The notes beneath the pieces are model-generated. The model did no database searches. It was not told where the DNA came from and saw only the letters and a list, made by a program, of their open reading frames with translations. Shown here in pieces: positions 1-64,000 of a stretch of DNA of 64,000 nt. The stretch is taken from IMG/VR virus record IMGVR_UViG_3300037993_001242, positions 64,001 through 128,000 of that record; one strand, 5' to 3'. The DNA comes from a virus. Position numbers and translations under genes: made by a program. Every line of letters begins with the position of its first letter. Within the stretch, counting starts at the first letter, position 1.

Positions 1-43
1 TGGCCTTGGTCTGGTAATTGTAAAACGTGAAGCTGTACAGCAC
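1..43 (-). CDS. Partial CDS (N-terminus MLYSFTFYNYQTKA..., runs off window)
   Basis: GTG at 43 preceded by GTAGTTA-N4 motif; frame open to window edge. Confidence 0.45.
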   Translation of the reverse strand, partial: MLYSFTFYNYQTKA

Positions 44-58
44 GCCTTAACTACGAAA

Positions 59-137
59 TGGCGGCCTGACGCTGGTTTTACTCCAGCGTGTTAGCCCGTC
101 GCTCGTGCCCGTAAGCAGTTGCGTTGGGTTTCAGACC
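59..137 (-). ncRNA. Non-canonical tRNA-like RNA ending G-CCA
   Basis: Acceptor GGTCTGA/TCAGGCC-G-CCA, T-like arm CGCTGG-AGTAAAA-CCAGCG, one long irregular arm in place of D and anticodon arms. Confidence 0.6.
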
Positions 138-141
138 ATAA

Positions 142-218
142 TGGTAGCCCGGATGGGTTTCGATCCCATGATCTCTGCCTTGAAGGGGCAGCGTGTTAGC
201 CAGCTACACTACCGGGCC
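142..218 (-). tRNA. tRNA-Glu(UUC)
   Basis: Cloverleaf, CTGCC-CC-TTC-AA-GGCAG, CCA; T-loop ATCGAAA. Confidence 0.95.
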
Positions 219-224
219 GTAAAA

Positions 225-301
225 TGGTGCCAAGGGGTGGCTTCGATCCACCGACACAAAGATTTTCAGTCTTCTGCTCTACCGGGCTGAGCTACCTTGA
301 C
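225..301 (-). tRNA. tRNA-Phe(GAA)
   Basis: Cloverleaf, loop CT-GAA-AA, CCA; T-loop ATCGAAG. Confidence 0.95.
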
Positions 302-305
302 AAAG

Positions 306-382
306 TGGTCGTCACGGTTGGCTTCGATCCAACGGCCTGTCGGTTATCGACCGACTGCTCTACCGGGCTGAGCTACGTGACG
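306..382 (-). tRNA. tRNA-Ile(GAU)
   Basis: GTCGG-TC-GAT-AA-CCGAC (C33), CCA; T-loop ATCGAAG. Confidence 0.93.
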
Positions 383-386
383 AAAT

Positions 387-520
387 ATAACGGGCAAGGA
401 TCGGCGTGGATGTTTTTAGCGCTCTACCGTTGAGCTATCCCGGCATTGGAGCCGGGAACAGGACTCGAACCTGTATCTCCTCATTAGCATTGAGATAACC
501 CACAACACTTCGGCCCGTTA
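387..520 (-). ncRNA. Y RNA (YrlA-like) with circularly permuted tRNA module
   Basis: Terminal stem TAACGGGC(C)GA/TTGCCCGTTA with bulged C; inside, T arm, acceptor 3' strand-T-CCA, AT linker, acceptor 5' strand, D arm. Confidence 0.85.
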
Positions 521-523
521 AAA

Positions 524-611
524 TGGCGGCGGGTAAAGGAATCCAACCTCTGCTGCTGTTACGCAGGCCACAGTTTTCGGAACTGGCACCTTAGCGCTCG
601 GTCAACCCGCC
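524..611 (-). tRNA. tRNA-Ser(CGA)
   Basis: Long variable arm, loop TC-CGA-AA, G73-CCA; C19/G56. Confidence 0.9.
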
Positions 612-626
612 AAAAATCAATTACGG

Positions 627-716
627 TGGCGGAGGGGCAAGGATTTGAACCTTGGCACGTATTACCGTGGCCTCAACTTTCCAAGCTGGCACCTTACCGG
701 ACTCGGTCAACCCTCC
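627..716 (-). tRNA. tRNA-Ser(GGA)
   Basis: Long variable arm, loop TT-GGA-AA, G73-CCA; canonical T-loop. Confidence 0.95.
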
Positions 717-718
717 AC

Positions 719-1072
719 TCAGGCGATGATCGCGTACTGAAGCTCGTATCCGCGCTCTTTAACAAAATCATCAACTGCTTCCCGTTGCATGGGATTTAGT
801 GCTTCCGTGTTAGCGTACATAACGCGCCGCTCCACCGTGGCACGCACCCAACCAAGCTGTTTCATGTGCGAATACACATTCATGACTTTAGGATTTTTGA
901 TGACGTTCTCCTGTGCCCATTTTTGGTGGCCACCCACCTTGGTTATTTTGCCCTCTGGGCTGATCCAGTAATTGTCGGGCATAGGCTGCCACATGGTGCG
1001 CCCGTATACATCTTTACCGTAATCGATGCGCCCATATTCGAGCAGTGCGTCCACGACTTGTTTTGCGTCCAC
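719..1072 (-). CDS. Hypothetical protein with N-terminal AKQVVDALLE tag
   Basis: ORF-track start lies inside tRNA-Ser; GTG at 1072 follows GTAGTTA-N4. Confidence 0.75.
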   Translation of the reverse strand: MDAKQVVDALLEYGRIDYGKDVYGRTMWQPMPDNYWISPEGKITKVGGHQKWAQENVIKNPKVMNVYSHMKQLGWVRATVERRVMYANTEALNPMQREAVDDFVKERGYELQYAIIA

Positions 1073-1087
1073 GTCGTAACTACAAAA

Positions 1088-1175
1088 TGGCGGAGGGTAC
1101 AGGGATTCAACCTGTGCCGGTTTTACCCGGTCGACGGTTTTCAAGACCGTAGCATTCGCGCTCTGCCAACCCTCC
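1088..1175 (-). tRNA. tRNA-Ser(UGA)
   Basis: ACGGT-CT-TGA-AA-ACCGT, long variable arm, G73-CCA; C19/G56. Confidence 0.93.
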
Positions 1176-1176
1176 G

Positions 1177-1253
1177 TGGCGTCCCCGGCAGGAGTCCAAC
1201 CTGCGACACAGTCGTTTAGGAAACGACGGCTCTTGCAACTGAGCTACGGGGAC
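1177..1253 (-). tRNA. tRNA-Arg(CCU)
   Basis: GTCGT-TT-CCT-AA-ACGAC, CCA; C19/G56. Confidence 0.93.
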
Positions 1254-1257
1254 AAAA

Positions 1258-1875
1258 TCAAGTGACCAGATAACCACCACGCAGGAAACCGTGCCAGCCG
1301 CCACACACGATTGATCCGGCACCGGCGGCGCAGGTGTTCCCGTTCTTGTCTACGGTCAAATCTGGCGCAATGCCATGGCGCACCCAACATTCGTGCGGTT
1401 CCTTGGGCCGGGTGCAGTTGGAAGCCTGACTGTCAATCGACCACTCGCCGCCCGGCGTCCGGCAGACATAGTAATGCCCGTCCGAGCGTTTATAGCTGTC
1501 CGGCATCCACGCGGCGTCCCAGATAGCCCCCACGGGCGGCTGGCGCAGCGATGCAAGCTCCTGCGTGTCCGAACGCTGGTACAGCCGGTCGTAATTGACC
1601 TGCCATTCGTCACTTTCCAGAAACACATAGCCGCAGGCACATTGGCGGGGCCAGCGGAGATCATCGTGCGGAAACTGTTTCTCGTCATCGCCGCACGTCG
1701 GATGCTCGGCGTATTCAATCTTGGGATTGATTTCGGTGCTCACGTCGTGGTAGCCCTGTGGCAACGGGCATGGATTTTTGGGCGTATCCTCGCGCCAGTC
1801 CGACCGATACCGGCGCAGGGACAGGTTGTAAAAATTTGTGGGCGTCAGCAGAAAGCAACGGATCGGTTTACACAT
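1258..1875 (-). CDS. Hypothetical Cys/His/Trp-rich protein
   Basis: 205-aa ORF, GTATTTA-N4-ATG. Confidence 0.75.
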   Translation of the reverse strand: MCKPIRCFLLTPTNFYNLSLRRYRSDWREDTPKNPCPLPQGYHDVSTEINPKIEYAEHPTCGDDEKQFPHDDLRWPRQCACGYVFLESDEWQVNYDRLYQRSDTQELASLRQPPVGAIWDAAWMPDSYKRSDGHYYVCRTPGGEWSIDSQASNCTRPKEPHECWVRHGIAPDLTVDKNGNTCAAGAGSIVCGGWHGFLRGGYLVT

Positions 1876-1914
1876 GCCTTAAATACCGGCGATTATGACT
1901 GTATTTAGGTAGCT

Positions 1915-2373
1915 ATGATGCCTGAAAGTCGTTCGATTGCGCTTCAGCTTGCGCAGCGGTTCGTCGAATACAAGGACAGGATCGAGGAGGTTGCCGCGCA
2001 GGTGCGCCGCCACAAACGAATCCTCGATCTTTGCCCGGTGCCGATGTTTTTGACGGATGAACACGGGAAATGCGTCTACGTCAATCCCGCCAAACTCAAA
2101 CTCGTCGGGGGCACCCTTGGCGAAATGCAGTACGACGGTTGGCAGCACTTTGTTTACCCGGAAGACCTGCCCCACTTGCTGAACGCGTGGACTCAATTCG
2201 TTTTAGACCACAACCAGCACACTTTTTCGTATACGTACCGGTATCAGCGCGCTGATGGCTCGGTGCTGGAAGTTGTGACCGAAGCCAGAATGCTGGACGA
2301 CCACAGCATTGTCGGTTTTGTGCTGCCCGTGAAATGCAGCGGCTGTTTCGATTTTTTCACTGTACACGGATAA
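1915..2373 (+). CDS. Stand-alone PAS-domain protein
   Basis: PAS pattern PMFLTDEHGKCVYVNPA...WQHFVYPED...YRYQRADGS. Confidence 0.85.
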   Translation: MMPESRSIALQLAQRFVEYKDRIEEVAAQVRRHKRILDLCPVPMFLTDEHGKCVYVNPAKLKLVGGTLGEMQYDGWQHFVYPEDLPHLLNAWTQFVLDHNQHTFSYTYRYQRADGSVLEVVTEARMLDDHSIVGFVLPVKCSGCFDFFTVHG

Positions 2374-2447
2374 TGCCTTTTTCATTTGGTGTATTTACTC
2401 CACAAGGTGTTTTTCCTTGAAGTTAAAATACGCAAAATCCATATAAA

Positions 2448-2903
2448 ATGAACAACATAATCAAAGCAACAACTGTCGGTTTGATCTGCACTGCGTCGCT
2501 GCTGGTCTGTCCGCTGTCCACGAAGGCGCAGTTCGTAACCAATCTCGTCACCTTCAGCAATGTGGTCATTCGGTCATCATCAGATGTCACCGGCCCTTAC
2601 ACTAATTTGTTTACGTTGCCGGATGTTACCCTTGAGTACCGGTATCACGTGGGATCGCTTCAACCGTTTTTTTATCATTTTAAGCTGAGCACGCCGGTCA
2701 TTGATGCTGATCTGTTTGAAACCAGCTTGACGCTCCAATATGCCTTCAATGCGGGCGGCCCTTACGATGACATTTATACTTATCCAACCATTGCTGTTAC
2801 CAATCCGGCAGGAAACGCCTTTTTCCGTTCTGCTTTCGATTTGACCGACACTAATTTTGTGTTCGTTGACCCTTACACCGTTCAGTTTGTACCGCCGCCA
2901 TAA
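2448..2903 (+). CDS. Secreted protein
   Basis: Signal peptide ending TKA-Q; beta-rich mature part. Confidence 0.7.
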   Translation: MNNIIKATTVGLICTASLLVCPLSTKAQFVTNLVTFSNVVIRSSSDVTGPYTNLFTLPDVTLEYRYHVGSLQPFFYHFKLSTPVIDADLFETSLTLQYAFNAGGPYDDIYTYPTIAVTNPAGNAFFRSAFDLTDTNFVFVDPYTVQFVPPP

Positions 2904-2906
2904 AAT

Positions 2907-2983
2907 TGGCACTCCCGGCAGGATTCCAACCTGCGACCTTGAATTTAGAAAATTCCTGCTCTATGCAACTGAGCTACGGGAGC
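2907..2983 (-). tRNA. tRNA-Arg(UCU)
   Basis: Loop TT-TCT-AA, CCA; C19/G56. Confidence 0.93.
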
Positions 2984-3015
2984 AAAAACGCGCAGCCGAA
3001 TCAACGGCTGCGCGT
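2984..3015 (-). terminator. Intrinsic terminator-like hairpin
   Basis: 11-bp GC stem ACGCGCAGCCG/CGGCTGCGCGT followed by T run on minus strand. Confidence 0.6.
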
Positions 3016-3035
3016 AAAATAGGCACAGCAACGAG

Positions 3036-3923
3036 TCAAGGTGAAGCTAACCTGTAAAATTTATGTGGTACTGACGGGGAAGCAGGAATAATGACTCCTG
3101 ATGCCGAAGTCATCGTCGTCGCGTAACCATCACTATTAGTCACTGTATATCCACATGAGCCATTGGTCACGATTGGAATCCCTTGTGAATCATACACGAC
3201 GTAAACGATATTAGCCAATTTAGACGCACTATAGCCAAAATACGTACCCCAATCAGAAACTGGTTGGGATACCCAGTTGGGAATAGACGTATAGCTTACC
3301 CAACCGGTGGCCGAATAAATTTCCTGACTCCATTGTACCAAATCAGTGGTGGACTCAAGATGTGCCGTGGTCATGGGATTGCCCTGTGTATCAAGGATTC
3401 CGGCCCGTGGAACAAAATTGGTAAAAGTGGTGCTGAATGACCAAATGTAAATGTTCGTCTGCCAGTCAGTCCATCCATTGTCAATGGCGCTCCAATAGTA
3501 AACAGTAGAATTGTTGGTCGCTATCAGGGCTTGACTGCTGTTGGTCTGGCCACTATTCTCCGCTGCCGGTTGCATTATAGCCTGCTGTTTAAGCAGGGGA
3601 GGGAAAAACGGCGGCATTGGAGGGAAAAACGGCGGTGGTGGAGGCGCTGGAGTCGGGGGCGGCTGCGCCGGAGTCGGTGCCGGAGTCGCTGGCGCAGACG
3701 GAAGACAACTGTTCAACCACATTACAAGGACTACGCCGCCTGCCGTTACAATCACTATCATAATTGCACCACATATTTGCACCGTTTGGTTGGGCTGTAC
3801 GGGGTTAGCCGCAAGCTGTTTGTTGGTATTCTCAGCATACACAGGCAGTATAAGCAGGATGACCATGAGGCTGACTGCGATCAAACGACACATTATTGAT
3901 TGAGTGAATTTTGATGTTTTCAT
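3036..3923 (-). CDS. Exported/membrane protein with Pro-rich linker
   Basis: Signal peptide, TM segment, poly-Pro linker, Asn/Thr-rich domain with ESTTDLVQW. Confidence 0.75.
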   Translation of the reverse strand: MKTSKFTQSIMCRLIAVSLMVILLILPVYAENTNKQLAANPVQPNQTVQICGAIMIVIVTAGGVVLVMWLNSCLPSAPATPAPTPAQPPPTPAPPPPPFFPPMPPFFPPLLKQQAIMQPAAENSGQTNSSQALIATNNSTVYYWSAIDNGWTDWQTNIYIWSFSTTFTNFVPRAGILDTQGNPMTTAHLESTTDLVQWSQEIYSATGWVSYTSIPNWVSQPVSDWGTYFGYSASKLANIVYVVYDSQGIPIVTNGSCGYTVTNSDGYATTMTSASGVIIPASPSVPHKFYRLASP

Positions 3924-3927
3924 AGAC

Positions 3928-4173
3928 TTACTTTTTGAGCAATGCTGCGAGCGCCATCAAGAAACAGCCTGCATTCACACAGTGAAGACCAATCTGACCG
4001 ACTTTGGGTGAAACCCACGGGGAGACAAAAAACCCCACTATTAGAATGTAAGCAATCCAGCAGGCAGTAAATATGACAAGCCGATTTTGGTGCTCCTTAC
4101 ACCAATTTCCGTAAGCTTGCCATCCGCGTTGGAGCGGCGCACGCACCGACCTGATTAGTTTTTCAGGTTTCAT
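3928..4173 (-). CDS. Small two-TM membrane protein
   Basis: ATG 6 nt after a sigma70 -10 box; two hydrophobic segments. Confidence 0.7.
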   Translation of the reverse strand: MKPEKLIRSVRAPLQRGWQAYGNWCKEHQNRLVIFTACWIAYILIVGFFVSPWVSPKVGQIGLHCVNAGCFLMALAALLKK

Positions 4174-4179
4174 ACCCAA

Positions 4180-4208
4180 ACTGTATGCGTCCAACAGGCG
4201 ATTGTCAA
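4180..4208 (-). promoter_or_regulatory. Sigma70-type promoter (leaderless)
   Basis: TTGACA-N17-TACAGT-N6-ATG. Confidence 0.75.
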
Positions 4209-4266
4209 CAGGAAATTACAAGACTGTAAGCATACGGTGTAAACGATTTGTATACAATAAGTTAAA

Positions 4267-4342
4267 TGGCTCCAGAGGCTGGGCACGATCCAGCAACATC
4301 CCGGTTAACAGCCGGGTACTCTACCAATTGAGCTACTCTGGA
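4267..4342 (-). tRNA. tRNA-Asn(GUU)
   Basis: CCCGG-CT-GTT-AA-CCGGG, G73-CCA; T-loop ATCGTGC. Confidence 0.95.
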
Positions 4343-4350
4343 ATAAAAAG

Positions 4351-4444
4351 CTTTTCAGCGACGGCAGTGCCTATGCCTGCGGCCCTGTAGGGGCGGCTTT
4401 GCACACAGTAGGCTTGCCGTGTGCAATCTTTACGCCGCTGAAAA
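4351..4444 (-). ncRNA. Unassigned four-way-junction RNA
   Basis: Closing stem TTTTCAGCGGCG/CGTCGCTGAAAA plus three internal hairpins. Confidence 0.45.
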
Positions 4445-4445
4445 A

Positions 4446-4518
4446 TGGTCGCGCCGGACGGAGTTGAACACGTCATCTCGCACTTCCGGGTGCCGCTCTA
4501 ACATTAAGCTACGGCGCG
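4446..4518 (-). tRNA. Atypical tRNA, 6-nt anticodon loop CCGGAA (identity uncertain)
   Basis: Intact acceptor CGCGCCG/CGGCGCG-A-CCA and D arm; anticodon arm GCAC-CCGGAA-GTGC; bulged T stem. Confidence 0.6.
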
Positions 4519-4526
4519 TTTTAAAA

Positions 4527-4602
4527 TGGTCGGGACAACCGGGCACGATCCGGCAACCTCTCGGCCCCAAACCGAGCGCTCTACCAATTGAGCTATGCCC
4601 CG
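4527..4602 (-). tRNA. tRNA-Pro(UGG)
   Basis: CTCGG-TT-TGG-GG-CCGAG, C1-G72, A73; T-loop ATCGTGC. Confidence 0.95.
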
Positions 4603-4796
4603 TCAGCAATGTAAAAATTGTTTTCTTCTCGCGGACATTCCTCATTCAAAAGAACCAAGCATCGCCGTATGCTTACATCGGACGTTCCATAACTTTCCGT
4701 GCAATGATCGCAGCGAGAACACGTCACAATAACGCTTGGTACCGGCCCGTGATCACCGTCCAATTCTGTTTCTTCAACAGTACATTCAACACGCAT
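4593..4796 (-). CDS. Small Cys-rich hypothetical protein
   Basis: MRVECTVEE...CSRCDHC; stop codon inside tRNA-Pro. Confidence 0.6.
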   Translation of the reverse strand: MRVECTVEETELDGDHGPVPSVIVTCSRCDHCTESYGTSDVSIRRCLVLLNEECPREENNFYIADGA

Positions 4797-4814
4797 ACAG
4801 CGTAGAACTGAAAA

Positions 4815-4891
4815 TGGTCTGGGTGACAGGCTTCGATCCTGCAACCTCGTGTACCCGAAACACGCGCTCTACCAGATTGAGCTACACCCAG
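4815..4891 (-). tRNA. tRNA-Pro(CGG)
   Basis: CGTGT-TT-CGG-GT-ACACG, CCA; T-loop ATCGAAG. Confidence 0.95.
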
Positions 4892-4900
4892 TTGAAATGG

Positions 4901-5200
4901 TCAGTCAATGATGACCGGAGAATCTGAATTAAGCCATGCAAAAAGAGTTGATCCTTTGTGCTGCTGAATAAGCAAACGCGACTGATGCCCGCAGCACGAG
5001 CAGTCAAAATTGATTATTATTGCGTTTCTACGCCCCTGCATTTTTGTTTCTGGAACTGCCTCACTTTTTGGAGGATACGTACCTTGGATGGTCATCTTAA
5101 TTCCGTCGCCATCTTCAAAATGGGGTCTCTCATATATTTCGATCATGCTGTGGTGCATGTCGGCTGTTTCCCGACAGTTTGGACAAGCTAGTGCGTTCAT
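4901..5200 (-). CDS. Hypothetical Zn-binding protein
   Basis: CPNC near N-terminus and CSCC near C-terminus; fills gap between tRNAs. Confidence 0.7.
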   Translation of the reverse strand: MNALACPNCRETADMHHSMIEIYERPHFEDGDGIKMTIQGTYPPKSEAVPETKMQGRRNAIIINFDCSCCGHQSRLLIQQHKGSTLFAWLNSDSPVIID

Positions 5201-5220
5201 ACGCCCACAAGAACGTAAAA

Positions 5221-5297
5221 TGGTCGGGATGACGGGCTTCGATCCCGTGACCTCCAGTCCCCCAGACTGGCGCGCTACCTGACTGCGCTACATCCCG
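5221..5297 (-). tRNA. tRNA-Pro(GGG)
   Basis: CCAGT-CT-GGG-GG-ACTGG, CCA; T-loop ATCGAAG. Confidence 0.95.
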
Positions 5298-5298
5298 G

Positions 5299-5586
5299 TT
5301 AAGATTTGGTTGGTATGGCATCAGCCAGCCGCGCCAAAACATCACCATGACAGGGCATCGGCCAGCACCAGCAACCCAACGTTTTGTCCTTCAATTCGTG
5401 CAGGCTGGCCAACAACTCTGGCTGAGTTTTAATCCAGTCTTCATACATGGCGATGACTTCGTCGCGGGTGCCGTCGGCTCCGATCCGGTAGGGGTTGCCC
5501 CACTTTGAACCTTCTGGAAAATCACGCGTACCTCGTCCGATGTATACATCGAATTTACTGTGCTTGCAATGGACAACTTTAGTCAT
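5299..5586 (-). CDS. DUF4326-family protein
   Basis: VVHCK...FDVYIGRG...SKWGNPY...LGCWCWPMPCHGDVL. Confidence 0.85.
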   Translation of the reverse strand: MTKVVHCKHSKFDVYIGRGTRDFPEGSKWGNPYRIGADGTRDEVIAMYEDWIKTQPELLASLHELKDKTLGCWCWPMPCHGDVLARLADAIPTKS

Positions 5587-5607
5587 ACTCCACAAGAACC
5601 AAAAGTT

Positions 5608-5688
5608 CCCCAAGCGGCAGGAGCACCGCCCGCCCGCGTTACTTCGTCACTGCCTGACTAACAGACCGTTGCGATGCTCAGCTTGGGT
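5608..5688 (-). ncRNA. Unassigned structured RNA, possible pseudoknot
   Basis: CCCAAGC/GCTTGGG and GAGCATCGC/GCGGTGCTC stems; bulge CTGCC complementary to internal GGCAG. Confidence 0.45.
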
Positions 5689-5692
5689 AAAT

Positions 5693-5758
5693 TGGCGGCC
5701 CTCGATATTACGGCGGCTGCGCCGCCACAAGAAGTGGCCACTTCTTGTATCTCAGGCC
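5693..5758 (-). ncRNA. Non-canonical three-way-junction RNA ending G-CCA
   Basis: GGCCT-GA-GATA/TATC-GA-GGGCC-G-CCA with two perfect hairpins. Confidence 0.55.
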
Positions 5759-5761
5759 AAA

Positions 5762-5839
5762 TGGCGGGACGTACGGGCTTCGATCCCGTGACCTTCCGGT
5801 AGACAGCCGGTTGCTCTAGCCAGACTGAGCTAACGTCCC
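5762..5839 (-). tRNA. tRNA-Asp(GUC)
   Basis: Loop CT-GTC-TA, G73-CCA; T-loop ATCGAAG. Confidence 0.93.
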
Positions 5840-5844
5840 AAAAA

Positions 5845-6150
5845 TTATGATCCGACGAGTTCGTCAGTGCCTTCCCACGTAAACTCCGAAACCGGCAGGT
5901 GCATTCCACACTGACAACAGTAGGTCGCACCGTAAAATTTTGGGTCGCGAGCGTAAGTTTCAGCGATGGCCAAGGCCATGGTCGTTTTCGCCCGGCAGGT
6001 ATTGTGGATGTACGACTGACGTACCGGTCGAATGAATCCTTTGGCGCGCTCCTCTTCGGACAGCACGAGGTATTTTTTCATCTGCGGTGTCGGCACTTTG
6101 TCCGCACCGTATCCTAAATCGGGGTCTTTTGGATCAGTTGTCAAACTCAT
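5845..6150 (-). CDS. Hypothetical phage protein (MSLTTDP...TYCCQC)
   Basis: True start after GTAGTTA-N5; the longer ORF-track call runs through tRNA-Tyr. Confidence 0.75.
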   Translation of the reverse strand: MSLTTDPKDPDLGYGADKVPTPQMKKYLVLSEEERAKGFIRPVRQSYIHNTCRAKTTMALAIAETYARDPKFYGATYCCQCGMHLPVSEFTWEGTDELVGS

Positions 6151-6164
6151 ACCTTTAACTACGT

Positions 6165-6226
6165 TGGCGGGCTTGGCTGTTAATTCAGCCCGTAGCGCGC
6201 CACGCGGCGGATCAGGCCGCAAGCCC
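6165..6226 (-). ncRNA. 62-nt mini-cloverleaf RNA lacking an anticodon loop, ending G-CCA
   Basis: GGGCTT/AAGCCC-G-CCA plus three hairpins; middle loop is the tetraloop CGCG. Confidence 0.6.
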
Positions 6227-6231
6227 ATAAA

Positions 6232-6322
6232 TGGTGGCAACGGCTGGAGTCGAACCAGCGGTGTTTTCCTCTTGGGTAGCGCTTTTACAGAGCGTTGTCT
6301 TCGCCACTTGACGCACGTTGCC
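6232..6322 (-). tRNA. tRNA-Tyr(GUA)
   Basis: Loop CT-GTA-AA, long variable arm, A73-CCA; canonical T-loop. Confidence 0.95.
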
Positions 6323-6333
6323 GTATTTAAAAC

Positions 6334-6846
6334 ATGAAAATCATTTACGCTATGGTTGTGGCTCTTGTCCTGACTGGCTGTGCAACTCAGCGGGGATTCC
6401 CGCCGAATAACGGCATCGGCAACTTTGACCGCTTGGACGACAAAGTCTATCGCGGCGCACAACCCTCGCACGAAGCCATTGCCAAACTGGCAAAAGCTGG
6501 CGTGACCAGAGTAATCAATCTCCGCCTGCCCGGCGATACGGCACCGTACGAAAAATCGGCGTGTCGGGCCGAAGGCATCGAATACTTCAACGTACCCATT
6601 GGTGGTTTTTCCGCTCCCACTGATGCCCAAGTACACCGGGTATTTTCTTTGATTGAGACCGCCCATGGGCCGGTCTACATCCATTGCCAGTGGGGCTGTG
6701 ACCGCACCGGAACCATGTGCGCCTGCTGGCGAATCCATCACGATGGCTGGAGCAATGCACAGGCACTACAGGAAGCCGTCATTTACGGCCTGTCACCTTG
6801 GGAACAGAGCATGAGGTACTACATCCTGCATTACCACGAAAAATAA
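6334..6846 (+). CDS. Lipoprotein Cys-based (dual-specificity/tyrosine) phosphatase
   Basis: Lipobox LVLTGC; CX5R loop HCQWGCDRTG. Confidence 0.85.
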   Translation: MKIIYAMVVALVLTGCATQRGFPPNNGIGNFDRLDDKVYRGAQPSHEAIAKLAKAGVTRVINLRLPGDTAPYEKSACRAEGIEYFNVPIGGFSAPTDAQVHRVFSLIETAHGPVYIHCQWGCDRTGTMCACWRIHHDGWSNAQALQEAVIYGLSPWEQSMRYYILHYHEK

Positions 6847-6932
6847 CGGGCAAGGTTTTGGCATCGGGTATGCTGGGTTTCCCCGGCGGTTTGTATCAAT
6901 AACAAGATAACCGACAGTCCATTCGGCCCGTA
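6843..6932 (-). ncRNA. Y RNA (short form, no tRNA module)
   Basis: Same terminal stem as 387-520 (ACGGGC(C)GAA...GGTTATCT...CCTTGCCCGT). Confidence 0.8.
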
Positions 6933-6935
6933 AAA

Positions 6936-7011
<76 letters not shown>

Positions 7012-7016
7012 AAAAG

Positions 7017-7457
7017 TTATTCTTCATCTGCTGATTCCCAGTTGTTGCAGCAACCGCCCCAAAAAATCGGGCCGGTTACTTCTTTGCAGGAGCCTTCGTC
7101 CTTGCCGCCGGAATAATACTCGCAGTTGCCACAATGTGTCGGCCCATCCTCGATGTATCCGACGGCTTCTTTGGGCAGCAACTCCAGTGGCGTCGCACCT
7201 TCTTTCAGGAAAGTTTTGCCCCCGATGAAGGCTGCGCACACGCCATGTTCACCATCACAAGCTGGCGGCGTTGTGACGAAGCACTCACTCTTGGGCGTGT
7301 TAAAGAATATGCACTTGCCACAACGCGCACCGGGATCGGTTTGACCGGATTTGTTGAGCATGTCCGGGGTCATGTATACAACCTGTGCTTGGAGCATTTT
7401 GCCATCTTCGGCTTCATGCTCTTGCAGTCCCATCACCCGGCGCAAAATCGGATTCAT
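7017..7457 (-). CDS. Tandem HiPIP-like (4-Cys) protein
   Basis: Two CxxC...C...C units; second is CGNCEYY...C...GGCCNNW; GTATTTA-N4-ATG. Confidence 0.6.
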   Translation of the reverse strand: MNPILRRVMGLQEHEAEDGKMLQAQVVYMTPDMLNKSGQTDPGARCGKCIFFNTPKSECFVTTPPACDGEHGVCAAFIGGKTFLKEGATPLELLPKEAVGYIEDGPTHCGNCEYYSGGKDEGSCKEVTGPIFWGGCCNNWESADEE

Positions 7458-7474
7458 GCCCTAAATACCGGTCT

Positions 7475-7514
7475 GAAAATAGAAGGCCGGGGGGCTTCCA
7501 CGCTCCCCGGCCTA
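7475..7514 (-). terminator. Intrinsic terminator
   Basis: AGGCCGGGG/CCCCGGCCT stem followed by TCTATTTT. Confidence 0.65.
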
Positions 7515-7520
7515 AGTTTT

Positions 7521-7730
7521 ATACCAAGGCGTTTTTGAACTTTGATCGCCAACAGCCTGCTGTCCTTAGCTTAATCCCGGCGCTTTACCGCTGAGCTACA
7601 CCGCCATAGTTTTATGGGGGCGGTGACTGGATTTGAACCAGCGACTCCGGTTTGTTAGACAACACCTGTCAGGTCACGTCTTGCTATTGTGTAACGCACT
7701 AGGTGCGCTACGGTTGAGCCTTCGGGTGAT
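7521..7730 (-). ncRNA. Long Y RNA (YrlA-like) with permuted tRNA module
   Basis: ACC(C)GA/TTGGT bulged helix; T arm-CACCGCC-C-CCA, 9-nt linker, GGCGGTG, D arm; long extended stem. Confidence 0.72.
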
Positions 7731-7818
7731 AGCCTGACATTGAACTTTAATTTTAACCATCACCTTGAGCTTGGGCGAGCGGCCCGTAAAATCAATTTAC
7801 AGGCCGCCGCACCCGAAA

Positions 7819-8031
7819 TTATGGTTTGCCCTCCAGTTGTTTCAGCCGTTCTTTATAGATTTTTTCAATCTCGCTTTCCCTTATACCCCGAAGATTGCGG
7901 CCACCGGCATTCATACACGTCGCGTGCTCTTGCGTATTCGTGGTCAGCCTCTGCGCTTTTTCCATTTCAGCACGCCGCCACACGTCCAGTCTGCGTTTTG
8001 CGCTTTCGTCCATAAGACTATTTGTTGCCAC
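7819..8031 (-). CDS. Small charged hypothetical protein
   Basis: Overlaps the stop region of the upstream gene. Confidence 0.45.
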   Translation of the reverse strand: MATNSLMDESAKRRLDVWRRAEMEKAQRLTTNTQEHATCMNAGGRNLRGIRESEIEKIYKERLKQLEGKP

Positions 8032-8782
8032 TGAACACGAAGCTCAGCAACTGCTTGCCGATCTTCTTGGTCAGGTCGACTTCTTCGTCGTTGGCCCGTG
8101 AGCGCGCCCGGCGGACGGCTCGCGTCAGGATTTCGATCCGGTCGAGCAGTTCGGCTTTTTCCGCCGGGGTGATCAACGAAGACCACTCCTTTTCCTCAAC
8201 CTTGCCTACCGGCACATCGATGGCCAGCAACTGAGTCTGAGCCGGATGTTCCTTGGTGGCGTCGTACAGCACAATCGGCTTGGACTGTTTCTGCGTGCGA
8301 ATCTTGATCACTTCGCGTGCTTTGTAAACACCAGCGCCGCGCTGCGCATCCGCCACGAAACCCTTGGCCGGATCGAGCGTCGGGATGACCGCGATCAACT
8401 GCTGGATTTCCGTGCAGCGCTTTTCAAGCTCCAGCAGCGCCGTCGCCGGGACATCCTTAATTAGCACGGTACCCGCGTCGTCATCAAGCACGATGTCGGC
8501 CTTCGCCCGTGTATTGGCGTCAGCCACCTGATACGAGGCGTCGAGTGCCTTGGTCAGATGACCCTGAATCCATGTCAGTTCCTTGCCGACCGAGGTCTGC
8601 AAGAAGGACTGGGCTTCGGTCTGCGGCTCGGCTTTTTCCGCGTCGGGTTTGAAGACGACGTGCTTTTCCTCGAAAAGATGCCGCTTCTTTTCAAAGGTGT
8701 TGGCCTGATCGGTGCGGCACTTTTCGGCCTGCTGTTTCAGGCTGGTTTCAACTGCCAAAAGTTCATGTAGTTTGGTTGACAT
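8018..8782 (-). CDS. Conserved-looking large-phage hypothetical protein
   Basis: 254-aa helical ORF behind a sigma70 promoter. Confidence 0.8.
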   Translation of the reverse strand: MSTKLHELLAVETSLKQQAEKCRTDQANTFEKKRHLFEEKHVVFKPDAEKAEPQTEAQSFLQTSVGKELTWIQGHLTKALDASYQVADANTRAKADIVLDDDAGTVLIKDVPATALLELEKRCTEIQQLIAVIPTLDPAKGFVADAQRGAGVYKAREVIKIRTQKQSKPIVLYDATKEHPAQTQLLAIDVPVGKVEEKEWSSLITPAEKAELLDRIEILTRAVRRARSRANDEEVDLTKKIGKQLLSFVFSGNK

Positions 8783-8791
8783 AGTGGTTGG

Positions 8792-8819
8792 AGTGTATAC
8801 GCGTTAGATTTCTTGTCAA
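8792..8819 (-). promoter_or_regulatory. Sigma70-type promoter
   Basis: TTGACA-N16-TACACT. Confidence 0.7.
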
Positions 8820-8829
8820 CTTAAAATTT

Positions 8830-8905
8830 TGGTGGAGCCGAGGGGGTACGATCCCCTGACCTCCTGAATGCCATTCAGGCGCTCTGCCAACTGAGCTACG
8901 ACCCC
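8830..8905 (-). tRNA. tRNA-Ala(GGC)
   Basis: G3-U70, loop AT-GGC-AT, CCA; T-loop ATCGTAC. Confidence 0.95.
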
Positions 8906-8909
8906 AAAA

Positions 8910-9180
8910 GGGTGCTGCTGCCCGTTTTTCGCAGGCGTCGCCTTCCCGTTCACGGCTGGTTAGGTCTCAATTCTCCAGACGCTTATGGACTTGGCGCAAT
9001 AGTTGGCATCACGCACACGCCGCCCAAGACCGGGGCGTGCTCCGCGCTTAGTACACCAACCCGCAGCATAAATTAAAGAGCCGGGCCGAGTTTGCGACAG
9101 CGATTGCAACCGCCGCGCCTGATCGTGTGGCCTCTGCGTCCACCTTCCGGTGCGCAACCGGAATACTCCCCGGATACCGT
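8910..9180 (-). ncRNA. Unassigned structured RNA region (probably two units)
   Basis: Nested helices, e.g. TTCCGGT/ACCGGAA, GTTGGTGT/ATGCCAAC, GCACGCC/GGCGTGT; no credible ORF. Confidence 0.4.
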
Positions 9181-9184
9181 CGTC

Positions 9185-9259
9185 TGGTGGAGCCGATGGG
9201 GATTCAACCCACGACCTCCCGCGTGCGAGGCGGGCGCTCTGGCGCTGAGCTACGACCCC
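9185..9259 (-). tRNA. tRNA-Ala(CGC)
   Basis: G3-U70, CCCGC-CT-CGC-AC-GCGGG; C19/G56. Confidence 0.93.
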
Positions 9260-9266
9260 AAATGAA

Positions 9267-9553
9267 TTCCCCAGATGTCAGGAATCACCCAACATAGTCG
9301 CAAACGTGAGTCTTTATGAGTATTCGGCCATTTGGCTCCATCGGTAGCACTCCGACTTCGATACCAAAGCAGGGCTTTACCTGCAATACGGGTTGGTTTG
9401 ATTGGCACTTCCCGTAAACGACGTTAGCTGACCGAGCTACCTAATCAGCCTTAGCCACATTACGTTTGCCATGCTCTTCCCACGCTACGAGACGATTCCA
9501 AGCTTACGGAACCTGCCTTTGCCCCCACCAAAGAGGCTTCAGCCACTGGAGAA
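9267..9553 (-). ncRNA. Unassigned ~290-nt multi-helix RNA
   Basis: Terminal helix TTCTCCAG/CTGGGGAA, long-range GCAAACGT/ACGTTTGC, at least 5 local hairpins. Confidence 0.55.
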
Positions 9554-9555
9554 AT

Positions 9556-9631
9556 TGGTGGAATCGACCGGGAACGATCCGGCAACTTTCGGCTTGCAAA
9601 ACCGACGCTCTACCGATTGAGCTACGACCCC
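9556..9631 (-). tRNA. tRNA-Ala(UGC)
   Basis: G3-U70, loop TT-TGC-AA, CCA; T-loop ATCGTTC. Confidence 0.95.
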
Positions 9632-10071
9632 TTTGAAATTGATGCGCGATACGCTTTGAGTTTGACCCGCCGGTCATCGTCAAACGGAATTTCACCGCCC
9701 AAATGGACGCCTTCGTAAATGGCCTCCCGGAGCAGCAGTTCAACGTTCAGCGATTCCATGGCTTCGAGCAGCAGGTTGTCGCTTTGGTCTCTGGTCAACG
9801 TCGCCAACGTCCACGTACCGTCGCTGTTCAAAACTTGCAGGACGTTGCGGTAAGCGCCGTCGTGCAGGACGGTTCCCATCCAATAGGTGCCGAAAGGCGG
9901 AATGAGATTCCAGATCGCTTTGGGCGTGCTGGCCCCATCCGACGGGGAACCGGTCGGCATCATGTATTGGACGCCGTTTTTGGCCACGTACACGAGGTCT
10001 TCCAGCAGAACGATATGCCTGCCGTCACTGGTTTCGTTGGCAATCGTCGGCTTTTTGAATCCATATTCCAT
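9622..10071 (-). CDS. DUF1353-family protein
   Basis: SDGASTPKAIW...TVLHDGAY motif; GTAGTTA-N4-ATG. Confidence 0.85.
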   Translation of the reverse strand: MEYGFKKPTIANETSDGRHIVLLEDLVYVAKNGVQYMMPTGSPSDGASTPKAIWNLIPPFGTYWMGTVLHDGAYRNVLQVLNSDGTWTLATLTRDQSDNLLLEAMESLNVELLLREAIYEGVHLGGEIPFDDDRRVKLKAYRASISKGS

Positions 10072-10091
10072 GCCCTAACTACGCAACAAAA

Positions 10092-10165
10092 TGGAGCGAG
10101 TGAACGGTGTCGATCCGTCGTATCAGCCTTGGCAAGGCCGCGCTCTACCGTTGAGCTACACCCGC
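10092..10165 (-). tRNA. tRNA-Gly(GCC)
   Basis: CGGCC-TT-GCC-AA-GGCTG, U73-CCA; T-loop ATCGACA. Confidence 0.95.
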
Positions 10166-10231
10166 GTCACGCCGCGACATAACCGCGCTAAATCACGTTT
10201 CTAACACGTGCCAATCATGCAGCGGCAAAAA

Positions 10232-10307
10232 TGGCTGCCCGAAGTGGGGACGATCCACTACTCTTCTGATCCAGAGTCAGACGTGTTACCAGTTACACCA
10301 TCGGGCA
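10232..10307 (-). tRNA. tRNA-Gln(CUG)
   Basis: U1-A72, TCTGA-CT-CTG-GA-TCAGA, G73; T-loop ATCGTCC. Confidence 0.95.
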
Positions 10308-10308
10308 T

Positions 10309-10623
10309 TTAAACAAAATCGTTTTCGGTACGAAAGACTGCGTAATTCTCGATGACGCTGGATTCGAGTTTGGGCTGGTTCGTACCGTAAAAAGCCATGT
10401 TGCGTTTGGGATCGGCGAATTCGTCGTAAACTTGTCGATTGGCAACGGCAATCTTAAAAGCTTCCTCGCGGTCGACAAATCGGCCCGTGTCCGTCACGTA
10501 ACCGTCCTCGGTTTTGGCTTCCGCCATACCGGGTAAATCAATGAATTTCCTCGACGCTTCAAAATGGGTTGATCCGATGTAAATGGTGCGCCCTATGCGC
10601 ACCGCCGCTGCCGCGATCTTCAT
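10309..10623 (-). CDS. Hypothetical phage protein (DGYVTDTGRFVDREEA)
   Basis: 104-aa ORF with a motif recurrent in large phages. Confidence 0.75.
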   Translation of the reverse strand: MKIAAAAVRIGRTIYIGSTHFEASRKFIDLPGMAEAKTEDGYVTDTGRFVDREEAFKIAVANRQVYDEFADPKRNMAFYGTNQPKLESSVIENYAVFRTENDFV

Positions 10624-10830
10624 ATAGCACTAAGTACCCTGACCCCCCAGCCAAAGATCGCCGGACGGGGTCAGGGTCTTTTAGTGAATAAACACCCTAT
10701 CGCATCTTTCGATGCACCCACAGGTTTTCCGCCGGAATGAGCTTCCCTCGCTCGTCCCGACCTTCACGGTGGTCTTTACCGGATTATCGGCCCGGCTCTC
10801 GGCTCCTCGCGGAGCATAAACTGTAAAATG

Positions 10831-10868
10831 AAAAACCCCTGCTTACTTTTTGGTAAGCAGGGGTTTTT
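10831..10868 (-). terminator. Intrinsic terminator with upstream antiterminator
   Basis: CCCCTGCTTAC/GTAAGCAGGGG stem plus T5; 10889-10898 is complementary to the 5' arm. Confidence 0.75.
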
Positions 10869-11154
10869 CACCAAGTATACGTCCGTTACCTGCTTACCTC
10901 CAGACCGGGTTCCTGTGTACGGACGGACAACGATATGACACAGGCTTTCGCCCAATCATGGTTGAGGGCAAAATTATACCCTCTACCCGTAATTGGGGTT
11001 TGCACTGACGGCATGTTTGCTAACCTGTTCAAAATGTTTATTCGTTGCCTCCGACGCACCATGCGCCGAAGTGTGATTAGAGATAGCACACCCTGCGGCA
11101 TGTATGCAAGAACTTTCTTAAAAAATCTTTTGGCGGCTGAAACGCCCGCCGCCA

Positions 11155-11490
11155 TTACTGATTCAAGCGGGCCGACGCAAACGGCGCAAATTTCGGCGCG
11201 ATATTTTCCCTCACCACCACCGCCGCCATCCTTGTGATGACCGGCAATGCGCGCTGGGCAAAATCGCTGGTGCCATTCCGAAACTCCGCCCGTTTCACGC
11301 GGGCTTTGTGCAGCCGGTAAATGACCTGACTCTCCGTCAGTCCGGTCTGCTCCATGATGGCTCGCGTGCTTTGCCCGCACAGGGCAAGCCGGGCGGCAAT
11401 ATCCTCGTCGCTCCCGTTTTTGAAAACCACGATGTGGGTGTGCAGCTTACCGGCAGCCTGTTTAAACCTGCTGAGCTTGGTTGCTTTCAT
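11155..11490 (-). CDS. Putative HTH DNA-binding protein
   Basis: GQSTRAIMEQTGLTESQVIYRL. Confidence 0.6.
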   Translation of the reverse strand: MKATKLSRFKQAAGKLHTHIVVFKNGSDEDIAARLALCGQSTRAIMEQTGLTESQVIYRLHKARVKRAEFRNGTSDFAQRALPVITRMAAVVVRENIAPKFAPFASARLNQ

Positions 11491-11522
11491 AGTGTTTTAG
11501 AGTGGACTTTTGAACCGATGGA

Positions 11523-11921
11523 TTAAACGTACTTGGTCAAAAGCTTTTCAACCTTGGCGCGCAGTTTGGGATTGCTGCGCATCAATCCGGCGAGCACATG
11601 ACCTTCAGCCTGTGCTTCAATCGAAGCACCGCATTTGTTACAGAAGTTAATTCTTACTTCCACACCGTTGGTCGCAGCCACCGCCGCCGGTGTAGCCGTT
11701 GGATGCTGACGGCGCGTATACGGGCGTCTGGCCGACTTGACGGGCGCGGGAACCGGCGATTCAGCGACGGCAGGAACTGTGTGCCGGTGCTTGGGCGTGC
11801 GGATGGTGTGGCTGTGTACGCGCCCGGTGTGCATACGTACGGCTTGTTCGGCCAGTACTTTGGTTTGTTTGGGTGTGCCTATCCAATTACAGCCTGCGTG
11901 ATTACATCTTGGTGTGAACAT
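11523..11921 (-). CDS. Zn-finger protein (C2H2-like plus CxxC)
   Basis: CNHAGC...HTGRVH; FCNKCG. Confidence 0.6.
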   Translation of the reverse strand: MFTPRCNHAGCNWIGTPKQTKVLAEQAVRMHTGRVHSHTIRTPKHRHTVPAVAESPVPAPVKSARRPYTRRQHPTATPAAVAATNGVEVRINFCNKCGASIEAQAEGHVLAGLMRSNPKLRAKVEKLLTKYV

Positions 11922-11939
11922 ATAGTTGATTTTTGATGG

Positions 11940-14102
<2,163 letters not shown>

Positions 14103-14173
14103 TCATAAAGCCGTTCTTTTACTATGTCGGTCTAATTGTATGCAATCACTTTGAAATGTAAACAACAAAATTT

Positions 14174-14548
14174 ATGCAATACATTGAACCCATTTTGGCT
14201 GTTTTGGCGGCTTTGGCTCTCGTAGAACTAATCGCCTTTGTTGGCCTGCTGATTATTGTCATTGTCCTCTTCATAAAGCGGTACCTGCCGCCCGACGCGC
14301 CCATGGTTTACTGCACGCCCACCGTCACCACCGGAACAACTCCAGTCGAGTTCAAGATGACTCCTTTGCCGGACATCAAAGCGGCAGTCGCCGCCCGGAA
14401 AGAACCGCTGGGACGAAGCTGCGGCCACTGCGGTACGCGCATCAAAACCGATCCCGTAAGAGGCGTCGTGGTGGGAGAAAACTCTTACCATGTATACGCC
14501 TGTCCGGCCTGCAAGCGAGAGACGTTGCTGCCTGCCAAACTTGTTTAG
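14174..14548 (+). CDS. Membrane-anchored Zn-ribbon protein
   Basis: N-terminal TM helix; CGHC and CPAC. Confidence 0.65.
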   Translation: MQYIEPILAVLAALALVELIAFVGLLIIVIVLFIKRYLPPDAPMVYCTPTVTTGTTPVEFKMTPLPDIKAAVAARKEPLGRSCGHCGTRIKTDPVRGVVVGENSYHVYACPACKRETLLPAKLV

Positions 14549-15654
14549 CCCTGTTTGGAACGCAGCTTTTGAACAAGATCGCGGATGTAGCGTTGGCCTT
14601 CCGGGTCGCCGCGTATAACTTGGGTGACGATGCGCTTGAATTCCCGTGGGGGCTGATGGATTAAATAGTCGTAAACGTGGGGCAACATGGCCTGATCTTC
14701 CTCCGTGTCGCCGAAAGCGCGCATGAAGCGCCGCCAAGCGCCGGGGCCGAGCATCACATCCCATTGTTCGTCGGTCAGCGTGTCAGCCTTGCCCCGGACA
14801 TACTTTCGTGTTTCCGGGTCGGCATCGTCTTCGTAGGACAGGTACTCCATCAGACCTTTCACGATTTCCTGCACCAAGACCGGAAAGACCACCGCTTGCG
14901 CCCGGATCAAAGGCACGCCATCGTGGTCTTTGGTCAAGCTCACGCTGCCGCCCGCCGGAGCTTCGCTCATAAACGCTTTCCAGTGTTCTTCGGGAATGGC
15001 CCAATAGGCGAACTCGCCGACGGAAACCATCGTGCCGTACATGTTAAGTAAACGCGGATCAATCTGATTAAGCCGGTCGGCGGCGAGATGGAATGCGTAA
15101 TTTTTGTTTATCGCGTTGCCCTGAATCATCATGTTAACAAACCGCCGCTTGGCAACTTCGTCACCCAACTGCTGCGCGATTTCAGGTATCTGAAGATCGG
15201 TGCGTTCCGGGTCGTCCGGCTCCGGCTCCAGATGCTTGCGGCTCAAGGTGACGTTCTCCGTCAGTTCGGCTTGAATCTTCAAATCGCCGCTTTCAATGGC
15301 CTTTCTGGCTCCCCGGAATTCCGGCAGGTCGAGCACTAAATTGACGGCAAGCTGTTGCAGTTCATCCCGGTGTTCCTCTTCGATGCGCATGGCCGTCATC
15401 ACCGACTGCATCATCTGGCCCATCACCTGCTGAACATCAGCCCGGCTGCGGGGATGCACGCCGGTATAATGCTCGATCTTGCGGATCAGGGCCGGATAAG
15501 ACTCCGAAGCCGCCACGTCGCCGGGGAAGTCCGGGCCGTAAGGGTGCTCCCCGTGCTCGATCCGGCGCTTTTTCTCCGGGTCGATGTAATCGGGTTGGCC
15601 ACCAAAGTCAATGGGAGCCTCGGTGAGAATCCGTCTGGCCAGTGGCTTGGGCAT
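14545..15654 (-). CDS. Hypothetical, probable virion protein
   Basis: 369 aa from MPKPLARRILTE; coupled to upstream gene by TAA/ATG overlap. Confidence 0.75.
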   Translation of the reverse strand: MPKPLARRILTEAPIDFGGQPDYIDPEKKRRIEHGEHPYGPDFPGDVAASESYPALIRKIEHYTGVHPRSRADVQQVMGQMMQSVMTAMRIEEEHRDELQQLAVNLVLDLPEFRGARKAIESGDLKIQAELTENVTLSRKHLEPEPDDPERTDLQIPEIAQQLGDEVAKRRFVNMMIQGNAINKNYAFHLAADRLNQIDPRLLNMYGTMVSVGEFAYWAIPEEHWKAFMSEAPAGGSVSLTKDHDGVPLIRAQAVVFPVLVQEIVKGLMEYLSYEDDADPETRKYVRGKADTLTDEQWDVMLGPGAWRRFMRAFGDTEEDQAMLPHVYDYLIHQPPREFKRIVTQVIRGDPEGQRYIRDLVQKLRSKQG

Positions 15655-15920
15655 TAACAGCCTTTGTCGTCTTCCAACAGGTTGGCGATTACCTGCCGGG
15701 CATTGGAATCCGTGTAGGTTTGATCCATGCCGTAGGCCGCCTTGGGGGCTGGTTCTTGGCCCGGCTCCACGTCGCGCCGCCGCCATGGGGTTTCCGGCTC
15801 GTCAGGGCTTTTATCCGGTCGGGCTGGCTCAACACCGGGTTTAGTTGTGGGCGGAGCTTCCGTTGGAGCTTCAGTCCCACCAGCGGTCAACGGGCGTTTA
15901 AAAAATTGTCGTGCATTCAT
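15654..15920 (-). CDS. Small Pro/Glu-rich protein with C-terminal ARQVIANLLE
   Basis: GTAGTTA-N5-ATG. Confidence 0.65.
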   Translation of the reverse strand: MNARQFFKRPLTAGGTEAPTEAPPTTKPGVEPARPDKSPDEPETPWRRRDVEPGQEPAPKAAYGMDQTYTDSNARQVIANLLEDDKGC

Positions 15921-15924
15921 TGAC

Positions 15925-18900
15925 TTAACTACCTTTCTCTTCGGTGGCCAGCAATTTGTCCCAATCAACGTTCTCCGGCGGTATCTTTTTGGTGTTCAGA
16001 TAATCCAGCCCAACTTCCGCATCCCCGCTGAAGGGCACCAACATCCAACTGGTATCGTAATTTTCACCAAAAACCACCGGCAAAACAATGTCAAAATGGT
16101 TCAACACCGACATTACAATATCGTGAACTTTTGGCAACTCTGATTGTATACAGTCAATCAGCAGCGAATCATGGACGGTGGACACCAGCAAGGACTCCAA
16201 ATCTTCCTCCCGCATCATCTGCTCAATCACGTGGAGGGCCATGAGCATCATGTCGGAGGCCGTGGATTGAATCAGGTGGTTACATCCGGCGCGTAGCGCC
16301 TTGGCCTTGGCTTCTTCATCCCCGCCAAAAACTTCCTCGAAAATACGTACCCGCCCGAAAATGGAAACCGCCACGCCGGTATCCAAAATGAACCGTTTGT
16401 AGTACTGCAACAGGCGGCGCAACGCCGGATACGAATCGAAAAAGGAATCAATGATGGATTCGCATTCTTCCAGCGGCAGGTAAATGGATTGATTGGCCAG
16501 CACATTTTGCAACCCGAACGCGCCACCGCCATAGCCCGTCAGGAAGTTGGTCGTTTTTGCGAGCACGCGCTTGAGTTCGAGGTCTTTGGCTTCCTTGTCC
16601 CGTTTGTTGGACTGGAGCCATTTCATGTGCTCCTTCGTGAACTGCTCGTACGGGATTTTGTAAATGCGGCTGGCCGTCAGGGAATGCAGGTCGATACCGT
16701 CGAAATATGCTTTGACCATCGTCGGATCGCCACACGCCGCCGCCATCAACCGCAATTCGATCTGGCTCAGGTCGGCGGCGTACAGGCAGCCGCGCTCCCC
16801 AAACCGGGACGTGTACAGAGATTTGACCTCGCCGTCACGGGGAAGCTGCTGCAAATTCGGATCGCGACAGGAAAGGCGTCCACCCCGCGTACCCGTGAGC
16901 ATGAAACTAGCATGGATGCACTGGTCAAAACACAGGTGCGGGTCTTTGCCTCTGGCCTTTTTGTCGATGCCCGCCGCTTGAATGTTGCGCAGCGGGCGCA
17001 CGTAGGTCGAATACAATTTGTATGCCTTCCGGTACTCCTGTAACGGGCGGATGTTCGCGTGGTCGACCGCCAGCCGGTTGAGCGTCCACTTGTCCATCGC
17101 GGCATATTTAAGCTGGTCTTCCCGCGACATCCTTTTGAATGCTTCCTCCGTGTCGCCGAAAAGTTTTTTACCGCCCTTGGTCAGCCGCTGCACCGGAAGA
17201 TTCAGCATGGCCTCGTCGAACAGGATGCGCTTCAAGTCCGCTTTGTTTTCCAAATCCAGATGCCATTCCTCGCCTTTGGCGGTCGCTTCCCTCTCCTTGG
17301 CGATGCACCAATCGACGATGTTCGGATTCACGTCCCGCAGCTTGTCGCGCAATTTGCCGACCTCCAGCGGCAGGCGCACTTCCATCTCGTTCAACTCCTT
17401 TTCGTTTACGAACATGCCCCGGCCCATCATTTTCATCAGCACCTTGGCTGCTGGAGACATGATGTTTTGGTAAACCCACATGCGGGGCGGCGGGGCAAAT
17501 TCACGAAAACGGCCCGCCTCGCCGGGCTTGGCCAGCGGCATCTTGTAGAGAGGCGTTTTTTCCAGCTTGGACTTGATCTGCTCAAAAGCCCGGTAGCAAA
17601 CCTCCACGTCACCCATGACGTAGGGAACAAGGTGCGATGCCCATTTGTCCCTCGGACAGTTCAGGTAATGACCGCCTTTGTTGTTGCCGGGGTGCATCAA
17701 ATCAGCGTGCAGATCAATCAGCAGGGTCATCTCCTCTTCGTACCCGGCCAGATCAGGCACAAAATCGTAGGCGATGGCTTCCAAGCCGAGCGAGCCGCGC
17801 TGCTGCCGGTTGGTGTAGGCCATGTGCCATGTATCGTAATCAGCCGCATCCGCCAATTGGCACAGCAACCCGTCACGCTGCCGGTTGTGCGCCGAATCGC
17901 TCCAGTCGATGAATTTCCCGTCCTTGACGTACTGGTCTTTCCAGAGGCACGCGTAGGTGAACAAAACGTCGAAGGTCAGGTTGTGCCCGATCAAACCGGA
18001 CTGGGTTAAAACTTTCCAGATCAAGGGCCGGAGCCGGGCCATGTGCGGGCGCACGGCGCTGCCTTCAAAATCCCACGGAAAACCAACGGACTGCGGCCCC
18101 GTCGCCGGATCAAGCCAGCGAAACATCATGCTGACGATGGCCGCACCTTGGCCCCACGGGCGCAGCCCCGTCGTTTCCGTGTCGTAGCAGAGCTTTATTT
18201 TCGGATGCCGAAGAATATCTTTCAGCGCCGCTTCGATCTCCTCGATATTTTCCGTAAATCGGTACCAATCTCGTGTATACACGTTCGGTTTGACGCCGTG
18301 CTTGGCCATCCACAACCCGTCGAGCAGGTTTTGTTTCCAGCGCCCAAAGACGTAGGGGTTGTTAATGGCGTGAATGATCCGGGGTGCCTGAATGGGCAGC
18401 ATGGGAATGCGCACGTCCGGCTTGGCCCCCATGACTGGATGGCCCAGCACCGTCTTGGTCGGATCAGCCGGATGGGGCTGGGGCAGATTGAAATCCGGCT
18501 TGGTAATCCAGTCGTCCGGCCAACCGCGCCACGTCAGCAGGCGTCCACCCCAATCCTGCGCGTTTGATTTATGGCTCAGCAATCCCAGTACCTGCGTGCC
18601 CACCGGCATGATCAAGTTGGGTGGGTGCAGCAACAAATCCTGAATGACGTGATACCGGCACCAGTTGCCCTTGATCTTGTAATTGACGAGTTTGTCCGCC
18701 CAATTGGCGCACCGGGTGATCGGCACCCACCGAACATCCTTGGGGGTCACTCCCGTTACGTCCGAAGTTTCATGGATGATGCGCTTCAAAACCGAAGCCG
18801 ATCCACCTGACGCCAGCGTGCCGTAGGTATCCTCATGACGGCTCACGCTGTCGTAAATAATCGTCACCAGCGGGTTGGTCGGCCCGGCATAGTCAATGAA

Positions 18901-19215
18901 CGGATGTTGCGCCCCATTATCCTTCAATCCGCATTTGGCGCACACTGGAGACATTTCGCCGGGCTTGAGCAACTTGCCCTGCAATGGATTTTTTGGGTCG
19001 TATACAATCTTGTGGTAAAGCTTTTTTGCGGTCACCGCCCCCTTTTTATTTTTTTTCTCCTCCTCCACGACTTCATAACCCGTGGCATAAACCACCATGC
19101 TCCGAAAAAATGAATCGACGTTCTCGCTCTTGAAAACCGTGCCGTCAGGCAGGGTAAAAACCTTCTTGATCGTATGGCGTTTGGGCTTTGATTCGATTTG
19201 TGCGGCGGCGTCCAT
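15925..19215 (-). CDS. polA: Family A DNA polymerase with N-terminal UDG-like and 3'-5' exonuclease domains
   Basis: Exo YDTETTG; motif A DLSQIELR, motif B KTTNFLTGYG, motif C VHDS; N-terminal CAKC...TRC...WC UDG-like region. Confidence 0.96.
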   Translation of the reverse strand: MDAAAQIESKPKRHTIKKVFTLPDGTVFKSENVDSFFRSMVVYATGYEVVEEEKKNKKGAVTAKKLYHKIVYDPKNPLQGKLLKPGEMSPVCAKCGLKDNGAQHPFIDYAGPTNPLVTIIYDSVSRHEDTYGTLASGGSASVLKRIIHETSDVTGVTPKDVRWVPITRCANWADKLVNYKIKGNWCRYHVIQDLLLHPPNLIMPVGTQVLGLLSHKSNAQDWGGRLLTWRGWPDDWITKPDFNLPQPHPADPTKTVLGHPVMGAKPDVRIPMLPIQAPRIIHAINNPYVFGRWKQNLLDGLWMAKHGVKPNVYTRDWYRFTENIEEIEAALKDILRHPKIKLCYDTETTGLRPWGQGAAIVSMMFRWLDPATGPQSVGFPWDFEGSAVRPHMARLRPLIWKVLTQSGLIGHNLTFDVLFTYACLWKDQYVKDGKFIDWSDSAHNRQRDGLLCQLADAADYDTWHMAYTNRQQRGSLGLEAIAYDFVPDLAGYEEEMTLLIDLHADLMHPGNNKGGHYLNCPRDKWASHLVPYVMGDVEVCYRAFEQIKSKLEKTPLYKMPLAKPGEAGRFREFAPPPRMWVYQNIMSPAAKVLMKMMGRGMFVNEKELNEMEVRLPLEVGKLRDKLRDVNPNIVDWCIAKEREATAKGEEWHLDLENKADLKRILFDEAMLNLPVQRLTKGGKKLFGDTEEAFKRMSREDQLKYAAMDKWTLNRLAVDHANIRPLQEYRKAYKLYSTYVRPLRNIQAAGIDKKARGKDPHLCFDQCIHASFMLTGTRGGRLSCRDPNLQQLPRDGEVKSLYTSRFGERGCLYAADLSQIELRLMAAACGDPTMVKAYFDGIDLHSLTASRIYKIPYEQFTKEHMKWLQSNKRDKEAKDLELKRVLAKTTNFLTGYGGGAFGLQNVLANQSIYLPLEECESIIDSFFDSYPALRRLLQYYKRFILDTGVAVSIFGRVRIFEEVFGGDEEAKAKALRAGCNHLIQSTASDMMLMALHVIEQMMREEDLESLLVSTVHDSLLIDCIQSELPKVHDIVMSVLNHFDIVLPVVFGENYDTSWMLVPFSGDAEVGLDYLNTKKIPPENVDWDKLLATEEKGS

Positions 19216-19248
19216 CACCCGGAATAGAACGCAGTTCTTAAAAAGCGT

Positions 19249-20289
19249 ATGACCGAATTGGTGCCGGTGCAAAAACCGCTTCCCTGCTACAGCCTTGAAT
19301 ACAACAAGGCTGATCCGCGCTGCCAAGCGTGCCCGCATCAATCCGGGTGCATCCAGCATTCAGGCCGCCGGGCCACCCAAGTTCCGCTGTCCAAGGCCAA
19401 GTTCAAACTGATCCCGGACGGCTACGAGAAAGCTTACGATTTCGATCTTGAAGACCCGGAACTGCCGCACGTCCAGCGCACCTATTTCGATTGCTACGAG
19501 ACCATCTTCAACCGGGCGACCCCCGATGACGTGACCCGCTTCGCCAAAGAGCTTTTGGCCGCCGCCCGCCAGACGCAGTGTTCCTTGCGGCTTTACCTTC
19601 TGGCTAACATGGTCGGCCACCGGGAATCGCAAAAAACCCGGATCGTCAAAACCGAGCAGGCGTTGCCCCGGCCTTTCCGGGCCAAAATGCTGCTGGGAAC
19701 AACCGCCCTCAAACGCGCCCGCATGTACGCCGAAATGTGCAACCGGGAATTCGGGACTTTCGCCCTGTCATCCCTGTCCTGTCTGGTGGAGGAAAACTTT
19801 ACCGACAAATCGCTCGAAAAGCACATGCTCCACAGCGAGACGGTCGTGGGAAAATATGTCGTCGGCTATAAAATTCTCCACGGCGGCCCGGCGTGGGATT
19901 CGCTCTTTGACGCCCACGAACTGACGCTTGATCCGTACTGGCTGGCAATTGACGAAACCTACCTGTTCACAAAACTGCAACCTTATTTAGAGAAGAAATG
20001 CGGCACGGAGCAAATTCAGCAGCATCGTTTTTCCGTTACCCAAGTACTGGGATACCTGAAGAAGCACAGCACCGCCGCCATCAACACTTTTCATGTCCGC
20101 GAAGCCATTATGCCTCAAGCTGTAGCCGAAGTACTTCACCACTATGGACACCATCCTGATGATTTCAACATTGACCCGGAACCCATCGTCAAACCACTGG
20201 AATTTTGGGTCTATCTGGGCCGGGCACTCCAGCAGTTTCAGTGTCTACTTTACCTCGAAGGAAAGCCCTCGCTCCTCACGCGCCGGTAA
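19249..20289 (+). CDS. Hypothetical replication-associated protein (N-terminal Cys cluster)
   Basis: CYS...CQACPHQSGC; directly upstream of the helicase. Confidence 0.7.
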   Translation: MTELVPVQKPLPCYSLEYNKADPRCQACPHQSGCIQHSGRRATQVPLSKAKFKLIPDGYEKAYDFDLEDPELPHVQRTYFDCYETIFNRATPDDVTRFAKELLAAARQTQCSLRLYLLANMVGHRESQKTRIVKTEQALPRPFRAKMLLGTTALKRARMYAEMCNREFGTFALSSLSCLVEENFTDKSLEKHMLHSETVVGKYVVGYKILHGGPAWDSLFDAHELTLDPYWLAIDETYLFTKLQPYLEKKCGTEQIQQHRFSVTQVLGYLKKHSTAAINTFHVREAIMPQAVAEVLHHYGHHPDDFNIDPEPIVKPLEFWVYLGRALQQFQCLLYLEGKPSLLTRR

Positions 20290-20317
20290 ACTTTTTAACT
20301 CACGTTCTTAATGCTGC

Positions 20318-21742
20318 ATGACGTGGGAAACGTACAATTTCTCGGATGATTTTCAGGACGCGATTCTCGCCTGCCTGATCCGATTTCCAGAGAAGTTCTG
20401 GCGCTTCGGGGAGATCGTAAAACCGGAGTACTTCAACGGCCCCAGCGCGGTTGAAGTCGTCTTCCGGCTCAAAGATCACGTGGCCAAATACGGCGCGTAT
20501 CCCAACTTCACCACACTGGGCAATTACGTCTTTGTCAGGACGGAGCGCAAAAACCCGGAACGGGCCAAGGAACTGATCGAGTACGTGGTCAAGCTGTCAC
20601 AGGTTGACTGCGCCGACGTGGATACCATCCTTGATCTATCGCTCAAATTTGCCAAGGAGCGCGCCATCTTCGACGCCCTGCGCAAAATCCATCTGGCCCA
20701 GCAGGAAGGCAAGGAAGAGACCGTCGATGCCGTCAAAGTCATGGAAGAGGCGATGAACGTCGGCTTCGATTACGAGGATTTGGGCATCGAATTGCGCCGT
20801 GACCTTGAAAAGATCATCGATAAGATGACCAACGTTAATCATGGCATCCACACGGGCTATCGTGAGTTTGACAAGCTTTGGAAGACCGGCTGGGCCGCCG
20901 GGCACCTGATCGTGCTCCTTGCCCCGCCCAAGGGCTATAAAACGACCTTTGCCGTCAATCTGGCGCTGAACATGGCCTCCAGCCACGCTATTGACGCCGA
21001 CGTGCTGTACTACGCCTGTGAAATCAAACAGGAAGAGGCGGCAATGCGCGCCATCTACAACCTGACGGGTACGACCGAAGCTATCCTGTGGGAAGGCGTT
21101 GAGAAGTTCAAACTTAACGCCCGAAAAGTTGTAGACGAGAAAATGTGGGGACACTTCTTTTTCAAAAGCTTCCCGGCCAAAACTACCACTATCGGCCAGA
21201 TCAAGGCCCACGCCAAACAGGCCATCCGCACGTTTGGCTTGAAACCCAAAGCTATTTTCATTGATTACGCCGACACAGTAAAGCCGGGCAACACCGGCAA
21301 GAACGTCCCGGATTACCGCCAGCAAGCGGACATCTACACCGAGGCCCGCGCCATGGGCGATGATCTGGGCTGCTGCATCGTTATGCCCGACCGCTGCAAC
21401 AAGGAAACTGTCGGTCGCACAGTTCCCAGCGTCGCTTCTTTTCAAGGTTCATTTGAAAAGGGCGGCGTCGTGGACGCGGCCATCGGCCTGTGTGCTACGG
21501 ATGCCGAGTACAAGCAGAATAAAATGCGGTTTTTTGTTTTCTTAAACCGCTCCGGCCCGCAAAACAAACATTACATCGGCACGGTCGACCGCGAAAAATA
21601 TCAAATCACCGTGGACGGCGAAATTGACTACAACCCGGAAGAAGACGAAGAACAAACCCGGTTTGTTAAAGGGCACGGCAAAAACCGAACCAAGGTGCAA
21701 AAAGAATTGACGCCCAACGCAGGCGCGACCCAGTGGGATTAA
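20318..21742 (+). CDS. dnaB: DnaB/gp41-like replicative helicase
   Basis: Walker A APPKGYKTT, YYACE, FIDYAD. Confidence 0.9.
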   Translation: MTWETYNFSDDFQDAILACLIRFPEKFWRFGEIVKPEYFNGPSAVEVVFRLKDHVAKYGAYPNFTTLGNYVFVRTERKNPERAKELIEYVVKLSQVDCADVDTILDLSLKFAKERAIFDALRKIHLAQQEGKEETVDAVKVMEEAMNVGFDYEDLGIELRRDLEKIIDKMTNVNHGIHTGYREFDKLWKTGWAAGHLIVLLAPPKGYKTTFAVNLALNMASSHAIDADVLYYACEIKQEEAAMRAIYNLTGTTEAILWEGVEKFKLNARKVVDEKMWGHFFFKSFPAKTTTIGQIKAHAKQAIRTFGLKPKAIFIDYADTVKPGNTGKNVPDYRQQADIYTEARAMGDDLGCCIVMPDRCNKETVGRTVPSVASFQGSFEKGGVVDAAIGLCATDAEYKQNKMRFFVFLNRSGPQNKHYIGTVDREKYQITVDGEIDYNPEEDEEQTRFVKGHGKNRTKVQKELTPNAGATQWD

Positions 21743-22557
21743 GGTACTGGAAAAGTCAAACCGGTGACGGCCACCAGCGGCTTGGATTCATCCAGCTTTT
21801 TGTCATGGACGTAATCGTAACGTACCGCTCCCAAAGCCGCAATCAACTCCGTGGCCATTTCCAGTGAATTGGCCGTGTCGCTGACTTTGACACATTCGTT
21901 ATGGCTATGCCAGTTGTAGTAACCGCTCGGCAGGTTCATACAGGAAAAGCTGAACCGCTGGCGCAACGCCATCACGTCCGTAAACGGATGATGCTGCCAC
22001 TTGTTCACGCCCCATTTGTTGAGAACGGGCAGACCGGCCCGGATGAAATCGCCCGCATTATCAAACAGACGCATCCCGCTCGACGTGTAGGAAAACATGT
22101 CGCGGGCCGGGCAATCAAATTCCAACACGTAACCGATGCCATCGAACATCTTGGCCTCCGCGCTGAACGCGCCCCGGCAGCCGATTTCCTCGGCGGCAAA
22201 GAAAGCTGCCGCGATATTGGGAAAGCGGTCAAGCAGTTCAAGGCAGATGTAAACACCAGCCTTATCGTCGCCGCCAAAGCCCACCTGCTTGCATTTGCGG
22301 TCGTAACCGATCAAGGTGCCGTTCTTCTGGACGATCCGAAAATACCGTTCCACCGGTTGCACCGAATCAATGTGCGCCGCCACGCACGGGAAAAATTGAG
22401 CGGTACCTTTCCTCAAAAAGACATTGTTGTAGCTGTCGACCGTGCAGGTAACGCCGGGGCGGCTGGCCACTTGCGCCTTCAGGAATTCGACCATCTGGTC
22501 TTCCCGCATAGATTGAGTGGGGACAGCCAGCACCTGTTTGAGTCGATCAACGTTCAT
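21739..22557 (-). CDS. M20/M28/M42-type zinc peptidase
   Basis: AHID, GGDDKAG, EEIG, EFD and terminal H metal ligands. Confidence 0.88.
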   Translation of the reverse strand: MNVDRLKQVLAVPTQSMREDQMVEFLKAQVASRPGVTCTVDSYNNVFLRKGTAQFFPCVAAHIDSVQPVERYFRIVQKNGTLIGYDRKCKQVGFGGDDKAGVYICLELLDRFPNIAAAFFAAEEIGCRGAFSAEAKMFDGIGYVLEFDCPARDMFSYTSSGMRLFDNAGDFIRAGLPVLNKWGVNKWQHHPFTDVMALRQRFSFSCMNLPSGYYNWHSHNECVKVSDTANSLEMATELIAALGAVRYDYVHDKKLDESKPLVAVTGLTFPVP

Positions 22558-22563
22558 GCTTCC

Positions 22564-22591
22564 AATGTACTGGCTTCTGCCGCGCTGTCAA
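22564..22591 (-). promoter_or_regulatory. Sigma70-type promoter (leaderless)
   Basis: TTGACA-N16-TACATT-N6-ATG. Confidence 0.7.
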
Positions 22592-22657
22592 CAGAAAAAT
22601 TTAATACGGCCAATGACGCCGAAACGCCATTGGCCGTACACCAAAAGCAGCAACTGT

Positions 22658-23209
22658 TTACCACGTCAGACCGATACCAAGCTTCCAGAGGAATCCGCTA
22701 TCGCCTCGGCTGGGCAGATCGAAGTTACCCCCGGCAAAGAGGAAGGAACTGTCACCGATGTAGTATTCAAAACTGGCTTCCGGGCCGGTGTGCCAGATAA
22801 CCGACGAGGTTGTGTCATAGGAAACTCCAGCGCTCCACCCGGTGTTCAACCACAGTTGCTTGTAAAGATGCCACGAATAATCGGAAAAAATGTCCGTTTC
22901 ACCAGCGAAGGCAGGTTCCCACGACAAGCTTTGTGCCGCGCCCACCCAGACGTTGGGAGCCTTCTTGAACGGGTCAACCGAGAGGGAAACATCAATGCCA
23001 AACTGCGTGTCGCCAGTTTTGGGCGAGGTAACTCCGGTACCACCGAGCGTCAGTTCGTAAGAACCGTACTCCTTTCCCGCATCGCTGCTCGCAGTGTTGG
23101 TGCTGAGGGTTGGAGCCGCTGGGGTATTGGTGGTTATGTCATTTGTCTGGGCATTCAGGCCGACCTGTGCCCCGGCCAACAGGGCGAATGCAATAAAAAT
23201 TCGTTTCAT
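22658..23209 (-). CDS. Outer-membrane beta-barrel-like protein
   Basis: Signal peptide, amphipathic beta strands, C-terminal IGLTW. Confidence 0.7.
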   Translation of the reverse strand: MKRIFIAFALLAGAQVGLNAQTNDITTNTPAAPTLSTNTASSDAGKEYGSYELTLGGTGVTSPKTGDTQFGIDVSLSVDPFKKAPNVWVGAAQSLSWEPAFAGETDIFSDYSWHLYKQLWLNTGWSAGVSYDTTSSVIWHTGPEASFEYYIGDSSFLFAGGNFDLPSRGDSGFLWKLGIGLTW

Positions 23210-23243
23210 AATTTTACGGTGTTAATAATTGGTTGCTGCTGAT

Positions 23244-24359
23244 TTAGTCGGAATTCACGGGAACCACGGAGACGAATATAAGCATCTTGCCAAGAATCAT
23301 CGTCTCCTGTTTTGTGATGCCGTTGCCGCTGAGATCAATGGTAACCGCAGAAGTTAAAGTTGTAGCGTTCTTGCCGGTTGGATCGTTGACGGCGTCGACC
23401 GTACCTTGCTTAAAGCTGTCCTTATAGCTCATACTGCCAGTCAGCGCTGGAACCGAAGTGTCAACTTCAGTAAATGCTGCTTCATCCGACACCGCAGCGG
23501 AACTAGCCGACATTTCATTTGGGATTGGCTCATTAACGCGGACATCAAACACGTATTGTCCAAGGCCGCTGGTTGCACGATGGGCATCGGGCATCCAACG
23601 AATGGTGCCAGTCAAGCGATCAACCTTCGGCACATAACCACTACCGTCGGGTGCCGGAATTGAATAATTAACATTTACCTCTTTGATGAACCACTCTTCT
23701 TTTTTGTAGTCGTAGTACAGTTCACCGTTGGCAGTAGCGGTTTGATACATCGGAATTGGCCCGGCAGCCAACGTAAGCTGCTGGAATTCCATCTTATCAT
23801 ACTTTGTAACAACAACCTGCTGCTTTTTACCGTTGATCTGGCGAGTAATGTAAACAGGTGCAAGCTTGACCTTGGTGAACCAGTCTTCCGGCCTGTTCAA
23901 CGGTTTGCCTGCGGCAAGCCCGCTAAATTTGCTGTCGGAACCGGCACGCTTGTCCAGCACGCTGAACTGCAAATCGCCGGAATTGTAGTTGTAAACGCCA
24001 TCCAACCCGATGGGCACTCTTCCGCATAAGTGGCTGATATTTTTACCGATGACCTGACCGGTCTTGGGATTCATAACATCACAGGAAAGGTCATAATAGA
24101 GGCTGCGGGGGCGAGTGACCGCTTTGGTGATGTAGCCGCCCATGATCAGCGGAGTATCAGTGATGGTGCCGTGAAAGCCGCCGCTATTGCAGACATTGAT
24201 GTTCAAGGTGTAAACATCCTTTGCCGTCGGGCCGGGGTTGACCTTCGAGTTAAAATTAATCTGCATGTCCCCCCGGATGAAAGTGGGCGGATTGGTATTT
24301 TGGGCTGGCACGGCACAGGCGACGACCAGCATGATTGCGATGGTGAGTAGTGATTTCAT
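23244..24359 (-). CDS. Secreted beta-rich protein
   Basis: Signal peptide ending VPA-Q; 371 aa. Confidence 0.75.
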   Translation of the reverse strand: MKSLLTIAIMLVVACAVPAQNTNPPTFIRGDMQINFNSKVNPGPTAKDVYTLNINVCNSGGFHGTITDTPLIMGGYITKAVTRPRSLYYDLSCDVMNPKTGQVIGKNISHLCGRVPIGLDGVYNYNSGDLQFSVLDKRAGSDSKFSGLAAGKPLNRPEDWFTKVKLAPVYITRQINGKKQQVVVTKYDKMEFQQLTLAAGPIPMYQTATANGELYYDYKKEEWFIKEVNVNYSIPAPDGSGYVPKVDRLTGTIRWMPDAHRATSGLGQYVFDVRVNEPIPNEMSASSAAVSDEAAFTEVDTSVPALTGSMSYKDSFKQGTVDAVNDPTGKNATTLTSAVTIDLSGNGITKQETMILGKMLIFVSVVPVNSD

Positions 24360-24389
24360 GTGTTTTAACTGTTTATGGTTTGATGATTG

Positions 24390-24563
24390 TTAAGTGTTCT
24401 TCGCGGCAGGTTTGCGTTTCGCGATGTTTATCCTGATGCTGATGCGCCCATTCCACAGTTCACCAAGATTTTTGTTGATGCGATTCCGCAGCCGGTTTAA
24501 GCTTTCCTTGGTAGCTTCAAACTTTTTGCTCGGCTCGATTACAATTCTTATGTCGCGTTTCAT
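24390..24563 (-). CDS. Small basic protein (57 aa, below track cut-off)
   Basis: MKRDIRIVIEPSKK...PAAKNT, translated by hand. Confidence 0.45.
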   Translation of the reverse strand: MKRDIRIVIEPSKKFEATKESLNRLRNRINKNLGELWNGRISIRINIAKRKPAAKNT

Positions 24564-24612
24564 ATTTTGACTTCGGTTTACTGAAGTTGAGAAGTCGTTT
24601 GGTTATTTGAGA

Positions 24613-24744
24613 TTATTGCTGTTGTTGACCGTCCGGTTGTGCGTCGTCGGTGTCGATTGCCCCGCCTCCAAATACGAAGGTTAGGATAATAAAGAATACG
24701 ACCAGAACGATGCCCGCGATGATTGCGAATTTTCTTTTGTTCAT
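24613..24744 (-). CDS. Small single-TM protein (43 aa)
   Basis: MNKRKFAIIAGIVLVVFFIILTFVFGG..., translated by hand. Confidence 0.55.
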   Translation of the reverse strand: MNKRKFAIIAGIVLVVFFIILTFVFGGGAIDTDDAQPDGQQQQ

Positions 24745-24774
24745 GTACCTGTGGTGTTGATTTGGTGTTGTCGG

Positions 24775-25614
24775 TTATTTCCTGCCACGACGTTCCGGGA
24801 TCACTTCGGCGTCAACTGTGTTGTCGCTGCCCAAATCCAGATTAAGGTCGGGCGGAGCGTTCAGTTCCTTGGTGGACTGTGCTTTGGCAATGGGTGTCGC
24901 AGTGGGTGTGGTGGAAATGGTGGGCTGATTGCCCTGCGCTTCCATCAGACTGGAGTCAATTTGAGCAAAGGCCGTGTTGATGCCAGTTCTTACGGCGTCC
25001 AGTGCCGCATCGTGCATCAGCTTGGTCTGGAAAGTCTCCGTGGCTTTGGCCTGCTTCATTGCCTTGGCTACGCTTTGGGCAATCTTCCATTCCGACCGCT
25101 GTTCATCGAGCCAATCGGCATAGTCGGCGAGGTTTTTCTTCGCCACGACATACTGGTCGTTTTGGAAAACCAGAAGCTGGCGCAACTTCTGGTAATTTTC
25201 CATTTGCTGACTTGGTGTATTTGGATGAAGCCGGTCGTGTTCCTGAATTTGCCGCCAAATATCCCTCAAAGAAACGTTGATTTGCATGATGCTGTCCGCC
25301 TTGCCTCGTAACGCAACCATGCTGGCCTCATATTCCTTCTCGAACTGCTCAATCGGGTTCTGCGCTGCCACGGCTTTCAATGCCTTCAACCGCCAAGTGG
25401 CGACTAACTCGGCAAAGGCCGGAATGAATTTGCTGGTAACGAAAAGCGCCGCGACGGTGAATCCCAAAGCCGCCAATGCACCGATCCCGTGTAAAATTGT
25501 AATAAACAACGGGCCAAGGATGACCAAGGCCACCAATAGCGCGCCGGAGCCGACGATGATTTCCCAGCGTTTCTGTTTTTGTTCCAAGTCAGTCATAAGT
25601 TTAATTCGGGACAA
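24775..25614 (-). CDS. Membrane-anchored PspA/IM30-like coiled-coil protein
   Basis: Two TM helices then long coiled coil (NPIEQFEKEY..., AKAMKQA). Confidence 0.55.
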   Translation of the reverse strand: MSRIKLMTDLEQKQKRWEIIVGSGALLVALVILGPLFITILHGIGALAALGFTVAALFVTSKFIPAFAELVATWRLKALKAVAAQNPIEQFEKEYEASMVALRGKADSIMQINVSLRDIWRQIQEHDRLHPNTPSQQMENYQKLRQLLVFQNDQYVVAKKNLADYADWLDEQRSEWKIAQSVAKAMKQAKATETFQTKLMHDAALDAVRTGINTAFAQIDSSLMEAQGNQPTISTTPTATPIAKAQSTKELNAPPDLNLDLGSDNTVDAEVIPERRGRK

Positions 25615-25758
25615 TTCCCGGTTTGTTTTTCAGTTCTTCAGGTGTAGCGCATTTGCGCCCGTATGTCAGTTACAGTCCAGAACAACATTTGTAATCATAG
25701 ATTTGTATACAATGACCGGCCAAGTGTCAACAACAAATTTTAGCAACGTAAGGCACGC

Positions 25759-26454
25759 ATGAGCAACGAACAAAAGATGCTTGAGGATTTGCCGGAAATT
25801 CTGCCCACTTTTGGCGATCCGGTGCGCATCGTTGAACTGGGCGTCAATGACGGATACCACACCCGCGCCATCATCGACTGGCTCGACGGCCTGCACCGTC
25901 GTTTCATTTACGTTGGCCTTGAACCCGATCCTCGCATCCACCCGATCCTGCCCACCACCGTCAATTTCGTACGCGCCGCCATCGCGAGCGAAGACAAAAT
26001 GATGGCGCTCCACCTGTCTGAAGGCGTCAGCGATGACGGCGCGATTTACAGTGGCTCGTCCTCGTTGCATCCGCCGGGAGAACTGATCCATCAGTACTGG
26101 CCCAAGATGAAGTTCCTGAAGACCACGCAGGTCATGGGCGTCACCTACGACACACTTTGCGCGCATCACGGGCTGGATGAAGTTGACTTCGTGTGGTGTG
26201 ACACCCAAGGCTGCGAAGTGGACGCCATCAAGGGCGGTTCGCAGTTTTTTCCCAAAACAAAATGGTTCTTCACCGAGTATGCCGACGCCCGTATTTACAG
26301 CGGGCAAGCAACTTTTAAGGAACTGTGCGCGATGCTCCCGGACTGGGAGGTCTACACGGATTACGGCGGTGACGCCTTGCTCAGAAATAAACACTATGAT
26401 CATCCTCTGCGAGTACTGGAAAGACAAAAATGCGGAGCGCCAAAAGGAACTTGA
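25759..26454 (+). CDS. FkbM-family methyltransferase
   Basis: VELGVNDG, LEPDP, DFVWCDTQGCE. Confidence 0.9.
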   Translation: MSNEQKMLEDLPEILPTFGDPVRIVELGVNDGYHTRAIIDWLDGLHRRFIYVGLEPDPRIHPILPTTVNFVRAAIASEDKMMALHLSEGVSDDGAIYSGSSSLHPPGELIHQYWPKMKFLKTTQVMGVTYDTLCAHHGLDEVDFVWCDTQGCEVDAIKGGSQFFPKTKWFFTEYADARIYSGQATFKELCAMLPDWEVYTDYGGDALLRNKHYDHPLRVLERQKCGAPKGT

Positions 26455-26998
26455 TTTCGCGCTGTCCATCAATCAAAGCCTGCCGTTCGTCAGCAAAATT
26501 ATTTTGTTCACGGAAAACGGCGCAACTTTTGACGGCCCAAAAATCGAGCACATCCCCTGCCCGAAGCGACCGACCTATTTTGAAATTTTTCAAGTAGCCA
26601 ACCGGTATTCAGACACTTGCGCGGTCATCAACACCGACATCCACTTTTTGCCTGAAACGGAGGAATGTCTGAAACGTTTCGACCTGAATATCCACGTCCT
26701 TTGCCTTTCGCGGTGGGATGCGCAGCGCGACGGCTCGCTCGTGCCGTTTACCACCGGCGGCTCGTACGACACCTACATTTTCAAAAGCCCGCTGCCCATC
26801 AGAGAGCAGTTCAGCAACCACACCGCCGGTATTCCGGGATGCGACGCCAAGCTCTGCTTCGCCATGAATCAAATTCGTTCCGCGCTCAATCCTGCCATGA
26901 CGGTGGTCACTGTCCATGTTCACATGAGCGGCATCCGCAATCTCGACTGCAACACCCGTCTCTTTGGAAACTATCACGTTGTCCCGGTTTCCAAATGA
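26396..26998 (+). CDS. Glycosyltransferase-like (GT-A) protein
   Basis: Start MIILCEYW; VINTDIHF DxD-like motif; LSRWD. Confidence 0.6.
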   Translation: MIILCEYWKDKNAERQKELDFALSINQSLPFVSKIILFTENGATFDGPKIEHIPCPKRPTYFEIFQVANRYSDTCAVINTDIHFLPETEECLKRFDLNIHVLCLSRWDAQRDGSLVPFTTGGSYDTYIFKSPLPIREQFSNHTAGIPGCDAKLCFAMNQIRSALNPAMTVVTVHVHMSGIRNLDCNTRLFGNYHVVPVSK

Positions 26999-27774
26999 AC
27001 TACGACTATTTTAACAACTGGCATCTTGGCGACTGCCTGTGGCAATGCGTGTTCCTGCGCAAAGCCGCGACGGCGCATCCCGATCACAGTTTTACTTTTT
27101 ACTGCCGGGCCGATTACCTCAATCAGCTACAGGAAGTCATCGCCGATCTACCCAACGTCACACTTAAACCACTGGAGCAAAAGACACCGGGCGCTATTGA
27201 CTGCTGGATGGGCACTGGAGCCTACAACGGCAAGCAGTACTGGCACAATCATCCGCAGCGGAACGATGTCGTTTTCTTTTTCATCGACTGGTTCAACCGC
27301 CTGTGCGAGCAATCCAAAATAGAGCCGCTCTTTCGTGACCGAACGGACTGTCTTTTCGAGTATCCGGCGCTCCACAGCATCAATGCCCCGACCCCGGACT
27401 TTGATTATCTGGTCATCAATTCCGCACCCCTGAGCGGCCAATTTAACTGGAACCCGACCGCCATGAACCATCTGATCCAGCGGCTGTCGCAAAAACAACG
27501 CGTCATCACAACCAACGCCTCCGCTGTAACCCATTTATTCTGCACGGAAAAACAAGGCATGACGGTGACACAGATTGGCAACATTTCTTTGCGCGCCAAA
27601 GGCATTGTGATGGTGGCCAACGGCCCTTGCTGGCCCACTTACAATGTCCAGAATTTATCCAAACCACGCGTCGTTTTGCTAAATCAGGTAAAAATTGATT
27701 ATGGCGCTCCCAATCCACACTTCAACAGTACGGAAGCGGCTGAAGCATATCTTCAACAACAAGGACTGCTATGA
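26995..27774 (+). CDS. GT9/GT-B-like glycosyltransferase
   Basis: Start MNYDYF; HLGDCL near N-terminus; VMVANGP. Confidence 0.55.
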   Translation: MNYDYFNNWHLGDCLWQCVFLRKAATAHPDHSFTFYCRADYLNQLQEVIADLPNVTLKPLEQKTPGAIDCWMGTGAYNGKQYWHNHPQRNDVVFFFIDWFNRLCEQSKIEPLFRDRTDCLFEYPALHSINAPTPDFDYLVINSAPLSGQFNWNPTAMNHLIQRLSQKQRVITTNASAVTHLFCTEKQGMTVTQIGNISLRAKGIVMVANGPCWPTYNVQNLSKPRVVLLNQVKIDYGAPNPHFNSTEAAEAYLQQQGLL

Positions 27775-28307
27775 CCTATAAAGACGAACTTTGCCGAGCG
27801 ATGAAACACCTTTCAGCCCAACCTAAGATGCGTTTCATCGGCTACAATGTACGTTACAGCCACCGGGCGGAAGGAACCTTGGTTGATATTCCAGAGCAGC
27901 AATTGATCGAAACGCCGGTGGCCGAGAATTTGATCATTGGACTGGCAACCGGCTACGCCCTGCAAAATTTTACCGTCATGGCTTACATCGAGCGCTTCGA
28001 TTTTGTCCTTAACGCGCTTGATGCCCTGATCAATCACCTGTCCAAAATCAAAAGCATGTCGGGCGGCCAATTCAATCCGAACATCCTCATTCGCACCCTC
28101 GTTGGAAATAGAAAATATCCGCTTTTTAGCGGCATGACGCACACACAGGATTTTTCAGAACCTCTTAGCCAGATGTTAAGATTTCCTGTTGTTCAGCTTC
28201 ATACGCCCGATGCGGTATTTAGGGAATATGCCCGCGCTATCGATGAATTGCAGGAGCATTCAACGCTATTGGTCGAATATCGCGACAATTATACACTCGA
28301 ATGTTAA
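27771..28307 (+). CDS. TPP-dependent E1 beta/transketolase pyrimidine-binding subunit
   Basis: ETPVAENLIIGLATGYAL...RFDFVLNALDALIN. Confidence 0.88.
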   Translation: MTYKDELCRAMKHLSAQPKMRFIGYNVRYSHRAEGTLVDIPEQQLIETPVAENLIIGLATGYALQNFTVMAYIERFDFVLNALDALINHLSKIKSMSGGQFNPNILIRTLVGNRKYPLFSGMTHTQDFSEPLSQMLRFPVVQLHTPDAVFREYARAIDELQEHSTLLVEYRDNYTLEC

Positions 28308-30424
28308 CCAACAAGTACAGCGACCTGAAGATCGTCGGGTTTCCCGACAAACTTCAATCTTTTCGTGATGGGACGATCACGGCTCCCATCTACGTGCGCT
28401 TAAAGCCGATAAATCGTTGCAATCACGATTGTTTTTTCTGCCTCGTTGCGGGCACTCGTGTAGTTACAGAAAATGGTGAAAGTGCAATCGAAAACATTAA
28501 AACTGGCGACCGCGTATTCGCGCCTGATGGAAGCCTGAACACAGTAACCGCCGTAAGCAAACGCCTTGTACATGAAACAGTTATCCTCAAATGCGGCAGT
28601 TATTCCATCGAAGCTTCTCCTGAACACCCGCTACTCACGCTGGAAAGCTGGAAGGCTGCTGGTGAATTTCACAAAGGGGATACCGCCTTTGTGCGCGTGC
28701 GGATGCGGACAAATAGTGAAAGCACACCGCCAAACGTGGAATCTTTACGTGGTAAAACACCAACCAAGAATGGCAGCTTCCGAGGAACATTACCGGCGCA
28801 TATCAAAATTGATGACAGCCAACAACCCAATGAAACGCCCAGAAGTAGCCCAAAAAATGGCGTTATCACGCAGAGGCGTAAAAACAAAATTCAGCCCAGC
28901 ACACCGCGAATTTTTATCAAAAACAGCCCGCCAACGAATGTTGTCCGACAAAAATCCAATGAAAAATCCAAAAATAGCTCAAAAAGCTTTTCGGAATCGA
29001 GTGCAGCGACCAACATCGTTGCACGAATCCGCCTTCAAAGACTGGCTGGAAGCAAACAACTTTCCAATTCAGCACACGGGCAACAATTTCATGTGGATCA
29101 ATCGAAGGAACCCGGATTTCAGAGTAACTGGACAGAAAAAAGCAATCGAATTAACACAAGGCCAGTGCTTCAACAATCATCGTATATTGCGAACAATGGA
29201 GAATTATGCCAGACCAACAATTCAACATTACCAAGCCAGCAAATGGCAATGTCTTGTGATATTCTTAAAAAAGAACACCGAACCTTGTCTACAACTGAAA
29301 AACGCGCTGATAAATTTTATGCTGCCGGAATGCAACTGGAGCGGGGTCTGGAACTACGACAAATTGATTCTGTTCGGAAAATTGCAAAAACTAAATTAGT
29401 CTATAACTTTTCTTGCAGCCCTATTGAAGCTTACGAAGCCAACGGATTTGTGGTTCATAACTGTGTATACGCACAAAGCAACCGCAAAGAAATTCCCGCC
29501 ACCGAAGACGGTCTGGATCACATTATATCCAAAATGCACGAGGACATGAATGAAGCCGACGTGATCCCAACCGACAAAATGCTGGAAGTGCTCGATGACT
29601 TCAAAGAAATCGGCGTGCGCGCCGTGACCTACTCCGGCGGCGGCGAACCGCTGATGCACCGTGACATCGTTCTTTTTATGGAGCGCACCCTGCAATACGG
29701 CATCGATCTTTCGATCATCACCAACGGTCAGTTGTTGCGCGGACGGCGGGCCGAGGTTCTGGCAGCGGCAAAATGGGTTCGCGTCAGCGTCGATTACACC
29801 ACCGCCGGACAGATGGCCTTGTCCCGCCGCGTACCCGAACGCCTTTTTGACGAAGTGCTTGATAATATCCGGCAGTTTGCAAAAATCAAACAACCGGCCT
29901 GCGACCTTGGCGTCAATTACATCATCCACCGCCAAAATTATCACGGGTTGGTGCCTTTCACCAAAGCGCTCAAAGACTGCGGCGTCACCAACGTCCGTTT
30001 CAGCCCCATGTGGATGCCTGATTTCATCAACTACCATGCACCCATTAAAGACGAGGTTGGTGCCCAGTTGCGTGAAGCCCAAAAGCTTGTGGATCATGCG
30101 TTCACGGTCAATTCAACCTTCGATCTCGGCAGCAGCGCGCATCTGCCAAATCGAAGCTATACCCGCTGTTTTTTCATGCAGATGGTGCCCGTGATCGGTG
30201 CAGACCAGAAAGTATACGCCTGCCACAACAAAGCCTACGACCATACTGGATGCCTCGGCTCCATCGCAGACAAACGTTTCAAAGACCTTTGGTTCAGCAA
30301 TGAAACCAAGCGCTTTTTTGAAACACTGAATCCGATGGAGACTTGTCGCCATCAGTGCGCCAACGACTCCAAAAACCGCAACATCCTTAACCTGATAGAC
30401 GCGCACATTGATAATTTCGTATGA
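28301..30424 (+). CDS. Radical SAM/SPASM protein, intein-containing
   Basis: CNHDCFF-[intein]-C, YSGGGEP, ITNG, C-terminal YACH...CRHQC. Confidence 0.92.
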   Translation: MLTNKYSDLKIVGFPDKLQSFRDGTITAPIYVRLKPINRCNHDCFFCLVAGTRVVTENGESAIENIKTGDRVFAPDGSLNTVTAVSKRLVHETVILKCGSYSIEASPEHPLLTLESWKAAGEFHKGDTAFVRVRMRTNSESTPPNVESLRGKTPTKNGSFRGTLPAHIKIDDSQQPNETPRSSPKNGVITQRRKNKIQPSTPRIFIKNSPPTNVVRQKSNEKSKNSSKSFSESSAATNIVARIRLQRLAGSKQLSNSAHGQQFHVDQSKEPGFQSNWTEKSNRINTRPVLQQSSYIANNGELCQTNNSTLPSQQMAMSCDILKKEHRTLSTTEKRADKFYAAGMQLERGLELRQIDSVRKIAKTKLVYNFSCSPIEAYEANGFVVHNCVYAQSNRKEIPATEDGLDHIISKMHEDMNEADVIPTDKMLEVLDDFKEIGVRAVTYSGGGEPLMHRDIVLFMERTLQYGIDLSIITNGQLLRGRRAEVLAAAKWVRVSVDYTTAGQMALSRRVPERLFDEVLDNIRQFAKIKQPACDLGVNYIIHRQNYHGLVPFTKALKDCGVTNVRFSPMWMPDFINYHAPIKDEVGAQLREAQKLVDHAFTVNSTFDLGSSAHLPNRSYTRCFFMQMVPVIGADQKVYACHNKAYDHTGCLGSIADKRFKDLWFSNETKRFFETLNPMETCRHQCANDSKNRNILNLIDAHIDNFV
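28439..29461 (+). mobile_element. Intein (341 aa) splitting the CX3CX2C motif
   Basis: Starts CLVAGTRV, has block B ASPEHPLLT, ends VYNFS...FVVHN followed by Cys. Confidence 0.93.
28662..29399 (+). CDS. Putative homing endonuclease nested in the +1 frame of the intein
   Basis: LCACGCG, NPMK repeats (NUMOD3-like), PTSLHE, NPDFRV..KKAIEL (PD-(D/E)xK/Vsr-like). Confidence 0.8.
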   Translation: MNFTKGIPPLCACGCGQIVKAHRQTWNLYVVKHQPRMAASEEHYRRISKLMTANNPMKRPEVAQKMALSRRGVKTKFSPAHREFLSKTARQRMLSDKNPMKNPKIAQKAFRNRVQRPTSLHESAFKDWLEANNFPIQHTGNNFMWINRRNPDFRVTGQKKAIELTQGQCFNNHRILRTMENYARPTIQHYQASKWQCLVIFLKKNTEPCLQLKNALINFMLPECNWSGVWNYDKLILFGKLQKLN

Positions 30425-31161
30425 GCAACGCACATCCCAGCACCCATATTCCCAATATCCGTCGTCTTGAAATCCACATCACGTATCGGTGCAACCTGCG
30501 CTGTACCCACTGTTCAAACAACATCTCGCAAGCTCCCAGTCAGGAGATCATGCCCGCCGAACGAATCGAAAACCTGCTCAATGAGTCGGCGCGGCTAAAC
30601 TGGCTGTGGGACTGGCTGGTCTTGCACGGCGGCGAACCCACACTGCATCCAGAGTTTGAGCGCATCTGTGCCCTGCTGGCCGATTACAAAAAGCGCTCAA
30701 ATCCCGCCGTGAATCTGTTTGTATGCACCAACGGTCACGGCGAGTTCGTGCGCAAGCAGCTTGCCGTAACGCAACAATACGGCATTACAAACTGCAACAG
30801 CGACAAAAACGGCAGTCCACTCATAGTGTACCACGTTCCGCTTAGCGTCAGTCCTGAAGACTGCGGCGAGGACTACTACCTCGGATGCTTTCAAACCAGC
30901 CGCTGCGGCATATCCTATACCAACAGCGGATTTTACGAATGCTCCCCCGCCGGAGCTTCGGAACGTCTTTTCGGTTATCCACCGCTGGTCGCGGAACTCA
31001 AAGACTTAACCGCAGAAAAATTAGCCGAAGGTTTTAAAGTTCATTGCAAGCACTGCGGATATTCCAGACTGCAATTGATACCCCATCCCGACGCACCCAT
31101 GAGCAAAACTTGGCTCGAAGCCATCGAACGATACAAAAACCGACATGAAACAGCGCACTAA
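30421..31161 (+). CDS. Radical SAM protein
   Basis: CNLRCTHC, LHGGEPTLH, CTNG. Confidence 0.9.
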   Translation: MSNAHPSTHIPNIRRLEIHITYRCNLRCTHCSNNISQAPSQEIMPAERIENLLNESARLNWLWDWLVLHGGEPTLHPEFERICALLADYKKRSNPAVNLFVCTNGHGEFVRKQLAVTQQYGITNCNSDKNGSPLIVYHVPLSVSPEDCGEDYYLGCFQTSRCGISYTNSGFYECSPAGASERLFGYPPLVAELKDLTAEKLAEGFKVHCKHCGYSRLQLIPHPDAPMSKTWLEAIERYKNRHETAH

Positions 31162-31795
31162 AGAGCAACTCATTGCGTTTGAAAAGCATATCCAAGACCT
31201 CTTTGAGAACGGCCAGCTACCTTTTAAAATTCATCTGGCTGGGGGCAACGAGGAACAGTTGATCGAGCTTTTCGGGCACATTCAAAGCGATGACTGGATT
31301 TTTTCCAATCACCGATCCCATTACCACTACTTGCTGGCGGGTGGAACCGAAGAAAAACTCGAAAAGATGATTCGAGCAGGCGACAGCATGTTTGTCTTCG
31401 ACCGAAGCGTAAACTTCCTGACCTCCTCGGTTCTGGCAGGCTCTTCTTGCATCGCGGCGGGCGTGGCTGCCGCGATCAAGGAACAAAACGGCAAGAACCA
31501 CGTCTGGTGCTTTATCGGCGACGGCGGAGAAGATGAAGGCCATTTTTACGAAGCCGTGCGCTACGTTGATGGCCATGATCTTCCGTGTACTTTCGTAATC
31601 GAGGACAACGACCGCAGTTGCGACGCCACCAAATTACAACGGCGAGGGCACTCGGAAATCACATGGCCACGATGCGTCTGGCGTTACCACTACGTAGCCA
31701 CCTTTCCACACGGCGGCACCGGCTGCAAACAATGGATAAAATTTGATCCCGAAATTTTAAAAGCGCAAGAAACCGCGAACAAGCATCAACTATGA
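31145..31795 (+). CDS. TPP-dependent E1 alpha-like subunit
   Basis: HLAGGNE, SNHRSH, TPP motif GDGGEDEG...EDN. Confidence 0.9.
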   Translation: MKQRTKEQLIAFEKHIQDLFENGQLPFKIHLAGGNEEQLIELFGHIQSDDWIFSNHRSHYHYLLAGGTEEKLEKMIRAGDSMFVFDRSVNFLTSSVLAGSSCIAAGVAAAIKEQNGKNHVWCFIGDGGEDEGHFYEAVRYVDGHDLPCTFVIEDNDRSCDATKLQRRGHSEITWPRCVWRYHYVATFPHGGTGCKQWIKFDPEILKAQETANKHQL

Positions 31796-32574
31796 ATACC
31801 GCAGAAATTCAGATAGAAATCGGCAAATATAAATGGTACCACTGTATCGAGGTTGGCGGTTGTATGACGCCGGGCATCGAAGGATTCATGCCTGTGTGTC
31901 ACTGGGCGCTCAATCTGCTCAAGAAGTATGACCTGAATGGCAAAAACGTGCTCGACGTTGGAGCGCGGGACTGCTTTTTCAGCCTGAATATCGAGCGCAT
32001 GGGAGCCGCCGAAATTGACGCTATCGATAATGATTTATCCGCCGGGGCCAAAAACTTCCTGCTGCCCTTTTTCAATTCCAAGACCAATCTCCAGCACCTA
32101 AGCTTATACGACTTGCCGGGCAGCAAACTTTACGACGCCATCGTCTTCTTTGGCGTGCTCTACCACCTGCGCTATCCGTTCCGTGGCCTGCGCACCTTGG
32201 TTGACAATCTAAAGATTGGCGGCACGCTTTTTATCGAAGGTGGATTTCTTTCCGAACCTTCGCTTCAACACCTTGAACTGCTGCATTGCCCGGTCGACAC
32301 CAGCCCGTATGATCCTTCATCCTGCACCTTTTTCAATCCGTTGGCGCTCGACACCACCCTGCGGCACATGGGCTGTGAAAAAATCGAAGGAATGCAGTGG
32401 TATGGAGCCGGACATCCGGTTGACCGAGGATTCGCCGTTTACCGCAAAGTCCGGGATCAATACTACGATTACTGGGAACCCGGCGGGAAACACACTTATC
32501 ACACTCGCGCTGCCCACAGCCGGGAAGATTTTCAGCCGACGACGGCAGCACCTTATAAATCCGCCGCCAGTTAA
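31792..32574 (+). CDS. Class I SAM methyltransferase (CmoB/DUF1698-like)
   Basis: WYHCIEV, VLDVGARD, FFGVLYHLRYP. Confidence 0.88.
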   Translation: MNTAEIQIEIGKYKWYHCIEVGGCMTPGIEGFMPVCHWALNLLKKYDLNGKNVLDVGARDCFFSLNIERMGAAEIDAIDNDLSAGAKNFLLPFFNSKTNLQHLSLYDLPGSKLYDAIVFFGVLYHLRYPFRGLRTLVDNLKIGGTLFIEGGFLSEPSLQHLELLHCPVDTSPYDPSSCTFFNPLALDTTLRHMGCEKIEGMQWYGAGHPVDRGFAVYRKVRDQYYDYWEPGGKHTYHTRAAHSREDFQPTTAAPYKSAAS

Positions 32575-32577
32575 AAA

Positions 32578-34920
32578 TCAATCTGTGTTGTTGTTGAGCA
32601 CAATGTTGCCCAACTGAAGCAACTCGAAATCCGCTGCCGTGATCATGTTGGCGGCGTTGGCGGGAGTGTCCAAAGCCACCCGTGTTACGTAATCCACGCT
32701 GGTCACCGCTTCCACCACGTCCGTAATACTGACGTTGGATGCCAGCACACCCGGCGCTCTGGCCGCGTAGACCGTGCCACCAATAGCCAAGCCATTACTC
32801 CACGCCCGCAAGGCCGCCCGAATCTGTTGGCGTTCCGTAGCCGTGTTGTCACCCGTATAGCCAATGTATACATTGACCACGCGCAGGGCCGAATAGCCCT
32901 GAGCCGTTATCAACTGCATCGTCAAATCGCCCGGCGCGCCGATCAACCACAGCGTGACCTGCCCCGTCAACAAGTTGACCACCGACGGGAAATTGTCGTC
33001 TGTCGTAATGTTCGTACCGAAAACGCGGGCCTGACCGGAAGCCACATACGGCACCACGGTCAATTGATTGGTGCCCAAAAACAACTCGAAGGCCCATGCT
33101 TGCAGCGGGAAAATCGGCAACTGCGCCGTGTACGGGCTGACCTGATTGCCGGACACGTCAGTATCCGGGTTGCCTGCTCCGTTGCGCATGATGTCGTAGA
33201 CGAAAGTATCCTGCGGCGGAGTAAACAGCGTCGTACTATTGGGCGCGATCAAATCCGACAGCGGCGTGGCCACGTTGAACGTCGACAGGCCAAAAACACC
33301 TTCCAGTGTCAGCATCAAATCGGAAAAAAGTAGCGTCTGACCGGGCACCAGACTGTTGATGAAAGCGGTAATGGCGCTGATCACGTTTTGCTGAACGTCC
33401 GCAACGGTGGAACCGGTCGTAACCTCAAAGCGCAGGGCCACCGGCACCGGCTGGTTCACGCCGTCAAAAATTTCGACCAAGTCCGTTCCCACCGCCTTAG
33501 TTTGCAAATAATCCTGAAGGGACAACTTCAACTGCGGCGTCAAGTTGACCAGACCACCGCCGGTGCCTGTCGTCCACGCGTAAATCACAACGATGTTGCC
33601 TTCCAGAAACGAGTTTTCAGAGCGAACGGCAGCGCGGGCAAAAGCCACGGAACCGGCCAACGGGTTGTTGAACTGCGACGCAAGGGCTTGATAATCGGCC
33701 AGCGTGACCGCCCGGTCATTAGTGCGCGTGTAAAACGGAATGTTGAGGCGCGCCTGCTCCAGCGTCTCCGCGTCTTGACCGCCAATACCGGTGGACGAGG
33801 CGTTGGTGATGGCCACCGGCACCGGATTGGACAGGCTGGTGACCAACCCGGTGATCGTCGTATTGATCGTATTCAGCCCGATGTTGCCCGTCACGCCACC
33901 GCCTACCCGGTACACAACAGCAATAGCCGCTTCGACCGGGATAACCGCACCAAAAGTGCCGTCGCCAAAAACAATGGCCGAGTTGCCGGAAACGTACGTT
34001 GTCACCTGATAAACCGTATCGGTAGCACTCCTGAAGTCCGTGGGCTTGACCTGCGTCCAAAGTTCGCCGTTGACGGTAACTTGAACCGAGTTATCAATAA
34101 CCGGTGTGCGACTCAACTTGATGGCATAGCTGGGCGTTACCGTGGCAGGGGCCACGAACATGTCGGTGATGGTCTGTCCCTGAACCAACTGAATGCGCTG
34201 CTCGTAAACCTGCGCAGCGAGGGTGCCTGTGGTTCCAGCAAAAGCACGATCCAGCACCATCCGCGTAAAATTGCTCGCCGCGCCCGGCGCATTTTCCAAA
34301 CCCTGAATCGTGTAAATGTTGATCGTGTCGCCCACCAGATTGAACGACTGGCCGGAGCTAACAAACTGTGAAAGGTCAATGCTCGAATCAACCAAATCAA
34401 CGTTGACTGAACCATTTACGACGGAAACAAAGCTGTTAATAACTTTGGCTCCGTTGATCAGCGGCGAGAAGGTCACCACTAGACTGCGCGGCGTCAAATT
34501 CCCGGCCAGAATCGTGTAGTCTCGCGCCGCTTCAAATGGAAGTCCTGAACCATCGGACGTGCGGATCAGCGTTCCTTTGGCGATTACCGTATCGGCAGAC
34601 TGCGCCGAGGTCAAGATCGCCTCACAGGAAACCGTCGCGGGAAGCGGACTGTGCAAATTGTAGCCAACCAGACTGCCCAAACGCACGGCGGACTCCCGCA
34701 AGGTCATCGTGGAGACGAAGTTCTCGGCTCCAATCCGGTTCAGCAGGAATGCCAGCGTGGCCAACCCCCACGCCACGATGTCCACAAGGACAATGCCGAA
34801 GCTGTTGGCCAGAAAATCATTCCAGTTGCGCGGCCAGCGGTCGCGAATGCGCTGCAACAAGGCGTCCTTGTGCGCCTGATAATCAACCTTCAAATACCGC
34901 AGTGTGCTTTCGGTGGCCAT
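32578..34920 (-). CDS. Baseplate wedge protein (gp6/baseplate J-like)
   Basis: DYQAHKDAL..WNDF, YRVGGGVTGN, GGQDAETLE, RAVTLADY. Confidence 0.88.
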   Translation of the reverse strand: MATESTLRYLKVDYQAHKDALLQRIRDRWPRNWNDFLANSFGIVLVDIVAWGLATLAFLLNRIGAENFVSTMTLRESAVRLGSLVGYNLHSPLPATVSCEAILTSAQSADTVIAKGTLIRTSDGSGLPFEAARDYTILAGNLTPRSLVVTFSPLINGAKVINSFVSVVNGSVNVDLVDSSIDLSQFVSSGQSFNLVGDTINIYTIQGLENAPGAASNFTRMVLDRAFAGTTGTLAAQVYEQRIQLVQGQTITDMFVAPATVTPSYAIKLSRTPVIDNSVQVTVNGELWTQVKPTDFRSATDTVYQVTTYVSGNSAIVFGDGTFGAVIPVEAAIAVVYRVGGGVTGNIGLNTINTTITGLVTSLSNPVPVAITNASSTGIGGQDAETLEQARLNIPFYTRTNDRAVTLADYQALASQFNNPLAGSVAFARAAVRSENSFLEGNIVVIYAWTTGTGGGLVNLTPQLKLSLQDYLQTKAVGTDLVEIFDGVNQPVPVALRFEVTTGSTVADVQQNVISAITAFINSLVPGQTLLFSDLMLTLEGVFGLSTFNVATPLSDLIAPNSTTLFTPPQDTFVYDIMRNGAGNPDTDVSGNQVSPYTAQLPIFPLQAWAFELFLGTNQLTVVPYVASGQARVFGTNITTDDNFPSVVNLLTGQVTLWLIGAPGDLTMQLITAQGYSALRVVNVYIGYTGDNTATERQQIRAALRAWSNGLAIGGTVYAARAPGVLASNVSITDVVEAVTSVDYVTRVALDTPANAANMITAADFELLQLGNIVLNNNTD

Positions 34921-34921
34921 A

Positions 34922-35242
34922 TCAGAAATTGTAGTAATTCAACCGTTTCATTGCCCGGTATGCGTTTTTGGCACCAAGGGAACCGCGCCGCTCAATCGCC
35001 CGCTGAAGAATGGCCTGCGCGATGGACGCGTTGTCAAACGGAGACTGGCGGCGTTCACCCTGCAAGGTGCTAATGGTGCCATCCTTGACCAGTCGCTGAT
35101 AAAGCTCGCGGGCGTCACGGGTGATGTCATCGACTCCCTCGTCAAAATCGACGGTTTCCATGTACTGCGCAGCCACTGTGCGCGGATTAAATTCATCCGG
35201 GCCAGTTTCCAGCAAAGTGTCAACGACTACGCGGGCCGTCAT
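34922..35242 (-). CDS. Tagged hypothetical protein (ARVVVDTLLE-TGPDEFNP)
   Basis: GTAGTTA-N4-ATG. Confidence 0.75.
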   Translation of the reverse strand: MTARVVVDTLLETGPDEFNPRTVAAQYMETVDFDEGVDDITRDARELYQRLVKDGTISTLQGERRQSPFDNASIAQAILQRAIERRGSLGAKNAYRAMKRLNYYNF

Positions 35243-35249
35243 GCTCTAA

Positions 35250-35486
35250 CTACGCCCGTTGTAGCTGGAGCAGATCGATCAACAGATTGGACATTTCATC
35301 GGATGCCCGCTCGGCGTCTTCCTTGTAAATCGTACCCAAACGCTCGCTCAAATCCTGCAAACCAAACAACGTCCGCTCAGCGGCCTCCAGTTGAGCCAGT
35401 TGATGCGGGGAAAATAAGTTGTGCTTCCAGCGCAGCAAACTGCGGATGGCCATCGCCTGTTCATTCAGCGTGATTTGATTTTCCAT
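35250..35486 (-). CDS. Hypothetical protein
   Basis: MENQITLNEQ..., helical. Confidence 0.55.
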   Translation of the reverse strand: MENQITLNEQAMAIRSLLRWKHNLFSPHQLAQLEAAERTLFGLQDLSERLGTIYKEDAERASDEMSNLLIDLLQLQRA

Positions 35487-35502
35487 GCCCATCAGAACAG
35501 AT

Positions 35503-35910
35503 TTACAACACAAATATACGACTGGAGCCGTTGTCCCACGCGATGGTGATCGGGTTGCCATTGGGCTGGAGCGGCAATCCGGCGACCGCCTTATCCAAAT
35601 AGGCAACCAGCGGTGAGTTGATGTCCGTACCCGTGTCGGAACACAAGACCACGGCGTTTACGACGCTGCCATACACGGTGCCAAAAGTCACGTCGTTGGC
35701 ATCCGCAACACCCAAGGAAGCCGTCCGGTTGGCCAGTGTGCCAGACACGGCAATGCGGGCGGCCAAGGGCACATCCGCCAACGTGGCATGGGCGGCAGAG
35801 TACGTGTAATCCGCCGTTCCCACCAGAACACAGACGATGGGATCGGTCAGCCAATTCAGCGTATTGCTGAGAAATCCTTCTTTTGCTGCTGGATAAATTG
35901 CGTCTGACAC
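35503..35910 (-). CDS. Probable virion structural protein
   Basis: AIYPAAKEGFL...LGVADANDVTF...PNGNPITIAW pattern; GTAGTTA-N4-GTG. Confidence 0.75.
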   Translation of the reverse strand: MSDAIYPAAKEGFLSNTLNWLTDPIVCVLVGTADYTYSAAHATLADVPLAARIAVSGTLANRTASLGVADANDVTFGTVYGSVVNAVVLCSDTGTDINSPLVAYLDKAVAGLPLQPNGNPITIAWDNGSSRIFVL

Positions 35911-35934
35911 AACTTAACTACGAATACGTTCTTT

Positions 35935-37563
35935 GTGGCGTATATGGCCAACGCGCCCTTGAATTATTTTCCGCTGCCGGTGCCCCGCAGCAAGCAAATC
36001 AGGAGTCTGGAGTTCATCCAGCGCGCACTGGATTTGAACTACACCGACATTGTTGTCGCCGCGCCCACGGGCATCGGCAAAACCGGGATCGGTGTGGCGG
36101 TCTGCCTCTGGGCGGCGCAGGGCACCGTGCCGAATTACAAAGCGGGCGGCTACTATCTGGTCACCCAAAAGCTTTTGCAGGATCAACTGGAGAACGATTT
36201 CCCGCGCTATTTGGTTCCCCACCGGGACAAGGGCTGCTCACTCAAATCCGCCATCGAATATGAGTGCCCCAAATACACGACTTGCATGGCCGGAAGCCGG
36301 ATGCCCGAAGGACTGCGCTGTCACGAGCGCGCCGCCGGTTTTTGCCTGTATACAATCCAAAAAGAAAGATTTTGCCGTGCGCCGGTGGCCATCACCAACT
36401 ACCCGTACTTTTTTACCGAACGCACATACGTCAAACAACTGGTGCCACGGGCCGTGCTGGTGGCCGACGAGTGCCACACGCTGGAAAAACAAATCCTCAA
36501 CTTCGTGGATGTTCATATCACCCGCGAATCACTGGAGGAATGGACGCCTTTTTTGCGCCCGGTGCCAGCCATGCCCACCATCGAGGAGTTTGCCGTCTGG
36601 CTCAAAACCAAGTACGTCGGCGCGGTTGAAGACCGCCTGTCCATTTTGCAGGAAAACCTGATCACCGACCACGCCAACCAAAAACTCCAGATCGAGTTCA
36701 ACAAGGCTGAAAATCATTTGAACCGGGTCAAGGCCGCCATTGTGGACATCCTGCGGGCACCTGACAACTGGGTGTACTGGCAGGAGGAAAAAGACGGTCA
36801 GTTGGAGAGCATCGCCAAGCCGCTGTTCGCCCAGTCTTTCGTCAAGCCGCTGCTTTTGGAACCGGCGCGCATCCGCATTTACATGTCGGCCTATCCGGGG
36901 CCAAAAAAGGTCTTTTGCCGCAATCTCGGCCTTGATCCGGCCAAAGTCGCCCGCCTCGACCTCAACAGCACATTCCACGTGGAACATCGTCCGATCCATC
37001 TGCTGCTTTGCGGCTCCATGGGCCGCAAAAGCATTGATGAAACGACGCCGCGCCTGCTGCGGGTAGCGGACAAAATTCTGGCGGCGCATCCCAACGAAAA
37101 AGGGCTGATCCACTGTCACAGCTACAAACTGGGCGACACCATCTTCAAGTATTTGAAAACGACCGAGCACGCCAAGCGCATCCTGTACCCGCGCAAAGCC
37201 GACGAGCGCGAGGAAGCTTTCAAAAAGCACACTGGGAACGGCGCGCCGACCGTCCTGCTCAGTCCCTCCATGACCGAAGGTTTCAGCCTCGATGACGATC
37301 TGGCCCGGTTCCAGATCATTGCCAAAATACCTTATCCCAATCTGGGAGACAAACAGGTCGAAGCCAAAAAGGACATCGATCAGGAATGGTATACCCTGCA
37401 AACCATCACTGCCATCGTACAGGCGTGTGGGCGCATCGTGCGCTCCGACACCGACCACGGCGTGACCTACGTGCTCGACGGCGATTTTATGCCCCTGTTT
37501 GAGAAAAATCCTGAGTTCTTTCCGAAGTGGTTCCAAGACGCTTTTGTCTGGCACAACCGATAA
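35935..37563 (+). CDS. DinG/XPD-like SF2 helicase
   Basis: APTGIGKT, Cys cluster, DECH, EGFS, QACGRIVRS. Confidence 0.92.
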   Translation: MAYMANAPLNYFPLPVPRSKQIRSLEFIQRALDLNYTDIVVAAPTGIGKTGIGVAVCLWAAQGTVPNYKAGGYYLVTQKLLQDQLENDFPRYLVPHRDKGCSLKSAIEYECPKYTTCMAGSRMPEGLRCHERAAGFCLYTIQKERFCRAPVAITNYPYFFTERTYVKQLVPRAVLVADECHTLEKQILNFVDVHITRESLEEWTPFLRPVPAMPTIEEFAVWLKTKYVGAVEDRLSILQENLITDHANQKLQIEFNKAENHLNRVKAAIVDILRAPDNWVYWQEEKDGQLESIAKPLFAQSFVKPLLLEPARIRIYMSAYPGPKKVFCRNLGLDPAKVARLDLNSTFHVEHRPIHLLLCGSMGRKSIDETTPRLLRVADKILAAHPNEKGLIHCHSYKLGDTIFKYLKTTEHAKRILYPRKADEREEAFKKHTGNGAPTVLLSPSMTEGFSLDDDLARFQIIAKIPYPNLGDKQVEAKKDIDQEWYTLQTITAIVQACGRIVRSDTDHGVTYVLDGDFMPLFEKNPEFFPKWFQDAFVWHNR

Positions 37564-37568
37564 AACCT

Positions 37569-38090
37569 ATGCAAACCGAACAGGATCAAGTCAAATACCT
37601 AATGTCGCACTCTCAGCAGGAAACACCTGATCGACCGACAGTACCGTCAAAAGCTGTCCGCGTGGGCAGGCTCAAATGGCTGGCCGAAGAATTGTGCGAA
37701 CTGGCCAACGCATGGGGCATTGAATTCGACCTCAACAACACCGGCGGTACAACTGATAATTTCACGGCATGGCCCGCTCCGAAGCCCTTGTTCAAGGAAG
37801 ACTCCGTCGAAGCCATCGTCGAAGCTTACGACGCCAGTCTTGATCTGATTGTTTTTGCCGTCGGCAACGGCGTCGCCATGGGTGCGGACTTGCAGCCCGG
37901 TTGGGATGAAGTCCACCGTTCCAATGTCAGCAAATTTACCGACGGTTGGATGCGCGTGCGCGAAGATGGAAAGTGGATAAAAGGCCCCAACTACAGTGCC
38001 CCTCAGTTGGGCGTCTTAATCAACCGCCAAATCGAAACCGCCAAAGCCAAGGACAAACAGTTACTGCTGGAAAGTCAGCCGCCGACCTGA
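37569..38090 (+). CDS. MazG-like/PRA-PH nucleoside triphosphate pyrophosphohydrolase
   Basis: EELCEL, WDEVHRSNVSK, REDGKWIKGPNY. Confidence 0.85.
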   Translation: MQTEQDQVKYLMSHSQQETPDRPTVPSKAVRVGRLKWLAEELCELANAWGIEFDLNNTGGTTDNFTAWPAPKPLFKEDSVEAIVEAYDASLDLIVFAVGNGVAMGADLQPGWDEVHRSNVSKFTDGWMRVREDGKWIKGPNYSAPQLGVLINRQIETAKAKDKQLLLESQPPT

Positions 38091-38144
38091 CGTATACACG
38101 TGTAGGCTACCGGCAACTCGGACGGCCCGCGTAATTAAGCTGAG

Positions 38145-39014
38145 ATGCTTATGCGAAAAAACCTGCTTGAATTTCTGTTCGGCGAAGTAGCCGTTCGCCA
38201 GACAAGCGCTGATCTTGGCGAAAATATCGTCAAAATCTTCGAGGAAGCGGACGAACTGGAGGCCGTGCAAATGGTCGCCAACAAAAAGCCGCTGGCGGAC
38301 GCGCTCAAGTCCATCGGCATTGGCCAAGCCGTCGAAGCTGGATACCAGATGGCGGAAGTCAAATTTACCGATGCCGAAGCCTATCGGGCCGCCGTCCAGT
38401 TGCTTTCCGAGCCGGAAAACATCCACAAACTGGCCGAACTGGGCTGGGTCGCCACGCGGGGTGACGGCGATATTGCCCAGACCAATGAACCGCCGGAATA
38501 CAAAATGAATTTTGTCGAAATCAGCGTGGCCTCCGAGCTTGACAACAAGCAGGAAGCTCCTGATCTCGAAAAAGTGCTCAAAAAGGGACAGGAGTTTGCC
38601 GCAACCCCCGTGGACAGAGACGATGATCTCAACCCGGTGGACAACACCCGGTCGGACAAGAAGGGCGAAAAACAGGCGGGCGTGGGCAAAGCCAAAGAGG
38701 GCGAAGACCCGGAAGGCAAACCCAAAGGATCAACCAAAAAGACGGAGTCCCGGAAGGCGGCTGAATTGGCCAACGAACTTCTGGAATCACCCGACGTGAG
38801 CGAATGCGTCCTCGGCAGCAAACGCAAGCAAGCTCCCTTTTTTCGCACCGACCATAACCTCGGCAAAAAGAAGAAAAAGGTGAGCGAAACCACCATGGCT
38901 TCCGCCATCGCTCCGGTTGAGACCGGCATGGGCGTCCAAAAAACTTGGAACTCCCGGCTCGCTCGGCTACGCAGACGCCGCGATCCCAAAGGCATTGAAA
39001 AACGCGAAGAATAA
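38145..39014 (+). CDS. Acidic hypothetical protein, probable head/core
   Basis: Internal AAELANELLE motif. Confidence 0.7.
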   Translation: MLMRKNLLEFLFGEVAVRQTSADLGENIVKIFEEADELEAVQMVANKKPLADALKSIGIGQAVEAGYQMAEVKFTDAEAYRAAVQLLSEPENIHKLAELGWVATRGDGDIAQTNEPPEYKMNFVEISVASELDNKQEAPDLEKVLKKGQEFAATPVDRDDDLNPVDNTRSDKKGEKQAGVGKAKEGEDPEGKPKGSTKKTESRKAAELANELLESPDVSECVLGSKRKQAPFFRTDHNLGKKKKKVSETTMASAIAPVETGMGVQKTWNSRLARLRRRRDPKGIEKREE

Positions 39015-39022
39015 CGCCGTCC

Positions 39023-39640
39023 ATGAACACATTTCACGACTACGAAAGCATGGGCTGCGTGGACTTTGACCGCCACAATGCCGTCGTGCTTGAAACGTAT
39101 TCCGGTGTGGACATCATCAAGTGGCACGGGCGTATCACCGATCAGTTGGTCGGGATGGTAGAAGAAGCTGAAAAAGGCCGCAATTTCCCGTATGCCGACA
39201 AAGTCCGGGAATTCCTGAAGGCGTGGCGCGCCAACGAAATCACCGGCTCCATCAACCGCGAAACTCTCGAAATCCTCAAAGCGGCGGCGGACATGCTGGC
39301 CGTGGACAACTGGAATTTCCGTTCCTATTTTTCCAGTCTGGCCACTCAGTTGAAGGTCTTGATTGGCTCCGAAGAGCAGCTTCCTCGCGACGTGGATATG
39401 GCGCAAAACGAGCCGCTGGCCGGTACTGGCGGCGCTGGACGCGGCGCTCCGCCCATGTCACCCACCTTTGGGCCGGAGGGCAAGCCGGAAGACGAAATTC
39501 CACCCGGCGGTGCTGCTCCCGATGAAGGCGGCGCACCCGGCGCAGCGCCTCCCGGTGAAGGCCCCGTCCCACCCGGTGAGGAAGATGAAGAAGAAAAAAA
39601 GAAAAAACTGCCCGGTGAGGAGGCCATTGCCAGTGCATGA
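39023..39640 (+). CDS. Hypothetical protein with Gly/Pro/Glu-rich tail
   Basis: 205 aa, in operon. Confidence 0.7.
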   Translation: MNTFHDYESMGCVDFDRHNAVVLETYSGVDIIKWHGRITDQLVGMVEEAEKGRNFPYADKVREFLKAWRANEITGSINRETLEILKAAADMLAVDNWNFRSYFSSLATQLKVLIGSEEQLPRDVDMAQNEPLAGTGGAGRGAPPMSPTFGPEGKPEDEIPPGGAAPDEGGAPGAAPPGEGPVPPGEEDEEEKKKKLPGEEAIASA

Positions 39641-39933
39641 ACCGCGCTCAACAGTTAGTCCGAAAGCTGGTTGAAGCTGGCCCTGACGAACTTCGCCCCA
39701 AAGGTGAAGTACTGCGCCTTCCTGATCCTGTTCCAGAAATCTATTACGTTGATCCCGAAAACGAAGAGGCTGGTTTAAGCTGGCACAATGATTTGGCCAG
39801 ACAGTTAAATCGTTTATCCGGCTTGACCGAAAGGCTCAAACGCGCCAACCAGAATCAAGACGCAGCCGACCTCGCTGAAATCATCGAGCGCGTTGCTGAG
39901 TTTGAAAATGTGGGCAAGGTTCAGCAACAATGA
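39637..39933 (+). CDS. Tagged hypothetical protein (AQQLVRKLVE-AGPDELRP)
   Basis: ATGA overlap with upstream gene. Confidence 0.7.
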   Translation: MNRAQQLVRKLVEAGPDELRPKGEVLRLPDPVPEIYYVDPENEEAGLSWHNDLARQLNRLSGLTERLKRANQNQDAADLAEIIERVAEFENVGKVQQQ

Positions 39934-40262
39934 CGCGTGCCCAACACATTGTATACGATCTGCTGGAAGCTGACCCGGATGAAGTTGATCCACAGCATTA
40001 CGTAGATGCGGTTTACGGCGAAGTCACCCGTGGCGAAGTTAACGCGATTTCGGCCATGACGGCGAATATGTTTTATCATCGCACCGCCACAACTAGAGAC
40101 GGCAAATCGCCGCTGCGTGCCCGCCGGAATGGCCGAACCAAGACGTGGAAGCGCCAACCGGGCGTTTTTCGCATCCCGGTCAAATATGGCCTGTACGATT
40201 ACTTTTACATCGACAACAACAATGCTGACGAATGGTCAACCATCCCCAATCCGCCCAAATGA
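39930..40262 (+). CDS. Tagged hypothetical protein (AQHIVYDLLE-ADPDEVDP)
   Basis: Cargo RRNGRTKTWKRQP..FRIPVKYGLY. Confidence 0.75.
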   Translation: MTRAQHIVYDLLEADPDEVDPQHYVDAVYGEVTRGEVNAISAMTANMFYHRTATTRDGKSPLRARRNGRTKTWKRQPGVFRIPVKYGLYDYFYIDNNNADEWSTIPNPPK

Positions 40263-40573
40263 AAGCCAAACAGCTAGTCGCCACCCTGCTGGAGCAGCAA
40301 CCCGATCCTGATGCGCTCCCGGCCAAGGCCGAGGCCCATCGGCTGATCGGTCAAACGCTTTACATGCTCGTGCTGTACAGCCAGCGCGACGATATGATCG
40401 CGGTGGATGCGCACAACCTCTCCCTTGAGCAAGTTGGCGTTGAAGTCACCAAATGGCGCGCTAAGGGTATGCCTGCCTTCAGGCAGGAGCAGCAAGAAGC
40501 GCACGATGACTCATTTGAACCGGAGGATTGTCCGCAGTGCGACGAAGAAATAAAACGGATAACACAACAGTAG
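40259..40573 (+). CDS. Tagged hypothetical protein (AKQLVATLLE)
   Basis: ATGA overlap; start MKAKQ. Confidence 0.7.
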   Translation: MKAKQLVATLLEQQPDPDALPAKAEAHRLIGQTLYMLVLYSQRDDMIAVDAHNLSLEQVGVEVTKWRAKGMPAFRQEQQEAHDDSFEPEDCPQCDEEIKRITQQ

Positions 40574-40586
40574 TTAAGGTCAGACT

Positions 40587-41192
40587 ATGAAAACGACACA
40601 GGAAATTGCCCAGACAATTTTGGATCGGCGCAACCGGATGAACCCGGTCATCATGAACGGCGAAATGATCGCCTCACTGGGCGCGGAAGGGATGCAGGAA
40701 GCCCTCCAGCGCCGCTGGCTCGTCCCGGACACCGACACCGGCCACCTGCAAGTTTCCAATGATCTGGCCGCCGTGGAAGAACTGCGCACTGCCGCCGGGA
40801 CACCGGCTCTCAAGCAGGTGGAAAGCGTTGTCGTAGACGCGACCCACAACATTGCCTTGTCCCATGCCCACCGCAATATCGACGAATTGCTGGCTCCCGG
40901 AACCGGCCACGACAACAGCGCCCCTTTCAGGCCGCGAACTCCTAATTCACCGGTTGCCAGTCCGGCTGCTCCAGCAGCCCCTGCTGCCGCCGCTGCACCC
41001 GGCGCTGCACCTGCTGCTGCTGGAATCGGTGACGAAGTGCTGGTCGCCGAAGGTGGTAAAACCTACATGGGCACCATCGGCGCAGTTGGCAACGACGGCA
41101 AATTCAAGCTGACTTTCGGCATGGAGAAACCGCCGATGACTCGCGACTACAGCCCGAACGAATTCAAAGTTACAAAAAAGGCGACGCCTTGA
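40587..41192 (+). CDS. Hypothetical protein with Ala/Pro linker
   Basis: N-terminus MKTTQEIAQTILD. Confidence 0.75.
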   Translation: MKTTQEIAQTILDRRNRMNPVIMNGEMIASLGAEGMQEALQRRWLVPDTDTGHLQVSNDLAAVEELRTAAGTPALKQVESVVVDATHNIALSHAHRNIDELLAPGTGHDNSAPFRPRTPNSPVASPAAPAAPAAAAAPGAAPAAAGIGDEVLVAEGGKTYMGTIGAVGNDGKFKLTFGMEKPPMTRDYSPNEFKVTKKATP

Positions 41193-42263
41193 GTGAACGC
41201 AAAGGACATTGTCATCCTCGTTTGCGAGAAGAAAGCTCCAGCCCCCTACTGGTCGCACACTCGCGGCATCTACGCTGACCTCTCCGAGTGGCCGCGCCAC
41301 ATCGATTACTACGTAAAATGCCCAGAATGCGGTAACGTTCATGGTTTTTACAAAAGCCTCGCTGACGCCCGGAGCAAGCGGCTGTGCCAGAACTGCGATC
41401 ACGACCGCGTTGAAAAGCTCAAAAAGGAAATCGCCAAGGTAACGGAAAACGAACAGCCGCCGGTGCCGTTTGACCCTGATCTCCCAGTCAATCCCAAAGC
41501 CGAAATTAAACGCTATATTGGCGCGGACTGGATCGATCTGGCCAAATGGGAACTTTCAAAAGATTTGGGCGAAGAGCTTGTGTTCGACCCTGACCACTAC
41601 ACAAACAAGGATATAGACCCTGAGCTTCCAGACGATTACGTCAAAGTTACTTTTAAAGCGATTGACAGCGATATAAATTACATCGTATACAAGACCGAAG
41701 GTGACGCCGAGAAAGAAGCGCTGGAAGACCTTAAAAACAGTTTTGAGGATGAACCTGATACCTATTCGGAATGGCTGATTAACTTTATCGACACGGATAA
41801 ACTTCGTGACACACTTATGTCAGACGAAGAAAACATGATCCGGGAGCAATTCGAGGAAGAGCATTCCGATTACGAAGACAAAGCCAAAGCCATGGTTGAA
41901 GCTGGCAAGTTGGATGAAGATTCGTTCTTCAAACTTAATGGTGAATTTCGTAAATTAACACCGCAACGCGAGCGTCTGATTGATCTGGCTGTGGATGAAT
42001 GGGTTGAAGAAAGCGCTAAAGACCGTTTGAGCGATCCGGTTGAGTACATGAAAGAATTGGGTTGGGGTGACAGGACTGAAACCGACCGGTATACAGGTAG
42101 AAAAATTCCTTCCATGTTTGAGCAAATAAAAGACTGGGGTGCGCTGGACTATGAAAAAGCTGCCGAACAGGCCGTTGCGGCTGATGGCTGGCAGCACAGT
42201 CTTTCAAGATATGATGGCAAATCAATTAACCTGCCCGGTGGATCAGTGGCAATAAGAGAATAA
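41193..42263 (+). CDS. Tagged acidic protein with Zn ribbon
   Basis: NAKDIVILVCE; CPECG...CQNC. Confidence 0.75.
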   Translation: MNAKDIVILVCEKKAPAPYWSHTRGIYADLSEWPRHIDYYVKCPECGNVHGFYKSLADARSKRLCQNCDHDRVEKLKKEIAKVTENEQPPVPFDPDLPVNPKAEIKRYIGADWIDLAKWELSKDLGEELVFDPDHYTNKDIDPELPDDYVKVTFKAIDSDINYIVYKTEGDAEKEALEDLKNSFEDEPDTYSEWLINFIDTDKLRDTLMSDEENMIREQFEEEHSDYEDKAKAMVEAGKLDEDSFFKLNGEFRKLTPQRERLIDLAVDEWVEESAKDRLSDPVEYMKELGWGDRTETDRYTGRKIPSMFEQIKDWGALDYEKAAEQAVAADGWQHSLSRYDGKSINLPGGSVAIRE

Positions 42264-42267
42264 ATTT

Positions 42268-42969
42268 ATGGCTACCTTAAAGGATGTCGTCGTGGAAACC
42301 GGTCAAATCCTGATCGACCACCCCCTGTGGTCGGAACTGCGGGAACTGTGGCACACCATCCAATGGCAGCAGGCCCCCAACGATTCTGGCGATGGCGTCG
42401 CCCTGAGTCCGGCGGCTGAGCCTATCGTCCGGCTCCATCCAAACCTCCTCCAAAATCCAAATGCGGGCAAAGCGGTGCTGCGTGAATTTGGGAAGTTCAT
42501 CCTGCGCCGGGGCGGCGACCGCGCTGAGACCATCTGGGACAAAAAGCTCGGCGTTCCTGACGAAGAACACATTGATGAATTTGCCAAAAAGCTCAGTGAC
42601 CCGGAATTGCGCAAGACCTGCAAAACGTACGAAGAACTCCTCCAGAGCTACCCCCAGCGGGGCCACTCCGTCGAACGGCTGATCGCCATCCACATGGCCA
42701 ACGCTTTGATCGCCAATAACATTCCCTATCCTGACAGCGTGGGTGTAAACATTAAGACATGGGGGCCAACCGCTGAGTTCGCCAACCACAAAAAATATCA
42801 TTCGTTGGTGCCCCTGACCTCGGCCTATTGCCCACCGATAATCCATGCAGATTTCGGGACGGCCTTTGCCGAACTGATCATCGACGACCTTCACAGCGTG
42901 CAGGATACGTCCGTGGCTTACGCCCTGAAGGGAGTCATCCGCAACGTGCTCAAACGCGCCGAAGACTAA
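42268..42969 (+). CDS. Hypothetical protein
   Basis: 233-aa ORF in operon. Confidence 0.7.
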   Translation: MATLKDVVVETGQILIDHPLWSELRELWHTIQWQQAPNDSGDGVALSPAAEPIVRLHPNLLQNPNAGKAVLREFGKFILRRGGDRAETIWDKKLGVPDEEHIDEFAKKLSDPELRKTCKTYEELLQSYPQRGHSVERLIAIHMANALIANNIPYPDSVGVNIKTWGPTAEFANHKKYHSLVPLTSAYCPPIIHADFGTAFAELIIDDLHSVQDTSVAYALKGVIRNVLKRAED

Positions 42970-43451
42970 TCCTGATAAATGAGCTTGTCGTCACCGACGT
43001 AAAGGTAAACTTCTCCGTAGTGTCTGGCAGCCTCTTGCAGCCGGTCGCGAGCATCTTCCGGTAAATTATCACGGTCAAAAAATCCGGCTCCATGGCCGTT
43101 TCGGCTTAACCAAAAATCGTGACCTCCTTGCGCAGCCGCGCTCCACTCAACGTTGGTCATGTCGTACAGCGCCAAATCCGCCGCATTTTCCTGCTGAAAG
43201 CGCGCACAATCCTGCATCATCTGATCCACTGTTTCACGGGCAATATCCTTGGTGCTGTAGTTTTTATCGAGAGGTTCGCCGCCGGAAGGAGTGCTTTCGT
43301 CGTTGGTCGACCACAGCGCCGCCTCCATGTAAGCTTTCGTGAAATCGTCCAAATCTTCCCACCACGGCGTAGTTGTCCTGACATACTGCCGTGGATCAAC
43401 TTCGTCCGGGCCAACTTCGAGCAGCCGATTTACCAATTGTTTAGCACGCAC
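42966..43451 (-). CDS. Tagged phage protein (AKQLVNRLLE-VGPDEVDP)
   Basis: Cargo DFTKAYMEAALWS...GHDFWLSRNGHGAGF; TAGTTA-N4-GTG. Confidence 0.8.
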   Translation of the reverse strand: MRAKQLVNRLLEVGPDEVDPRQYVRTTTPWWEDLDDFTKAYMEAALWSTNDESTPSGGEPLDKNYSTKDIARETVDQMMQDCARFQQENAADLALYDMTNVEWSAAAQGGHDFWLSRNGHGAGFFDRDNLPEDARDRLQEAARHYGEVYLYVGDDKLIYQD

Positions 43452-43458
43452 ACCGTAA

Positions 43459-44715
43459 CTATTCTTCGCCGGTGCCCAAAGTCAAAGCATTTGACTTAAC
43501 CCGCTTCGGATTGAACGTGCGCGCCCACTTGATGATGGCTTCCACCGCCTTGTTGAGATGCCAAACCACCTGTTGGGCTTCTTCGGCGGTCTTGTAGACA
43601 TTCGGCCCACGCTTAATGGGAATTTCATCATCTTGGGGATCAGGCGCTTTGGTCGGTTCATCCAAAATCATCTGCTTGATGTCGCCCAGACGCCGGGTGT
43701 TCATGTTTTCCTCGTCCCACAAAACGATGTCGTCAGGATTAACCCGCTTGAGTGTGTCTCGATTTATTTCCAGCGCCAGATTGGTCAGACGCCGACGTTC
43801 AAACTGGCTTGATTTGCGGCTGATCCAGCAGGGTACCGGCACCTTGAACATCAAGTATACATAGACCTTGCCCTGTGTAGTGTTGGACTGCCACTGGTCG
43901 TTGTAGCCGTGGCCTTCGCCGCTGAGGACTTCATCAAATTTTGCGCGATTGGCCCACGCCCATTCATCGTGGCCGTATTTGACGGCGGCGGCATAAGTCA
44001 GCGGAGCCAGCGCGGTGACAAAATCGTCGTCGTAGATCACGTCCACCCGAATGTCGTCTCGCGCCACTTTAGAGGCAAAATATCGGTCAACCTTCTTGGT
44101 GATCTGCTCCATCTGCTCGACACTGCCGATTTGGGACGGTTCGGCGGGCAGTTCCTCCCGACTTTCCCGGCGCAGTTCCTTGTTCATCTGGAGCAGCTTC
44201 GGGTACAGCTTCAAAAAGCTCGTGATGGCTTTCTCGACTTTGGCGTAAATCTGGGCCTGACCGGGCCACTGCCGGAAAAAGCCAAAGACGCGCAGTTTTT
44301 TAACCGAATCCTGATCGGCGATGTCCACGATCTCCTTGAACTTGTACTTGGCTTTTTCCCAGCGCGCTTCCGCTTCCGCCCGTGGCACACCGGAGTAGTA
44401 TTCCTTGCTGAGCGGATGCTGAAAACCATTGACGCGCTCTTCGATGAAGCGCTTTTTGATCTGCTCCAAAGCACGCTTGGACGCTTCCTTGCCTTTGTCC
44501 CCGCCTGCCGCTTGATAAAAAATCCACGAGAGCCATTTTTTGTTGGGGGTGGTATCCGCTGCCAACAGCTTGTTTACGGCTCCCGGTTCGAGCAACGGGC
44601 CATGGCCGAGGGGACGTTCTTCCGGTTGCTCCAAATCAACCTGCGACAGCTTGCCTTGATCGTCGATGATACCGTATTCGCGCAGGACTTTAAATTCAGG
44701 TTCTGAATATGGCAT
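43459..44715 (-). CDS. Large-phage hypothetical protein (ADTTPNKKWLSWI)
   Basis: 418 aa; TAGTTA-N4-ATG. Confidence 0.75.
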   Translation of the reverse strand: MPYSEPEFKVLREYGIIDDQGKLSQVDLEQPEERPLGHGPLLEPGAVNKLLAADTTPNKKWLSWIFYQAAGGDKGKEASKRALEQIKKRFIEERVNGFQHPLSKEYYSGVPRAEAEARWEKAKYKFKEIVDIADQDSVKKLRVFGFFRQWPGQAQIYAKVEKAITSFLKLYPKLLQMNKELRRESREELPAEPSQIGSVEQMEQITKKVDRYFASKVARDDIRVDVIYDDDFVTALAPLTYAAAVKYGHDEWAWANRAKFDEVLSGEGHGYNDQWQSNTTQGKVYVYLMFKVPVPCWISRKSSQFERRRLTNLALEINRDTLKRVNPDDIVLWDEENMNTRRLGDIKQMILDEPTKAPDPQDDEIPIKRGPNVYKTAEEAQQVVWHLNKAVEAIIKWARTFNPKRVKSNALTLGTGEE

Positions 44716-44747
44716 AAATTAACTATTGTTGCCCGCTTATTTAAAGC

Positions 44748-45317
44748 ATGTCAAACCGCAATCGATGGACACTTGAGATTCTCATGAATCATCCCAAGCG
44801 AGATTCGCTGCTGGGAGTAAACACAAAAATACAACAACCGTCAATCGCAAAAGAACCGGAAAAACAAATTTCTGCGCCTGCCCCACAATCTCTCATAGCG
44901 TCAACTGTAAATCATTGTAGCAGATATAGTTTCGTTGTTGCTGCAAATCCAATGGGAAAACCCCGACAAACGCACTCTGACATTTGGAAAAAACGTCCAG
45001 TGGTCATACGCTATCGGAAATACTGCGACCAAATCCGGGCCGCATCTGGAAAACTGCCAGATAATGTATACAGTATCATCGTCTTCGCTTACATCCCAAT
45101 GCCTGAATCATGGCCAAAGAAAAAACGCGCCGAAATGAATGGACAGTTTCACCGGCAAAAACCAGATGTAGACAACATTTGCAAAGGAATTTTAGACGCT
45201 TTATTTAAAGATGATTCCGCCATCGCTGGCTGTTGTGGCTGGAAATTTTGGTGCGAACAGAAGCAGGAACACGCTGAAATTCACGTTCTTTACTTGCAAG
45301 ATGTTCGTTCAATATAA
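44748..45317 (+). CDS. rusA: RusA-like Holliday junction resolvase
   Basis: PMGKPRQT, KPDVDNICKGILDAL..DD. Confidence 0.85.
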   Translation: MSNRNRWTLEILMNHPKRDSLLGVNTKIQQPSIAKEPEKQISAPAPQSLIASTVNHCSRYSFVVAANPMGKPRQTHSDIWKKRPVVIRYRKYCDQIRAASGKLPDNVYSIIVFAYIPMPESWPKKKRAEMNGQFHRQKPDVDNICKGILDALFKDDSAIAGCCGWKFWCEQKQEHAEIHVLYLQDVRSI

Positions 45318-45636
45318 ATTCATCGACCCAAACCATCACGTCGCCCTGCAATCGTGCGTCCGCAACCATCCGGTCGTGACCGCGTCGCTTCTGGCCCGGC
45401 TTTACAGCGCAGCGCTGGCCTGCGTGGAAAAGCCCGGCGGCGAAACGGGCCTGCTGGTTTCTCACATCAACGCGGGCACTTACCAGATTGGTACCGCCAC
45501 AGACGAAAAAACCGGCATATACGTCCAACTGGCCAAAATGAAAGACCGGCCCAGCCACCTGCTGACTGCCGGTCAAAAATGGGCGGTGGAACGCGACAAT
45601 GCGGTTCAAGGCAACACATCCACCCTGCTGTGGTGA
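45301..45636 (+). CDS. Hypothetical protein
   Basis: Start MFVQYKF. Confidence 0.55.
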   Translation: MFVQYKFIDPNHHVALQSCVRNHPVVTASLLARLYSAALACVEKPGGETGLLVSHINAGTYQIGTATDEKTGIYVQLAKMKDRPSHLLTAGQKWAVERDNAVQGNTSTLLW

Positions 45637-47184
45637 TCAATCCTCAAAATGGAAATAAGGGCAGACTTTGTGCTTTTTGGCTTTGATTAACATCCACATG
45701 AACGACACGAAAATAACCAGTTGCCTGAACACCCATAAGAAAGCGTATCCCATGCCTTTGGCTCCTGTAGCAATGCCCCGGCCCACCATTTTGGCTGCGT
45801 CCAAAATGCCAGTGGTAATTTCCACGCAGGCTTTGTGCATGGGTGACTCCGCTGCCCGCTGCATCTTTTCTTCGCATTTGCGCCGCATTGCCGCGTAGCG
45901 CGCCGTCGCCGCCTCGATCTGCTGTTGGAATTGCGCATCCCGTTGCGCTGTGTAAATGCTGGCCTTCATGCGCTCTTCGTCAAACACCCAGTCGGACAAC
46001 TTATTCTTGACGGAATCATAGGGCACATTGTCCCATGCGGCCCTGATCCTCTTTTGCGCACCGTCGATGGCTTTTATTTGCTTGAAAACTGATGTCGGAT
46101 AGTAGGGTGCGTATTCCTGAAGTACGTCTAACTGGTCTTTCCAGTAAATCTCACAGGCCCGGCGCACAACGTATGGAGCCACCGTCTTCAACGCTTTGCT
46201 CCTGTCTATGTTGCCGTCACTGGTGGCCTGATTGACCCAGTATTCCTTCCACATCAATTCGGACAACACGTCCACCCAGCGCTGGCGATTACGGGCGCGA
46301 AGTTCTCTGGCGTCCATGCGCTGTTCGATCCATTGAAGCCAGCGGTCGGCAATCCAACCGTAACTGGCAGTCAACACCACGATAGCGACAAAGTAGACCC
46401 ACCACGGAATTGACCACGAACCGGGGGAATACTTAAAAATTGCCCACAGGTAATGACCCAAAAACCAGAGCGAAACCCACAGTGCATAGCCGAGCCATTT
46501 GATCCCCGCGCTGATCCCATAGCCGATGACTTTTATAATCACCCATAAATCCGCGCAGAAGTCTATTGCCAAATTCTTACATTGGCCGGGCGCAAAAATG
46601 AGCAAGGCCACAATGACGAGAATCGCCCACACGTAGAGGTACGCTTCCGTACGACAACGGGGCAGGTTTTTACGCGAACGTATGGCGGCATGAATCAAGG
46701 AGGCGATGACGATGATAATGCCACCGGCAATTGCCCAGAACTCAACCATGAACAGCGGCTCCTGCGTCACGTCGTGGATATACCACCGGCACAATGCAAA
46801 AAATCCGAAATTGAGCAATACGAGCAATGTGAACGCACAGATCATAACCACGACGCCGAAGCCGGGCGTATCGTTGTATTCCTCGTCCTCCGCCCGCCGA
46901 CCGATAATCAACCGGCGCAACTGGAGCAGAAGCCATTTATCAACGGACACAAAGGGCCGTCCCACGGTGGCCAGAAACAGTGGCCCGATCACCCGCGACA
47001 ACGCCACCGCAAAGGGCCGGAAAACCAGCAGACTGAAGAGACTGAGCCAGAAGTAAGGGCAAATCGAAAATCCGGCGGGCGGCTCTTTTGTCCAGAGCGG
47101 ATTTTTGAAAAGATATTCAAAATTTCGATGAACCCAACTGTTTCGTTTGTACCAACGGCGCGCTCTTTCTTCGGAGACTAACAT
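45637..47184 (-). CDS. Multi-pass membrane protein
   Basis: About 7 hydrophobic segments plus a soluble helical domain. Confidence 0.8.
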   Translation of the reverse strand: MLVSEERARRWYKRNSWVHRNFEYLFKNPLWTKEPPAGFSICPYFWLSLFSLLVFRPFAVALSRVIGPLFLATVGRPFVSVDKWLLLQLRRLIIGRRAEDEEYNDTPGFGVVVMICAFTLLVLLNFGFFALCRWYIHDVTQEPLFMVEFWAIAGGIIIVIASLIHAAIRSRKNLPRCRTEAYLYVWAILVIVALLIFAPGQCKNLAIDFCADLWVIIKVIGYGISAGIKWLGYALWVSLWFLGHYLWAIFKYSPGSWSIPWWVYFVAIVVLTASYGWIADRWLQWIEQRMDARELRARNRQRWVDVLSELMWKEYWVNQATSDGNIDRSKALKTVAPYVVRRACEIYWKDQLDVLQEYAPYYPTSVFKQIKAIDGAQKRIRAAWDNVPYDSVKNKLSDWVFDEERMKASIYTAQRDAQFQQQIEAATARYAAMRRKCEEKMQRAAESPMHKACVEITTGILDAAKMVGRGIATGAKGMGYAFLWVFRQLVIFVSFMWMLIKAKKHKVCPYFHFED

Positions 47185-47231
47185 AATCGTGATGGTGTAT
47201 ACGTTGTTGTCTGATTTGTCAACTCAAAATT

Positions 47232-47540
47232 TTATATCTGCTTTTTGAAGGCATCGGAGAAGCGCTTTTTGCCGAAGGCCCGCTGGAATGCCGGGCTGGC
47301 TTGCTCGATCAGCGCATCAACCTTTTTACACAGCCGTCGCAGTTTGCGATCCCGATTGCGCTGGCATCGCAGCGCGATCTGCATCTTTGGATGACGATAA
47401 CCCTTTTGTGTGCGCTTGCGCGACAACTTTTCAAGCTCCATCTTTTCAGCCACCGTGGCAGTGGAAAGCGCCTCTTTCACCACCAGTTCGCGAAAGCGCG
47501 CCTCGTCTTTCCGGTTGAGCTTGTATTTTGGTTCGTACAT
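47232..47540 (-). CDS. Basic hypothetical protein
   Basis: MYEPKYKL..., downstream of the tRNA. Confidence 0.55.
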   Translation of the reverse strand: MYEPKYKLNRKDEARFRELVVKEALSTATVAEKMELEKLSRKRTQKGYRHPKMQIALRCQRNRDRKLRRLCKKVDALIEQASPAFQRAFGKKRFSDAFKKQI

Positions 47541-47559
47541 CTGACTCGAAGAACGCAAT

Positions 47560-47633
47560 TGGCGCTTCCGACGGGGATCGAACCCGCGTGCTCCGTTTTA
47601 GAGACGAATGCCTTGCCACTAGGCTACGGAAGC
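47560..47633 (-). tRNA. Amber suppressor tRNA (anticodon CUA)
   Basis: 74-nt cloverleaf, TTCGT-CT-CTA-AA-ACGGA, G73-CCA, canonical T-loop. Confidence 0.9.
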
Positions 47634-47660
47634 GTTTTATCTATTATTCACGATTTTGCG

Positions 47661-47688
47661 TTGACTGTCAAATATCGTCGTATACATT
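47661..47688 (+). promoter_or_regulatory. Sigma70-type promoter
   Basis: TTGACT-N16-TACATT-N8-ATG. Confidence 0.6.
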
Positions 47689-47696
47689 TAGCTGGC

Positions 47697-48326
47697 ATGA
47701 GCATCATTACCGCTGCCGCCCAATTAGCTGCGCGCTACCACAAAGAACAGACGCGCAAAAACAATGGCCGTCCTTACATCACGCATCTCATTCGCGTGGC
47801 GGGACGGGTGGCCACCCTTCCCGGAACGGAAGACGCTGACGTGGCTGGAAGTTTTCTCCACGACATACTGGAAGATATTCCCAAAACCCTCGATGTCTTC
47901 CACCAGATGCAGTTTGAAATTTTGGAAACGTGCGGGCAGGAAACCCTCGATATTGTGGTCGCCCTGACCAATCCCAGCAAGGGCATGAAACTGCCCCGTC
48001 CCGAACGCAAGCAGATTGACCGCGATCATCTGGCCAAATGCCCCCGGCGGGTCAAGCGGATCAAGCTGGTCGACCGGATCGACAACGTTGAAGAGTCCAT
48101 TGTTGACTTGTCGCTGGGTCTCGACAAAAGCACCAAATTCAACGAAATATACGCGAACGAATCCGAACAACTTTTGACTGAAGCCCTGTGCGGTGCAGAC
48201 GTGGAATTGGAAACGGAATTGGCGCGCAGCATCCAAAATTTGCGCTTCGTCTGTTCCCGCATCAAGCTGGGCCAATCAATTGCCGAATTCCGCGACGCGC
48301 TTCGAGGAAAAATCCTTAGTAGTTAA
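47697..48326 (+). CDS. HD-domain (p)ppGpp hydrolase-like protein (Mesh1/SpoT-HD)
   Basis: HKEQTRK..GRPYITHLIRVA, LHDILED, IKLVDRIDN. Confidence 0.88.
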   Translation: MSIITAAAQLAARYHKEQTRKNNGRPYITHLIRVAGRVATLPGTEDADVAGSFLHDILEDIPKTLDVFHQMQFEILETCGQETLDIVVALTNPSKGMKLPRPERKQIDRDHLAKCPRRVKRIKLVDRIDNVEESIVDLSLGLDKSTKFNEIYANESEQLLTEALCGADVELETELARSIQNLRFVCSRIKLGQSIAEFRDALRGKILSS

Positions 48327-48331
48327 TACAC

Positions 48332-48772
48332 ATGAAAGCAAAAGACTTGATCACCGGAAGACATTTACACGAAGGCGCAGAAGACGAGGCCCGCCGAGGC
48401 CCTCAACCGCCGCCGGGAAGTACCAGCGGCCAAATGCCGCCAGCAGGCACTACGAGTAATCCGCTTGATCCGCGCCGGATGCGCCGGGGAGGCCCGCCCG
48501 GACGACTGCCGGGGCCGCCGCGTCTCTTTGCCGGGCCGGAAGAAAGTGCCCTGAAAGACATCATGCTGCTTTTCCTGACCGAAGTCGCGGGCAACAGCTA
48601 CGACGGCGCAATCGTGCGCAAACTGGTGGAAGGAAAAGACCTCGACCGGGGCGAACTCCAGCACATTTTGGACGAAGGAGCGCGCATCGAAAGACTGCCG
48701 GAATCACACGCCAAAGTTCTGGAAAAAATCCATCAGTTGATCCAAAGAATGCCCGCCGCGCCGCCGCGTTAA
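48332..48772 (+). CDS. Tagged Pro/Gly-rich hypothetical protein
   Basis: MKAKDLITGRHLHE; GTAGTTA-N6-ATG. Confidence 0.65.
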   Translation: MKAKDLITGRHLHEGAEDEARRGPQPPPGSTSGQMPPAGTTSNPLDPRRMRRGGPPGRLPGPPRLFAGPEESALKDIMLLFLTEVAGNSYDGAIVRKLVEGKDLDRGELQHILDEGARIERLPESHAKVLEKIHQLIQRMPAAPPR

Positions 48773-49201
48773 TCACGCAGGCTGCGGTTCCAAAGCAACA
48801 GCGTACTCACGGCGGGGAATTGCCCGGATACCGTAGGTGCGGAATATGTTGGCAAAATTGACCGAAGAAAGCGGCTTGGACAGGAAACCCACCACTCCCA
48901 GATTCGCGCCATCCATACAGCCGGTGGCCTCAGCGCGCTCGGCAACCACGATGACCGGCAATGTGGGCTTTTCTTCCTTGATGTAGCGCAAAACTTCGAT
49001 GCCGCTTTTTATTGGCAGTGACAGATCGAGAAAAACAACGTCGTAGGGCTTTTCCCCAACAAAATCAATGGCGCGCTCGCCGTCGATGACCCAGTCAATG
49101 TCGCATTCGTACTGATCACGAATGTTGACTAAAAAAAGATTGCCGACCGTGTAGTCATCCTCCGCCAAAAGAATACGCGGTGGCCGCAACAATTTTGACA
49201 T
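48773..49201 (-). CDS. Stand-alone CheY-like response-regulator receiver
   Basis: ILLAEDD, VVFLDL, SGIEVL, FLSKP. Confidence 0.9.
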   Translation of the reverse strand: MSKLLRPPRILLAEDDYTVGNLFLVNIRDQYECDIDWVIDGERAIDFVGEKPYDVVFLDLSLPIKSGIEVLRYIKEEKPTLPVIVVAERAEATGCMDGANLGVVGFLSKPLSSVNFANIFRTYGIRAIPRREYAVALEPQPA

Positions 49202-49563
49202 TAAGGCTTCAACAAGTGCCATAAAGCATCAAATACCATTTTGAGTAACGCGGATAAAACAACCAGACCAAGGGCGGCAACCACTGCCCATTTGCCCGAA
49301 ATCAACTGCTTCCAGTCCGATAACGTAGCTATGGTCTTGCTGGTCTCAGTTATGCGCCGGTCGCAATCCAGCACGTCTTTGTTGACCTTGAGCAGCGCGC
49401 TGACCAACCAGTTGTTCTGGTTTTCCAACCTGCTCATTGTCTCCACTAAATACCGCTCGCTCTCCGAAAGCTTACACAGCAAATGGGGCGGTATCGTGCT
49501 TTTGAATTCTTTAAGCTCAAGTAGCTCATAGGCCCGTGGCGCGCTCGGTTGCTCATTGCTCAT
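49201..49563 (-). CDS. Coiled-coil protein with C-terminal TM helix
   Basis: 120 aa; WAVVAALGLVVLSAL. Confidence 0.65.
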   Translation of the reverse strand: MSNEQPSAPRAYELLELKEFKSTIPPHLLCKLSESERYLVETMSRLENQNNWLVSALLKVNKDVLDCDRRITETSKTIATLSDWKQLISGKWAVVAALGLVVLSALLKMVFDALWHLLKP

Positions 49564-49648
49564 AATGCGTCCACTTAAATACCAGCCTGTTGGACGGGTT
49601 CTTCCGAATTTTGTGGACGGCCCGATTCCGGCCCAATAGATTCAATCC

Positions 49649-50080
49649 ATGGATGACATCACAAAATTTGTAACCGAAAGCAACCGTATTGAAGGCATAC
49701 GGCGGCGGCCAACACGGGCCGAACTGGAGGAATTCCAAAGATTTTTGGCTCTGGAGGAGGTCACCGTCGAGGAGTTGGAGCACTTCGTAAGGGTTTATCA
49801 GCCCGGCGCAAGACTTCGCGACCAATTCGGTCTTGATGTCCGTGTGGGCCGCCATCTGCCACCGCGAGGCGGCCCGGAGATACGCAATCATCTGCTTGAT
49901 CTGCTGCTTAATGACGACCTGAGTGCTTACGAGCAGCACGTTGCTTACGAAGTCCTGCATCCCTTCACCGACGGCAACGGACGTTCAGGCCGAGCACTCT
50001 GGGCGTGGCGCGTGAGAGATTTTCCTTTGGGCTTTCTTCACACGTTTTATTACCAGACACTGGACTCGTCGCGTCATTGA
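49649..50080 (+). CDS. Fic-domain protein
   Basis: Canonical HPFTDGNGRSGR; ESNRIEG. Confidence 0.93.
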   Translation: MDDITKFVTESNRIEGIRRRPTRAELEEFQRFLALEEVTVEELEHFVRVYQPGARLRDQFGLDVRVGRHLPPRGGPEIRNHLLDLLLNDDLSAYEQHVAYEVLHPFTDGNGRSGRALWAWRVRDFPLGFLHTFYYQTLDSSRH

Positions 50081-50089
50081 ATTTTCCCG

Positions 50090-50118
50090 TTGACAGACTG
50101 TCTTTCGGCGTATACAGT
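50090..50118 (+). promoter_or_regulatory. Sigma70-type promoter (leaderless)
   Basis: TTGACA-N17-TACAGT-N7-ATG. Confidence 0.75.
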
Positions 50119-50125
50119 TTCAGGA

Positions 50126-50722
50126 ATGCTCCTGACCGGAATCAAAGAAATTGAACGCCGAATAAAGTGGCCTGTCGCCCGCTGGAATGGCAATTGCTAC
50201 GCCGTCGCCGTGGCTATTTTCAAGGCCAAGCTGGTTCCTGCCAAATCCCATGTCCGTTACGGCGTCTGGCACGGGCCGATTGCTTCCACCAGTTCCTTCG
50301 CCGGAAGACCTTTTACCCATCATGGATGGATTGAACTGCCCGATAACCAAATTTACGATCCGACGCGCTTTGTTTTTGAAGCTCAACGACCCTACATCTG
50401 GATTGGCACCGATGAAAAGGGCTACTATGATGTTGCCGGTCAGCGGTTGAACAAAATCTTTTATCGTGAATGCCCGGCTGCCGAAGAAAAACCTGTCAAG
50501 CTGACCGACCGACAACGCCAAGTCCTCGGACAGTTCCTCCCCTCCATCTGCAAACGTGATCCTGATTTTGGTCAGTTGATGTGGTTGGGAAACATGCCGC
50601 CGGATGAAATGAACGGCCAAGCCAAAGCTGTATACATTGTCCTTGAGGAATTAAATTTACAGGCATTGATCCCACTGGATTTCCGAAGATATGTTCTGGA
50701 AGACGACAAAGTTTACGCATGA
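50126..50722 (+). CDS. Hypothetical protein
   Basis: GNCY...HHGWI..IYDPT motif. Confidence 0.7.
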   Translation: MLLTGIKEIERRIKWPVARWNGNCYAVAVAIFKAKLVPAKSHVRYGVWHGPIASTSSFAGRPFTHHGWIELPDNQIYDPTRFVFEAQRPYIWIGTDEKGYYDVAGQRLNKIFYRECPAAEEKPVKLTDRQRQVLGQFLPSICKRDPDFGQLMWLGNMPPDEMNGQAKAVYIVLEELNLQALIPLDFRRYVLEDDKVYA

Positions 50723-51837
50723 CCGGTAGAACTTTAACCCAAGCCTTTCGCGTCCTGAACAAGGCGATATGCCCGGAAGATGTCTTCGGCCCACTCGACG
50801 ATGATCCCCCGGCGTCACTTAAAACGGAGTACCGGGAATGGGCCAAATTGACGCATAGCGACAGATATACTGGCACAGCCGACAAGAAAAAAGCGCAGGA
50901 TGCTTTCGTGTTGCTCCAGAAGTGGCACAAGCTCGCCGAACAAAAAGTCAAGGACGGCAAGTACGGCGACCGCAGCGCCATAACCGAGATAACGGTCAAA
51001 ACCAAAACCGGTGTCTACACGGTTACTGAGCGGGTCGCGTCCGGTGATCTATGCGAAATCTACGGTGGCACGAATCAAGCTAAAGAACGCGTCGTGCTCA
51101 AAGTCACCCGTACACCGGCCAATAACGACCTGATCGCCAATGAAAGTGCCCAGCTTCGCTATCTGTGGGACAACCCCAAACGGGCGAAATTGAAGTTGAT
51201 GCAGCACATTCCCCAACTGCTGGACGCTTTCGAGTTGAAGCAGGACAAGATCACCAAGCGGGTCAACGTTTTTCGCAGACTCGACGGGTACTTCACAATG
51301 CAGGACGTGCTGGACGAATACCCGGAAGGTCTTGATCCGCATGACGCCGCGTGGATGTGGAACCGGCAGTTAAGTTCGCTGGTCATCACCCATGAGGCCG
51401 GTATCGTACACGGTGCCGTGTTGCCCCGGAATTTCATGCTCTGCCCAACCGACCCCGTGCCCCACGACGGCATCTTGATCGACTGGGCATATTCGGTCAA
51501 AACCGGCGGCCAATTCAGAGCCATCTGCCCGGACGAAAAGGTCAACTATCCGCCGGAAATCTTTGTCAAAAAACCCGCCAGCCCCGCCACCGACATCTAC
51601 ATGTCAGCGGTCTGCATGATCCGGCTGCTCGGTGGGCAAATGACCAAGAGCGGAGCGGAGTTGCCGCCCACGGTACCACGTCCGATCAAAGGTTTGCTGC
51701 GCTCGTGCTTGCTGTCTGTGGCGCATCGGCCCAAGGACGTGTTCGAGGTCTTCCGCGACTTTGAACAGATTTTGAAACAACTTTATGGCCCGCGAAAATT
51801 TCGTCCGTTCTCAATGCCACGAGCAACAATTAAATAA
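50719..51837 (+). CDS. J-domain-like plus Ser/Thr kinase-fold protein (atypical catalytic loop)
   Basis: YREWAKLTHSD; VVLK; IVHGAVLPRN; IDWAYS. Confidence 0.75.
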   Translation: MTGRTLTQAFRVLNKAICPEDVFGPLDDDPPASLKTEYREWAKLTHSDRYTGTADKKKAQDAFVLLQKWHKLAEQKVKDGKYGDRSAITEITVKTKTGVYTVTERVASGDLCEIYGGTNQAKERVVLKVTRTPANNDLIANESAQLRYLWDNPKRAKLKLMQHIPQLLDAFELKQDKITKRVNVFRRLDGYFTMQDVLDEYPEGLDPHDAAWMWNRQLSSLVITHEAGIVHGAVLPRNFMLCPTDPVPHDGILIDWAYSVKTGGQFRAICPDEKVNYPPEIFVKKPASPATDIYMSAVCMIRLLGGQMTKSGAELPPTVPRPIKGLLRSCLLSVAHRPKDVFEVFRDFEQILKQLYGPRKFRPFSMPRATIK

Positions 51838-51840
51838 TCT

Positions 51841-52080
51841 ATGGAAAAAACAATCCAAGAGCGTGTTCAAACGATTTTAATCGACCAACTGGGCGTTAAG
51901 CCAGAACAAGTGACACCAGAAGCCGATCTCGTCAAAGACTTGGGCGCAGATGAACTGGACATCATTGAAGTGGCCATGGCCGTCGAAGAGGCGTTCAGCC
52001 TCGAACTGCCCGACCAAGACCTTGAGAAAATCAAGACCGTCGGCGACATGGTTCAGTACATCCAAAAGCGACTTGCATAA
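51841..52080 (+). CDS. Acyl carrier protein-like, attachment Ser replaced by Glu
   Basis: [32 protein letters not shown]. Confidence 0.9.
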
Positions 52081-52084
52081 ATTT

Positions 52085-52261
52085 ATGGGAAAACCTGACG
52101 ATACTGAAATTGAAACTGTCGAGGAGCACCGCCATGACTGCGGTTGTGACTGCGGCTTTGATGACGAACCAACAACCGCCAGAAGCTGGGTCATATATGC
52201 TGTTGCCACCATCGGCGTGCTGATCTGTCTCGGCATCCTCTGGTACCTCCACAACCACTGA
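52085..52261 (+). CDS. Small membrane protein
   Basis: HDCGCDCG then TM helix. Confidence 0.55.
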   Translation: MGKPDDTEIETVEEHRHDCGCDCGFDDEPTTARSWVIYAVATIGVLICLGILWYLHNH

Positions 52262-52266
52262 CCATT

Positions 52267-52743
52267 ATGGGAAAACAAGACGAAACTGACGAGGCCGATG
52301 TGCCCAACACCACCACACCACCTGAACCGGCGGAACTTGCTTACAGTGCATACTGCACCATCCGCAACTGGAAAGCCGTCAACGGCGATCCGCTTCCGCT
52401 TTGGGCCGATGTCACGGAAGACATCAAAGAAGGCTGGCGCGCCGCTGTTAAAGCTGTCCTGCCTGCGAAAGAAACCGTCGTAGATAAAGGCGAGACCCTG
52501 CGACTGGCAACCAATCCAGCAGATGTGGAATTGCCCTTGCTCACCGAGGATCAGATCAACACCATGGATTTGGAGGAAGCTTGCTCCCAACTTGGCAACC
52601 GTGTATACAAGGTCTGCCTGCTGTACGAGCAACTTGAACACCGGGGCGTCGTTCGGGGCAACGGACATCACGCGGCACAGCATATTGCGAAGCTGGCTGA
52701 AACAGAGTTACGCGAACGCTGGATTACCAAACCGGCGGCATAA
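52267..52743 (+). CDS. Hypothetical protein
   Basis: 158 aa in operon. Confidence 0.65.
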   Translation: MGKQDETDEADVPNTTTPPEPAELAYSAYCTIRNWKAVNGDPLPLWADVTEDIKEGWRAAVKAVLPAKETVVDKGETLRLATNPADVELPLLTEDQINTMDLEEACSQLGNRVYKVCLLYEQLEHRGVVRGNGHHAAQHIAKLAETELRERWITKPAA

Positions 52744-52786
52744 GCAGCACCAACAACCACTAAAACAAAACGAAAGGTATAAGCCT

Positions 52787-53251
52787 ATGGGCTATAGAGA
52801 CTACAGTCACGAAACATACACCGCCCGTATGCGGGAGCATACGGAAAAAGGAACCGATCCGTTTACGCACAGTGCGGAAATCCGCTCTGGCCACACGGAG
52901 ATGAAGGTTCACGAAAAACTCGATCCGTCCAAGAAAAACAAGGCGGGCCGGAACATCCGGGAAAGCTTTGACAGCGACACCCATCCCGAAAGTCACCCTG
53001 TTGCCGTCATCTTCGACGTAACCGGTTCCATGGCGAGCGTTCCCCGCATCTTCGTGGAAAAACTCGGCACCCTCATGGCGACGCTGGTCAAGAAGGACTT
53101 CCTCCAGCATCCGCACATCCTGTTCGGTGCGGTCGGCGACGCCACCGTCTGGATCGACGCCGAAACCCACCTGCGCTCGCACGGCGATCAGATTTTTGAT
53201 CTCACAAAAGTTCGAGCCTTTTTGACTGCCGCCCGGCCCTTCATAAAATAG
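52787..53251 (+). pseudogene. Truncated vWA-domain gene
   Basis: MIDAS-type DVTGSM and GAVGDA, then abrupt unrelated tail. Confidence 0.55.
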
Positions 53252-53486
53252 TCCCGCCAACTCTTTTTGTAATGCTGATTTTCAACAGCTTACAAATTTC
53301 TCGCCGCCATCTCGCCGTTGTAAACATTGGTAATTTTGCCCGAATCCGCTGTCAACAAATTATTTTAGTTCAATGTTGACGCGGGTTTTATGACTTAAAA
53401 CCAGCCCGTTCTTAACTTCCATCAATTATCGTTTGGTAAAATAGTGTGACGGTTGAACGAATCAACCGTACGACAGAAAGACAAAT

Positions 53487-53714
53487 ATGAACGAAACAGA
53501 AAACATAAATCCGACTCCCCACCTGAACCGGAGCAAGGTAAAACAAACGGCACTGGAGTTCGCCGCCACCCAACACTTCACCTTCACCGGCGGCAAAAAG
53601 CCAAGGTTCAATCGCGTCAGCCTGAACTTTTTGCAGCGCATCGAAGGCCGGGTCAAAGCGATGATCGCCGATGAAGTTAAGCAGCAGCCCAGAATAGGAA
53701 AGACCCTGCAATGA
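53487..53714 (+). CDS. Small hypothetical protein
   Basis: ATGA overlap with next gene. Confidence 0.6.
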   Translation: MNETENINPTPHLNRSKVKQTALEFAATQHFTFTGGKKPRFNRVSLNFLQRIEGRVKAMIADEVKQQPRIGKTLQ

Positions 53715-54514
53715 AACTGGAACTCAAAATCACCAACCGCAGCCGGTACGACGACATCGAAGTCGACATCCTCGTCCGGTTTGCGCTCAGTACCGTGCAT
53801 CAAGTGTGGCCCATCGAACGCTCGCCTTTGAGACTCAAAGTAACGAACACCCGCAAAAGCTGGGGCGGCTACGGTTACATCCGGGGCTATGGAACGGACG
53901 CCGAGGGCTTTCATGCCTGTATACGCATCGGAGCACCTGCCCGTTTCGTTAATCCCCGCCGCATTTCCTACGACTATAAATGGAAGGACATGCCCGTGAT
54001 GTTCCTGAACAATTATCGCGAAGCACTGGTATACGTAACCGCGCACGAACTCGCCCACAACGCGGGCAAGTCGGGGCGCAAAGATGGCGAGATGCGCTGT
54101 GACTTTGCCGGGCAAGATGCCGTCGACCAGTACCGGAAACAACAAGCGGTAATCGACGGCCAGATCGCTGACCGCATCCGCCGCCGCGACGAACGCCAGA
54201 GCAGCACTGAACAGCGCCATGCAACACGGGCGGCTTTTGTAAAATCCGCCGCCGGTCGATTGCAAAAATCCGAACGGATGCTGGTTTACTGGAAACGCCG
54301 GGCCAAGATCGCCAAAACCAAAATCAGCCGGTACCAGCGCAGTGTTACGGCTTTGCGAAAGAGCGCGGCCCGCGCAGTCAATCCTCCAGCAGGTAGCCCA
54401 CCACCTGCTGCGCCACAGGACTCTCCGCCGTCATGCCCGCTGGAAGCGGCGGCAGGTTATCCACCGGTGTCTCCGCCGGACTCGGTTCCTCACTGTGCGC
54501 CGCAATGCGGTTAA
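53711..54514 (+). CDS. HExxH (SprT-like) metalloprotein
   Basis: VTAHELAHN; C-terminus overlaps the opposite-strand gene. Confidence 0.6.
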   Translation: MKLELKITNRSRYDDIEVDILVRFALSTVHQVWPIERSPLRLKVTNTRKSWGGYGYIRGYGTDAEGFHACIRIGAPARFVNPRRISYDYKWKDMPVMFLNNYREALVYVTAHELAHNAGKSGRKDGEMRCDFAGQDAVDQYRKQQAVIDGQIADRIRRRDERQSSTEQRHATRAAFVKSAAGRLQKSERMLVYWKRRAKIAKTKISRYQRSVTALRKSAARAVNPPAGSPPPAAPQDSPPSCPLEAAAGYPPVSPPDSVPHCAPQCG

Positions 54515-54686
54515 AGTAATCGTGGGCGCGCCGCTGAGCGTAGTCTTCGCTGACGTTTTCACCTTCCGCTTCGTAGGACGTGAACTTGTCCTTTATCTGG
54601 CCGCCCTGAAGCACCAAAAATTGTGTCCCGCCGAAATTGACAACTTCCATTCCGGGGAACCGCTCGTCGGTGTAAATGCGCTTCAT
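54378..54686 (-). CDS. Hypothetical protein with C-terminal AQQVVGYLLE
   Basis: GTAGTTA-N6-ATG. Confidence 0.65.
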   Translation of the reverse strand: MKRIYTDERFPGMEVVNFGGTQFLVLQGGQIKDKFTSYEAEGENVSEDYAQRRAHDYFNRIAAHSEEPSPAETPVDNLPPLPAGMTAESPVAQQVVGYLLED

Positions 54687-54716
54687 TTTCAATAACTACT
54701 GCGTCGTATTTAATGC

Positions 54717-55022
54717 GTGAAGCTGATCTTCATCGCGTGCGCGCTGTTCCTGACTGGATGCGTGAGCTTCAATCGTGGGGGTACAACCCACCACGTCATC
54801 TTGGGCTTTGGCATCGTTAGCGTCAACAGCACCAATACGGCTGCCGCCGATGTCATCAAAACTCAGGTCATTGGCCTCGGTTTCAATGACAGCGGTGCTG
54901 GCGCGCACTTCGACCTCGGCTACGGCGTGACCACCGTCGTCCGGGTCGCCACCAATCAGAACATCGTAATTGAGGTTTCAGATGTTCCCGGAAAACCATT
55001 AACTGTAAATATACCCAAATGA
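54717..55022 (+). CDS. Lipoprotein
   Basis: Lipobox LFLTGC; GTATTTA-N4-GTG. Confidence 0.75.
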   Translation: MKLIFIACALFLTGCVSFNRGGTTHHVILGFGIVSVNSTNTAAADVIKTQVIGLGFNDSGAGAHFDLGYGVTTVVRVATNQNIVIEVSDVPGKPLTVNIPK

Positions 55023-55453
55023 AACGTATCTTTTTTGCCAGCCTGCTTTGTGCAATTGCCACCGGATGCACCAGTCTTCATGACACGGTGATCTCGTCCA
55101 CGGCCACGACCCTTGGCGTTGAAGTCTCCCAAAACCCCGCCACGCAGCTTTATCAAGCCAAGCTGGGCTATTGCCGGGCGGAACTGGCCTTCGTGCCCAC
55201 GGATCGTGGGCAAGCCACCAACCAAATCGGCGGGGCCGCCAGCACTGGCAACGTGATCATGGAATTGAGCTTGAAGAATATCTTTGCGGGTGGCGGAGTA
55301 TACCAACGGCTGGCCATCGGCAGCACAGCGGTAAGCCAACCCGGCGCAGTGTTCATGTTTGCCAAAGATCAAAACGGACAGATTTCAACCAACACCGCCG
55401 CCATCATTCAGCAAAATCTGCCGCTGATGCTGAACCGGCCAATGAAACCATAA
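55019..55453 (+). CDS. Lipoprotein
   Basis: Lipobox IATGC. Confidence 0.75.
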   Translation: MKRIFFASLLCAIATGCTSLHDTVISSTATTLGVEVSQNPATQLYQAKLGYCRAELAFVPTDRGQATNQIGGAASTGNVIMELSLKNIFAGGGVYQRLAIGSTAVSQPGAVFMFAKDQNGQISTNTAAIIQQNLPLMLNRPMKP

Positions 55454-55454
55454 C

Positions 55455-57137
55455 ATGCTTGCTGTATACACTTATTTTGATGCAAACGGCATTCAGCGTA
55501 ACGCTGAATCTAACGCATTTAATTTTGTCGGCACGTGGACACGGTCAGGAACTTATTCGTCCACTACACTGGACACGGTCAATTACAGCAACGGCCAGTT
55601 TACTTGCATCATAAACAACTATGGCAGCATTCCCGCAAATTCCTCAGCGTGGTCACCCCTCGTTTTGCGTATACCTGCATCCGGCACCGGCGTTGATGAA
55701 GCTTTAATCGTAGCTGAAGCAGCCTACTCTATTGCCGTTATAGGCACCAATGCTGCCGCACAGGCTCAACTCACTGCCAACACTGCCTTTTCGATTGCAG
55801 TTATTGGAACAAACACAGGGTCTAGTGCCTATGCACTGGCGGCAACCGCCGATGCTGTTGCACAGGAAGCGCTCAGCATCGCCATCATCGGGACTAACAT
55901 TGGAACCACAGCGTATAGCATAGCTACAACGGGAAGTAATGCAGTGTATCAAGGCTACACACTGTCCGGCATTGTAATTGCCACGGGAAGTAACTTTGCT
56001 AGTTTGGGTTTTACTCCACCGCCAAACACGCGGTTGATCAACACTGCTGCGCCTTTGGATGGCGGCGGTGATCTGAGTGCCGACCGGACAATCTCCATCA
56101 CTCAGTCCGGCACCAATACCGATGGTTATCTGTCCAGCACCGACTGGATTACATTCGAGACCGCTTCAACCAACGCTTCCGCTGCCCTTTTGGCTGCTGG
56201 AGCCGCCAGCGCCATTGCATCAACCGGCACTAACACAGCAAACGAAGCACTCAGTATTGCCATCATCGGTACCGATGTTGGAACCAATGCGTATACGTTA
56301 GCTACAACGGGAAGTAATACAGCTTGGGAAGCTCTTAGTATTGCTATCATAGGAACAAATGCTGCTGCTGCTGCTGTCCAGCCAGCACGCAACATCAACA
56401 CTAATACACCCTTGTCGGGTGGTGGCGATTTGAGCGCTGATCGCACACTTTCCATAACTCAATCCGGTTCCAACACCAGCGGTTATCTCTCGAACACCGA
56501 CTGGGGCACTTTCAATGCCAAAGTTACAACGACCCGCGCCATCAACACTAATGCACCTTTAACCGGCGGCGGAGATTTGTCCGCTGACCGGACGTTGTCA
56601 ATCACTCAATCGGGCAGCAATACCGACGGCTATCTATCCAGCACCGACTGGGGCACTTTCAATGCCAAACAAAACTCATTGGGCAATCTCAACGGAATCA
56701 TCAAAGGCAACGGCAGCAACACTTATACCGTGGCCACTTCGGGCACCGATTACGCTCCGGGATATTCTGGAGTTCCCGTTGGTGGCATCATCGCATGGGC
56801 AAAATCGCTAACCAACACGCCCGCACTGCCCATAGGCTACGTGGAATGCAATGGACAAACTTTAAGCGACGCAAACAGCGTCTATAACGGAATTGTCATT
56901 CCCAATCTGAACGGCTCCACGGACGCCACCAAGCGTTTCCTGCGCGGAGCCACAACTTCCGGCGGCACGGGTGGATCAGCCACACACACGCATAGTGTAG
57001 GCTCTGCTACCGATAACCATTTTATAACCAGTGCCTCTCCCATAGCCACTGCCGTAACCAGTATCTCTGTGTCCACCGGTTCAGCTTCCACGATACCAAC
57101 ATACTACGAAGTAGTCTATGTCATGCGCGTAAAATGA
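55455..57137 (+). CDS. Tail fibre-like protein with internal repeats and collar-like C-domain
   Basis: Three INT.(A/T)PL.GGGDLSADRT..ITQSG.NT.GYLS.TDW.TF repeats; VPVGGIIAW...VECNGQ...PNL. Confidence 0.75.
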   Translation: MLAVYTYFDANGIQRNAESNAFNFVGTWTRSGTYSSTTLDTVNYSNGQFTCIINNYGSIPANSSAWSPLVLRIPASGTGVDEALIVAEAAYSIAVIGTNAAAQAQLTANTAFSIAVIGTNTGSSAYALAATADAVAQEALSIAIIGTNIGTTAYSIATTGSNAVYQGYTLSGIVIATGSNFASLGFTPPPNTRLINTAAPLDGGGDLSADRTISITQSGTNTDGYLSSTDWITFETASTNASAALLAAGAASAIASTGTNTANEALSIAIIGTDVGTNAYTLATTGSNTAWEALSIAIIGTNAAAAAVQPARNINTNTPLSGGGDLSADRTLSITQSGSNTSGYLSNTDWGTFNAKVTTTRAINTNAPLTGGGDLSADRTLSITQSGSNTDGYLSSTDWGTFNAKQNSLGNLNGIIKGNGSNTYTVATSGTDYAPGYSGVPVGGIIAWAKSLTNTPALPIGYVECNGQTLSDANSVYNGIVIPNLNGSTDATKRFLRGATTSGGTGGSATHTHSVGSATDNHFITSASPIATAVTSISVSTGSASTIPTYYEVVYVMRVK

Positions 57138-57757
57138 ATACGACCATCATCATTTCGACAGACAAAACCGTCCATCCACGGTGTCTGGAAGCAGTCTGGT
57201 CGCAGTCGGTCAGCGATTTTAACGTGCTGATCACCCGGCGTGCTGCCGTCCTTGAGAATAATGATCCGATTGTCGCCAAGGAACTTAACATCGCCGCCAA
57301 CCGGGAGGATGCCCGAAAACTGGCGCTGGCTTTTGGAAGCGAGCATTACCTGTGGCTGGACTCGGACGTGGTCATGCCTCCCAACGCCTTGGCGGAACTT
57401 TTGATTCAAGCGGAAAACTCCGGCAAGGAAGCCGTGTCGGGTTATTACCCCATGAGACATTCTCCCCACTTGTTCGCCAGCGGACGACTCACGCCTGATG
57501 GCGTTGTTGTTCACTTCAGCGCCATAGCTCCCAGTCTGGTGCAGGCTGATTTTGCCGGTTTTGGCTGCATGTTGGTGTCGCGGCGTTTGATGGAATTGTG
57601 CCGGATCAATTCAGGCACGGACAAGATGCTCCGACTCACGGACGGACAAACTGTTTATTTCGACGATTCGGTGGATTTCTGCGAGCAGCTATACCAGCAC
57701 GGGGCAACACTTTACATGGATGGAAACGTGATTTGTGAGCATTTGGTAGCTAGTTAA
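57134..57757 (+). CDS. Glycosyltransferase family 2-like protein
   Basis: LWLDSDVV, DFAGFGCMLV, DDSVDFC. Confidence 0.75.
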   Translation: MNTTIIISTDKTVHPRCLEAVWSQSVSDFNVLITRRAAVLENNDPIVAKELNIAANREDARKLALAFGSEHYLWLDSDVVMPPNALAELLIQAENSGKEAVSGYYPMRHSPHLFASGRLTPDGVVVHFSAIAPSLVQADFAGFGCMLVSRRLMELCRINSGTDKMLRLTDGQTVYFDDSVDFCEQLYQHGATLYMDGNVICEHLVAS

Positions 57758-57774
57758 ATAAGCGCTCATAATCT

Positions 57775-58224
57775 TTAACCATTAAGCATCAAATCAACAA
57801 GTTCTTGTGCCGACTCAATGGCGAATTTGGACTTGATCCGGCTCAATCGGTTTTGAGCAACGCCAAGTTCACGCTCGCTACGAAGAACGTGCTTACCAGC
57901 GATGTGTGCCAATGCGCGCTTGAGCGTGGTGACCACCAACGGTGGCAAGGTTCTGCCCCTTTCAGGATCGTGGACAAGGCCCCCACCGATGGCTTTTAAC
58001 AATTCCGAAAATGCCTGATCTGGCTCCAAGTCCAGAAACTTGTCAACCTGCTCCGGCGTAACCTTGCGCTGTGCCAGCCAGTCGTAAAGCGCTTGGGTGA
58101 CGTTTTCAGACGAATCCCCGCCGTCGAGAGCCTGCTTCAGCATCAAAAAAGCCGGGCTGAGAATCCCCGTGGGATTCGTCGGCCCGGATAGATCACTGAA
58201 TTTTGCAATGCCAAATTTTGGCAT
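57775..58224 (-). CDS. Hypothetical protein with C-terminal AQELVDLML
   Basis: 149 aa. Confidence 0.65.
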   Translation of the reverse strand: MPKFGIAKFSDLSGPTNPTGILSPAFLMLKQALDGGDSSENVTQALYDWLAQRKVTPEQVDKFLDLEPDQAFSELLKAIGGGLVHDPERGRTLPPLVVTTLKRALAHIAGKHVLRSERELGVAQNRLSRIKSKFAIESAQELVDLMLNG

Positions 58225-58225
58225 A

Positions 58226-58648
58226 TTACGCAGGTTTTGACGGCGTTGCCGGTGGTGACGGCGGAATTACGCCAGACTGCTTGCCCAACTGGTGCAACCA
58301 CGTGGCCAAACCACCCAAGGCGGCTCCAGCCAGCGCCGAATTGACCAGACCTTGGCTGCCCCACAGCCCGACCAAGTTCGACAGCAAATCGACCAATGCG
58401 CCTACGAGAGCCGCTGCCACCGGCAGCAAACCAGAAGGCACAACGGGCAGGTACTTTTTGATCAGCGCCACCAACACCAACGTAAGCGGCATGATCAGCA
58501 CCTGCAACCACTGGGGGATCGCCGACAGCGACGGCAGGCCGCCGTTAACGACCGGGGGAACGTTGGTTCCGGGCACGTTTGTCTGTGCCCAGACAAAACC
58601 AATACCCAGCACTGTGAATAGAATTGCGAGAAACGTTGTTCTTTTCAT
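58226..58648 (-). CDS. Membrane protein (holin-like)
   Basis: Signal sequence plus 3 TM helices; GTAGTTA-N4-ATG. Confidence 0.6.
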   Translation of the reverse strand: MKRTTFLAILFTVLGIGFVWAQTNVPGTNVPPVVNGGLPSLSAIPQWLQVLIMPLTLVLVALIKKYLPVVPSGLLPVAAALVGALVDLLSNLVGLWGSQGLVNSALAGAALGGLATWLHQLGKQSGVIPPSPPATPSKPA

Positions 58649-58684
58649 GCAATAACTACGACGGTCAATCATTGTATTTAGAGC

Positions 58685-60124
58685 GTGAAAGCTGACGTGC
58701 TTGTTAATCTGCTACTCGAACTGAACGTGCTAAACGTTCAGGATATAGACAGAGAACTCAAAAAGCTCGCCGCCTACGTCGAAGACCCCCGCGCCCAGAA
58801 GTGGCTGATGCGGGTCGCCCGGAATTTCATCATCAACATCGATCAGTTGCTGAAACAGCCCTACCGCGCCAAAGCCGAACCTCGCGGCCATTTTGGCAGC
58901 AAGTATCGTTACGAACCCACCGGCGGATTTGATCCCAAGCAGGCTCCCGCCGAACCGTCATCGGAAACCAGAATCAAATGGTGGGGCGAACAGCCGATGG
59001 CCGGTGATCCCAATGCCTGCCACACCTGCGGCGGCAGCGGTTACGTCCAGACGATCAAACACACGGAAACGGGCGAAGAAGTCCAAGCTCCGTGGACAAC
59101 CCGTGATCCTGAAGAAGAGCGCAAACGCTGCCCAGACTGTAAAGGCACCGGAAAACGAAAATATCAAAAGCCAAGCGGGGGCGAAGGTTTCTTTCCTGAA
59201 TCCAAAACCCTTATCGAAGCCGGGCGCAAAAGAGCAGCAGCAATGTCACCCGAAGAGCCAATAGAACCTGATCCGGCGGGTGTCTACACCAGCACACTGC
59301 ATGAGCCTGCGATCCAACGGCACATCGACCAAAACTTCCGGCCTTATCGAACCAAGACCGCGCCCAAAAAAGAACTTTTTGGCGGGCCGCCACCGGCTTC
59401 AAAAGTGGAGCCGTGGGTCAAAGAGCGAGAAACGGAACAGGAACTGCATCATTTCGACCCGATCCAAGTGCGCCGCCGGGAACTCTGGATTAACCTCGAA
59501 AATCTGGTCAATTATTTCAACTGGAAGTCCAGCGTGCTGGCCAAAAGAGACAGTGAAAAACCGGAGGAACAAAACCGGGCCAGAAGCGCTGAACTGTTCT
59601 TCCGCCAACTGGAGACGATGCCGACTGCCGATCTCGAAGGTTTCCGGGACATCATGCGCCAAGGGCAGGATTACGCTTACGACGTGGAAAACCGGCCATG
59701 GCTGTACATGACCGACCCGAAGTTGGTCTCCGAATACCGGGGTTTGAAGCTGATCCGAGCCACACTCTGGCAGACAGTTTATCATTTGAGCCGACGCAAG
59801 ACAGCGAAGGACGATGAACCCACGTGGTGTACCAATACGGAGCACCACGCCAAGAGCTATTCAAGTCAGGGGCCGCTTTATTTCGTCGACAAAAACGGCT
59901 ACCCGTACGTCCTGCTGCATTTTGAAACCACGCAAGCTAAAGGTCTGAACGATGCTGAAATCGAAGCACCGGTAGCCAAAGAAATCGCTCCTCTCTTCGC
60001 CGATCCCCAACGCTTCCCTCTTGAAAAATTTGGCGAAACCGAAAGACGATTTGGCGGCGGCGGGCTGGCCCTTTTGAAGGCGGCGGTCAAAGCCTATCGG
60101 CAAAAAGCCGGTATACAGGGTTAA
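58685..60124 (+). CDS. Tagged PcfJ-like protein with DnaJ-type Zn finger
   Basis: ADVLVNLLLE tag; CHTCGGSG/CPDCKGTG; TWCT...GPLYFV...QAKGLND. Confidence 0.7.
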   Translation: MKADVLVNLLLELNVLNVQDIDRELKKLAAYVEDPRAQKWLMRVARNFIINIDQLLKQPYRAKAEPRGHFGSKYRYEPTGGFDPKQAPAEPSSETRIKWWGEQPMAGDPNACHTCGGSGYVQTIKHTETGEEVQAPWTTRDPEEERKRCPDCKGTGKRKYQKPSGGEGFFPESKTLIEAGRKRAAAMSPEEPIEPDPAGVYTSTLHEPAIQRHIDQNFRPYRTKTAPKKELFGGPPPASKVEPWVKERETEQELHHFDPIQVRRRELWINLENLVNYFNWKSSVLAKRDSEKPEEQNRARSAELFFRQLETMPTADLEGFRDIMRQGQDYAYDVENRPWLYMTDPKLVSEYRGLKLIRATLWQTVYHLSRRKTAKDDEPTWCTNTEHHAKSYSSQGPLYFVDKNGYPYVLLHFETTQAKGLNDAEIEAPVAKEIAPLFADPQRFPLEKFGETERRFGGGGLALLKAAVKAYRQKAGIQG

Positions 60125-60182
60125 AATTTCGTAAATACGAAATTTTATTGACGTTTGGCCCGGAATTTAGTTCTCTGTGGGC

Positions 60183-60983
60183 ATGAACGTAATCAACGTC
60201 AATGACGTGGAACGTGAATTGCGCAAAATCGCGGCACATGCCATCTATCCACAGGCGCAGCAATGGGTGCTCTCCGTTGGCCGAAACCATATTCTTGGCA
60301 AAATCGGCGAAAAAGACGCGGATATGAATTTCCGGGTTTACGATCCGGCCAAGATCAGACCTGATGTATACGGTGAACCACCACCCGTCGCCAAATTGCC
60401 GGAGTGGGCCAAGGAAGCGATCAAACAAGGCGAGGAACTCCATTGGTTTGACCCGGTTCAAGTGCAGCGCCGACCTTTGTGGCAGGCCATCAACGTCATC
60501 GTGACGTGGTTTAACATCTGGCCGCCCACCGACACCCGCTTGCGCCGCCTTGACCGTGTCAATTTCCACACGGCCTTGGCTGGAGCCGCCATGTGGTTTC
60601 AGGATGTTCAGCAAAACATCTGGGAGTACGTCAAAGACAAGCCGCCGGTGATGAAAACCTACGAGCACGGCTTCTTTTGGGTGCGACTGGTGACTGCCCT
60701 TCACTTCGAGCGCGAAGGACGCCTGATGAACCATTGCGTCGGCAACGGTTCCTATTACGAGCGCTGGCGCAACGCCAAGTCAGAGTACTACTCGCTGCGC
60801 GACAAGCACAACAAACCCCATGCCACGGTCGAAGTCACGGTGGATATGCGCCGCCGGGGAGCCGTACTCCAGTGCAAAGGAAACAGCAATCACAAGCCCG
60901 CACCAATTTACCAGCCGTACATCCGCCGGTTTTTCAACGACATGGGCTGGACGATCTCCGGTGATCAGCATAACATCGATTAA
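60183..60983 (+). CDS. PcfJ-like protein
   Basis: REGRLMNHCVG...YSLRD..NKPHATVE...QCKGNSN. Confidence 0.8.
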   Translation: MNVINVNDVERELRKIAAHAIYPQAQQWVLSVGRNHILGKIGEKDADMNFRVYDPAKIRPDVYGEPPPVAKLPEWAKEAIKQGEELHWFDPVQVQRRPLWQAINVIVTWFNIWPPTDTRLRRLDRVNFHTALAGAAMWFQDVQQNIWEYVKDKPPVMKTYEHGFFWVRLVTALHFEREGRLMNHCVGNGSYYERWRNAKSEYYSLRDKHNKPHATVEVTVDMRRRGAVLQCKGNSNHKPAPIYQPYIRRFFNDMGWTISGDQHNID

Positions 60984-60988
60984 AGCGT

Positions 60989-61264
60989 ATGCCCGACGCC
61001 GTCAAAGCGGCAGTCGTCTCCGCCGTCACTCAACACGCCATCGACCGCTACTTGGAGCGGACGGGTGGCAAGAAAGCACATCGGGCTACGAACACACTGT
61101 TCTGCCTTGCCGAATCAGCTATACCCATTGGCAACAACCGCTATTATGCGCGGGGCTGGATCGTGGTGCTCAAAGATGGTGTGGTCAAAACCGCCTACCG
61201 GCCAAAAACGCGTGAACAAATGGACGCCGTATACCGCGCCTGTTCAGCCAAAAAACCGACATGA
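60989..61264 (+). CDS. Small hypothetical protein (TQHAIDRYLER)
   Basis: Motif reminiscent of RNase-toxin-like folds. Confidence 0.6.
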   Translation: MPDAVKAAVVSAVTQHAIDRYLERTGGKKAHRATNTLFCLAESAIPIGNNRYYARGWIVVLKDGVVKTAYRPKTREQMDAVYRACSAKKPT

Positions 61265-61521
61265 AAGTACCGCCTTCAATTTGTCCCACCTGCCAATACC
61301 TCAACGACGCTGCCACGTATTTGCAGGATGAAACGGTTCAACCCAAACCCGATGATTTTTCCATCTGTCTTAATTGCGGCGAGATTTTGATCTTCAACGC
61401 TGACCTGACCACACGGAGCGTGACCTTGAATGACTTGGTCGATCTGCCACCGGAAATTCACGCTGAATTAACCCGGATGCAGCGGGCTGTCCGCCGACTG
61501 CCAGAACAACCACAAAAATAA
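61261..61521 (+). CDS. Small Zn-ribbon protein
   Basis: CPTC, CLNCG. Confidence 0.65.
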   Translation: MKVPPSICPTCQYLNDAATYLQDETVQPKPDDFSICLNCGEILIFNADLTTRSVTLNDLVDLPPEIHAELTRMQRAVRRLPEQPQK

Positions 61522-61577
61522 AACTGGCCAGCGCACTCACGCTGGCCAGTTGACGACTGCCGAAGCAGACTGATTGA

Positions 61578-62111
61578 TTATTTGTTGTCCGAGCGTACTG
61601 CCGGACGTTTCAGCGTCGCCAAAGGCATTACCGGCGCATTGCCCGATTCACCCAGTTTGATCCCGGCCACAATCGCCCCCAAGTACGACTTGGCGGCGTA
61701 GCTGCCGTTCACAGCATCTTTGACATCGGATGCCCAGTAAATCTGATAAATGCTTTCGATGGTGGTCGTCAGGATGCCTGCGATTGGCGTCTGGAGCACG
61801 GCTACAGGCAGCTTTTGCAGCGCGGCTTCCAAGGCACCCGGCGAGTAGTCTGTCCCGCCCAGAACGTCGCCAATGGCAGCCGCCGCAAGATTGGCGTAAT
61901 TGGTGGTCTCCGCCGCATTTTGCGTCATGCCGTAAGCCACCCCTTCAGCCACCGCTGTTGACATGTAATTGGAAACCGTGTTGATGGTATTGGTGCTGGT
62001 GATCAAACTACCGCCACCGAGGATTGCACAACCCGGCGTTACCAACGCCGTGACCAGTAAGCCGCCGAGAAGCAGCGCGGCACCTGCTGTTTTGATGTAT
62101 ACGCTTTTCAT
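61578..62111 (-). CDS. Lipoprotein
   Basis: Lipobox VTPGC. Confidence 0.7.
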   Translation of the reverse strand: MKSVYIKTAGAALLLGGLLVTALVTPGCAILGGGSLITSTNTINTVSNYMSTAVAEGVAYGMTQNAAETTNYANLAAAAIGDVLGGTDYSPGALEAALQKLPVAVLQTPIAGILTTTIESIYQIYWASDVKDAVNGSYAAKSYLGAIVAGIKLGESGNAPVMPLATLKRPAVRSDNK

Positions 62112-62151
62112 ATTTTTGCTTGTTAACTACACGACAAAGAACGGATTAAAA

Positions 62152-62487
62152 ATGGGTTCTTTTTACGATATGAGCGCGAAAGTTATTCACGGCCAATACC
62201 ATCACGGTGCCAACCACCGTCACTGGCGATCATTTTTTCAGGAAACCACCGGCTACAAAGTGGGTTCACCTGCGGATACGCGGGCATTTGCACCGGAAGG
62301 CCCGACAATCGCCATCAATCCTGATATTGGGCCGGTTCCCGGCGAAATCGCGATTCCCACCGCAATTCGCGTTTATTTGGATGGGCCGACGCCATTCATT
62401 CGGACTTTCCGGCGCGGGCTAAATTGGCTCGACTGCAAAGTAACGCACATCCATGGCGTCATCTCCAGTTTCCTGCGCGGTCAGTAA
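62152..62487 (+). CDS. Hypothetical protein
   Basis: Start MGSFYDM. Confidence 0.55.
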   Translation: MGSFYDMSAKVIHGQYHHGANHRHWRSFFQETTGYKVGSPADTRAFAPEGPTIAINPDIGPVPGEIAIPTAIRVYLDGPTPFIRTFRRGLNWLDCKVTHIHGVISSFLRGQ

Positions 62488-62704
62488 CCAAACGATCAAG
62501 ATACTCGATGATTTCATCGGGATTGCCGTCGGCGTTCAAGGCTTCCAACCATTGCTGGATGCGCAGGCGTACGTCACCCTTTTCTTTGACCTTGGCCCAG
62601 TTGTTCCTGAAATCGAAACGTCCGACTTCGTCCTCCATGAACTGACAGGCCAAGTCCTCGGTATCCACCGGGCTGCGCGTTCTACGTATAAGATCAGGCG
62701 TCAT
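62459..62704 (-). CDS. Hypothetical protein
   Basis: GTATTTA-N5-ATG (MTPDLIRR). Confidence 0.55.
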   Translation of the reverse strand: MTPDLIRRTRSPVDTEDLACQFMEDEVGRFDFRNNWAKVKEKGDVRLRIQQWLEALNADGNPDEIIEYLDRLVTDRAGNWR

Positions 62705-62739
62705 CGCCTTTAAATACAACTTGTAGCTATTAGAGATAT

Positions 62740-63429
62740 ATGGCCGCAACACCTTGCAACGTACTGAACACGGTATCCCAGTTCCAACTGGACGCCATGA
62801 CGCAGTTGAACAAAAAGCTCATGAGCCTGCAAAATACGGCGCAGCTTTTGGAGCGCAACGGCGACAGCGCGGCATCCTTCGTAACTCAGCTTAACAATTC
62901 GACGGACAGCTTGACCCGGATCACGGATGTTGACAAAGACCTGTACGACAAGCTGGTTGCAGCCTGTCCTTTCCTGACCAATCCGATCACCGGGCCAAAG
63001 GGTACCAGCGCCAGTGCCGCTTCCAGCGTGGAATCATTGCAAGCCACGGTGATGAAATCATACGACAATCTGATCAATAAACTGCTCAATCATCCCTACA
63101 GCCGGATGCAAAAGCTTCAGGGTGAAATGGACAACATCATCAACCAGTTTGCCGCTAAAAATATACTGGCAACCAACTTCACCCGCTGTATGCAGCAGGC
63201 GTGCAGCACAATTCTTTTCAGTGACCTTGCGCCGGATAATCTCAAGCAACAAGCCCAGATGTACCAGCGTAATTTTACAAACGGGACAGCCAGAGTGTTG
63301 TCACAGGCACAACAGGATAAAGCGGACTTGGTCACGTCGTTAATCGGCCATATTCAAGGTCTTGGCTCAACGGCAGGTAAAACGTATGCCACCGCCAAAG
63401 CCGCATTAACGGCATCTCAAACCGTATGA
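62740..63429 (+). CDS. Helical hypothetical protein (probable structural)
   Basis: 229 aa. Confidence 0.7.
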   Translation: MAATPCNVLNTVSQFQLDAMTQLNKKLMSLQNTAQLLERNGDSAASFVTQLNNSTDSLTRITDVDKDLYDKLVAACPFLTNPITGPKGTSASAASSVESLQATVMKSYDNLINKLLNHPYSRMQKLQGEMDNIINQFAAKNILATNFTRCMQQACSTILFSDLAPDNLKQQAQMYQRNFTNGTARVLSQAQQDKADLVTSLIGHIQGLGSTAGKTYATAKAALTASQTV

Positions 63430-63866
63430 ACGCTGTCGCTCTAGTGACTAAACTGCTGGAAGACGATCCCGACGTGATTCGTCCAAAGGATTACCTGCGC
63501 CAACTTCCAGCGCGAAAACAGGAACGCTGGTGCTTTTCCTCTGCTGACCTACAGCAGCCTGAAAACTGCCACAGCTACGACGAACTCGTCGCCAACGTAA
63601 TAACTGGAGAAGGCGGAGCATCCCGTAGCGTGGAATTCGACAATGAAGAACAAACAGACGTTATTGTCTACAGGAATGGCATCGTCACAAATAAATTTGA
63701 TGATGGAACGATAGGCGTGCCGAAAGAAATTCAAAAACTAGCCGATGACGTTGAGGAGTTGGTAAATCCACGCGGTAATACCGATGAAACCGCTTTTTGC
63801 AACGTTTGGCGCAACGTGTGGACGGACGAAACCGGTGTCTTTCTTGGCTGGGCACCGGAAGAATAG
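63426..63866 (+). CDS. Tagged hypothetical protein (AVALVTKLLE-DDPDVIRP)
   Basis: ATGA overlap with upstream gene; ends in TAG. Confidence 0.75.
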   Translation: MNAVALVTKLLEDDPDVIRPKDYLRQLPARKQERWCFSSADLQQPENCHSYDELVANVITGEGGASRSVEFDNEEQTDVIVYRNGIVTNKFDDGTIGVPKEIQKLADDVEELVNPRGNTDETAFCNVWRNVWTDETGVFLGWAPEE

Positions 63867-63878
63867 GATAAATAGCTG

Positions 63879-64000
63879 ATGCAACACATTTTTGAATTAG
63901 CCAGAGGAGCCAGCGAAGAACAACTGGATCAAATTGAAGCGATCATCCGGGACTCCTTGGAACGCGCCACCAGCGCCGCCGATTTTGAACGACTGACCAA
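63879..64000 (+). CDS. Partial CDS (MQHIFELARG..., runs off window)
   Basis: Open to window end. Confidence 0.5.
   Translation, partial: MQHIFELARGASEEQLDQIEAIIRDSLERATSAADFERLT

Follow-up and report, generated by a model that had tools for sequence, protein, structure and literature searches.

CbCash (2026) is a CRISPR-associated Schlafen nuclease that cuts tRNA 5' of U55 and targets the UUC of the T-loop; a single mutation of U54 or U55 abolishes cleavage, and its authors leave open phage tRNAs as targets (PMC13462974). The toxin CdiA-CT E479 is a T-loop-cutting tRNase (reviewed in PMC9086364), which shows that PD-(D/E)XK enzymes can have this activity. U54, U55, C56 and A58 are the conserved core in the literature on T-loop modification (PMC7912444). 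Phage tRNAs evade anticodon nucleases via substitutions in the anticodon loop (van den Berg et al. 2023, PMC10264068), and the tRNAs of T5 counter the PARIS and retron effectors (PMC11464382, PMC11555353).

We describe altered T-loops in the tRNAs of an uncultured jumbo phage (199-kb record IMGVR_UViG_3300037993_001242); the window is the 64,000 nucleotides at positions 64,001 to 128,000. CbCash and CdiA-CT E479 are readers of the type needed here: they cut beside U55, depend on U54/U55/UUC and act on many tRNAs. However, what is known of them comes from E. coli tRNAs, they are not linked to this phage or its host, and resistance of AUC, UGC, UCC, UUG and UUA loops is predicted from the single-mutant data only. 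The tRNAs that escape anticodon nucleases are similar in that they deviate at the site read by the nuclease and are still usable in translation, with a large tRNA set as the replacement pool. There the anticodon loop is changed, whereas here it is the T-loop/D-loop elbow, where a change needs a compensating partner in another loop, and the changes, a putative escape, extend to about 80-95% of the set and the whole clade.

A54/A58 with a purine at 60 is also found in the eukaryotic initiator tRNA and metazoan AGC-tRNA-Ala (PMC7566577, PMC7912444), where a trans Watson-Crick/Hoogsteen A54-A58 pair is structurally viable. In contrast, the phage set consists of bacterial-type elongators of many specificities and is of unrelated origin; the R15/A48 pair of metazoan tRNA-Ala is absent in the phage tRNA-Glu (G15, C48), the single tRNA in which this pair was looked for. 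Native bacterial tRNAs have A54-U58 and A54/A58 loops as well, and evidently function with them: the former in tRNA-His of Kiritimatiellia, Verrucomicrobia and Lentisphaerae (PVC), Chloroflexota, CPR and Pelagibacteraceae (SAR11), the latter in tRNA-Phe of some Actinomycetota. The "orthogonal code" proposed in the first-pass annotation is therefore overstated, since variant elbows also occur singly in cellular tRNAs; they number one to three per genome there, whereas they make up most of the phage set.

Elbows of the phage tRNAs

The tRNAs were located with ARAGORN and Rfam RF00005 (36-62 bits), and the D- and T-loops were taken from the ARAGORN structure strings. The coordinates given in the first-pass annotation match the tRNA positions, and its elbow counts for the 21 tRNAs of the window are right to the base. 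Only three keep the canonical UUC T-loop, 13 have A54 (six as A54/U58, seven as A54/A58 with a purine at 60) and five have C19-G56 (Table 1). The T arms of the Y-RNA tRNA-like modules are canonical, as it had claimed. The tRNA-like RNA found beside tRNA-Pro(UGG) has a D-loop without GG and shows no distinct anticodon loop.

Table 1. tRNAs and tRNA-like RNAs of the window, with elbow class and differences in relatives
Feature	Position	Strand	T-loop and elbow	Remarks
tRNA-Glu(UUC)	142..218	-	AUCGAAA (A54/A58/A60)	D-loop 9 nt, with GG
tRNA-Phe(GAA)	225..301	-	AUCGAAG (A54/A58/G60)	
tRNA-Ile(GAU)	306..382	-	AUCGAAG (A54/A58/G60)	
Y RNA tRNA-like module	447..514	-	UUCGAGU, canonical T arm (458-474)	then CCA; ARAGORN label 'Ser-gct'
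tRNA-Ser(CGA)	527..614	-	UUGGAUU (C19-G56)	Rfam only; D-loop GC, not GG
tRNA-Ser(GGA), class II	627..716	-	UUCAAAU, canonical	
tRNA-Ser(UGA)	1088..1175	-	UUGAAUC (C19-G56)	GC in D-loop
tRNA-Arg(CCU)	1177..1253	-	UUGGACU (C19-G56)	D-loop AGUUGCAA
tRNA-Arg(UCU)	2907..2983	-	UUGGAAU (C19-G56)	D-loop AGUUGCAUA
tRNA-Asn(GUU)	4267..4342	-	AUCGUGC (A54/U58)	class unchanged in both close relatives
Odd tRNA-like RNA	4449..4521	-	UUCAACU-like T region	Rfam 36 bits; acceptor stem, ACCA end
tRNA-Pro(UGG)	4527..4602	-	AUCGUGC (A54/U58)	91% relative: UUGAAAU with C19
tRNA-Pro(CGG)	4815..4891	-	AUCGAAG (A54/A58/G60)	
tRNA-Pro(GGG)	5221..5297	-	AUCGAAG (A54/A58/G60)	relatives: UCCGAAU or UCCAAAU (C55)
tRNA-Asp(GUC)	5762..5839	-	AUCGAAG (A54/A58/G60)	
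tRNA-Tyr(GUA), class II	6232..6322	-	UUCGACU, canonical	75% relative: UGCGAGU, D-loop with A18
tRNA-Trp(CCA)	6936..7011	-	AUCGUGG (A54/U58)	
Further Y-RNA-like tRNA module, T arm	7626..7642	-	UUCAAAU, canonical	
tRNA-Ala(GGC)	8830..8905	-	AUCGUAC (A54/U58)	relatives: AUCGAAG
tRNA-Ala(CGC)	9185..9259	-	UUGAAUC (C19-G56)	D-loop AGCGCCA; 75% relative: AUCGAAG with GG
tRNA-Ala(UGC)	9556..9631	-	AUCGUUC (A54/U58)	identical in relatives
tRNA-Gly(GCC)	10092..10165	-	AUCGACA (A54/A58/A60)	relatives: AUCGUAC, AUCGAUA
tRNA-Gln(CUG)	10232..10307	-	AUCGUCC (A54/U58)	
CUA-anticodon (amber suppressor-type) tRNA	47560..47633	-	UUCGAUC, canonical	

The non-UUC pattern extends past window positions 142-10307 to the whole array (G000, 50.3-74.3 kb). 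Across the phage record about 36 of 45 tRNAs have non-UUC T-loops, with U19-A56, A19-U56 and C55 as extra elbow classes; the T-loop AUCGAAR is found in 12 tRNAs, usually with an enlarged D-loop. The set is near-complete and covers all 20 amino acids. UUC is kept in eight tRNAs (Ser-GGA, Tyr, Cys, the suppressor and all but one of the five Leu); three Y-RNA modules and the tmRNA keep it too. Canonical loops are overrepresented among class II tRNAs (6/11 vs 2/34, p=0.0013). Between the array tRNAs lie many ORFs of unknown function, and an I-Ssp6803I-like PD-(D/E)XK endonuclease gene is located inside the array (G000 63238-63627).

UUC T-loops account for 324/347 (93%) in an IMG/VR sample anchored on the tRNA-fMet anticodon arm and for about 84% in a sample anchored on A54, counting only tRNAs not selected by the anchor; many other phage arrays of 12-25 tRNAs contain 0-1 variant. 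At a background non-UUC frequency of 0.16, the binomial probability of at least 36/45 is 4e-21, on the assumption of independent genes, which does not hold for paralogues. The bacterial genomes examined have 0-3 variant tRNAs each. A Chloroflexia genome has UUC in 29/31, and a UCC elbow also occurs in a Chloroflexia genome; none of 301 Actinomycetota genomes has more than 2 matches to the A54 pattern, which matches the phage 14 times.

Compensation and turnover in the clade

The tabulation of elbow positions in this phage and related phages, proposed in the first-pass annotation, shows that the trait is clade-wide: 129/140 tRNAs pooled over six syntenic records have non-UUC T-loops (34/38, 29/32, 24/25, 15/16, 12/13 and 15/16 per record). 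The five relatives share it at LigA identities of 91-52%, the distant ones in another "dialect", G55 with A18, as opposed to the A54 sub-clade. The compensatory swaps that had been claimed are borne out by complete covariation of the two loops: the D-loop has GG in 78/78 tRNAs with YC at 55-56 and in 0/62 otherwise (Fisher 3e-41). G56 is paired with a D-loop GC in 14/14 and G55 with AG in 22/27. G53, C61 and R57 are present in 140/140, U8 and A21 in 135 each; conservation at 54-56 is 76/140 for U54, 96/140 for U55 and 105/140 for C56. The only feature common to all variant classes is that UUC is lost at 54-56. The genes encode CCA and carry bacterial identity elements; together with the covariation and the invariant G53/C61/R57 this supports the earlier claim of functional tRNAs, and judging from sequence they look functional despite the rebuilt elbows.

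The elbow class differs between close relatives for 16-17 of 30 shared isoacceptors. Switches are mostly from one non-UUC class to another, and return to UUC is rare. Multi-isoacceptor families (Ala, Arg, Pro, Thr, Gly) account for most of the switching, and the switchers include the single-isoacceptor tRNAs Cys, Tyr, His and Val-GAC. The Pro-GGG orthologues look mosaic, with identical acceptor and anticodon arms and a different T arm. One or two PD-(D/E)XK copies, as well as HNH and GIY-YIG genes, are found at varying places in the relatives' arrays.

Possible causes of the altered elbows

We infer, tentatively, that the variant elbows are an escape from a reader of T-loop sequence, since all variant classes lose UUC while G53, C61 and R57 stay fixed, the compensation is strict, the trait spans six syntenic records with sub-clades that have different solutions, and other phage arrays and bacterial genomes stay mostly UUC; besides, CbCash is a nuclease with the specificity that this needs, and anticodon-loop escape is a precedent at another site. 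The elbows of working tRNAs would have been rebuilt so that U54-U55-C56 is gone and the tertiary contacts are all kept, by way of A54 with A58 or U58, G56/A56/U56 with a complementary 19, C55 or, in distant relatives, G55 with A18. The driver would be long-term selection in this jumbo-phage clade against a factor reading T-loop sequence and not elbow shape. As to the identity of a nuclease, we infer that a T-loop endonuclease of host defence or bacterial conflict fits best, possibly a Cash-type Schlafen or a PD-(D/E)XK tRNase toxin of the CdiA-CT E479 kind; shape-readers (ribosome, RNase P, EF-Tu) would still take the variant tRNAs. The first-pass annotation had counted RNase P, T-boxes and the L1 stalk among the readers of the changed contacts, which is overstated: they recognise the elbow via stacking, not sequence (PMC4810234). 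Its proposal that an elbow reader is evaded agrees with the nuclease precedent, the clade-wide avoidance and the fast turnover; however, the eight UUC tRNAs mean that escape cannot be complete. As these, the tmRNA and the Y-RNA modules keep UUC, translation would still stall under a nuclease that cuts all UUC loops, except if class II tRNAs are cut poorly, a post hoc reading of their enrichment.

Drift would give the same pattern if isosteric elbows were equally fit and a UUC-maintaining factor had been lost. Under this explanation, which we consider rather unlikely, whatever holds U54-U55-C56 no longer matters (e.g., m5U54/Psi55 made by host TrmA/TruB is unneeded) and the elbows wander among isosteric states of equal merit, with a contribution from anticodon shifts and paralogue gene conversion and with no enemy involved. 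Variant elbows do work in cells (the tRNA-His, tRNA-Phe and Chloroflexia UCC cases); UUC is just one of many viable combinations, so that non-UUC elbows would predominate at neutral equilibrium; and the path from U54-A58 via A54-A58 to A54-U58 passes through viable single steps. In the multi-isoacceptor families a switch is mimicked by a change of one anticodon base. Anticodon shifts or paralogue gene conversion, and not new compensation, may underlie some of the class switches, but the single-isoacceptor tRNAs switch too. Other large phage arrays are 93-100% UUC, thus phage-array status alone is insufficient. Although no viable intermediate leads from G19-C56 to C19-G56, the latter is the commonest variant at position 56 and is found in unrelated tRNA bodies; a clade-specific release of constraint has no known cause. 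The offensive version, in which a phage enzyme acts on the canonical T-loop to destroy or disable host tRNAs and translation is handed over to the immune phage tRNAs, would suit the near-complete set, the many ORFs among the tRNAs and a PD-(D/E)XK gene in the array, given the tRNases of that fold. We find it improbable: the structural match of the array protein is a homing endonuclease (2OST) and not a tRNase, the phage record yielded neither a Schlafen domain nor a T-loop nuclease, the UUC-bearing Leu, Tyr and Cys tRNAs, tmRNA and Y RNAs of the phage would be struck too, and the benefit is doubtful, as phage tRNAs could still read host mRNAs.

Avoidance of the host enzymes that modify the T-loop (TrmA/TrmFO, TruB, TrmI) or of a different non-nuclease reader, such as a T-loop-state sensor, would leave the tRNAs unmodified or unseen at 54, 55 and 58. 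In its favour, the changes fall exactly on the modified positions and on neighbours that serve in their recognition (54, 55, 56, 58), in a preserved architecture. However, m5U54, Psi55 and m1A58 stabilise tRNA, their lack has no known benefit for a phage, and part of the clade tRNAs keep U55 (96/140 as counted, also put at about 30%) and many keep A58; we give this a low probability. A conflict at the DNA level is very improbable: homing endonucleases or integrases reading conserved tRNA-gene sequence would select altered T-arm DNA, and endonuclease-driven gene conversion would shuffle tRNA segments between co-infecting relatives. The endonuclease genes of this array and the relatives' arrays and the mosaic-looking orthologues, such as Pro-GGG with its different T arm, are in its favour; but homing endonuclease sites are long and gene-specific, not a 3-nt motif common to 40 genes, phage tRNA regions with canonical T-loops often contain endonuclease genes of this sort, and turnover is accounted for but not the direction away from UUC. 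Mimicry of a host lineage that itself has non-UUC elbows seems to us the least credible, and hardly to be expected. A few variant-elbow tRNAs do occur in some reduced or unusual lineages, and binning placed a related array of 27 tRNAs in a Chloroflexaceae MAG; but that array looks phage-like (CCA-encoding tRNAs within 3.6 kb), the low variant counts in bacterial genomes are against it, and two dialects in one phage clade are hard to account for.

If escape from a T-loop reader is the correct explanation, the near-complete tRNA set of the phage would keep translation going once the host tRNAs are cut.

Elbow classes of the tRNA array

U54-U55-C56 in the T-loop (UUC) together with G18-G19 in the D-loop is regarded as an almost universal core of tRNA. 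The consensus G18 G19 / U54 U55 C56 / A58 does not hold here: UUC is missing from 18 of the 21 tRNAs of the window and from 129 of the 140 tRNAs pooled over the clade (this phage and five relatives), and the partner positions covary. Taking the D- and T-loops from the ARAGORN structure strings, we reproduced all counts of the first-pass annotation for the window, which had described a systematic remodelling of the tRNA elbow (the corner formed by the two loops). Three tRNAs (Ser-GGA, Tyr and the CUA suppressor) keep UUC. A54 is accompanied by U58 in six others and by A58 plus a purine at 60 in seven, and the remaining five carry G56 with GC replacing GG in the D-loop. Going by the features given in PMC7566577, the T-loops of the A54/A58/R60 tRNAs are of the initiator type (AUCGAAR or AUCGACA), and six of the seven have an extra D-loop nucleotide (D-loops of 9-10 nt; 7 in Gly). 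tRNA-Glu, the only one of the seven read for positions 15 and 48 (by eye), has G15 and C48. The identity elements read from the sequences are G3-U70 in all three tRNA-Ala, U73 in tRNA-Gly, A1-U72 with G73 in tRNA-Trp, U1-A72 with G73 in tRNA-Gln and tRNA-Asn, and G-1 with C73 in tRNA-His.

The IMG/VR virus record (199 kb, about 82% complete, 53% G+C; the window is its bases 64001-128000) has genes for DnaB, family A DNA polymerase, NAD-dependent ligase and baseplate proteins in the window. Its tRNA array lies on the minus strand, begins about 14 kb before the window and includes a Ro60 (TROVE) gene. In the whole record ARAGORN found 40 tRNA-like genes and one tmRNA, to which Rfam added five unusual tRNA-Leu genes and tRNA-Ser(CGA); RF00005 matches number 20 in the window (36-62 bits at a cut-off of 29), 41 in the whole record and 95 in the relatives. 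UUC is absent from about 36 of the 45 tRNAs of the record. It is kept by four tRNA-Leu and by Tyr, Cys, Ser-GGA and the suppressor, and the T-loop is likewise canonical in the tmRNA and in three tRNA-like modules of the phage Y RNAs. The record further holds three Arg tRNAs with U19-A56 (T-loop UUAAAxU; two with GU in the D-loop, Arg-UCG with GA, AAUGAUA), one tRNA-Met that combines A19-U56 with A54-U58, and tRNAs with C55 (Gln-UUG, His and one Leu).

With A54 the T-arm DNA reads GGATC in place of GGTTC, which creates a GATC site in each of 13 tRNA genes of the window and in 26 ARAGORN-found genes of the record; these sites are probably incidental, because the sub-clade with G55 has none. A tRNA-like RNA and a phosphatase gene within the array are listed in the table; for the latter, an RNA-end phosphatase is one possibility. 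Hardly any Pfam or PHROG matches were obtained for the ORFs that lie between the tRNAs. Schlafen (PF04326), CCA-adding enzyme (PF01743), AcrIII-1 (PF08960), RtcB (PF01139) and Rnl2-type RNA ligase (PF09414) were absent from the phage record, which is weak evidence since the record is only about 82% complete.

Coordinates of the features discussed (G000, whole record; L527, a stretch of it from the tRNA array; L371 and L378, loci of relatives; L174, Chloroflexaceae-binned contig; G110, an actinomycetotal genome)
Feature	Location	Strand	Remarks
tRNA-Leu, five genes	G000 50525-50616, 56094-56184, 56500-56590, 58445-58626		All missed by ARAGORN; T-loop UUC in four, UCC in one
tmRNA	L527:6346-6771 (G000 55346-55771)	minus	Inside the array, adjoins the Ro60 gene; canonical T arm; predicted tag unusually long, 33 residues (ARAGORN)
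Endonuclease gene, I-Ssp6803I-like	L527:14238-14699 (G000:C1:63238-63699)	minus	PD-(D/E)XK (PF11645); gene at G000 63238-63627; in the array, just before the window
tRNA-like RNA	Window 4449-4521	minus	Rfam 36 bits; good acceptor stem and ACCA end; D-loop without GG, anticodon loop not clear
Phosphatase gene, dual-specificity/PTP-type	Window 6334-6846	plus	PF22741, PF22785, PF00782; mid-array, on the opposite strand
Phosphatase gene in the 91% relative	L371 17479-17991		Conserved
Tubulin-family gene	L378:19685-20815		PF00091; distant relative
tRNAs of the Chloroflexaceae-binned contig	L174:2903-6543		27 CCA-encoding tRNAs
tRNA-Phe(GAA), example	G110:C1:2319003-2319047		AUCGACG

Covariation and turnover among relatives

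The relatives were reached through LigA only, as close homologues on long metagenomic contigs. The five syntenic loci taken stand at 91% LigA identity (L371, L372, L374), 75% (L373, L375) and 55, 52 and 57% (L376, L377 and L378, respectively). All share the order DnaB, PolA, LigA, tRNA array, and their tRNAs were confirmed by Rfam. Some jumbo phages encode tubulin-family proteins, and one distant relative has such a gene (see the table). A search by DNA or PolA protein found no close isolate phage, and a single-sequence PolA search of IMG/VR was also empty.

Nearly all tRNAs of each relative have lost UUC (29/32, 24/25, 15/16, 12/13 and 15/16), and two dialects can be told apart: A54 and the 19-56 swaps prevail in close relatives, whereas distant ones mainly have UGC, combined with A18 in the D-loop, and also UGG, combined with C19. 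The claim that the swaps are compensatory holds in the pooled set of 140: the D-loop has GG in 78 of 78 tRNAs where 55-56 is YC and in 0 of 62 otherwise (Fisher 3e-41), GC accompanies G56 in 14 of 14, and AG accompanies G55 in 22 of 27. The T-arm architecture (G53-C61 closing pair, 7-nt loop, purine 57) is kept in 140/140, U8, A21 and U33 are conserved at 93-96%, and CCA is encoded in 138/140. The change is therefore limited to positions 54, 55 and 56 and their partners 58, 18 and 19. Strict covariation, Rfam scores and the encoded CCA led us to reject both host mimicry and broken pseudogenes as the main explanation.

The elbow class differs in 16-17 of the 30 isoacceptors common to this phage and its 91% and 75% relatives. 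In that order, the T-loops are AUCGACA, AUCGUAC and AUCGAUA in Gly-GCC; UUGAAUC, UUGAAUC and AUCGAAG in Ala-CGC; AUCGAAG, UCCGAAU and UCCAAAU in Pro-GGG; UUCGAGU, UCUGACU and UCUGACU in Cys; and UUCGACU, UUCGACU and UGCGAGU in Tyr. Which few tRNAs are canonical varies from genome to genome. Part of the switching must be anticodon shift or gene conversion between paralogues, because the Ala, Arg, Pro, Thr and Gly families account for most switches; changes of class are also seen in single-isoacceptor tRNAs (Cys, Tyr, His, Val-GAC).

The same variants in other phages and bacteria

An IMG/VR sample picked by the tRNA-fMet anticodon arm, and hence blind to the elbow, has UUC in 324 of 347 T-loops; its eleven arrays of 8-20 tRNAs contain 0-5 variants each, and most contain none. 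In a sample anchored on one A54-U58 tRNA, every variant class of this phage was found in other phage arrays; an array usually has 1-3 such tRNAs, and the D-loop partners are those seen here (A19/U56, U19/A56, C19/G56, A18/G55). A G55-anchored scan of IMG/VR produced no further variant-dominated array; its matches were mostly coding sequence, and tRNAs were missing from 70 of the 118 loci.

Among bacteria, a native tRNA-His with A54-U58 (contigs L116-L235) is widespread in Kiritimatiellia, Verrucomicrobia, Lentisphaerae, Chloroflexota (Anaerolineales, Chloroflexia), CPR and Pelagibacteraceae, and the same loop type occurs in tRNA-Ala(GGC) of CPR. A54/A58 was described as unobserved in bacterial tRNAs in a statement made about tRNA-Ala (PMC7566577); we find A54/A58/G60 in tRNA-Phe(GAA) of about 17 of the 301 Actinomycetota genomes sampled (three unpublished genomes in the sample are flagged, and no claim depends on them). 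A pattern that matches this phage 14 times has more than two matches in no bacterial genome examined; one Chloroflexia genome with 31 tRNAs has 29 UUC and 2 UCC. Since single variants recur in bacteria and other phages, they are natural and functional, and the exceptional feature of this phage is their density.

On a 7.8-kb contig that had been assigned to a Chloroflexaceae MAG, the tRNAs are mostly UGC with A18 in the D-loop, and the tRNA-Asn is 87.5% identical to that of this phage. The contig is probably phage DNA akin to the distant relatives; as a pointer to the host it is a weak hint. Matches to actinophage tRNA-Trp were rejected as a lead to host or ancestry, as they cover the D and anticodon arms only; the T-loops are canonical in these genes and in most of the adjacent ones, and one tRNA-Gln in phage Leaf has AUCGAAG.

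Possible causes and significance

Nothing but the lack of UUC at 54-56 unites the variant classes. For RNase P, the ribosomal L1 stalk and the T-boxes of some bacteria, recognition of the elbow depends mostly on stacking against the flat base pair 19-56 (PMC4810234), which explains the tolerance of any Watson-Crick pair there; for A54-A58 with R60, the arrangement has been solved in eukaryotic initiator tRNA (PMC7566577, PMC7912444). As the loss of UUC is the only shared trait and the essential machinery reads by stacking, a reader of the sequence is the natural suspect. CbCash, from a Chloroflexi bacterium, is a Schlafen nuclease that belongs to type III CRISPR systems and is activated by cA4. 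Its target is UUC: it cleaves many tRNAs within the T-loop, on the 5' side of U55, and one mutation at U54 or U55 is enough to block it; its authors leave open whether phage tRNAs are targets (PMC13462974). The PD-(D/E)XK toxin CdiA-CT E479 is likewise a T-loop cutter (PMC9086364), and phage tRNAs are known to escape anticodon nucleases (PMC10264068 and others). The motif required by CbCash is missing from about 80-95% of the tRNAs and is kept in the bacterial and other-phage controls.

We tentatively rank first an escape from a reader of the T-loop sequence: with UUC lost, the phage tRNAs would evade a nuclease of this kind, while the compensated shape of the elbow would stay usable. The first-pass annotation had proposed evasion of an elbow-reading nuclease or sensor; the precedent of CbCash and the clade-wide loss of UUC support the part concerning a sequence reader, but the escape would not be complete, as canonical tRNAs remain. 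These leftovers would be a weak point of the reading. UUC tRNAs are enriched in class II (6/11 versus 2/34, p=0.0013), and it could be, post hoc, that class II tRNAs are poor nuclease substrates.

A serious rival, if an unlikely one, is that the constraint was lost and the elbows then drifted among isosteric states; UUC is just one of many viable combinations. The product of the I-Ssp6803I-like gene matches a homing endonuclease (PDB 2OST, E 5.5e-6), and in the relatives one or two copies of the gene sit elsewhere in the array, along with HNH and GIY-YIG genes; the varying positions suggest endonuclease-driven mosaicism, which accounts for the turnover but not for its direction away from UUC. 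Returning to the sequence reader, we consider it possible, short of probable, that this soil/peat jumbo-phage clade is in an arms race with nucleases reading the T-loop sequence. Its answer would be interchangeable compensated elbows (A54, G55/A18, N19-N56), a natural library of translation-competent tRNAs without UUC and the first evidence of T-loop immunity (e.g., Cash) shaping phage genomes.

The observation itself is confirmed and strengthened. We found no description of systematic elbow remodelling of phage tRNAs in open-access papers or bioRxiv. What is new is the near-total replacement, its clade-wide extent with two dialects, the fast switching, the unifying absence of UUC and the tie to a published T-loop nuclease. 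For annotation, such genes score too low in tRNA finders that are tuned to GG/UUC. Judging from the sequences, this lineage has a full predicted decoding set largely without the UUC core, in six or more compensated designs; the sequence of the elbow, unlike its shape, would thus appear dispensable for bacterial translation and processing. UUC must then normally be held by something else, or be selected against here. If the driver is a T-loop nuclease, these tRNAs would be ready-made nuclease-resistant scaffolds for synthetic biology, and the question of the Cash paper on phage tRNA targeting would be answered. The counter-defence would be of the same kind as the escape of phage tRNAs from anticodon nucleases, with the site moved, and the idea would then reach from the anticodon loop to the elbow.

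What the first reader, a model, noticed from the sequence alone, without database searches (positions are those of the whole stretch)
387..520. Phage Y RNA with a circularly permuted, CCA-retaining tRNA module and a vertebrate-like Ro stem
Seen (minus strand): 5'-TAACGGGCCGAAGTGTTGTGGGTTATCTC...; then T arm ACAGG-TTCGAGT-CCTGT, TCCCGGC-T-CCA, linker AT, GCCGGGA, D arm GCTC-AACGGTA-GAGC; then ...ATCCAC...CTTGCCCGTTA. The ends form GGC(C)GA/TTGCC, a bulged-C helix. Established: this helix is the Ro60/Rsr-binding site of Y RNAs, and T-acceptor-D order defines bacterial YrlA tRNA mimics. From recall, the 5' strand nearly matches human Y5 (GUCCGAGUGUUGUGGGUUAU). Unusual here: an intact discriminator-CCA in the acceptor loop and a possible Ser(GCU)-type hairpin (TCTCA-ATGCTAA-TGAGG). 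RNase P plus 3' trimming could give a two-piece chargeable RNA. No Ro60/TROVE gene is in this window, so it may hijack a host Rsr.
Basis: partly seen in the sequence, partly recalled or inferred. Interest (0 to 1): 0.9.

Follow-up and report, generated by a model that had tools for sequence, protein, structure and literature searches.

The report
Phage Y RNA with built-in CCA
This stretch encodes a small RNA that most likely docks onto the phage's own Ro60 ring protein and carries a complete tRNA written in rotated order; it is a new member of the known YrlA class, unusual mainly in keeping a ready-made CCA end inside a loop.

Summary
Window 388-520 (minus strand) folds into a terminal helix with a bulged C and the motif GCCGAAG. 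After that come GGUUAUC, an anticodon-like hairpin, a T arm, a 7-bp acceptor hairpin with loop U-CCA-AU, and a D arm.

It matches Rfam YrlA below threshold (35.9 bits, cut-off 69). A published-type mycobacteriophage YrlA scores no better (37.4).

A model built from ten relatives finds 63 homologues in phage contigs. Covariation is strong: 89% of cells are paired against 65% when shuffled, and 31 of 34 pairs show compensatory changes. The tRNA 15:48 tertiary pair also covaries (54 of 62).

The 199-kb phage encodes a full Ro60 10.5 kb away on the same strand, and at least four more Y RNAs in the same tRNA/tmRNA island.

N-CCA at the start of the acceptor loop recurs in 10 of 60 relatives, in six lineages, and stays constant while the spacer behind it drifts. 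Cutting by RNase P into a two-piece RNA, as shown for Mycobacterium smegmatis YrlA, is therefore plausible but untested.

The 14-base identity with human Y5 is real.

This scan had already noted the Y RNA set in this genome and similar RNAs in many other genomes. No expression data were available.

The parts
388..520 (-). Whole Y RNA (about 133 nt), YrlA type
   Evidence: Rfam YrlA 388-517, 35.9 bits; own model R1 389-519, 116 bits; fold z = -3.5
508..520 (-). 5' strand of the Ro60-binding helix, with bulged C (512) and motif GCCGAAG (514-508)
   Evidence: Sequence. In 62 homologues G at column 9 is invariant, the bulge is C in 48, and the G.U next to the bulge occurs in 49 of 61. The GNCGAA(N)G motif is defined in PMC4201824.
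388..397 (-). 3' strand of the Ro60-binding helix (CUUGCCCGUUA)
   Evidence: Pairs with 520-510. All 9 pairs of the lower helix vary, 7 of them on both sides; 89.5% of cells are paired.
494..503 (-). Upper-stem 5' strand and GGUUAUC motif, the part most like vertebrate Y RNAs
   Evidence: 14-mer identity with human Y5 and a 10-mer shared with Y4. GGUUA is near-invariant in the family, and the same motif is present in 8 of 9 Rfam-found RNAs next to Ro60 genes, which were collected without using it.
479..495 (-). Anticodon-like hairpin: 5-bp stem, 7-nt loop AUGCUAA
   Evidence: 23 of 26 distinct relatives have a 7-nt-loop hairpin here; 18 of 26 have U at loop position 2 and a purine at position 6 (shuffles: mean 1.4, maximum 6).
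475..478 (-). Variable-loop equivalent (AGAU); its last U pairs with A15 of the D loop
   Evidence: 15:48 covariation in 54 of 62, with no crossed combinations; 29 expected if independent.
458..474 (-). T arm with canonical UUCGAGU loop
   Evidence: 100% of cells paired, 4 of 5 pairs with compensatory change. Only 4 of the phage's 39 ordinary tRNAs keep a UUC T loop.
438..457 (-). Acceptor hairpin: 7-bp stem (457-451 with 444-438) and loop U-CCA-AU (450-445). Predicted RNase P site lies between 445 and 444.
   Evidence: All 7 pairs show compensatory changes, 95% of cells paired. N-CCA in 10 of 60 relatives. The cleavage site is inferred from the M. smegmatis precedent.
421..437 (-). U8-A9 connector and D arm (loop AACGGUA with G18 G19)
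   Evidence: 98% of cells paired, all 4 pairs with compensatory change.
398..420 (-). G26, A-rich junction, and upper-stem 3' strand (411-406)
   Evidence: A conserved A-rich run follows the D arm, then C-C pairing with the G-G of GGUUAUC.
524..611 (-). Upstream tRNA-Ser(CGA) with encoded CCA, ending 3 nt before the Y RNA
   Evidence: Rfam tRNA 527-611; sequence.
306..382 (-). Downstream tRNA-Ile(GAU), starting 5 nt after the Y RNA; its RNase P cut would free the Y RNA 3' end
6844..6933 (-). Sister Y RNA (about 90 nt) with the same terminal helix and GGUUAUC but no tRNA module

Best explanation
The element is a gene for a YrlA-type Y RNA, the RNA partner of the phage's own Ro60 protein. It sits inside a long minus-strand array of tRNA genes. 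It is most likely transcribed with them and released by the tRNA-processing enzymes: the upstream tRNA ends 3 nt before it and the next tRNA starts 5 nt after it. Its two ends pair into a helix with a bulged C, which is the known docking site for the Ro60 ring. The rest folds as a complete L-shaped tRNA written in rotated order: anticodon-like arm, variable loop, T arm, closed acceptor stem, D arm. This tRNA part is the effector end. By analogy with studied Ro60 particles, it probably tethers Ro60 to a host factor such as polynucleotide phosphorylase, or to a tRNA-binding protein, during infection. The acceptor stem has the full 7 bp and its loop reads discriminator-CCA-AU. I therefore think it more likely than not (about 55%) that host RNase P cuts between window positions 445 and 444 and that exonucleases trim back to CCA. 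That would give a two-piece RNA held together by its helices, with a tRNA-like CCA end, as in M. smegmatis YrlA. Shown here: sequence, fold, family membership by architecture, covariation, and co-occurrence with Ro60. Inferred: transcription, Ro60 binding, processing, and the role in infection.
For: The Rfam YrlA alignment covers the whole model. Model R1 finds 63 homologues: 89.2% of cells are paired against 64.7% when shuffled (0 of 500 shuffles reach it), slid controls give 34-49%, and 31 of 34 pairs have compensatory changes. The 15:48 tertiary pair covaries perfectly where it is present. When the module is un-rotated, ARAGORN calls it a 74-nt cloverleaf tRNA; the same holds for 24 of 29 relatives. 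The genome encodes Ro60 (TROVE 1e-39, vWA_Ro60 2e-38; best solved match Xenopus Ro60, 1e-106) on the same strand. Four further RNAs in the island share the same helix. Of 29 loci retrieved by the RNA pattern alone, 14 carry a Ro60 gene within a few kb. Both complete jumbo-phage genomes with N-CCA members have TROVE. R1 also hits the YrlA of mycobacteriophage Alice, a relative of the published ET08 example, at 70 bits. N-CCA occurs in 10 of 60 loops (binomial P about 1e-8) in six acceptor lineages, and it is kept while the spacer behind it changes. All 38 ordinary tRNAs of the island and the suppressor tRNA encode CCA, and the record holds no CCA-adding enzyme. Literature: RNase P cleavage and a CCA end of M. 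smegmatis YrlA in vivo (PMC4201824); a phage Ro60 binding phage Y-like RNAs and host PNPase (PMC12135203); a phage Ro60-like gene countering the ppl defence (PMC11482910).
Against: The Rfam score is half the gathering cut-off. The gene lies 10.5 kb from rsr, outside the 4-kb rule used in the 2014 survey. A relative with 79% protein identity in the neighbouring gene carries an HNH endonuclease gene in this slot instead, so this RNA is dispensable or a recent arrival, and I found no close orthologue. The paralogue next to rsr has CAA instead of CCA in the same loop, so a CCA is not required for a Y RNA in this phage. About half of my homologue set was collected with a pattern that demanded GGTTATC and the T loop, so the invariance of those two motifs is partly circular.
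Confidence: 0.78

Rival explanations
1. It is the same Y RNA, but it stays in one piece. In this view the CCA and the two-base spacer are a leftover of its origin from two tandem copies of one tRNA gene and have no present function.
For: Most relatives close the acceptor stem with tetraloops or other loops lacking CCA. The sister RNA next to rsr has CAA at the same place. The dimeric-tRNA origin model is in print (bioRxiv 10.1101/312249). The S. Typhimurium and D. radiodurans RNAs are not cleaved.
Against: Within two lineages N-CCA is unchanged while the adjoining spacer differs in sequence and length, which points to selection on CCA. Every N-CCA member has a full 7-bp stem, the main RNase P determinant named in PMC4201824.
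Confidence: 0.35
2. It is a tRNA mimic that works without Ro60, with some other protein partner. The terminal helix would then be only a clamp.
For: It lies 10.5 kb from rsr. Another rotated tRNA-like RNA in the window (about 7546-7672) has no Ro helix. Earlier scan notes describe tRNA mimics that are independent of Ro60.
Against: The helix carries the specific Ro signature (bulged C, invariant G, G.U, GNCGAAG). Four other RNAs of the island share it, including the one beside rsr. RNAs of this design co-occur with Ro60 genes.
Confidence: 0.07
3. It is a true circularly permuted tRNA gene. On this view the transcript is rejoined and processed into a working tRNA that reads AGY codons.
For: The un-rotated sequence is a flawless 74-nt cloverleaf with anticodon GCU and an encoded CCA.
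Against: The terminal helix shows no bulge-helix-bulge splice motif, and bacteria lack the splicing endonuclease that the known permuted tRNA genes need (my own knowledge). The anticodon triplet is not conserved across the family. The genome already has a normal class II tRNA-Ser(GCU). The terminal helix is the Y RNA helix.
Confidence: 0.03
4. It is a decaying remnant of two adjacent tRNA genes, with no function.
For: It lies in a tRNA array, and the Rfam authors warn that dimeric tRNAs can mimic YrlA hits.
Against: The acceptor strands are perfectly complementary and separated by only a 6-nt loop. Sixty homologues keep every helix through compensatory changes. The T loop is canonical, unlike most tRNAs of this phage.
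Confidence: 0.02

Closest known systems
Mycobacterium smegmatis YrlA (Chen et al. 2014, PMC4201824)
   Same: It has a Ro-binding 5' motif, a rotated tRNA module with a 7-bp acceptor stem, and a hairpin with a 7-nt loop before the T arm. The hairpin is seen in the paper's primer sequence and in the close homologue L119. It is cut by RNase P in vivo and in vitro, and the 5' piece ends in CCA.
   Different: There the last two bases (CA) of the CCA tail are added after nibbling; here the whole CCA plus a 2-nt spacer is encoded. According to the paper only the 5' strand of the Ro helix is recognisable there; here both strands are. That gene lies directly upstream of rsr; this one is 10.5 kb away inside a tRNA array.
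Mycobacteriophage YrlA (ET08 in the 2014 paper; Alice examined here)
   Same: It is phage-encoded, has the same order of elements including the 7-nt-loop hairpin, and scores under the Rfam threshold (37.4 bits). It matches my model at 70 bits.
   Different: In Alice the acceptor loop is an 18-nt insert without CCA, the motif reads GGUUACC, and the gene sits just upstream of the Ro gene.
Salmonella Typhimurium YrlA (Rfam RF02553; structure 6CU1; bioRxiv 10.1101/312249)
   Same: An L-shaped tRNA mimic with a T arm, a closed acceptor stem, a D arm, the 15:48 pair and a conserved UA.
   Different: It has a 6-bp closed acceptor stem, no CCA and no anticodon-like loop, and the Ro module continues from the anticodon stem. 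It is described as lacking a free CCA end and an anticodon loop.
Vertebrate Y RNAs (human Y5, Y4) and nematode stem-bulge RNAs
   Same: A lower stem with a bulged C in GG(N)CCGA, an upper stem, and UUAUC at the start of the loop. There is a 14-base identity with Y5. The short sister RNAs of this phage hit the nematode family RF01656 at 34 and 28.7 bits.
   Different: They have no tRNA module and are made by polymerase III with an oligo-U tail. The Rfam Y_RNA model gives no hit on this element at E up to 10.
Thermus phage phiLo Ro60 with Yrl1 and Yrl2 (PMC12135203)
   Same: A phage Ro60 that binds phage-encoded Y-like RNAs and forms a complex with host PNPase.
   Different: Those RNAs are described as stem-bulge-stem RNAs. 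The paper does not mention a tRNA-like domain or a CCA.
Two-piece tmRNA from circularly permuted ssrA genes (my own knowledge; Keiler and colleagues, 2000)
   Same: The precursor carries the CCA end internally, and processing removes the loop to leave two base-paired pieces with a chargeable end.
   Different: tmRNA has an mRNA part, is charged with alanine through a G3.U70 pair, and works with SmpB. None of these features is seen here (this RNA has C3-G70).

Membership tests
YrlA (Rfam RF02553; Chen et al. 2014) | GNCGAA(N)G motif near the 5' end | tested here: met
   GCCGAAG at window 514-508; motif definition.
YrlA (Rfam RF02553; Chen et al. 2014) | tRNA-like domain in the order T arm, closed acceptor stem, D arm | tested here: met
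   Rfam alignment; covariation in all three helices.
YrlA (Rfam RF02553; Chen et al. 2014) | tRNA tertiary signature: G15:C48 or A15:U48, U8-A9, G18 G19, T-loop UUCGA | tested here: met
   The window RNA has A15:U48; the family shows 54 of 62 compatible with none crossed; sequence.
YrlA (Rfam RF02553; Chen et al. 2014) | Score at or above the Rfam gathering cut-off (69 bits) | tested here: not met
   35.9 bits. The mycobacteriophage Alice YrlA also fails at 37.4 bits, so the model under-represents this branch.
YrlA (Rfam RF02553; Chen et al. 2014) | Encoded within 4 kb of a Ro60 gene on the same strand (survey criterion of 2014) | tested here: not met
   Same strand, but 10.5 kb away. The paralogue at genome 54379-54519 lies about 0.5 kb upstream of rsr.
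YrlA (Rfam RF02553; Chen et al. 2014) | Physical binding to Ro60/Rsr | not testable with these tools
   Needs EMSA or co-immunoprecipitation.
Metazoan Y RNA (Rfam RF00019) and nematode sbRNA (RF01656) | Bulged-C lower stem, upper stem and UUAUC | tested here: met
Metazoan Y RNA (Rfam RF00019) and nematode sbRNA (RF01656) | A match to the family covariance model | tested here: not met
   No Y_RNA or sbRNA hit on this element at E up to 10. Only the short sister RNAs approach RF01656 (34 bits against a cut-off of 38).
Circularly permuted tRNA genes (algal and archaeal type) | Bulge-helix-bulge motif at the joined ends, for the splicing endonuclease | tested here: not met
   The ends form a 9-bp helix with a single bulged C, followed by an internal loop and a 6-bp helix.
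Circularly permuted tRNA genes (algal and archaeal type) | An anticodon conserved among orthologues and needed by the genome | tested here: not met
   16 different triplets among 23 relatives; a normal tRNA-Ser(GCU) is present.

The most novel reading that the evidence does not exclude
After RNase P nicking, the encoded CCA end is charged by a host aminoacyl-tRNA synthetase, or is at least bound by tRNA-handling factors. The phage Ro60 particle would then pass as a tRNA, either to reach the translation apparatus or to act as a bait for host defence nucleases that cut tRNAs. In addition, this family (a full tRNA with CCA and spacer, hung on a eukaryote-like Y stem with UUAUC) would preserve the intermediate form that shows Y RNAs arose from tandem tRNA genes.
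Probability: 0.1. Interest if true: 0.85.

Novelty: new member of a known kind. Interest (0 to 1): 0.5.

Why it matters
YrlA RNAs are described in print as tRNA mimics that lack a free CCA end and an anticodon loop, with M. smegmatis as the one processed exception. This phage RNA and about one in six of its relatives encode the CCA outright, behind a full 7-bp acceptor stem, next to a complete anticodon-like arm. That makes a processed two-piece Y RNA a recurring design and not a curiosity. It also gives a concrete substrate for testing whether Ro60 particles ever use a tRNA-like 3' end. The retained CCA-plus-spacer fits the published idea that these RNAs arose from dimeric tRNA transcripts, with the refinement that the two acceptor strands, and not the spacer, form the acceptor stem. 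The close match of the stem and of UUAUC to human and worm Y RNAs bears on whether bacterial, phage and animal Y RNAs share ancestry, which reviews have doubted. Phage Ro60 proteins are now linked to hijacking of PNPase and to escape from a host defence, so their RNA partners are worth cataloguing.

Tried and rejected
There is therefore no evidence on transcripts or RNA ends.
- Rfam Y_RNA gave no hit on the element at E up to 10.
- Close orthologues: two exact-pattern scans of viral contigs found none. The two nearest Ro60 relatives (62% and 56% identity, both incomplete records) have only the rsr-adjacent tRNA-module RNA.
- The one metagenome relative anchored on the neighbouring gene carries an HNH gene in this slot. 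My first coordinates for that ORF were out of frame.
- Fetching M. smegmatis YrlA by the primers in the paper failed. The 18-mer gave 14 hits, about the number expected by chance, and none was mycobacterial. The 21-mer gave none. I used the close homologue L119 and the primer text instead.
- Recent derivation from one of the phage's own tRNAs is rejected. The best identity is 74%, near the 95th percentile of tRNA-to-tRNA identities, and the T loop differs from most phage tRNAs.
- RtcB, a CCA-adding enzyme and the RNase PH/PNPase domain are absent from the record, which is 82% complete.
- No sigma-70-like promoter or intrinsic terminator was found on the minus strand in window 1-3000.
- The 2020 Annual Review on bacterial Ro60 is not held, and the 2014 supplementary tables are not held.

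Full report
WHAT IS THERE

The two ends pair into a 9-bp helix interrupted by one bulged C (position 512). Inside this helix come, in order:
- an internal loop;
- a 6-bp upper stem that ends in GGUUAUC (500-494);
- a 5-bp hairpin with the 7-nt loop AUGCUAA;
- four bases (AGAU);
- a T arm with a canonical UUCGA loop;
- a 7-bp hairpin whose 6-nt loop reads U-CCA-AU (450-445);
- U-A, then a D arm with G18 G19;
- an A-rich junction that leads back to the upper stem.

The minimum-energy fold reproduces this layout at -49.7 kcal/mol, with z = -3.5 against shuffles. ARAGORN's call of a 68-nt tRNA-Ser(gct) at 447-514 is a misreading of part of this RNA.

WHICH FAMILY

Rfam's YrlA model aligns over its whole length (388-517). 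The score is 35.9 bits, against a gathering cut-off of 69; E is 1.3e-6 for the local search. It places the 11 nt of the anticodon-like hairpin as an insertion. This low score is typical of the branch. The YrlA of mycobacteriophage Alice, a Bixzunavirus like the published ET08 example, reaches only 37.4 bits.

I collected relatives in two independent ways:
- Next to Ro60 genes in viral contigs.
- By a DNA pattern (GGTTATC, a gap, then the T loop) in viral contigs.

A covariance model built from ten of them (A2, R1) then found 63 matches at E below 1e-9. These include Alice at 70 bits and the paralogue beside this phage's rsr at 62 bits.

On that alignment 89.2% of pair cells are standard pairs, against 64.7% after shuffling (0 of 500 shuffles reach it) and 34-49% when partners are slid by one to three columns. 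Compensatory changes occur in 31 of 34 pairs. Per helix, the share of paired cells is T arm 100%, D arm 98%, acceptor 95%, lower stem 89.5% and hairpin 65%. The alignment was fitted to the model, which inflates these figures somewhat, but the margin is large.

The tertiary 15:48 pair is G:C in 34 and A:U in 20 of 62 sequences. No crossed combination occurs, where 29 compatible pairs would be expected by chance. The window RNA has A15:U48. The module therefore folds as an L-shaped tRNA.

A COMPLETE tRNA IN ROTATED ORDER

If the D-arm end (G26) is joined to the hairpin, ARAGORN calls a clean 74-nt class I cloverleaf with anticodon GCU and discriminator-CCA. The same operation yields a tRNA call in 24 of 29 relatives.

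Among 26 distinct relatives, 23 have a hairpin with a 7-nt loop directly after GGUUA. Eighteen of them carry U at loop position 2 and a purine at position 6, the signature of an anticodon loop. Shuffles give a mean of 1.4 and a maximum of 6. The hairpin is usually followed by five bases resembling the common class I variable loop.

The triplet itself is not conserved: 16 different triplets occur, with GCU and UUU four times each. I therefore see no basis for a serine identity. The genome also has an ordinary tRNA-Ser(GCU).

Chen et al. shade 'V' and 'AS' arms in their YrlA alignment, which includes M. smegmatis. I take this hairpin to be their V (variable) arm. I read it as an anticodon arm because of its loop signature and the five bases that follow it. 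The tools here cannot decide between the two readings.

GENOMIC SETTING

The window is bases 64001-128000 of a 199-kb IMG/VR phage record from peat (53% G+C, 82% complete).

The record encodes a 580-aa Ro60 with TROVE and vWA_Ro60 domains at 52133-53875 on the minus strand. Its best solved relatives are Xenopus Ro60 (1e-106), human RO60 (7e-103) and Deinococcus Rsr (6e-101).

Between 50 and 74 kb the minus strand carries 38 tRNA genes, a tmRNA and at least five RNAs that share the same terminal helix and GGUUAUC:
- Two have tRNA modules: this one, and one 0.5 kb upstream of rsr.
- Three are short, 64-90 nt, and one of these lies at window 6844-6933.

An earlier scan note counts six; my motif search found five.

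Two of the short ones approach the nematode stem-bulge RNA family RF01656, at 34 and 28.7 bits against a cut-off of 38.

The Y RNA studied here begins 3 nt after the CCA of tRNA-Ser(CGA) and ends 5 nt before tRNA-Ile. No promoter-like or terminator-like site lies on its strand nearby. Release by the tRNA-processing machinery is the natural inference.

LINK TO Ro60

Of 29 loci retrieved by the RNA pattern alone, 14 carry a Ro60 homologue within the few kb fetched. Both complete jumbo-phage genomes that hold N-CCA members have a TROVE gene. Ro60 is rare in phages in general, so this association is strong. It remains co-occurrence, not binding.

THE CCA

All 38 ordinary tRNA genes of the island, and the suppressor tRNA, encode CCA followed by a T-rich spacer. 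The record has no CCA-adding enzyme.

In the family, 10 of 60 true members begin the acceptor loop with N-CCA, where about one would be expected (P about 1e-8). Two further calls are tRNA dimers and were set aside. The ten fall into six acceptor-stem lineages. In two lineages with three members each, N-CCA is identical while the spacer behind it differs in sequence and length. I read this as selection on the CCA. All ten have 7-bp stems.

Chen et al. showed that M. smegmatis YrlA, the only one they studied with a 7-bp stem, is cut by RNase P in vitro and in vivo, and that its 5' piece ends in CCA. Wang et al. add that the 3' end is nibbled before CCA addition.

The parallel prediction here is a cut between 445 and 444 and trimming of A-U. 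This would give pieces of about 75 and 57 nt held together by 22 base pairs. I put this at about 55%.

Three things count against it. The sister RNA beside rsr has CAA at the same position. Most relatives have plain loops. No RNA ends are known.

LIKENESS TO ANIMAL Y RNAs

The human Y5 sequence printed in two papers shares the 14-mer GUGUUGUGGGUUAU with this RNA, and Y4 shares GUGGGUUAUC. UUAUC is a recognised hallmark of vertebrate Y RNAs and worm stem-bulge RNAs (PMC4726728). The same review calls bacterial Y RNAs highly divergent and not homologous to the vertebrate clades.

In my set GGUUA is almost invariant, but about half the set was collected with that motif. The independent check is the RNAs that Rfam found beside Ro60 genes: 8 of 9 have GUUA(U/C)C.

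The conserved parts (GG-N-CCGA and GGGUUAUC) are thus a real shared feature. The seven extra matching bases in the variable part of the stem are probably luck; I estimate about a 1-2% chance across this many comparisons.

HOW IT PROBABLY WORKS

By analogy with studied systems, the helix docks on the outer face of the Ro60 ring and the tRNA-like end recruits or gates a partner. The precedents are:
- Deinococcus and Salmonella Ro60-Y RNA-PNPase particles.
- Thermus phage phiLo Ro60, which binds two phage Y-like RNAs and host PNPase and damps its activity.
- The Ro60-like gp130 of phage Bas63, which is needed to overcome the ppl defence.

The phage record has no PNPase, RtcB or CCA-adding enzyme of its own, so host enzymes would be used. 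All of this is inference.

NOT A FIXED PART OF THE ISLAND

A metagenome relative whose neighbouring gene is 79% identical keeps the flanking tRNA-Ser(GGA), tRNA-Ser(CGA) and tRNA-Ile genes. In the slot of this RNA it has an HNH_3 endonuclease gene. The nearest family members are only about 65% identical.

VERDICT

This is a new member of the known YrlA class, nearest to the M. smegmatis type. Its encoded CCA, complete anticodon-like arm and animal-like stem are worth recording.

The class, its presence in phages and its RNase P processing have been in print since 2014. This scan had already reported the Y RNA set of this genome and similar RNAs in many other genomes. Interest is moderate.

Noticed in passing
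window 6844-6933 (-): A 90-nt sister Y RNA with the same bulged-C helix and GGUUAUC but no tRNA module, directly after tRNA-Trp. Two more short ones lie outside the window, at genome 63733-63798 and 55790-55853; these two approach the nematode stem-bulge RNA family RF01656.
   Followed up: partly
window 7546-7672 (-): Another rotated tRNA-like module (T arm, long closed acceptor hairpin, D arm) without a recognisable Ro helix. Rfam YrlA gives 27.4 bits, and my model matches only its tRNA part at 40 bits. An earlier scan note pairs it with a DUF7873 gene.
   Followed up: no
L170 3620-4138 (+): In a close relative, an HNH_3 homing-endonuclease gene occupies the slot between tRNA-Ser(CGA) and tRNA-Ile where this phage has the Y RNA. 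The tRNA island is therefore a mosaic of cassettes.
   Followed up: partly
genome-wide tRNA set (window 142-10307 and genome 50-64 kb): Only 4 of the phage's 39 ordinary tRNAs have a UUC T loop, and 24 start the loop with A. Both tRNA-module Y RNAs keep the canonical UUCGA loop.
   Followed up: partly
window 527-611 (-): tRNA-Ser(CGA) is found by Rfam (38.7 bits) but missed by ARAGORN. Conversely, ARAGORN's tRNA-Ser(gct) at 447-514 is a false call inside the Y RNA.
   Followed up: yes
loci L052, L093, L096, L104, L027 and others: The tRNA modules hung on the same kind of Y stem resemble different tRNA species (for example a Glu-like D arm in three jumbo phages, and a GUGU/GCAC D stem in others). 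This suggests that modules were swapped or captured more than once.
   Followed up: no
genome 55346-55771 (-), outside the window: A phage tmRNA (Rfam 113.5 bits) for which ARAGORN reads an unusually long 33-residue tag. It lies immediately downstream of one of the short Y RNAs.
   Followed up: no
L096 (provirus record, 277 kb), L063, L082, L080: Several phages carry three or more Y RNAs in tandem, some with and some without N-CCA. This is reminiscent of the Y RNA gene clusters of vertebrates.
   Followed up: no

Follow-up and report, generated by a model that had tools for sequence, protein, structure and literature searches.

The window analyzed here, a 64,000-nucleotide stretch covering positions 64,001 to 128,000 of IMG/VR virus record IMGVR_UViG_3300037993_001242, holds 11 to 13 copies of a short peptide tag that recurs on many proteins of this phage (Table 1). 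The tagged genes sit in variable regions near tRNA genes. Every peptide listed in the first-pass annotation was present at its position, and 10 of the 13 listed examples were clean; AKDIVILVCE (41193) and AELANELLE (38760 to 38786) proved to be weak variants, while AKDLITGRHLHE (48332) did not belong. A six-frame regular-expression scan of the 199,098-bp genome returned 30 matches to the core motif A-x-x-[LIVM]-[LIVMT]-x-x-[LIVM]-[LIVMC]-E, 11 of them inside the window. Among the 321 gene calls the motif matched 24 times, versus 1.06 expected (300 residue shuffles; shuffle maximum, 4), and at N termini 16 times, versus 0.08 expected. The tag lies far above chance, and a small HMM combined with de novo N-terminal clustering raised the family to ~33 copies genome-wide.

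Table 1. Tagged genes and associated features in the window (window coordinates unless marked as genome)
Gene or feature	Position	Strand	Tag or related peptide	Start signal or context
Tagged gene	719..1072	-	AKQVVDALLE (helix 1066-1037)	GTG start at 1072; TAGTTA 1082-1077, 4 nt before start
88-aa proline/glutamate-rich protein	15654..15920	-	C-terminal ARQVIANLLE-DDKGC-stop (15701-15672)	TAGTTA-N5-ATG
Baseplate_J-like structural gene	32578..34920	-		1 nt downstream of tagged 34922..35242; both behind one TAGTTA signal
Tagged gene	34922..35242	-	Long tag ARVVVDTLLE-TGPDEFNP (helix 35236-35207)	TAGTTA-N4-ATG
First gene of operon holding four tagged genes	38145..39014	+	Weak internal joint-like AELANELLE-SPDV (38760-38786)	TAATTA start signal
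Tagged gene	39637..39933	+	Long tag AQQLVRKLVE-AGPDELRPK (helix 39646-39675)	
Tagged gene	39930..40262	+	Long tag AQHIVYDLLE-ADPDEVDPQHY (helix 39939-39968)	
Tagged gene	40259..40573	+	AKQLVATLLE-QQPDPDALPAK (helix 40265-40294)	
356-aa protein	41193..42263	+	Weak variant AKDIVILVCE (41199-41228)	
161-aa tagged gene	42966..43451	-	AKQLVNRLLE-VGPDEVDPRQY (helix 43445-43416)	TAGTTA-N4-GTG
Listed gene outside tag family	48332..48772	+	AKDLITGRHLHE (does not fit motif)	Just a TAGTTA-type start
105-aa protein	54378..54695	-	C-terminal AQQVVGYLLE-D-stop (54413-54384)	TAGTTA 6 nt before ATG
479-aa tagged protein	58685..60124	+	ADVLVNLLLE (58691-58720)	
Untagged paralog of 58685, PcfJ-like domain	60177..60983	+		Natural control for tag portability
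Tagged gene	63426..63866	+	Long tag AVALVTKLLE-DDPDVIRPKDYL (helix 63432-63461)	
212-aa gene, start only inside window	63879..64000	+	C-terminal AQRIVTNLLE-S-stop (genome 128482-128517)	

The tag is short and portable, as first described, but it is also longer and more complex than that description: an amphipathic helix of ~12 residues (consensus M-x-A-x-x-[LI]-V-x-x-L-L-E) is usually followed by a conserved acidic, proline-rich segment, x-[GD]-P-D-x-V-x-P-K-x-Y-L. L-L-E closes the helix in nearly all copies; 14 copies have the long form (...L-L-E-x-[GD]-P-D-x-[VIL]-x-P-[KR]-x-Y-L), and three proteins carry the D-P-D..P-K-x-Y-L segment without the helix. AlphaFold2 modeled the 161-aa protein as a helix at residues 2 to 13, coil at 14 to 19, and a second helix at 20 to 26, ahead of a confident body. 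Beyond the tag, the protein bodies had no mutual BLAST similarity, except for one weak subfamily (63426 and three genes outside the window). Of the 1910 database proteins in the family of the 161-aa body, most are ~130 aa and untagged, and only the closest relatives are tagged. Similarly, the paralog pair singled out in the first pass bears out portability, with 58685 reading as tag plus LNVLNVQDIDRELKK and its paralog (60177/60183) beginning MNVINVNDVERELRK with no tag. Homologues in the related phage G001 retain the tag at 39930..40262 (ASQVVDSLLE-AEPDFDP) and at 58685..60124 (ANILVDLLLE), the G001 homologue of 41193..42263 begins MTPEAAIQAICEGK, and 54378..54695 also has a G001 homologue (E = 2e-14).

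The repeat is kept at the protein and not the DNA level, because synonymous codons differ between copies and the bodies are unrelated. The same residue in two tags has the same codon in only 43% of pairs, and the tag draws on four Ala, four Val, and four Leu codons. Selection acts on the tag peptide. A DNA-level repeat, which requires conserved synonymous sites, was rejected at this codon identity. It is highly improbable that the copies lack a common function, whether as a recombination cassette or as the remnant of half an ankyrin repeat that gene shuffling has spread, or that they mark Asp-Pro self-cleavage in D-P-D..D-P-K. Asp-Pro bonds are chemically labile, and the tag resembles ankyrin helix 2 plus loop (IVNRLLEAGADVN), with two ankyrin proteins among the matches to the tag profile; the scrambled synonymous sites, however, speak against a DNA-level cassette, and retention of the tag across relatives sharing under 30% of their proteins speaks against a lack of function. 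The ankyrin repeat itself was rejected, with Ank_2 unmatched in the genome at E 0.1, no Ank match in any tagged protein, and copies that are single rather than tandem 33-residue units.

The helix also occurs internally and at C termini, with three C-terminal copies in this genome (G000) and two in G001; the two C-terminal copies reported in the first pass (15654..15920 and 54378..54695) are real. The tagged set is mostly acidic (median pI, 5.4); a NUDIX-thymidylate kinase and a HAD phosphatase belong to it. The first-pass annotation had held that a tag equally frequent in replication proteins would count against its reading; in this genome, the DNA polymerase, ligase, and helicases showed no tag. 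These observations bear on an unlikely alternative, that the tag is a docking helix recruiting many proteins to one phage or host hub outside the capsid (e.g., a replisome, nucleotide-synthesis complex, RNA polymerase, or membrane), cleavage and packaging playing no part. Such a helix could work at either terminus and could sit on enzymes like the kinase and phosphatase, and the disordered 88-aa C-terminally tagged protein (15654..15920; homologues in G001 and G002) adjoins the DNA polymerase gene. The untagged polymerase, ligase, and helicases argue against it.

The phage encodes a T4-type head module. Its prohead protease (Peptidase_S77, PF03420, the T4 gp21 family; 60.9 bits) lies within a 571-aa protease-scaffold open reading frame, and its major capsid protein belongs to the Gp23 family (PF07068; 102 bits), both above cut-off. 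In the capsid propeptide, [LM]-D-E ahead of V-T-R-T is kept in 14 relatives. Small acidic head-operon proteins in the gp67/gp68 position begin, here and in relatives, with a helix ending in [LV]-L-G-E and then S, D, or A. The head operons of G001 and of G005 each contain a tagged gene, though relatives were collected via the capsid protein, so that meeting the tag alongside a T4-type head is in part built in. A start signal, TAGTTA-N3-9-ATG/GTG, lay upstream of 14 of 33 tagged genes versus 16 of 290 others (odds ratio, 12.6; P = 4e-8), and the enrichment recurred in G001, G005, and G002 by a cruder count. TAGTTA also starts the head operon in seven phages, as well as the operon of a tagged gene and Baseplate_J. 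Sigma-70-type promoters precede other, nonstructural genes and no tagged genes. TAGTTA may be a late promoter, in which case tagged proteins would be made together with the head proteins, or it may instead be a translation signal. A docking helix would leave unexplained the similar N termini in the head operon, the tagged genes within head operons, and the start signal common to head and baseplate operons.

Tag versions differ by lineage among G001, G002 (M-S-R-A-R-A-I-L-E-A-E-T-P-R), G003, and G005, which fits recognition by a phage-encoded partner and would suit any such partner, a docking hub included. A tag-profile search of 1.84 billion proteins gave 74 matches, of which two were ankyrin false positives; the genuine matches comprised ~50 small N-terminally tagged proteins and chains with as many as 11 joints, the longest measuring 2419 aa. 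Glu lay 1 to 3 residues before x-P-D at 68 of 75 internal joints. At these 68, P3 was L, V, I, Y, F, or M in 56, and P1' was S, A, D, G, or T, which is the cut motif of T4 gp21; the end of the tag shows this pattern too. Near internal joints without the helix, hydrophobic-x-E plus a small residue was still conserved, which a docking helix does not explain. InPase occurred in five chained proteins of database relatives, one of which combined a G002-type tag with four joints, and 2H in one; InPase was not found in this genome, where the only chained proteins have two modules (genome coordinates 58636 to 59244 and 59256 to 59789). Pfam identified no peptidase domain in seven chains.

The conserved joints in chains of up to 11 modules could also mean that the tag is a polyprotein joint only, in which case the products of fused small genes would be separated in the cytoplasm, whether by the head protease or by some other one, and would not be loaded into capsids. 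Neighboring tagged genes overlap by 4 nt and would be easy to fuse. However, most copies here head single-module genes with nothing to separate, the chains show no other protease domain, and T4-type prohead proteases work within the prohead (PMC9026906); we regard this explanation as quite unlikely, a little more so than docking. We give very little credence to a stability or turnover tag, an N-terminal signal by which a cellular or phage protease or chaperone would set the lifetime of accessory proteins. That role would suit a short amphipathic peptide placed at the termini of many unrelated proteins, and a PDZ-domain protein of the genome (6125 to 6955) itself bears a weak tag, but the lineage-specific versions point to a phage rather than a host partner, and neither the internal joints nor the tie to the head operon would be explained.

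Considering the head module, the joints, and the portability of the peptide, the tag most likely serves to load proteins into the capsid, to be delivered along with the DNA. By a slight balance of probability, it would be both the address label and the cut site of a T4-style head-cargo system. The helix would bind the scaffolding core of the prohead, like the capsid-targeting sequence of T4 internal proteins, and the phage's T4-type prohead protease would cut after the Glu of L-L-E, leaving the D-P-D-x-V-D-P-K-x-Y-L segment at the new N terminus. Mature tagged proteins would stay inside the head and pass into the next host alongside the DNA, and in related phages chained modules would be separated by cuts at the same hydrophobic-x-E joint, which is followed by Ser or Ala. 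The first-pass annotation had proposed a capsid-targeting and protease signal; the protease-signal half gains in silico support, whereas packaging and injection are steps that we infer.

Some observations sit less easily with the head-cargo reading. Neither the NUDIX-thymidylate kinase nor the HAD phosphatase is classical head cargo, a T4-type address is N-terminal whereas this helix is also C-terminal or internal, the D-P-D..P-K-x-Y-L segment exceeds the needs of a cut site, and L/I-x-E is short for a motif. All support for the reading in this uncultured phage is in silico. A more tentative and rather doubtful extension is a two-signal, plug-in cargo code, in which the helix would lead to the prohead core, the protease would free the modules, the leftover D-P-D-x-V-D-P-K-x-Y-L would act as a second signal (e.g., for head retention or ordered tail exit), and lineage-specific tags would bar the cargo of co-infecting relatives. 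In such phages, roughly one gene in ten would then encode a pre-made injected effector, nucleotide-modifying enzymes included.

If head cargo is the correct reading, about a tenth of this phage's genes would encode proteins made in advance that accompany the DNA into the host, far above the handful of T4, and uncultured T4-like phages would load a changeable cargo by a simple peptide code. The tag would allow injected effectors, likely counter-defense and takeover proteins and most of unknown fold, to be listed from metagenome sequence, and foreign proteins could be packaged in phage capsids by means of this natural, modular handle. New questions follow from the differences in the tag between lineages and from the conserved peptide that would remain after cleavage.

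Among known systems, the closest comparison is with the T4 capsid-targeting sequences of IPI, IPII, IPIII, and Alt, which are 10- to 19-residue N-terminal propeptides able to bring any protein into the head and are processed by gp21, which cleaves after L/I-x-E (PMC9026906, PMC3012670, PMC10229621); Alt is cut at its C terminus too (PMC9026906). Both they and the tag are short propeptides at the N termini of otherwise unrelated, fast-evolving proteins, both end in L/I-x-E, and both occur with a gp21-family protease and a gp23-family capsid protein. They differ in that the T4 sequence is on ~4 genes and this longer, two-part tag on ~33, that T4 internal proteins are described as basic and tagged proteins are mostly acidic, and that the tag has C-terminal and internal copies, chains of up to 11 modules in relatives, and a D-P-D..P-K-x-Y-L segment that would be left on the mature protein. 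A tblastn search of one tag against 50,697 phage records gave just three chance-level Vibrio phage matches (E = 3).

Polyvalent proteins (Iyer, Burroughs, Anand, de Souza, and Aravind 2017; PMC5512222) also string together unrelated small domains and are believed to be delivered along with DNA. They are defined by 2 to 15 unrelated domains plus hallmark domains, a composition found in the database relatives. For polyvalent proteins, cleavage is attributed to zincin-like (MPTase) or papain-like domains that they themselves carry, and no conserved joint peptide is reported (PMC5512222). In comparison, the chains here are without a peptidase domain, and every joint bears one conserved peptide of head-protease type. 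The giant phages phiKZ, 201phi2-1, and SPN3US are of different lineages from this phage, with a cleavage motif of A/S/G-x-E rather than L/I-x-E, and we know of no shared portable address peptide described for them. Many of their head-internal proteins are cut after Glu by the prohead protease during maturation (PMC5694885, PMC7411985). The Dar antirestriction proteins of phage P1 are likewise accessory, thought to be head loaded and injected, and processed, with N-terminal regions needed for packaging (PMC9024508, PMC5512222); P1, however, has no common short tag, loads hierarchically via DarA and Hdf, and has an unrelated head module. The resemblance to the T4 capsid-targeting sequence is in design and not in sequence, and the tag is, somewhat more probably than otherwise, a previously unknown variant of the T4 capsid-targeting system.

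The tag, a short N-terminal amphipathic helix ending in L-L-E and often followed by an acidic, proline-rich D-P-D..P-K-x-Y-L segment, is real. All of the peptides listed in the first-pass annotation were found in place; its example at 48332 did not fit the tag, and those at 41193 and 38760 were weak as tags. The core A-x-x-[LIVM]-[LIVMT]-x-x-[LIVM]-[LIVMC]-E had 30 matches when the genome was translated into six-frame open reading frames (ORFs); 11 matches fell within the window, and ~22 of the 30 had a start codon 2 to 5 codons upstream. Among the 321 gene calls, 24 copies were counted where shuffled sequences led us to expect 1.06; at N termini, the count was 16 compared to 0.08 expected. 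The proposed genome-wide search, run as an HMM together with blind clustering of all possible N termini, yielded a family of ~33 members. The long form, M-x-A-x-x-[LI]-V-x-x-L-L-E-x-[GD]-P-D-x-[VIL]-x-P-[KR]-x-Y-L, occurred in 14 copies, and three proteins carried the second half of the tag alone. C-terminal copies had also been claimed, and we located the helix at the very C terminus in three genes here and two in the related phage genome G001.

Other terminal peptides were also observed. A 369-aa protein, whose gene lies downstream of the C-terminally tagged 88-aa gene and overlaps its stop codon, has a shortened tag-like start (MPKPLARRILTEAPIDFGGQPDYIDPEKK), and two proteins end in a common helix that is related to the tag but lacks L-L-E (AQE[LV]VD[LT]MLNG-stop). 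There is also another N-terminal tag family, unrelated to the first, with the pattern M-I-P-E-x-G-[ST]-x-x-E-F-K-[RH]-x-V-L; most of its 34 members are zinc-ribbon proteins from a single array, and further copies are scattered.

The tag is portable and is a repeat of peptide, not of DNA: identical residues in pairs of tags had the same codon in only 43% of cases, which rules out a DNA-level cassette as its source. As the first-pass annotation held, tagged proteins are unrelated, their bodies having no BLAST similarity outside the tag save for one weak subfamily. For the 161-aa protein, the family counts 1910 members in the database, most of which are ~130 aa long and begin at the body itself; the ~30-residue tag is restricted to its closest relatives, one of which has the helix alone. 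AlphaFold2 placed the tag helix at residues 2 to 13, a coil at 14 to 19, and a short helix at 20 to 26, with confidence below that of the body, and a Foldseek search of this model against PDB returned no match. The natural control suggested earlier also held: a 479-aa tagged protein is followed 1.5 kb downstream by a paralog that lacks the tag. Most tagged proteins received no name from Pfam and PHROGs, and most bodies had no Pfam match; those with a Pfam match were a HAD/PNKP-type phosphatase, a NUDIX-thymidylate kinase fusion, a PDZ protein, and zinc ribbons. The tag helix plus loop (LVNRLLEVGPDEVDP) is close in look to helix 2 and loop of an ankyrin repeat (IVNRLLEAGADVN). Ankyrin membership was rejected, as the Ank_2 profile had no match in the genome.

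Relatives were retrieved through the capsid protein and had 58 to 87 of the 321 proteins in common with this genome (G000). G001 retains the helix but joins it to another linker; in G002, the tag reads M-S-R-A-R-A-I-L-E-A-E-T-P-R-x-x-L-K-R-L-P and is present in at least 11 copies; in G003, it reads [IL]-[LI]-x-x-L-L-E and then D-D-E-E-D-F-D-L-K-D-L; and in G005, versions are mixed. Absence of tags from G002 and G003 was considered and rejected, the diverged versions having been overlooked by the first profile. No clear tag family was found in G004, where four proteins of 224 to 277 aa starting M-N-A-R-x-x-I-D-E-M-A-x-Y may be a lineage version of the tag or simply paralogs. A metagenomic polyprotein chain with an InPase domain has the G002 version both at its start and at four joints (tag-like sites between modules). 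Within each genome, many tags have changed jointly although their synonymous sites are scrambled, a pattern that suggests a putative phage-encoded partner that would recognize the tag.

The window covers bases 64,001 to 128,000 of a single 199,098-bp IMG/VR virus record from peat samples, with an estimated completeness of 82%. Two head genes were identified in the genome: a 571-aa protease-plus-scaffold ORF (genome 25726-27441, minus strand), whose first ~190 residues form a prohead protease domain of the T4 family (Pfam Peptidase_S77, 60.9 bits), and a major capsid protein of the Gp23 family (102 bits). The window contains genes for a Baseplate_J-like protein, an NAD-dependent ligase, a DnaB-type helicase, and a family A DNA polymerase. 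These genes mark the virus as a T4-like phage, distant and uncultured. The capsid propeptide has [LM]-D-E ahead of V-T-R-T, kept in 14 relatives. The capsid gene start, 10 codons upstream of the first called in-frame ATG, has a C/A-rich leader ahead of it and is kept in ~30 related loci.

Searching 1.84 billion representative proteins with the tag profile gave 74 matches, of which two were ankyrin false positives, ~50 were small proteins with the tag at residue 1, and the remainder were chains of 200 to 2419 residues with up to 11 copies. At the internal joints (n = 75), the helix was often absent, and Glu lay 1 to 3 residues upstream of x-P-D in 68. P3 was L, V, I, Y, F, or M in 56 of these 68 joints and P1' was S, A, D, G, or T, statistics that carry some selection bias because the proteins were retrieved with a profile containing L-L-E. 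Judged by residues, this pattern (hydrophobic P3, Glu, small P1') matches the motif of the T4 protease gp21, which would make the joints candidate cleavage sites. The chains include InPase in five proteins and also a 2H phosphoesterase, so that enzymes among the tagged proteins count less against a head-cargo role. In IMG/VR, two degenerate DNA patterns written for the tag gave chance matches or none, tblastn of the tag against cultured phages gave nothing useful, and a search of viral contigs did not recover one polyprotein (P0122). A metagenome scan keyed on the InPase domain recovered mostly ordinary giant polyvalent proteins without joints, and no head genes were found near those loci.

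Tagged genes are also enriched for one start signal. TAGTTA (or TAATTA) lies 3 to 9 nt, mostly 4 nt, ahead of an ATG or GTG start codon, with no Shine-Dalgarno sequence at such starts; of 52 genomic copies of TAGTTA, 32 have ATG or GTG within 3 to 6 nt downstream. Of the 33 tagged genes, 14 have the signal ahead of them, compared to 16 of the 290 remaining genes (odds ratio, 12.6; P = 4e-8), with the same trend by a cruder count in G001, G005, and G002. It stands at the front of the head operon in seven phages and also heads a gene with a connector-like PHROG match, while most TAGTTA-headed genes were left unnamed by Pfam and PHROGs. In a search for a T4-type late promoter, TATAAATA occurred just once in the genome, and nothing was conserved in the 110 nt upstream of the capsid gene, a gene reached by read-through from the scaffold gene. 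We infer that TAGTTA is a late-type signal; it may act as a late promoter, in which case the mRNAs would be leaderless, or as an unusual signal for translation. A second start class (an AAATTTT run, TTGACA, ~17 nt, and (G)TATACA) lies ahead of HD, NADAR, and DUF genes and was found before no tagged gene. Its start codon is only 8 to 11 nt past the -10 box, and nearly leaderless mRNAs are therefore predicted. As separate observations, TAGTTA was enriched 38-fold within 20 nt ahead of gene starts, and no TAGTTA signal was found in a scan of the 34-member M-I-P-E-x-G family. GTATACA, which includes the palindrome GTATAC, occurred in 148 copies in 199 kb compared to ~24 expected, on both strands and mostly within genes, far beyond what use as a -10 box explains.

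Coordinates of features in the window and, where marked, in the whole genome or a relative
Feature	Position	Strand	Remark
161-aa tagged protein	42966-43451		
Tag helix plus loop, example	43445-43390	minus	
479-aa tagged protein	58685		
Untagged paralog	60183		PcfJ-like domain
Tagged gene in unit with Baseplate_J gene	34922-35242		Unit headed by TAGTTA-type signal
369-aa gene	14545-15654	minus	
AQE[LV]VD[LT]MLNG-stop	57775-57810	minus	
AQE[LV]VD[LT]MLNG-stop	genome 13652-13687	minus	
M-I-P-E-x-G array	genome 192,500-199,000	minus	Outside window
Capsid gene start	genome 25657-25686	minus	MVILNESGRP...
Radical SAM protein, 707 aa	28301-30424	plus	Hint (intein-type) domain close to N terminus
TAGTTA/TAATTA before starts	53, 1082, 10081, 15931, 35252, 35920, 43461, 44725, 54698	minus	
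TAGTTA/TAATTA before starts	38132, 40571, 48320	plus	
Sigma-70-type promoters	8799, 47201, 25709	minus	Also elsewhere in genome
Sigma-70-type promoters	47681, 50111	plus	Also elsewhere in genome
M-N-A-R-x-x-I-D-E-M-A-x-Y proteins	G004 (locus L058 record) 101757, 108972, 110577, 146979	plus	

Directly ahead of the protease gene, in G000 and relatives, lie genes for small acidic proteins that have a tag-like N-terminal helix ending in [LV]-L-G-E and then S, D, or A; in T4, the prohead-core genes 67 and 68 occupy the same place. A tagged gene lies within the head operon of G001 and G005, the G005 copy with a further joint, and the co-occurrence of tag and T4-type head is partly by construction, since relatives were found through the capsid protein. 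Against a capsid-targeting role count the C-terminal and internal helices, which fall outside the T4 model, the mostly acidic character of tagged proteins (median pI, 5.4), the conserved D-P-D..P-K-x-Y-L segment, which such a role leaves unaccounted for, and the likeness to ankyrin helix 2 and loop, yet the Ank_2 search came back empty. In T4, internal proteins have N-terminal capsid targeting sequences of 10 to 19 residues; whatever protein is fused to such a sequence is taken into the prohead core, and the sequence is subsequently removed, gp21 cutting after L/I-x-E (PMC9026906, PMC3012670, PMC10229621). The tag helix likewise ends in L-L-E, and from sequence comparison, the tag is most likely a capsid-targeting signal that would be cut by the protease. 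Somewhat better than an even chance is given to its being a new version of T4 capsid targeting, larger and composed of two parts.
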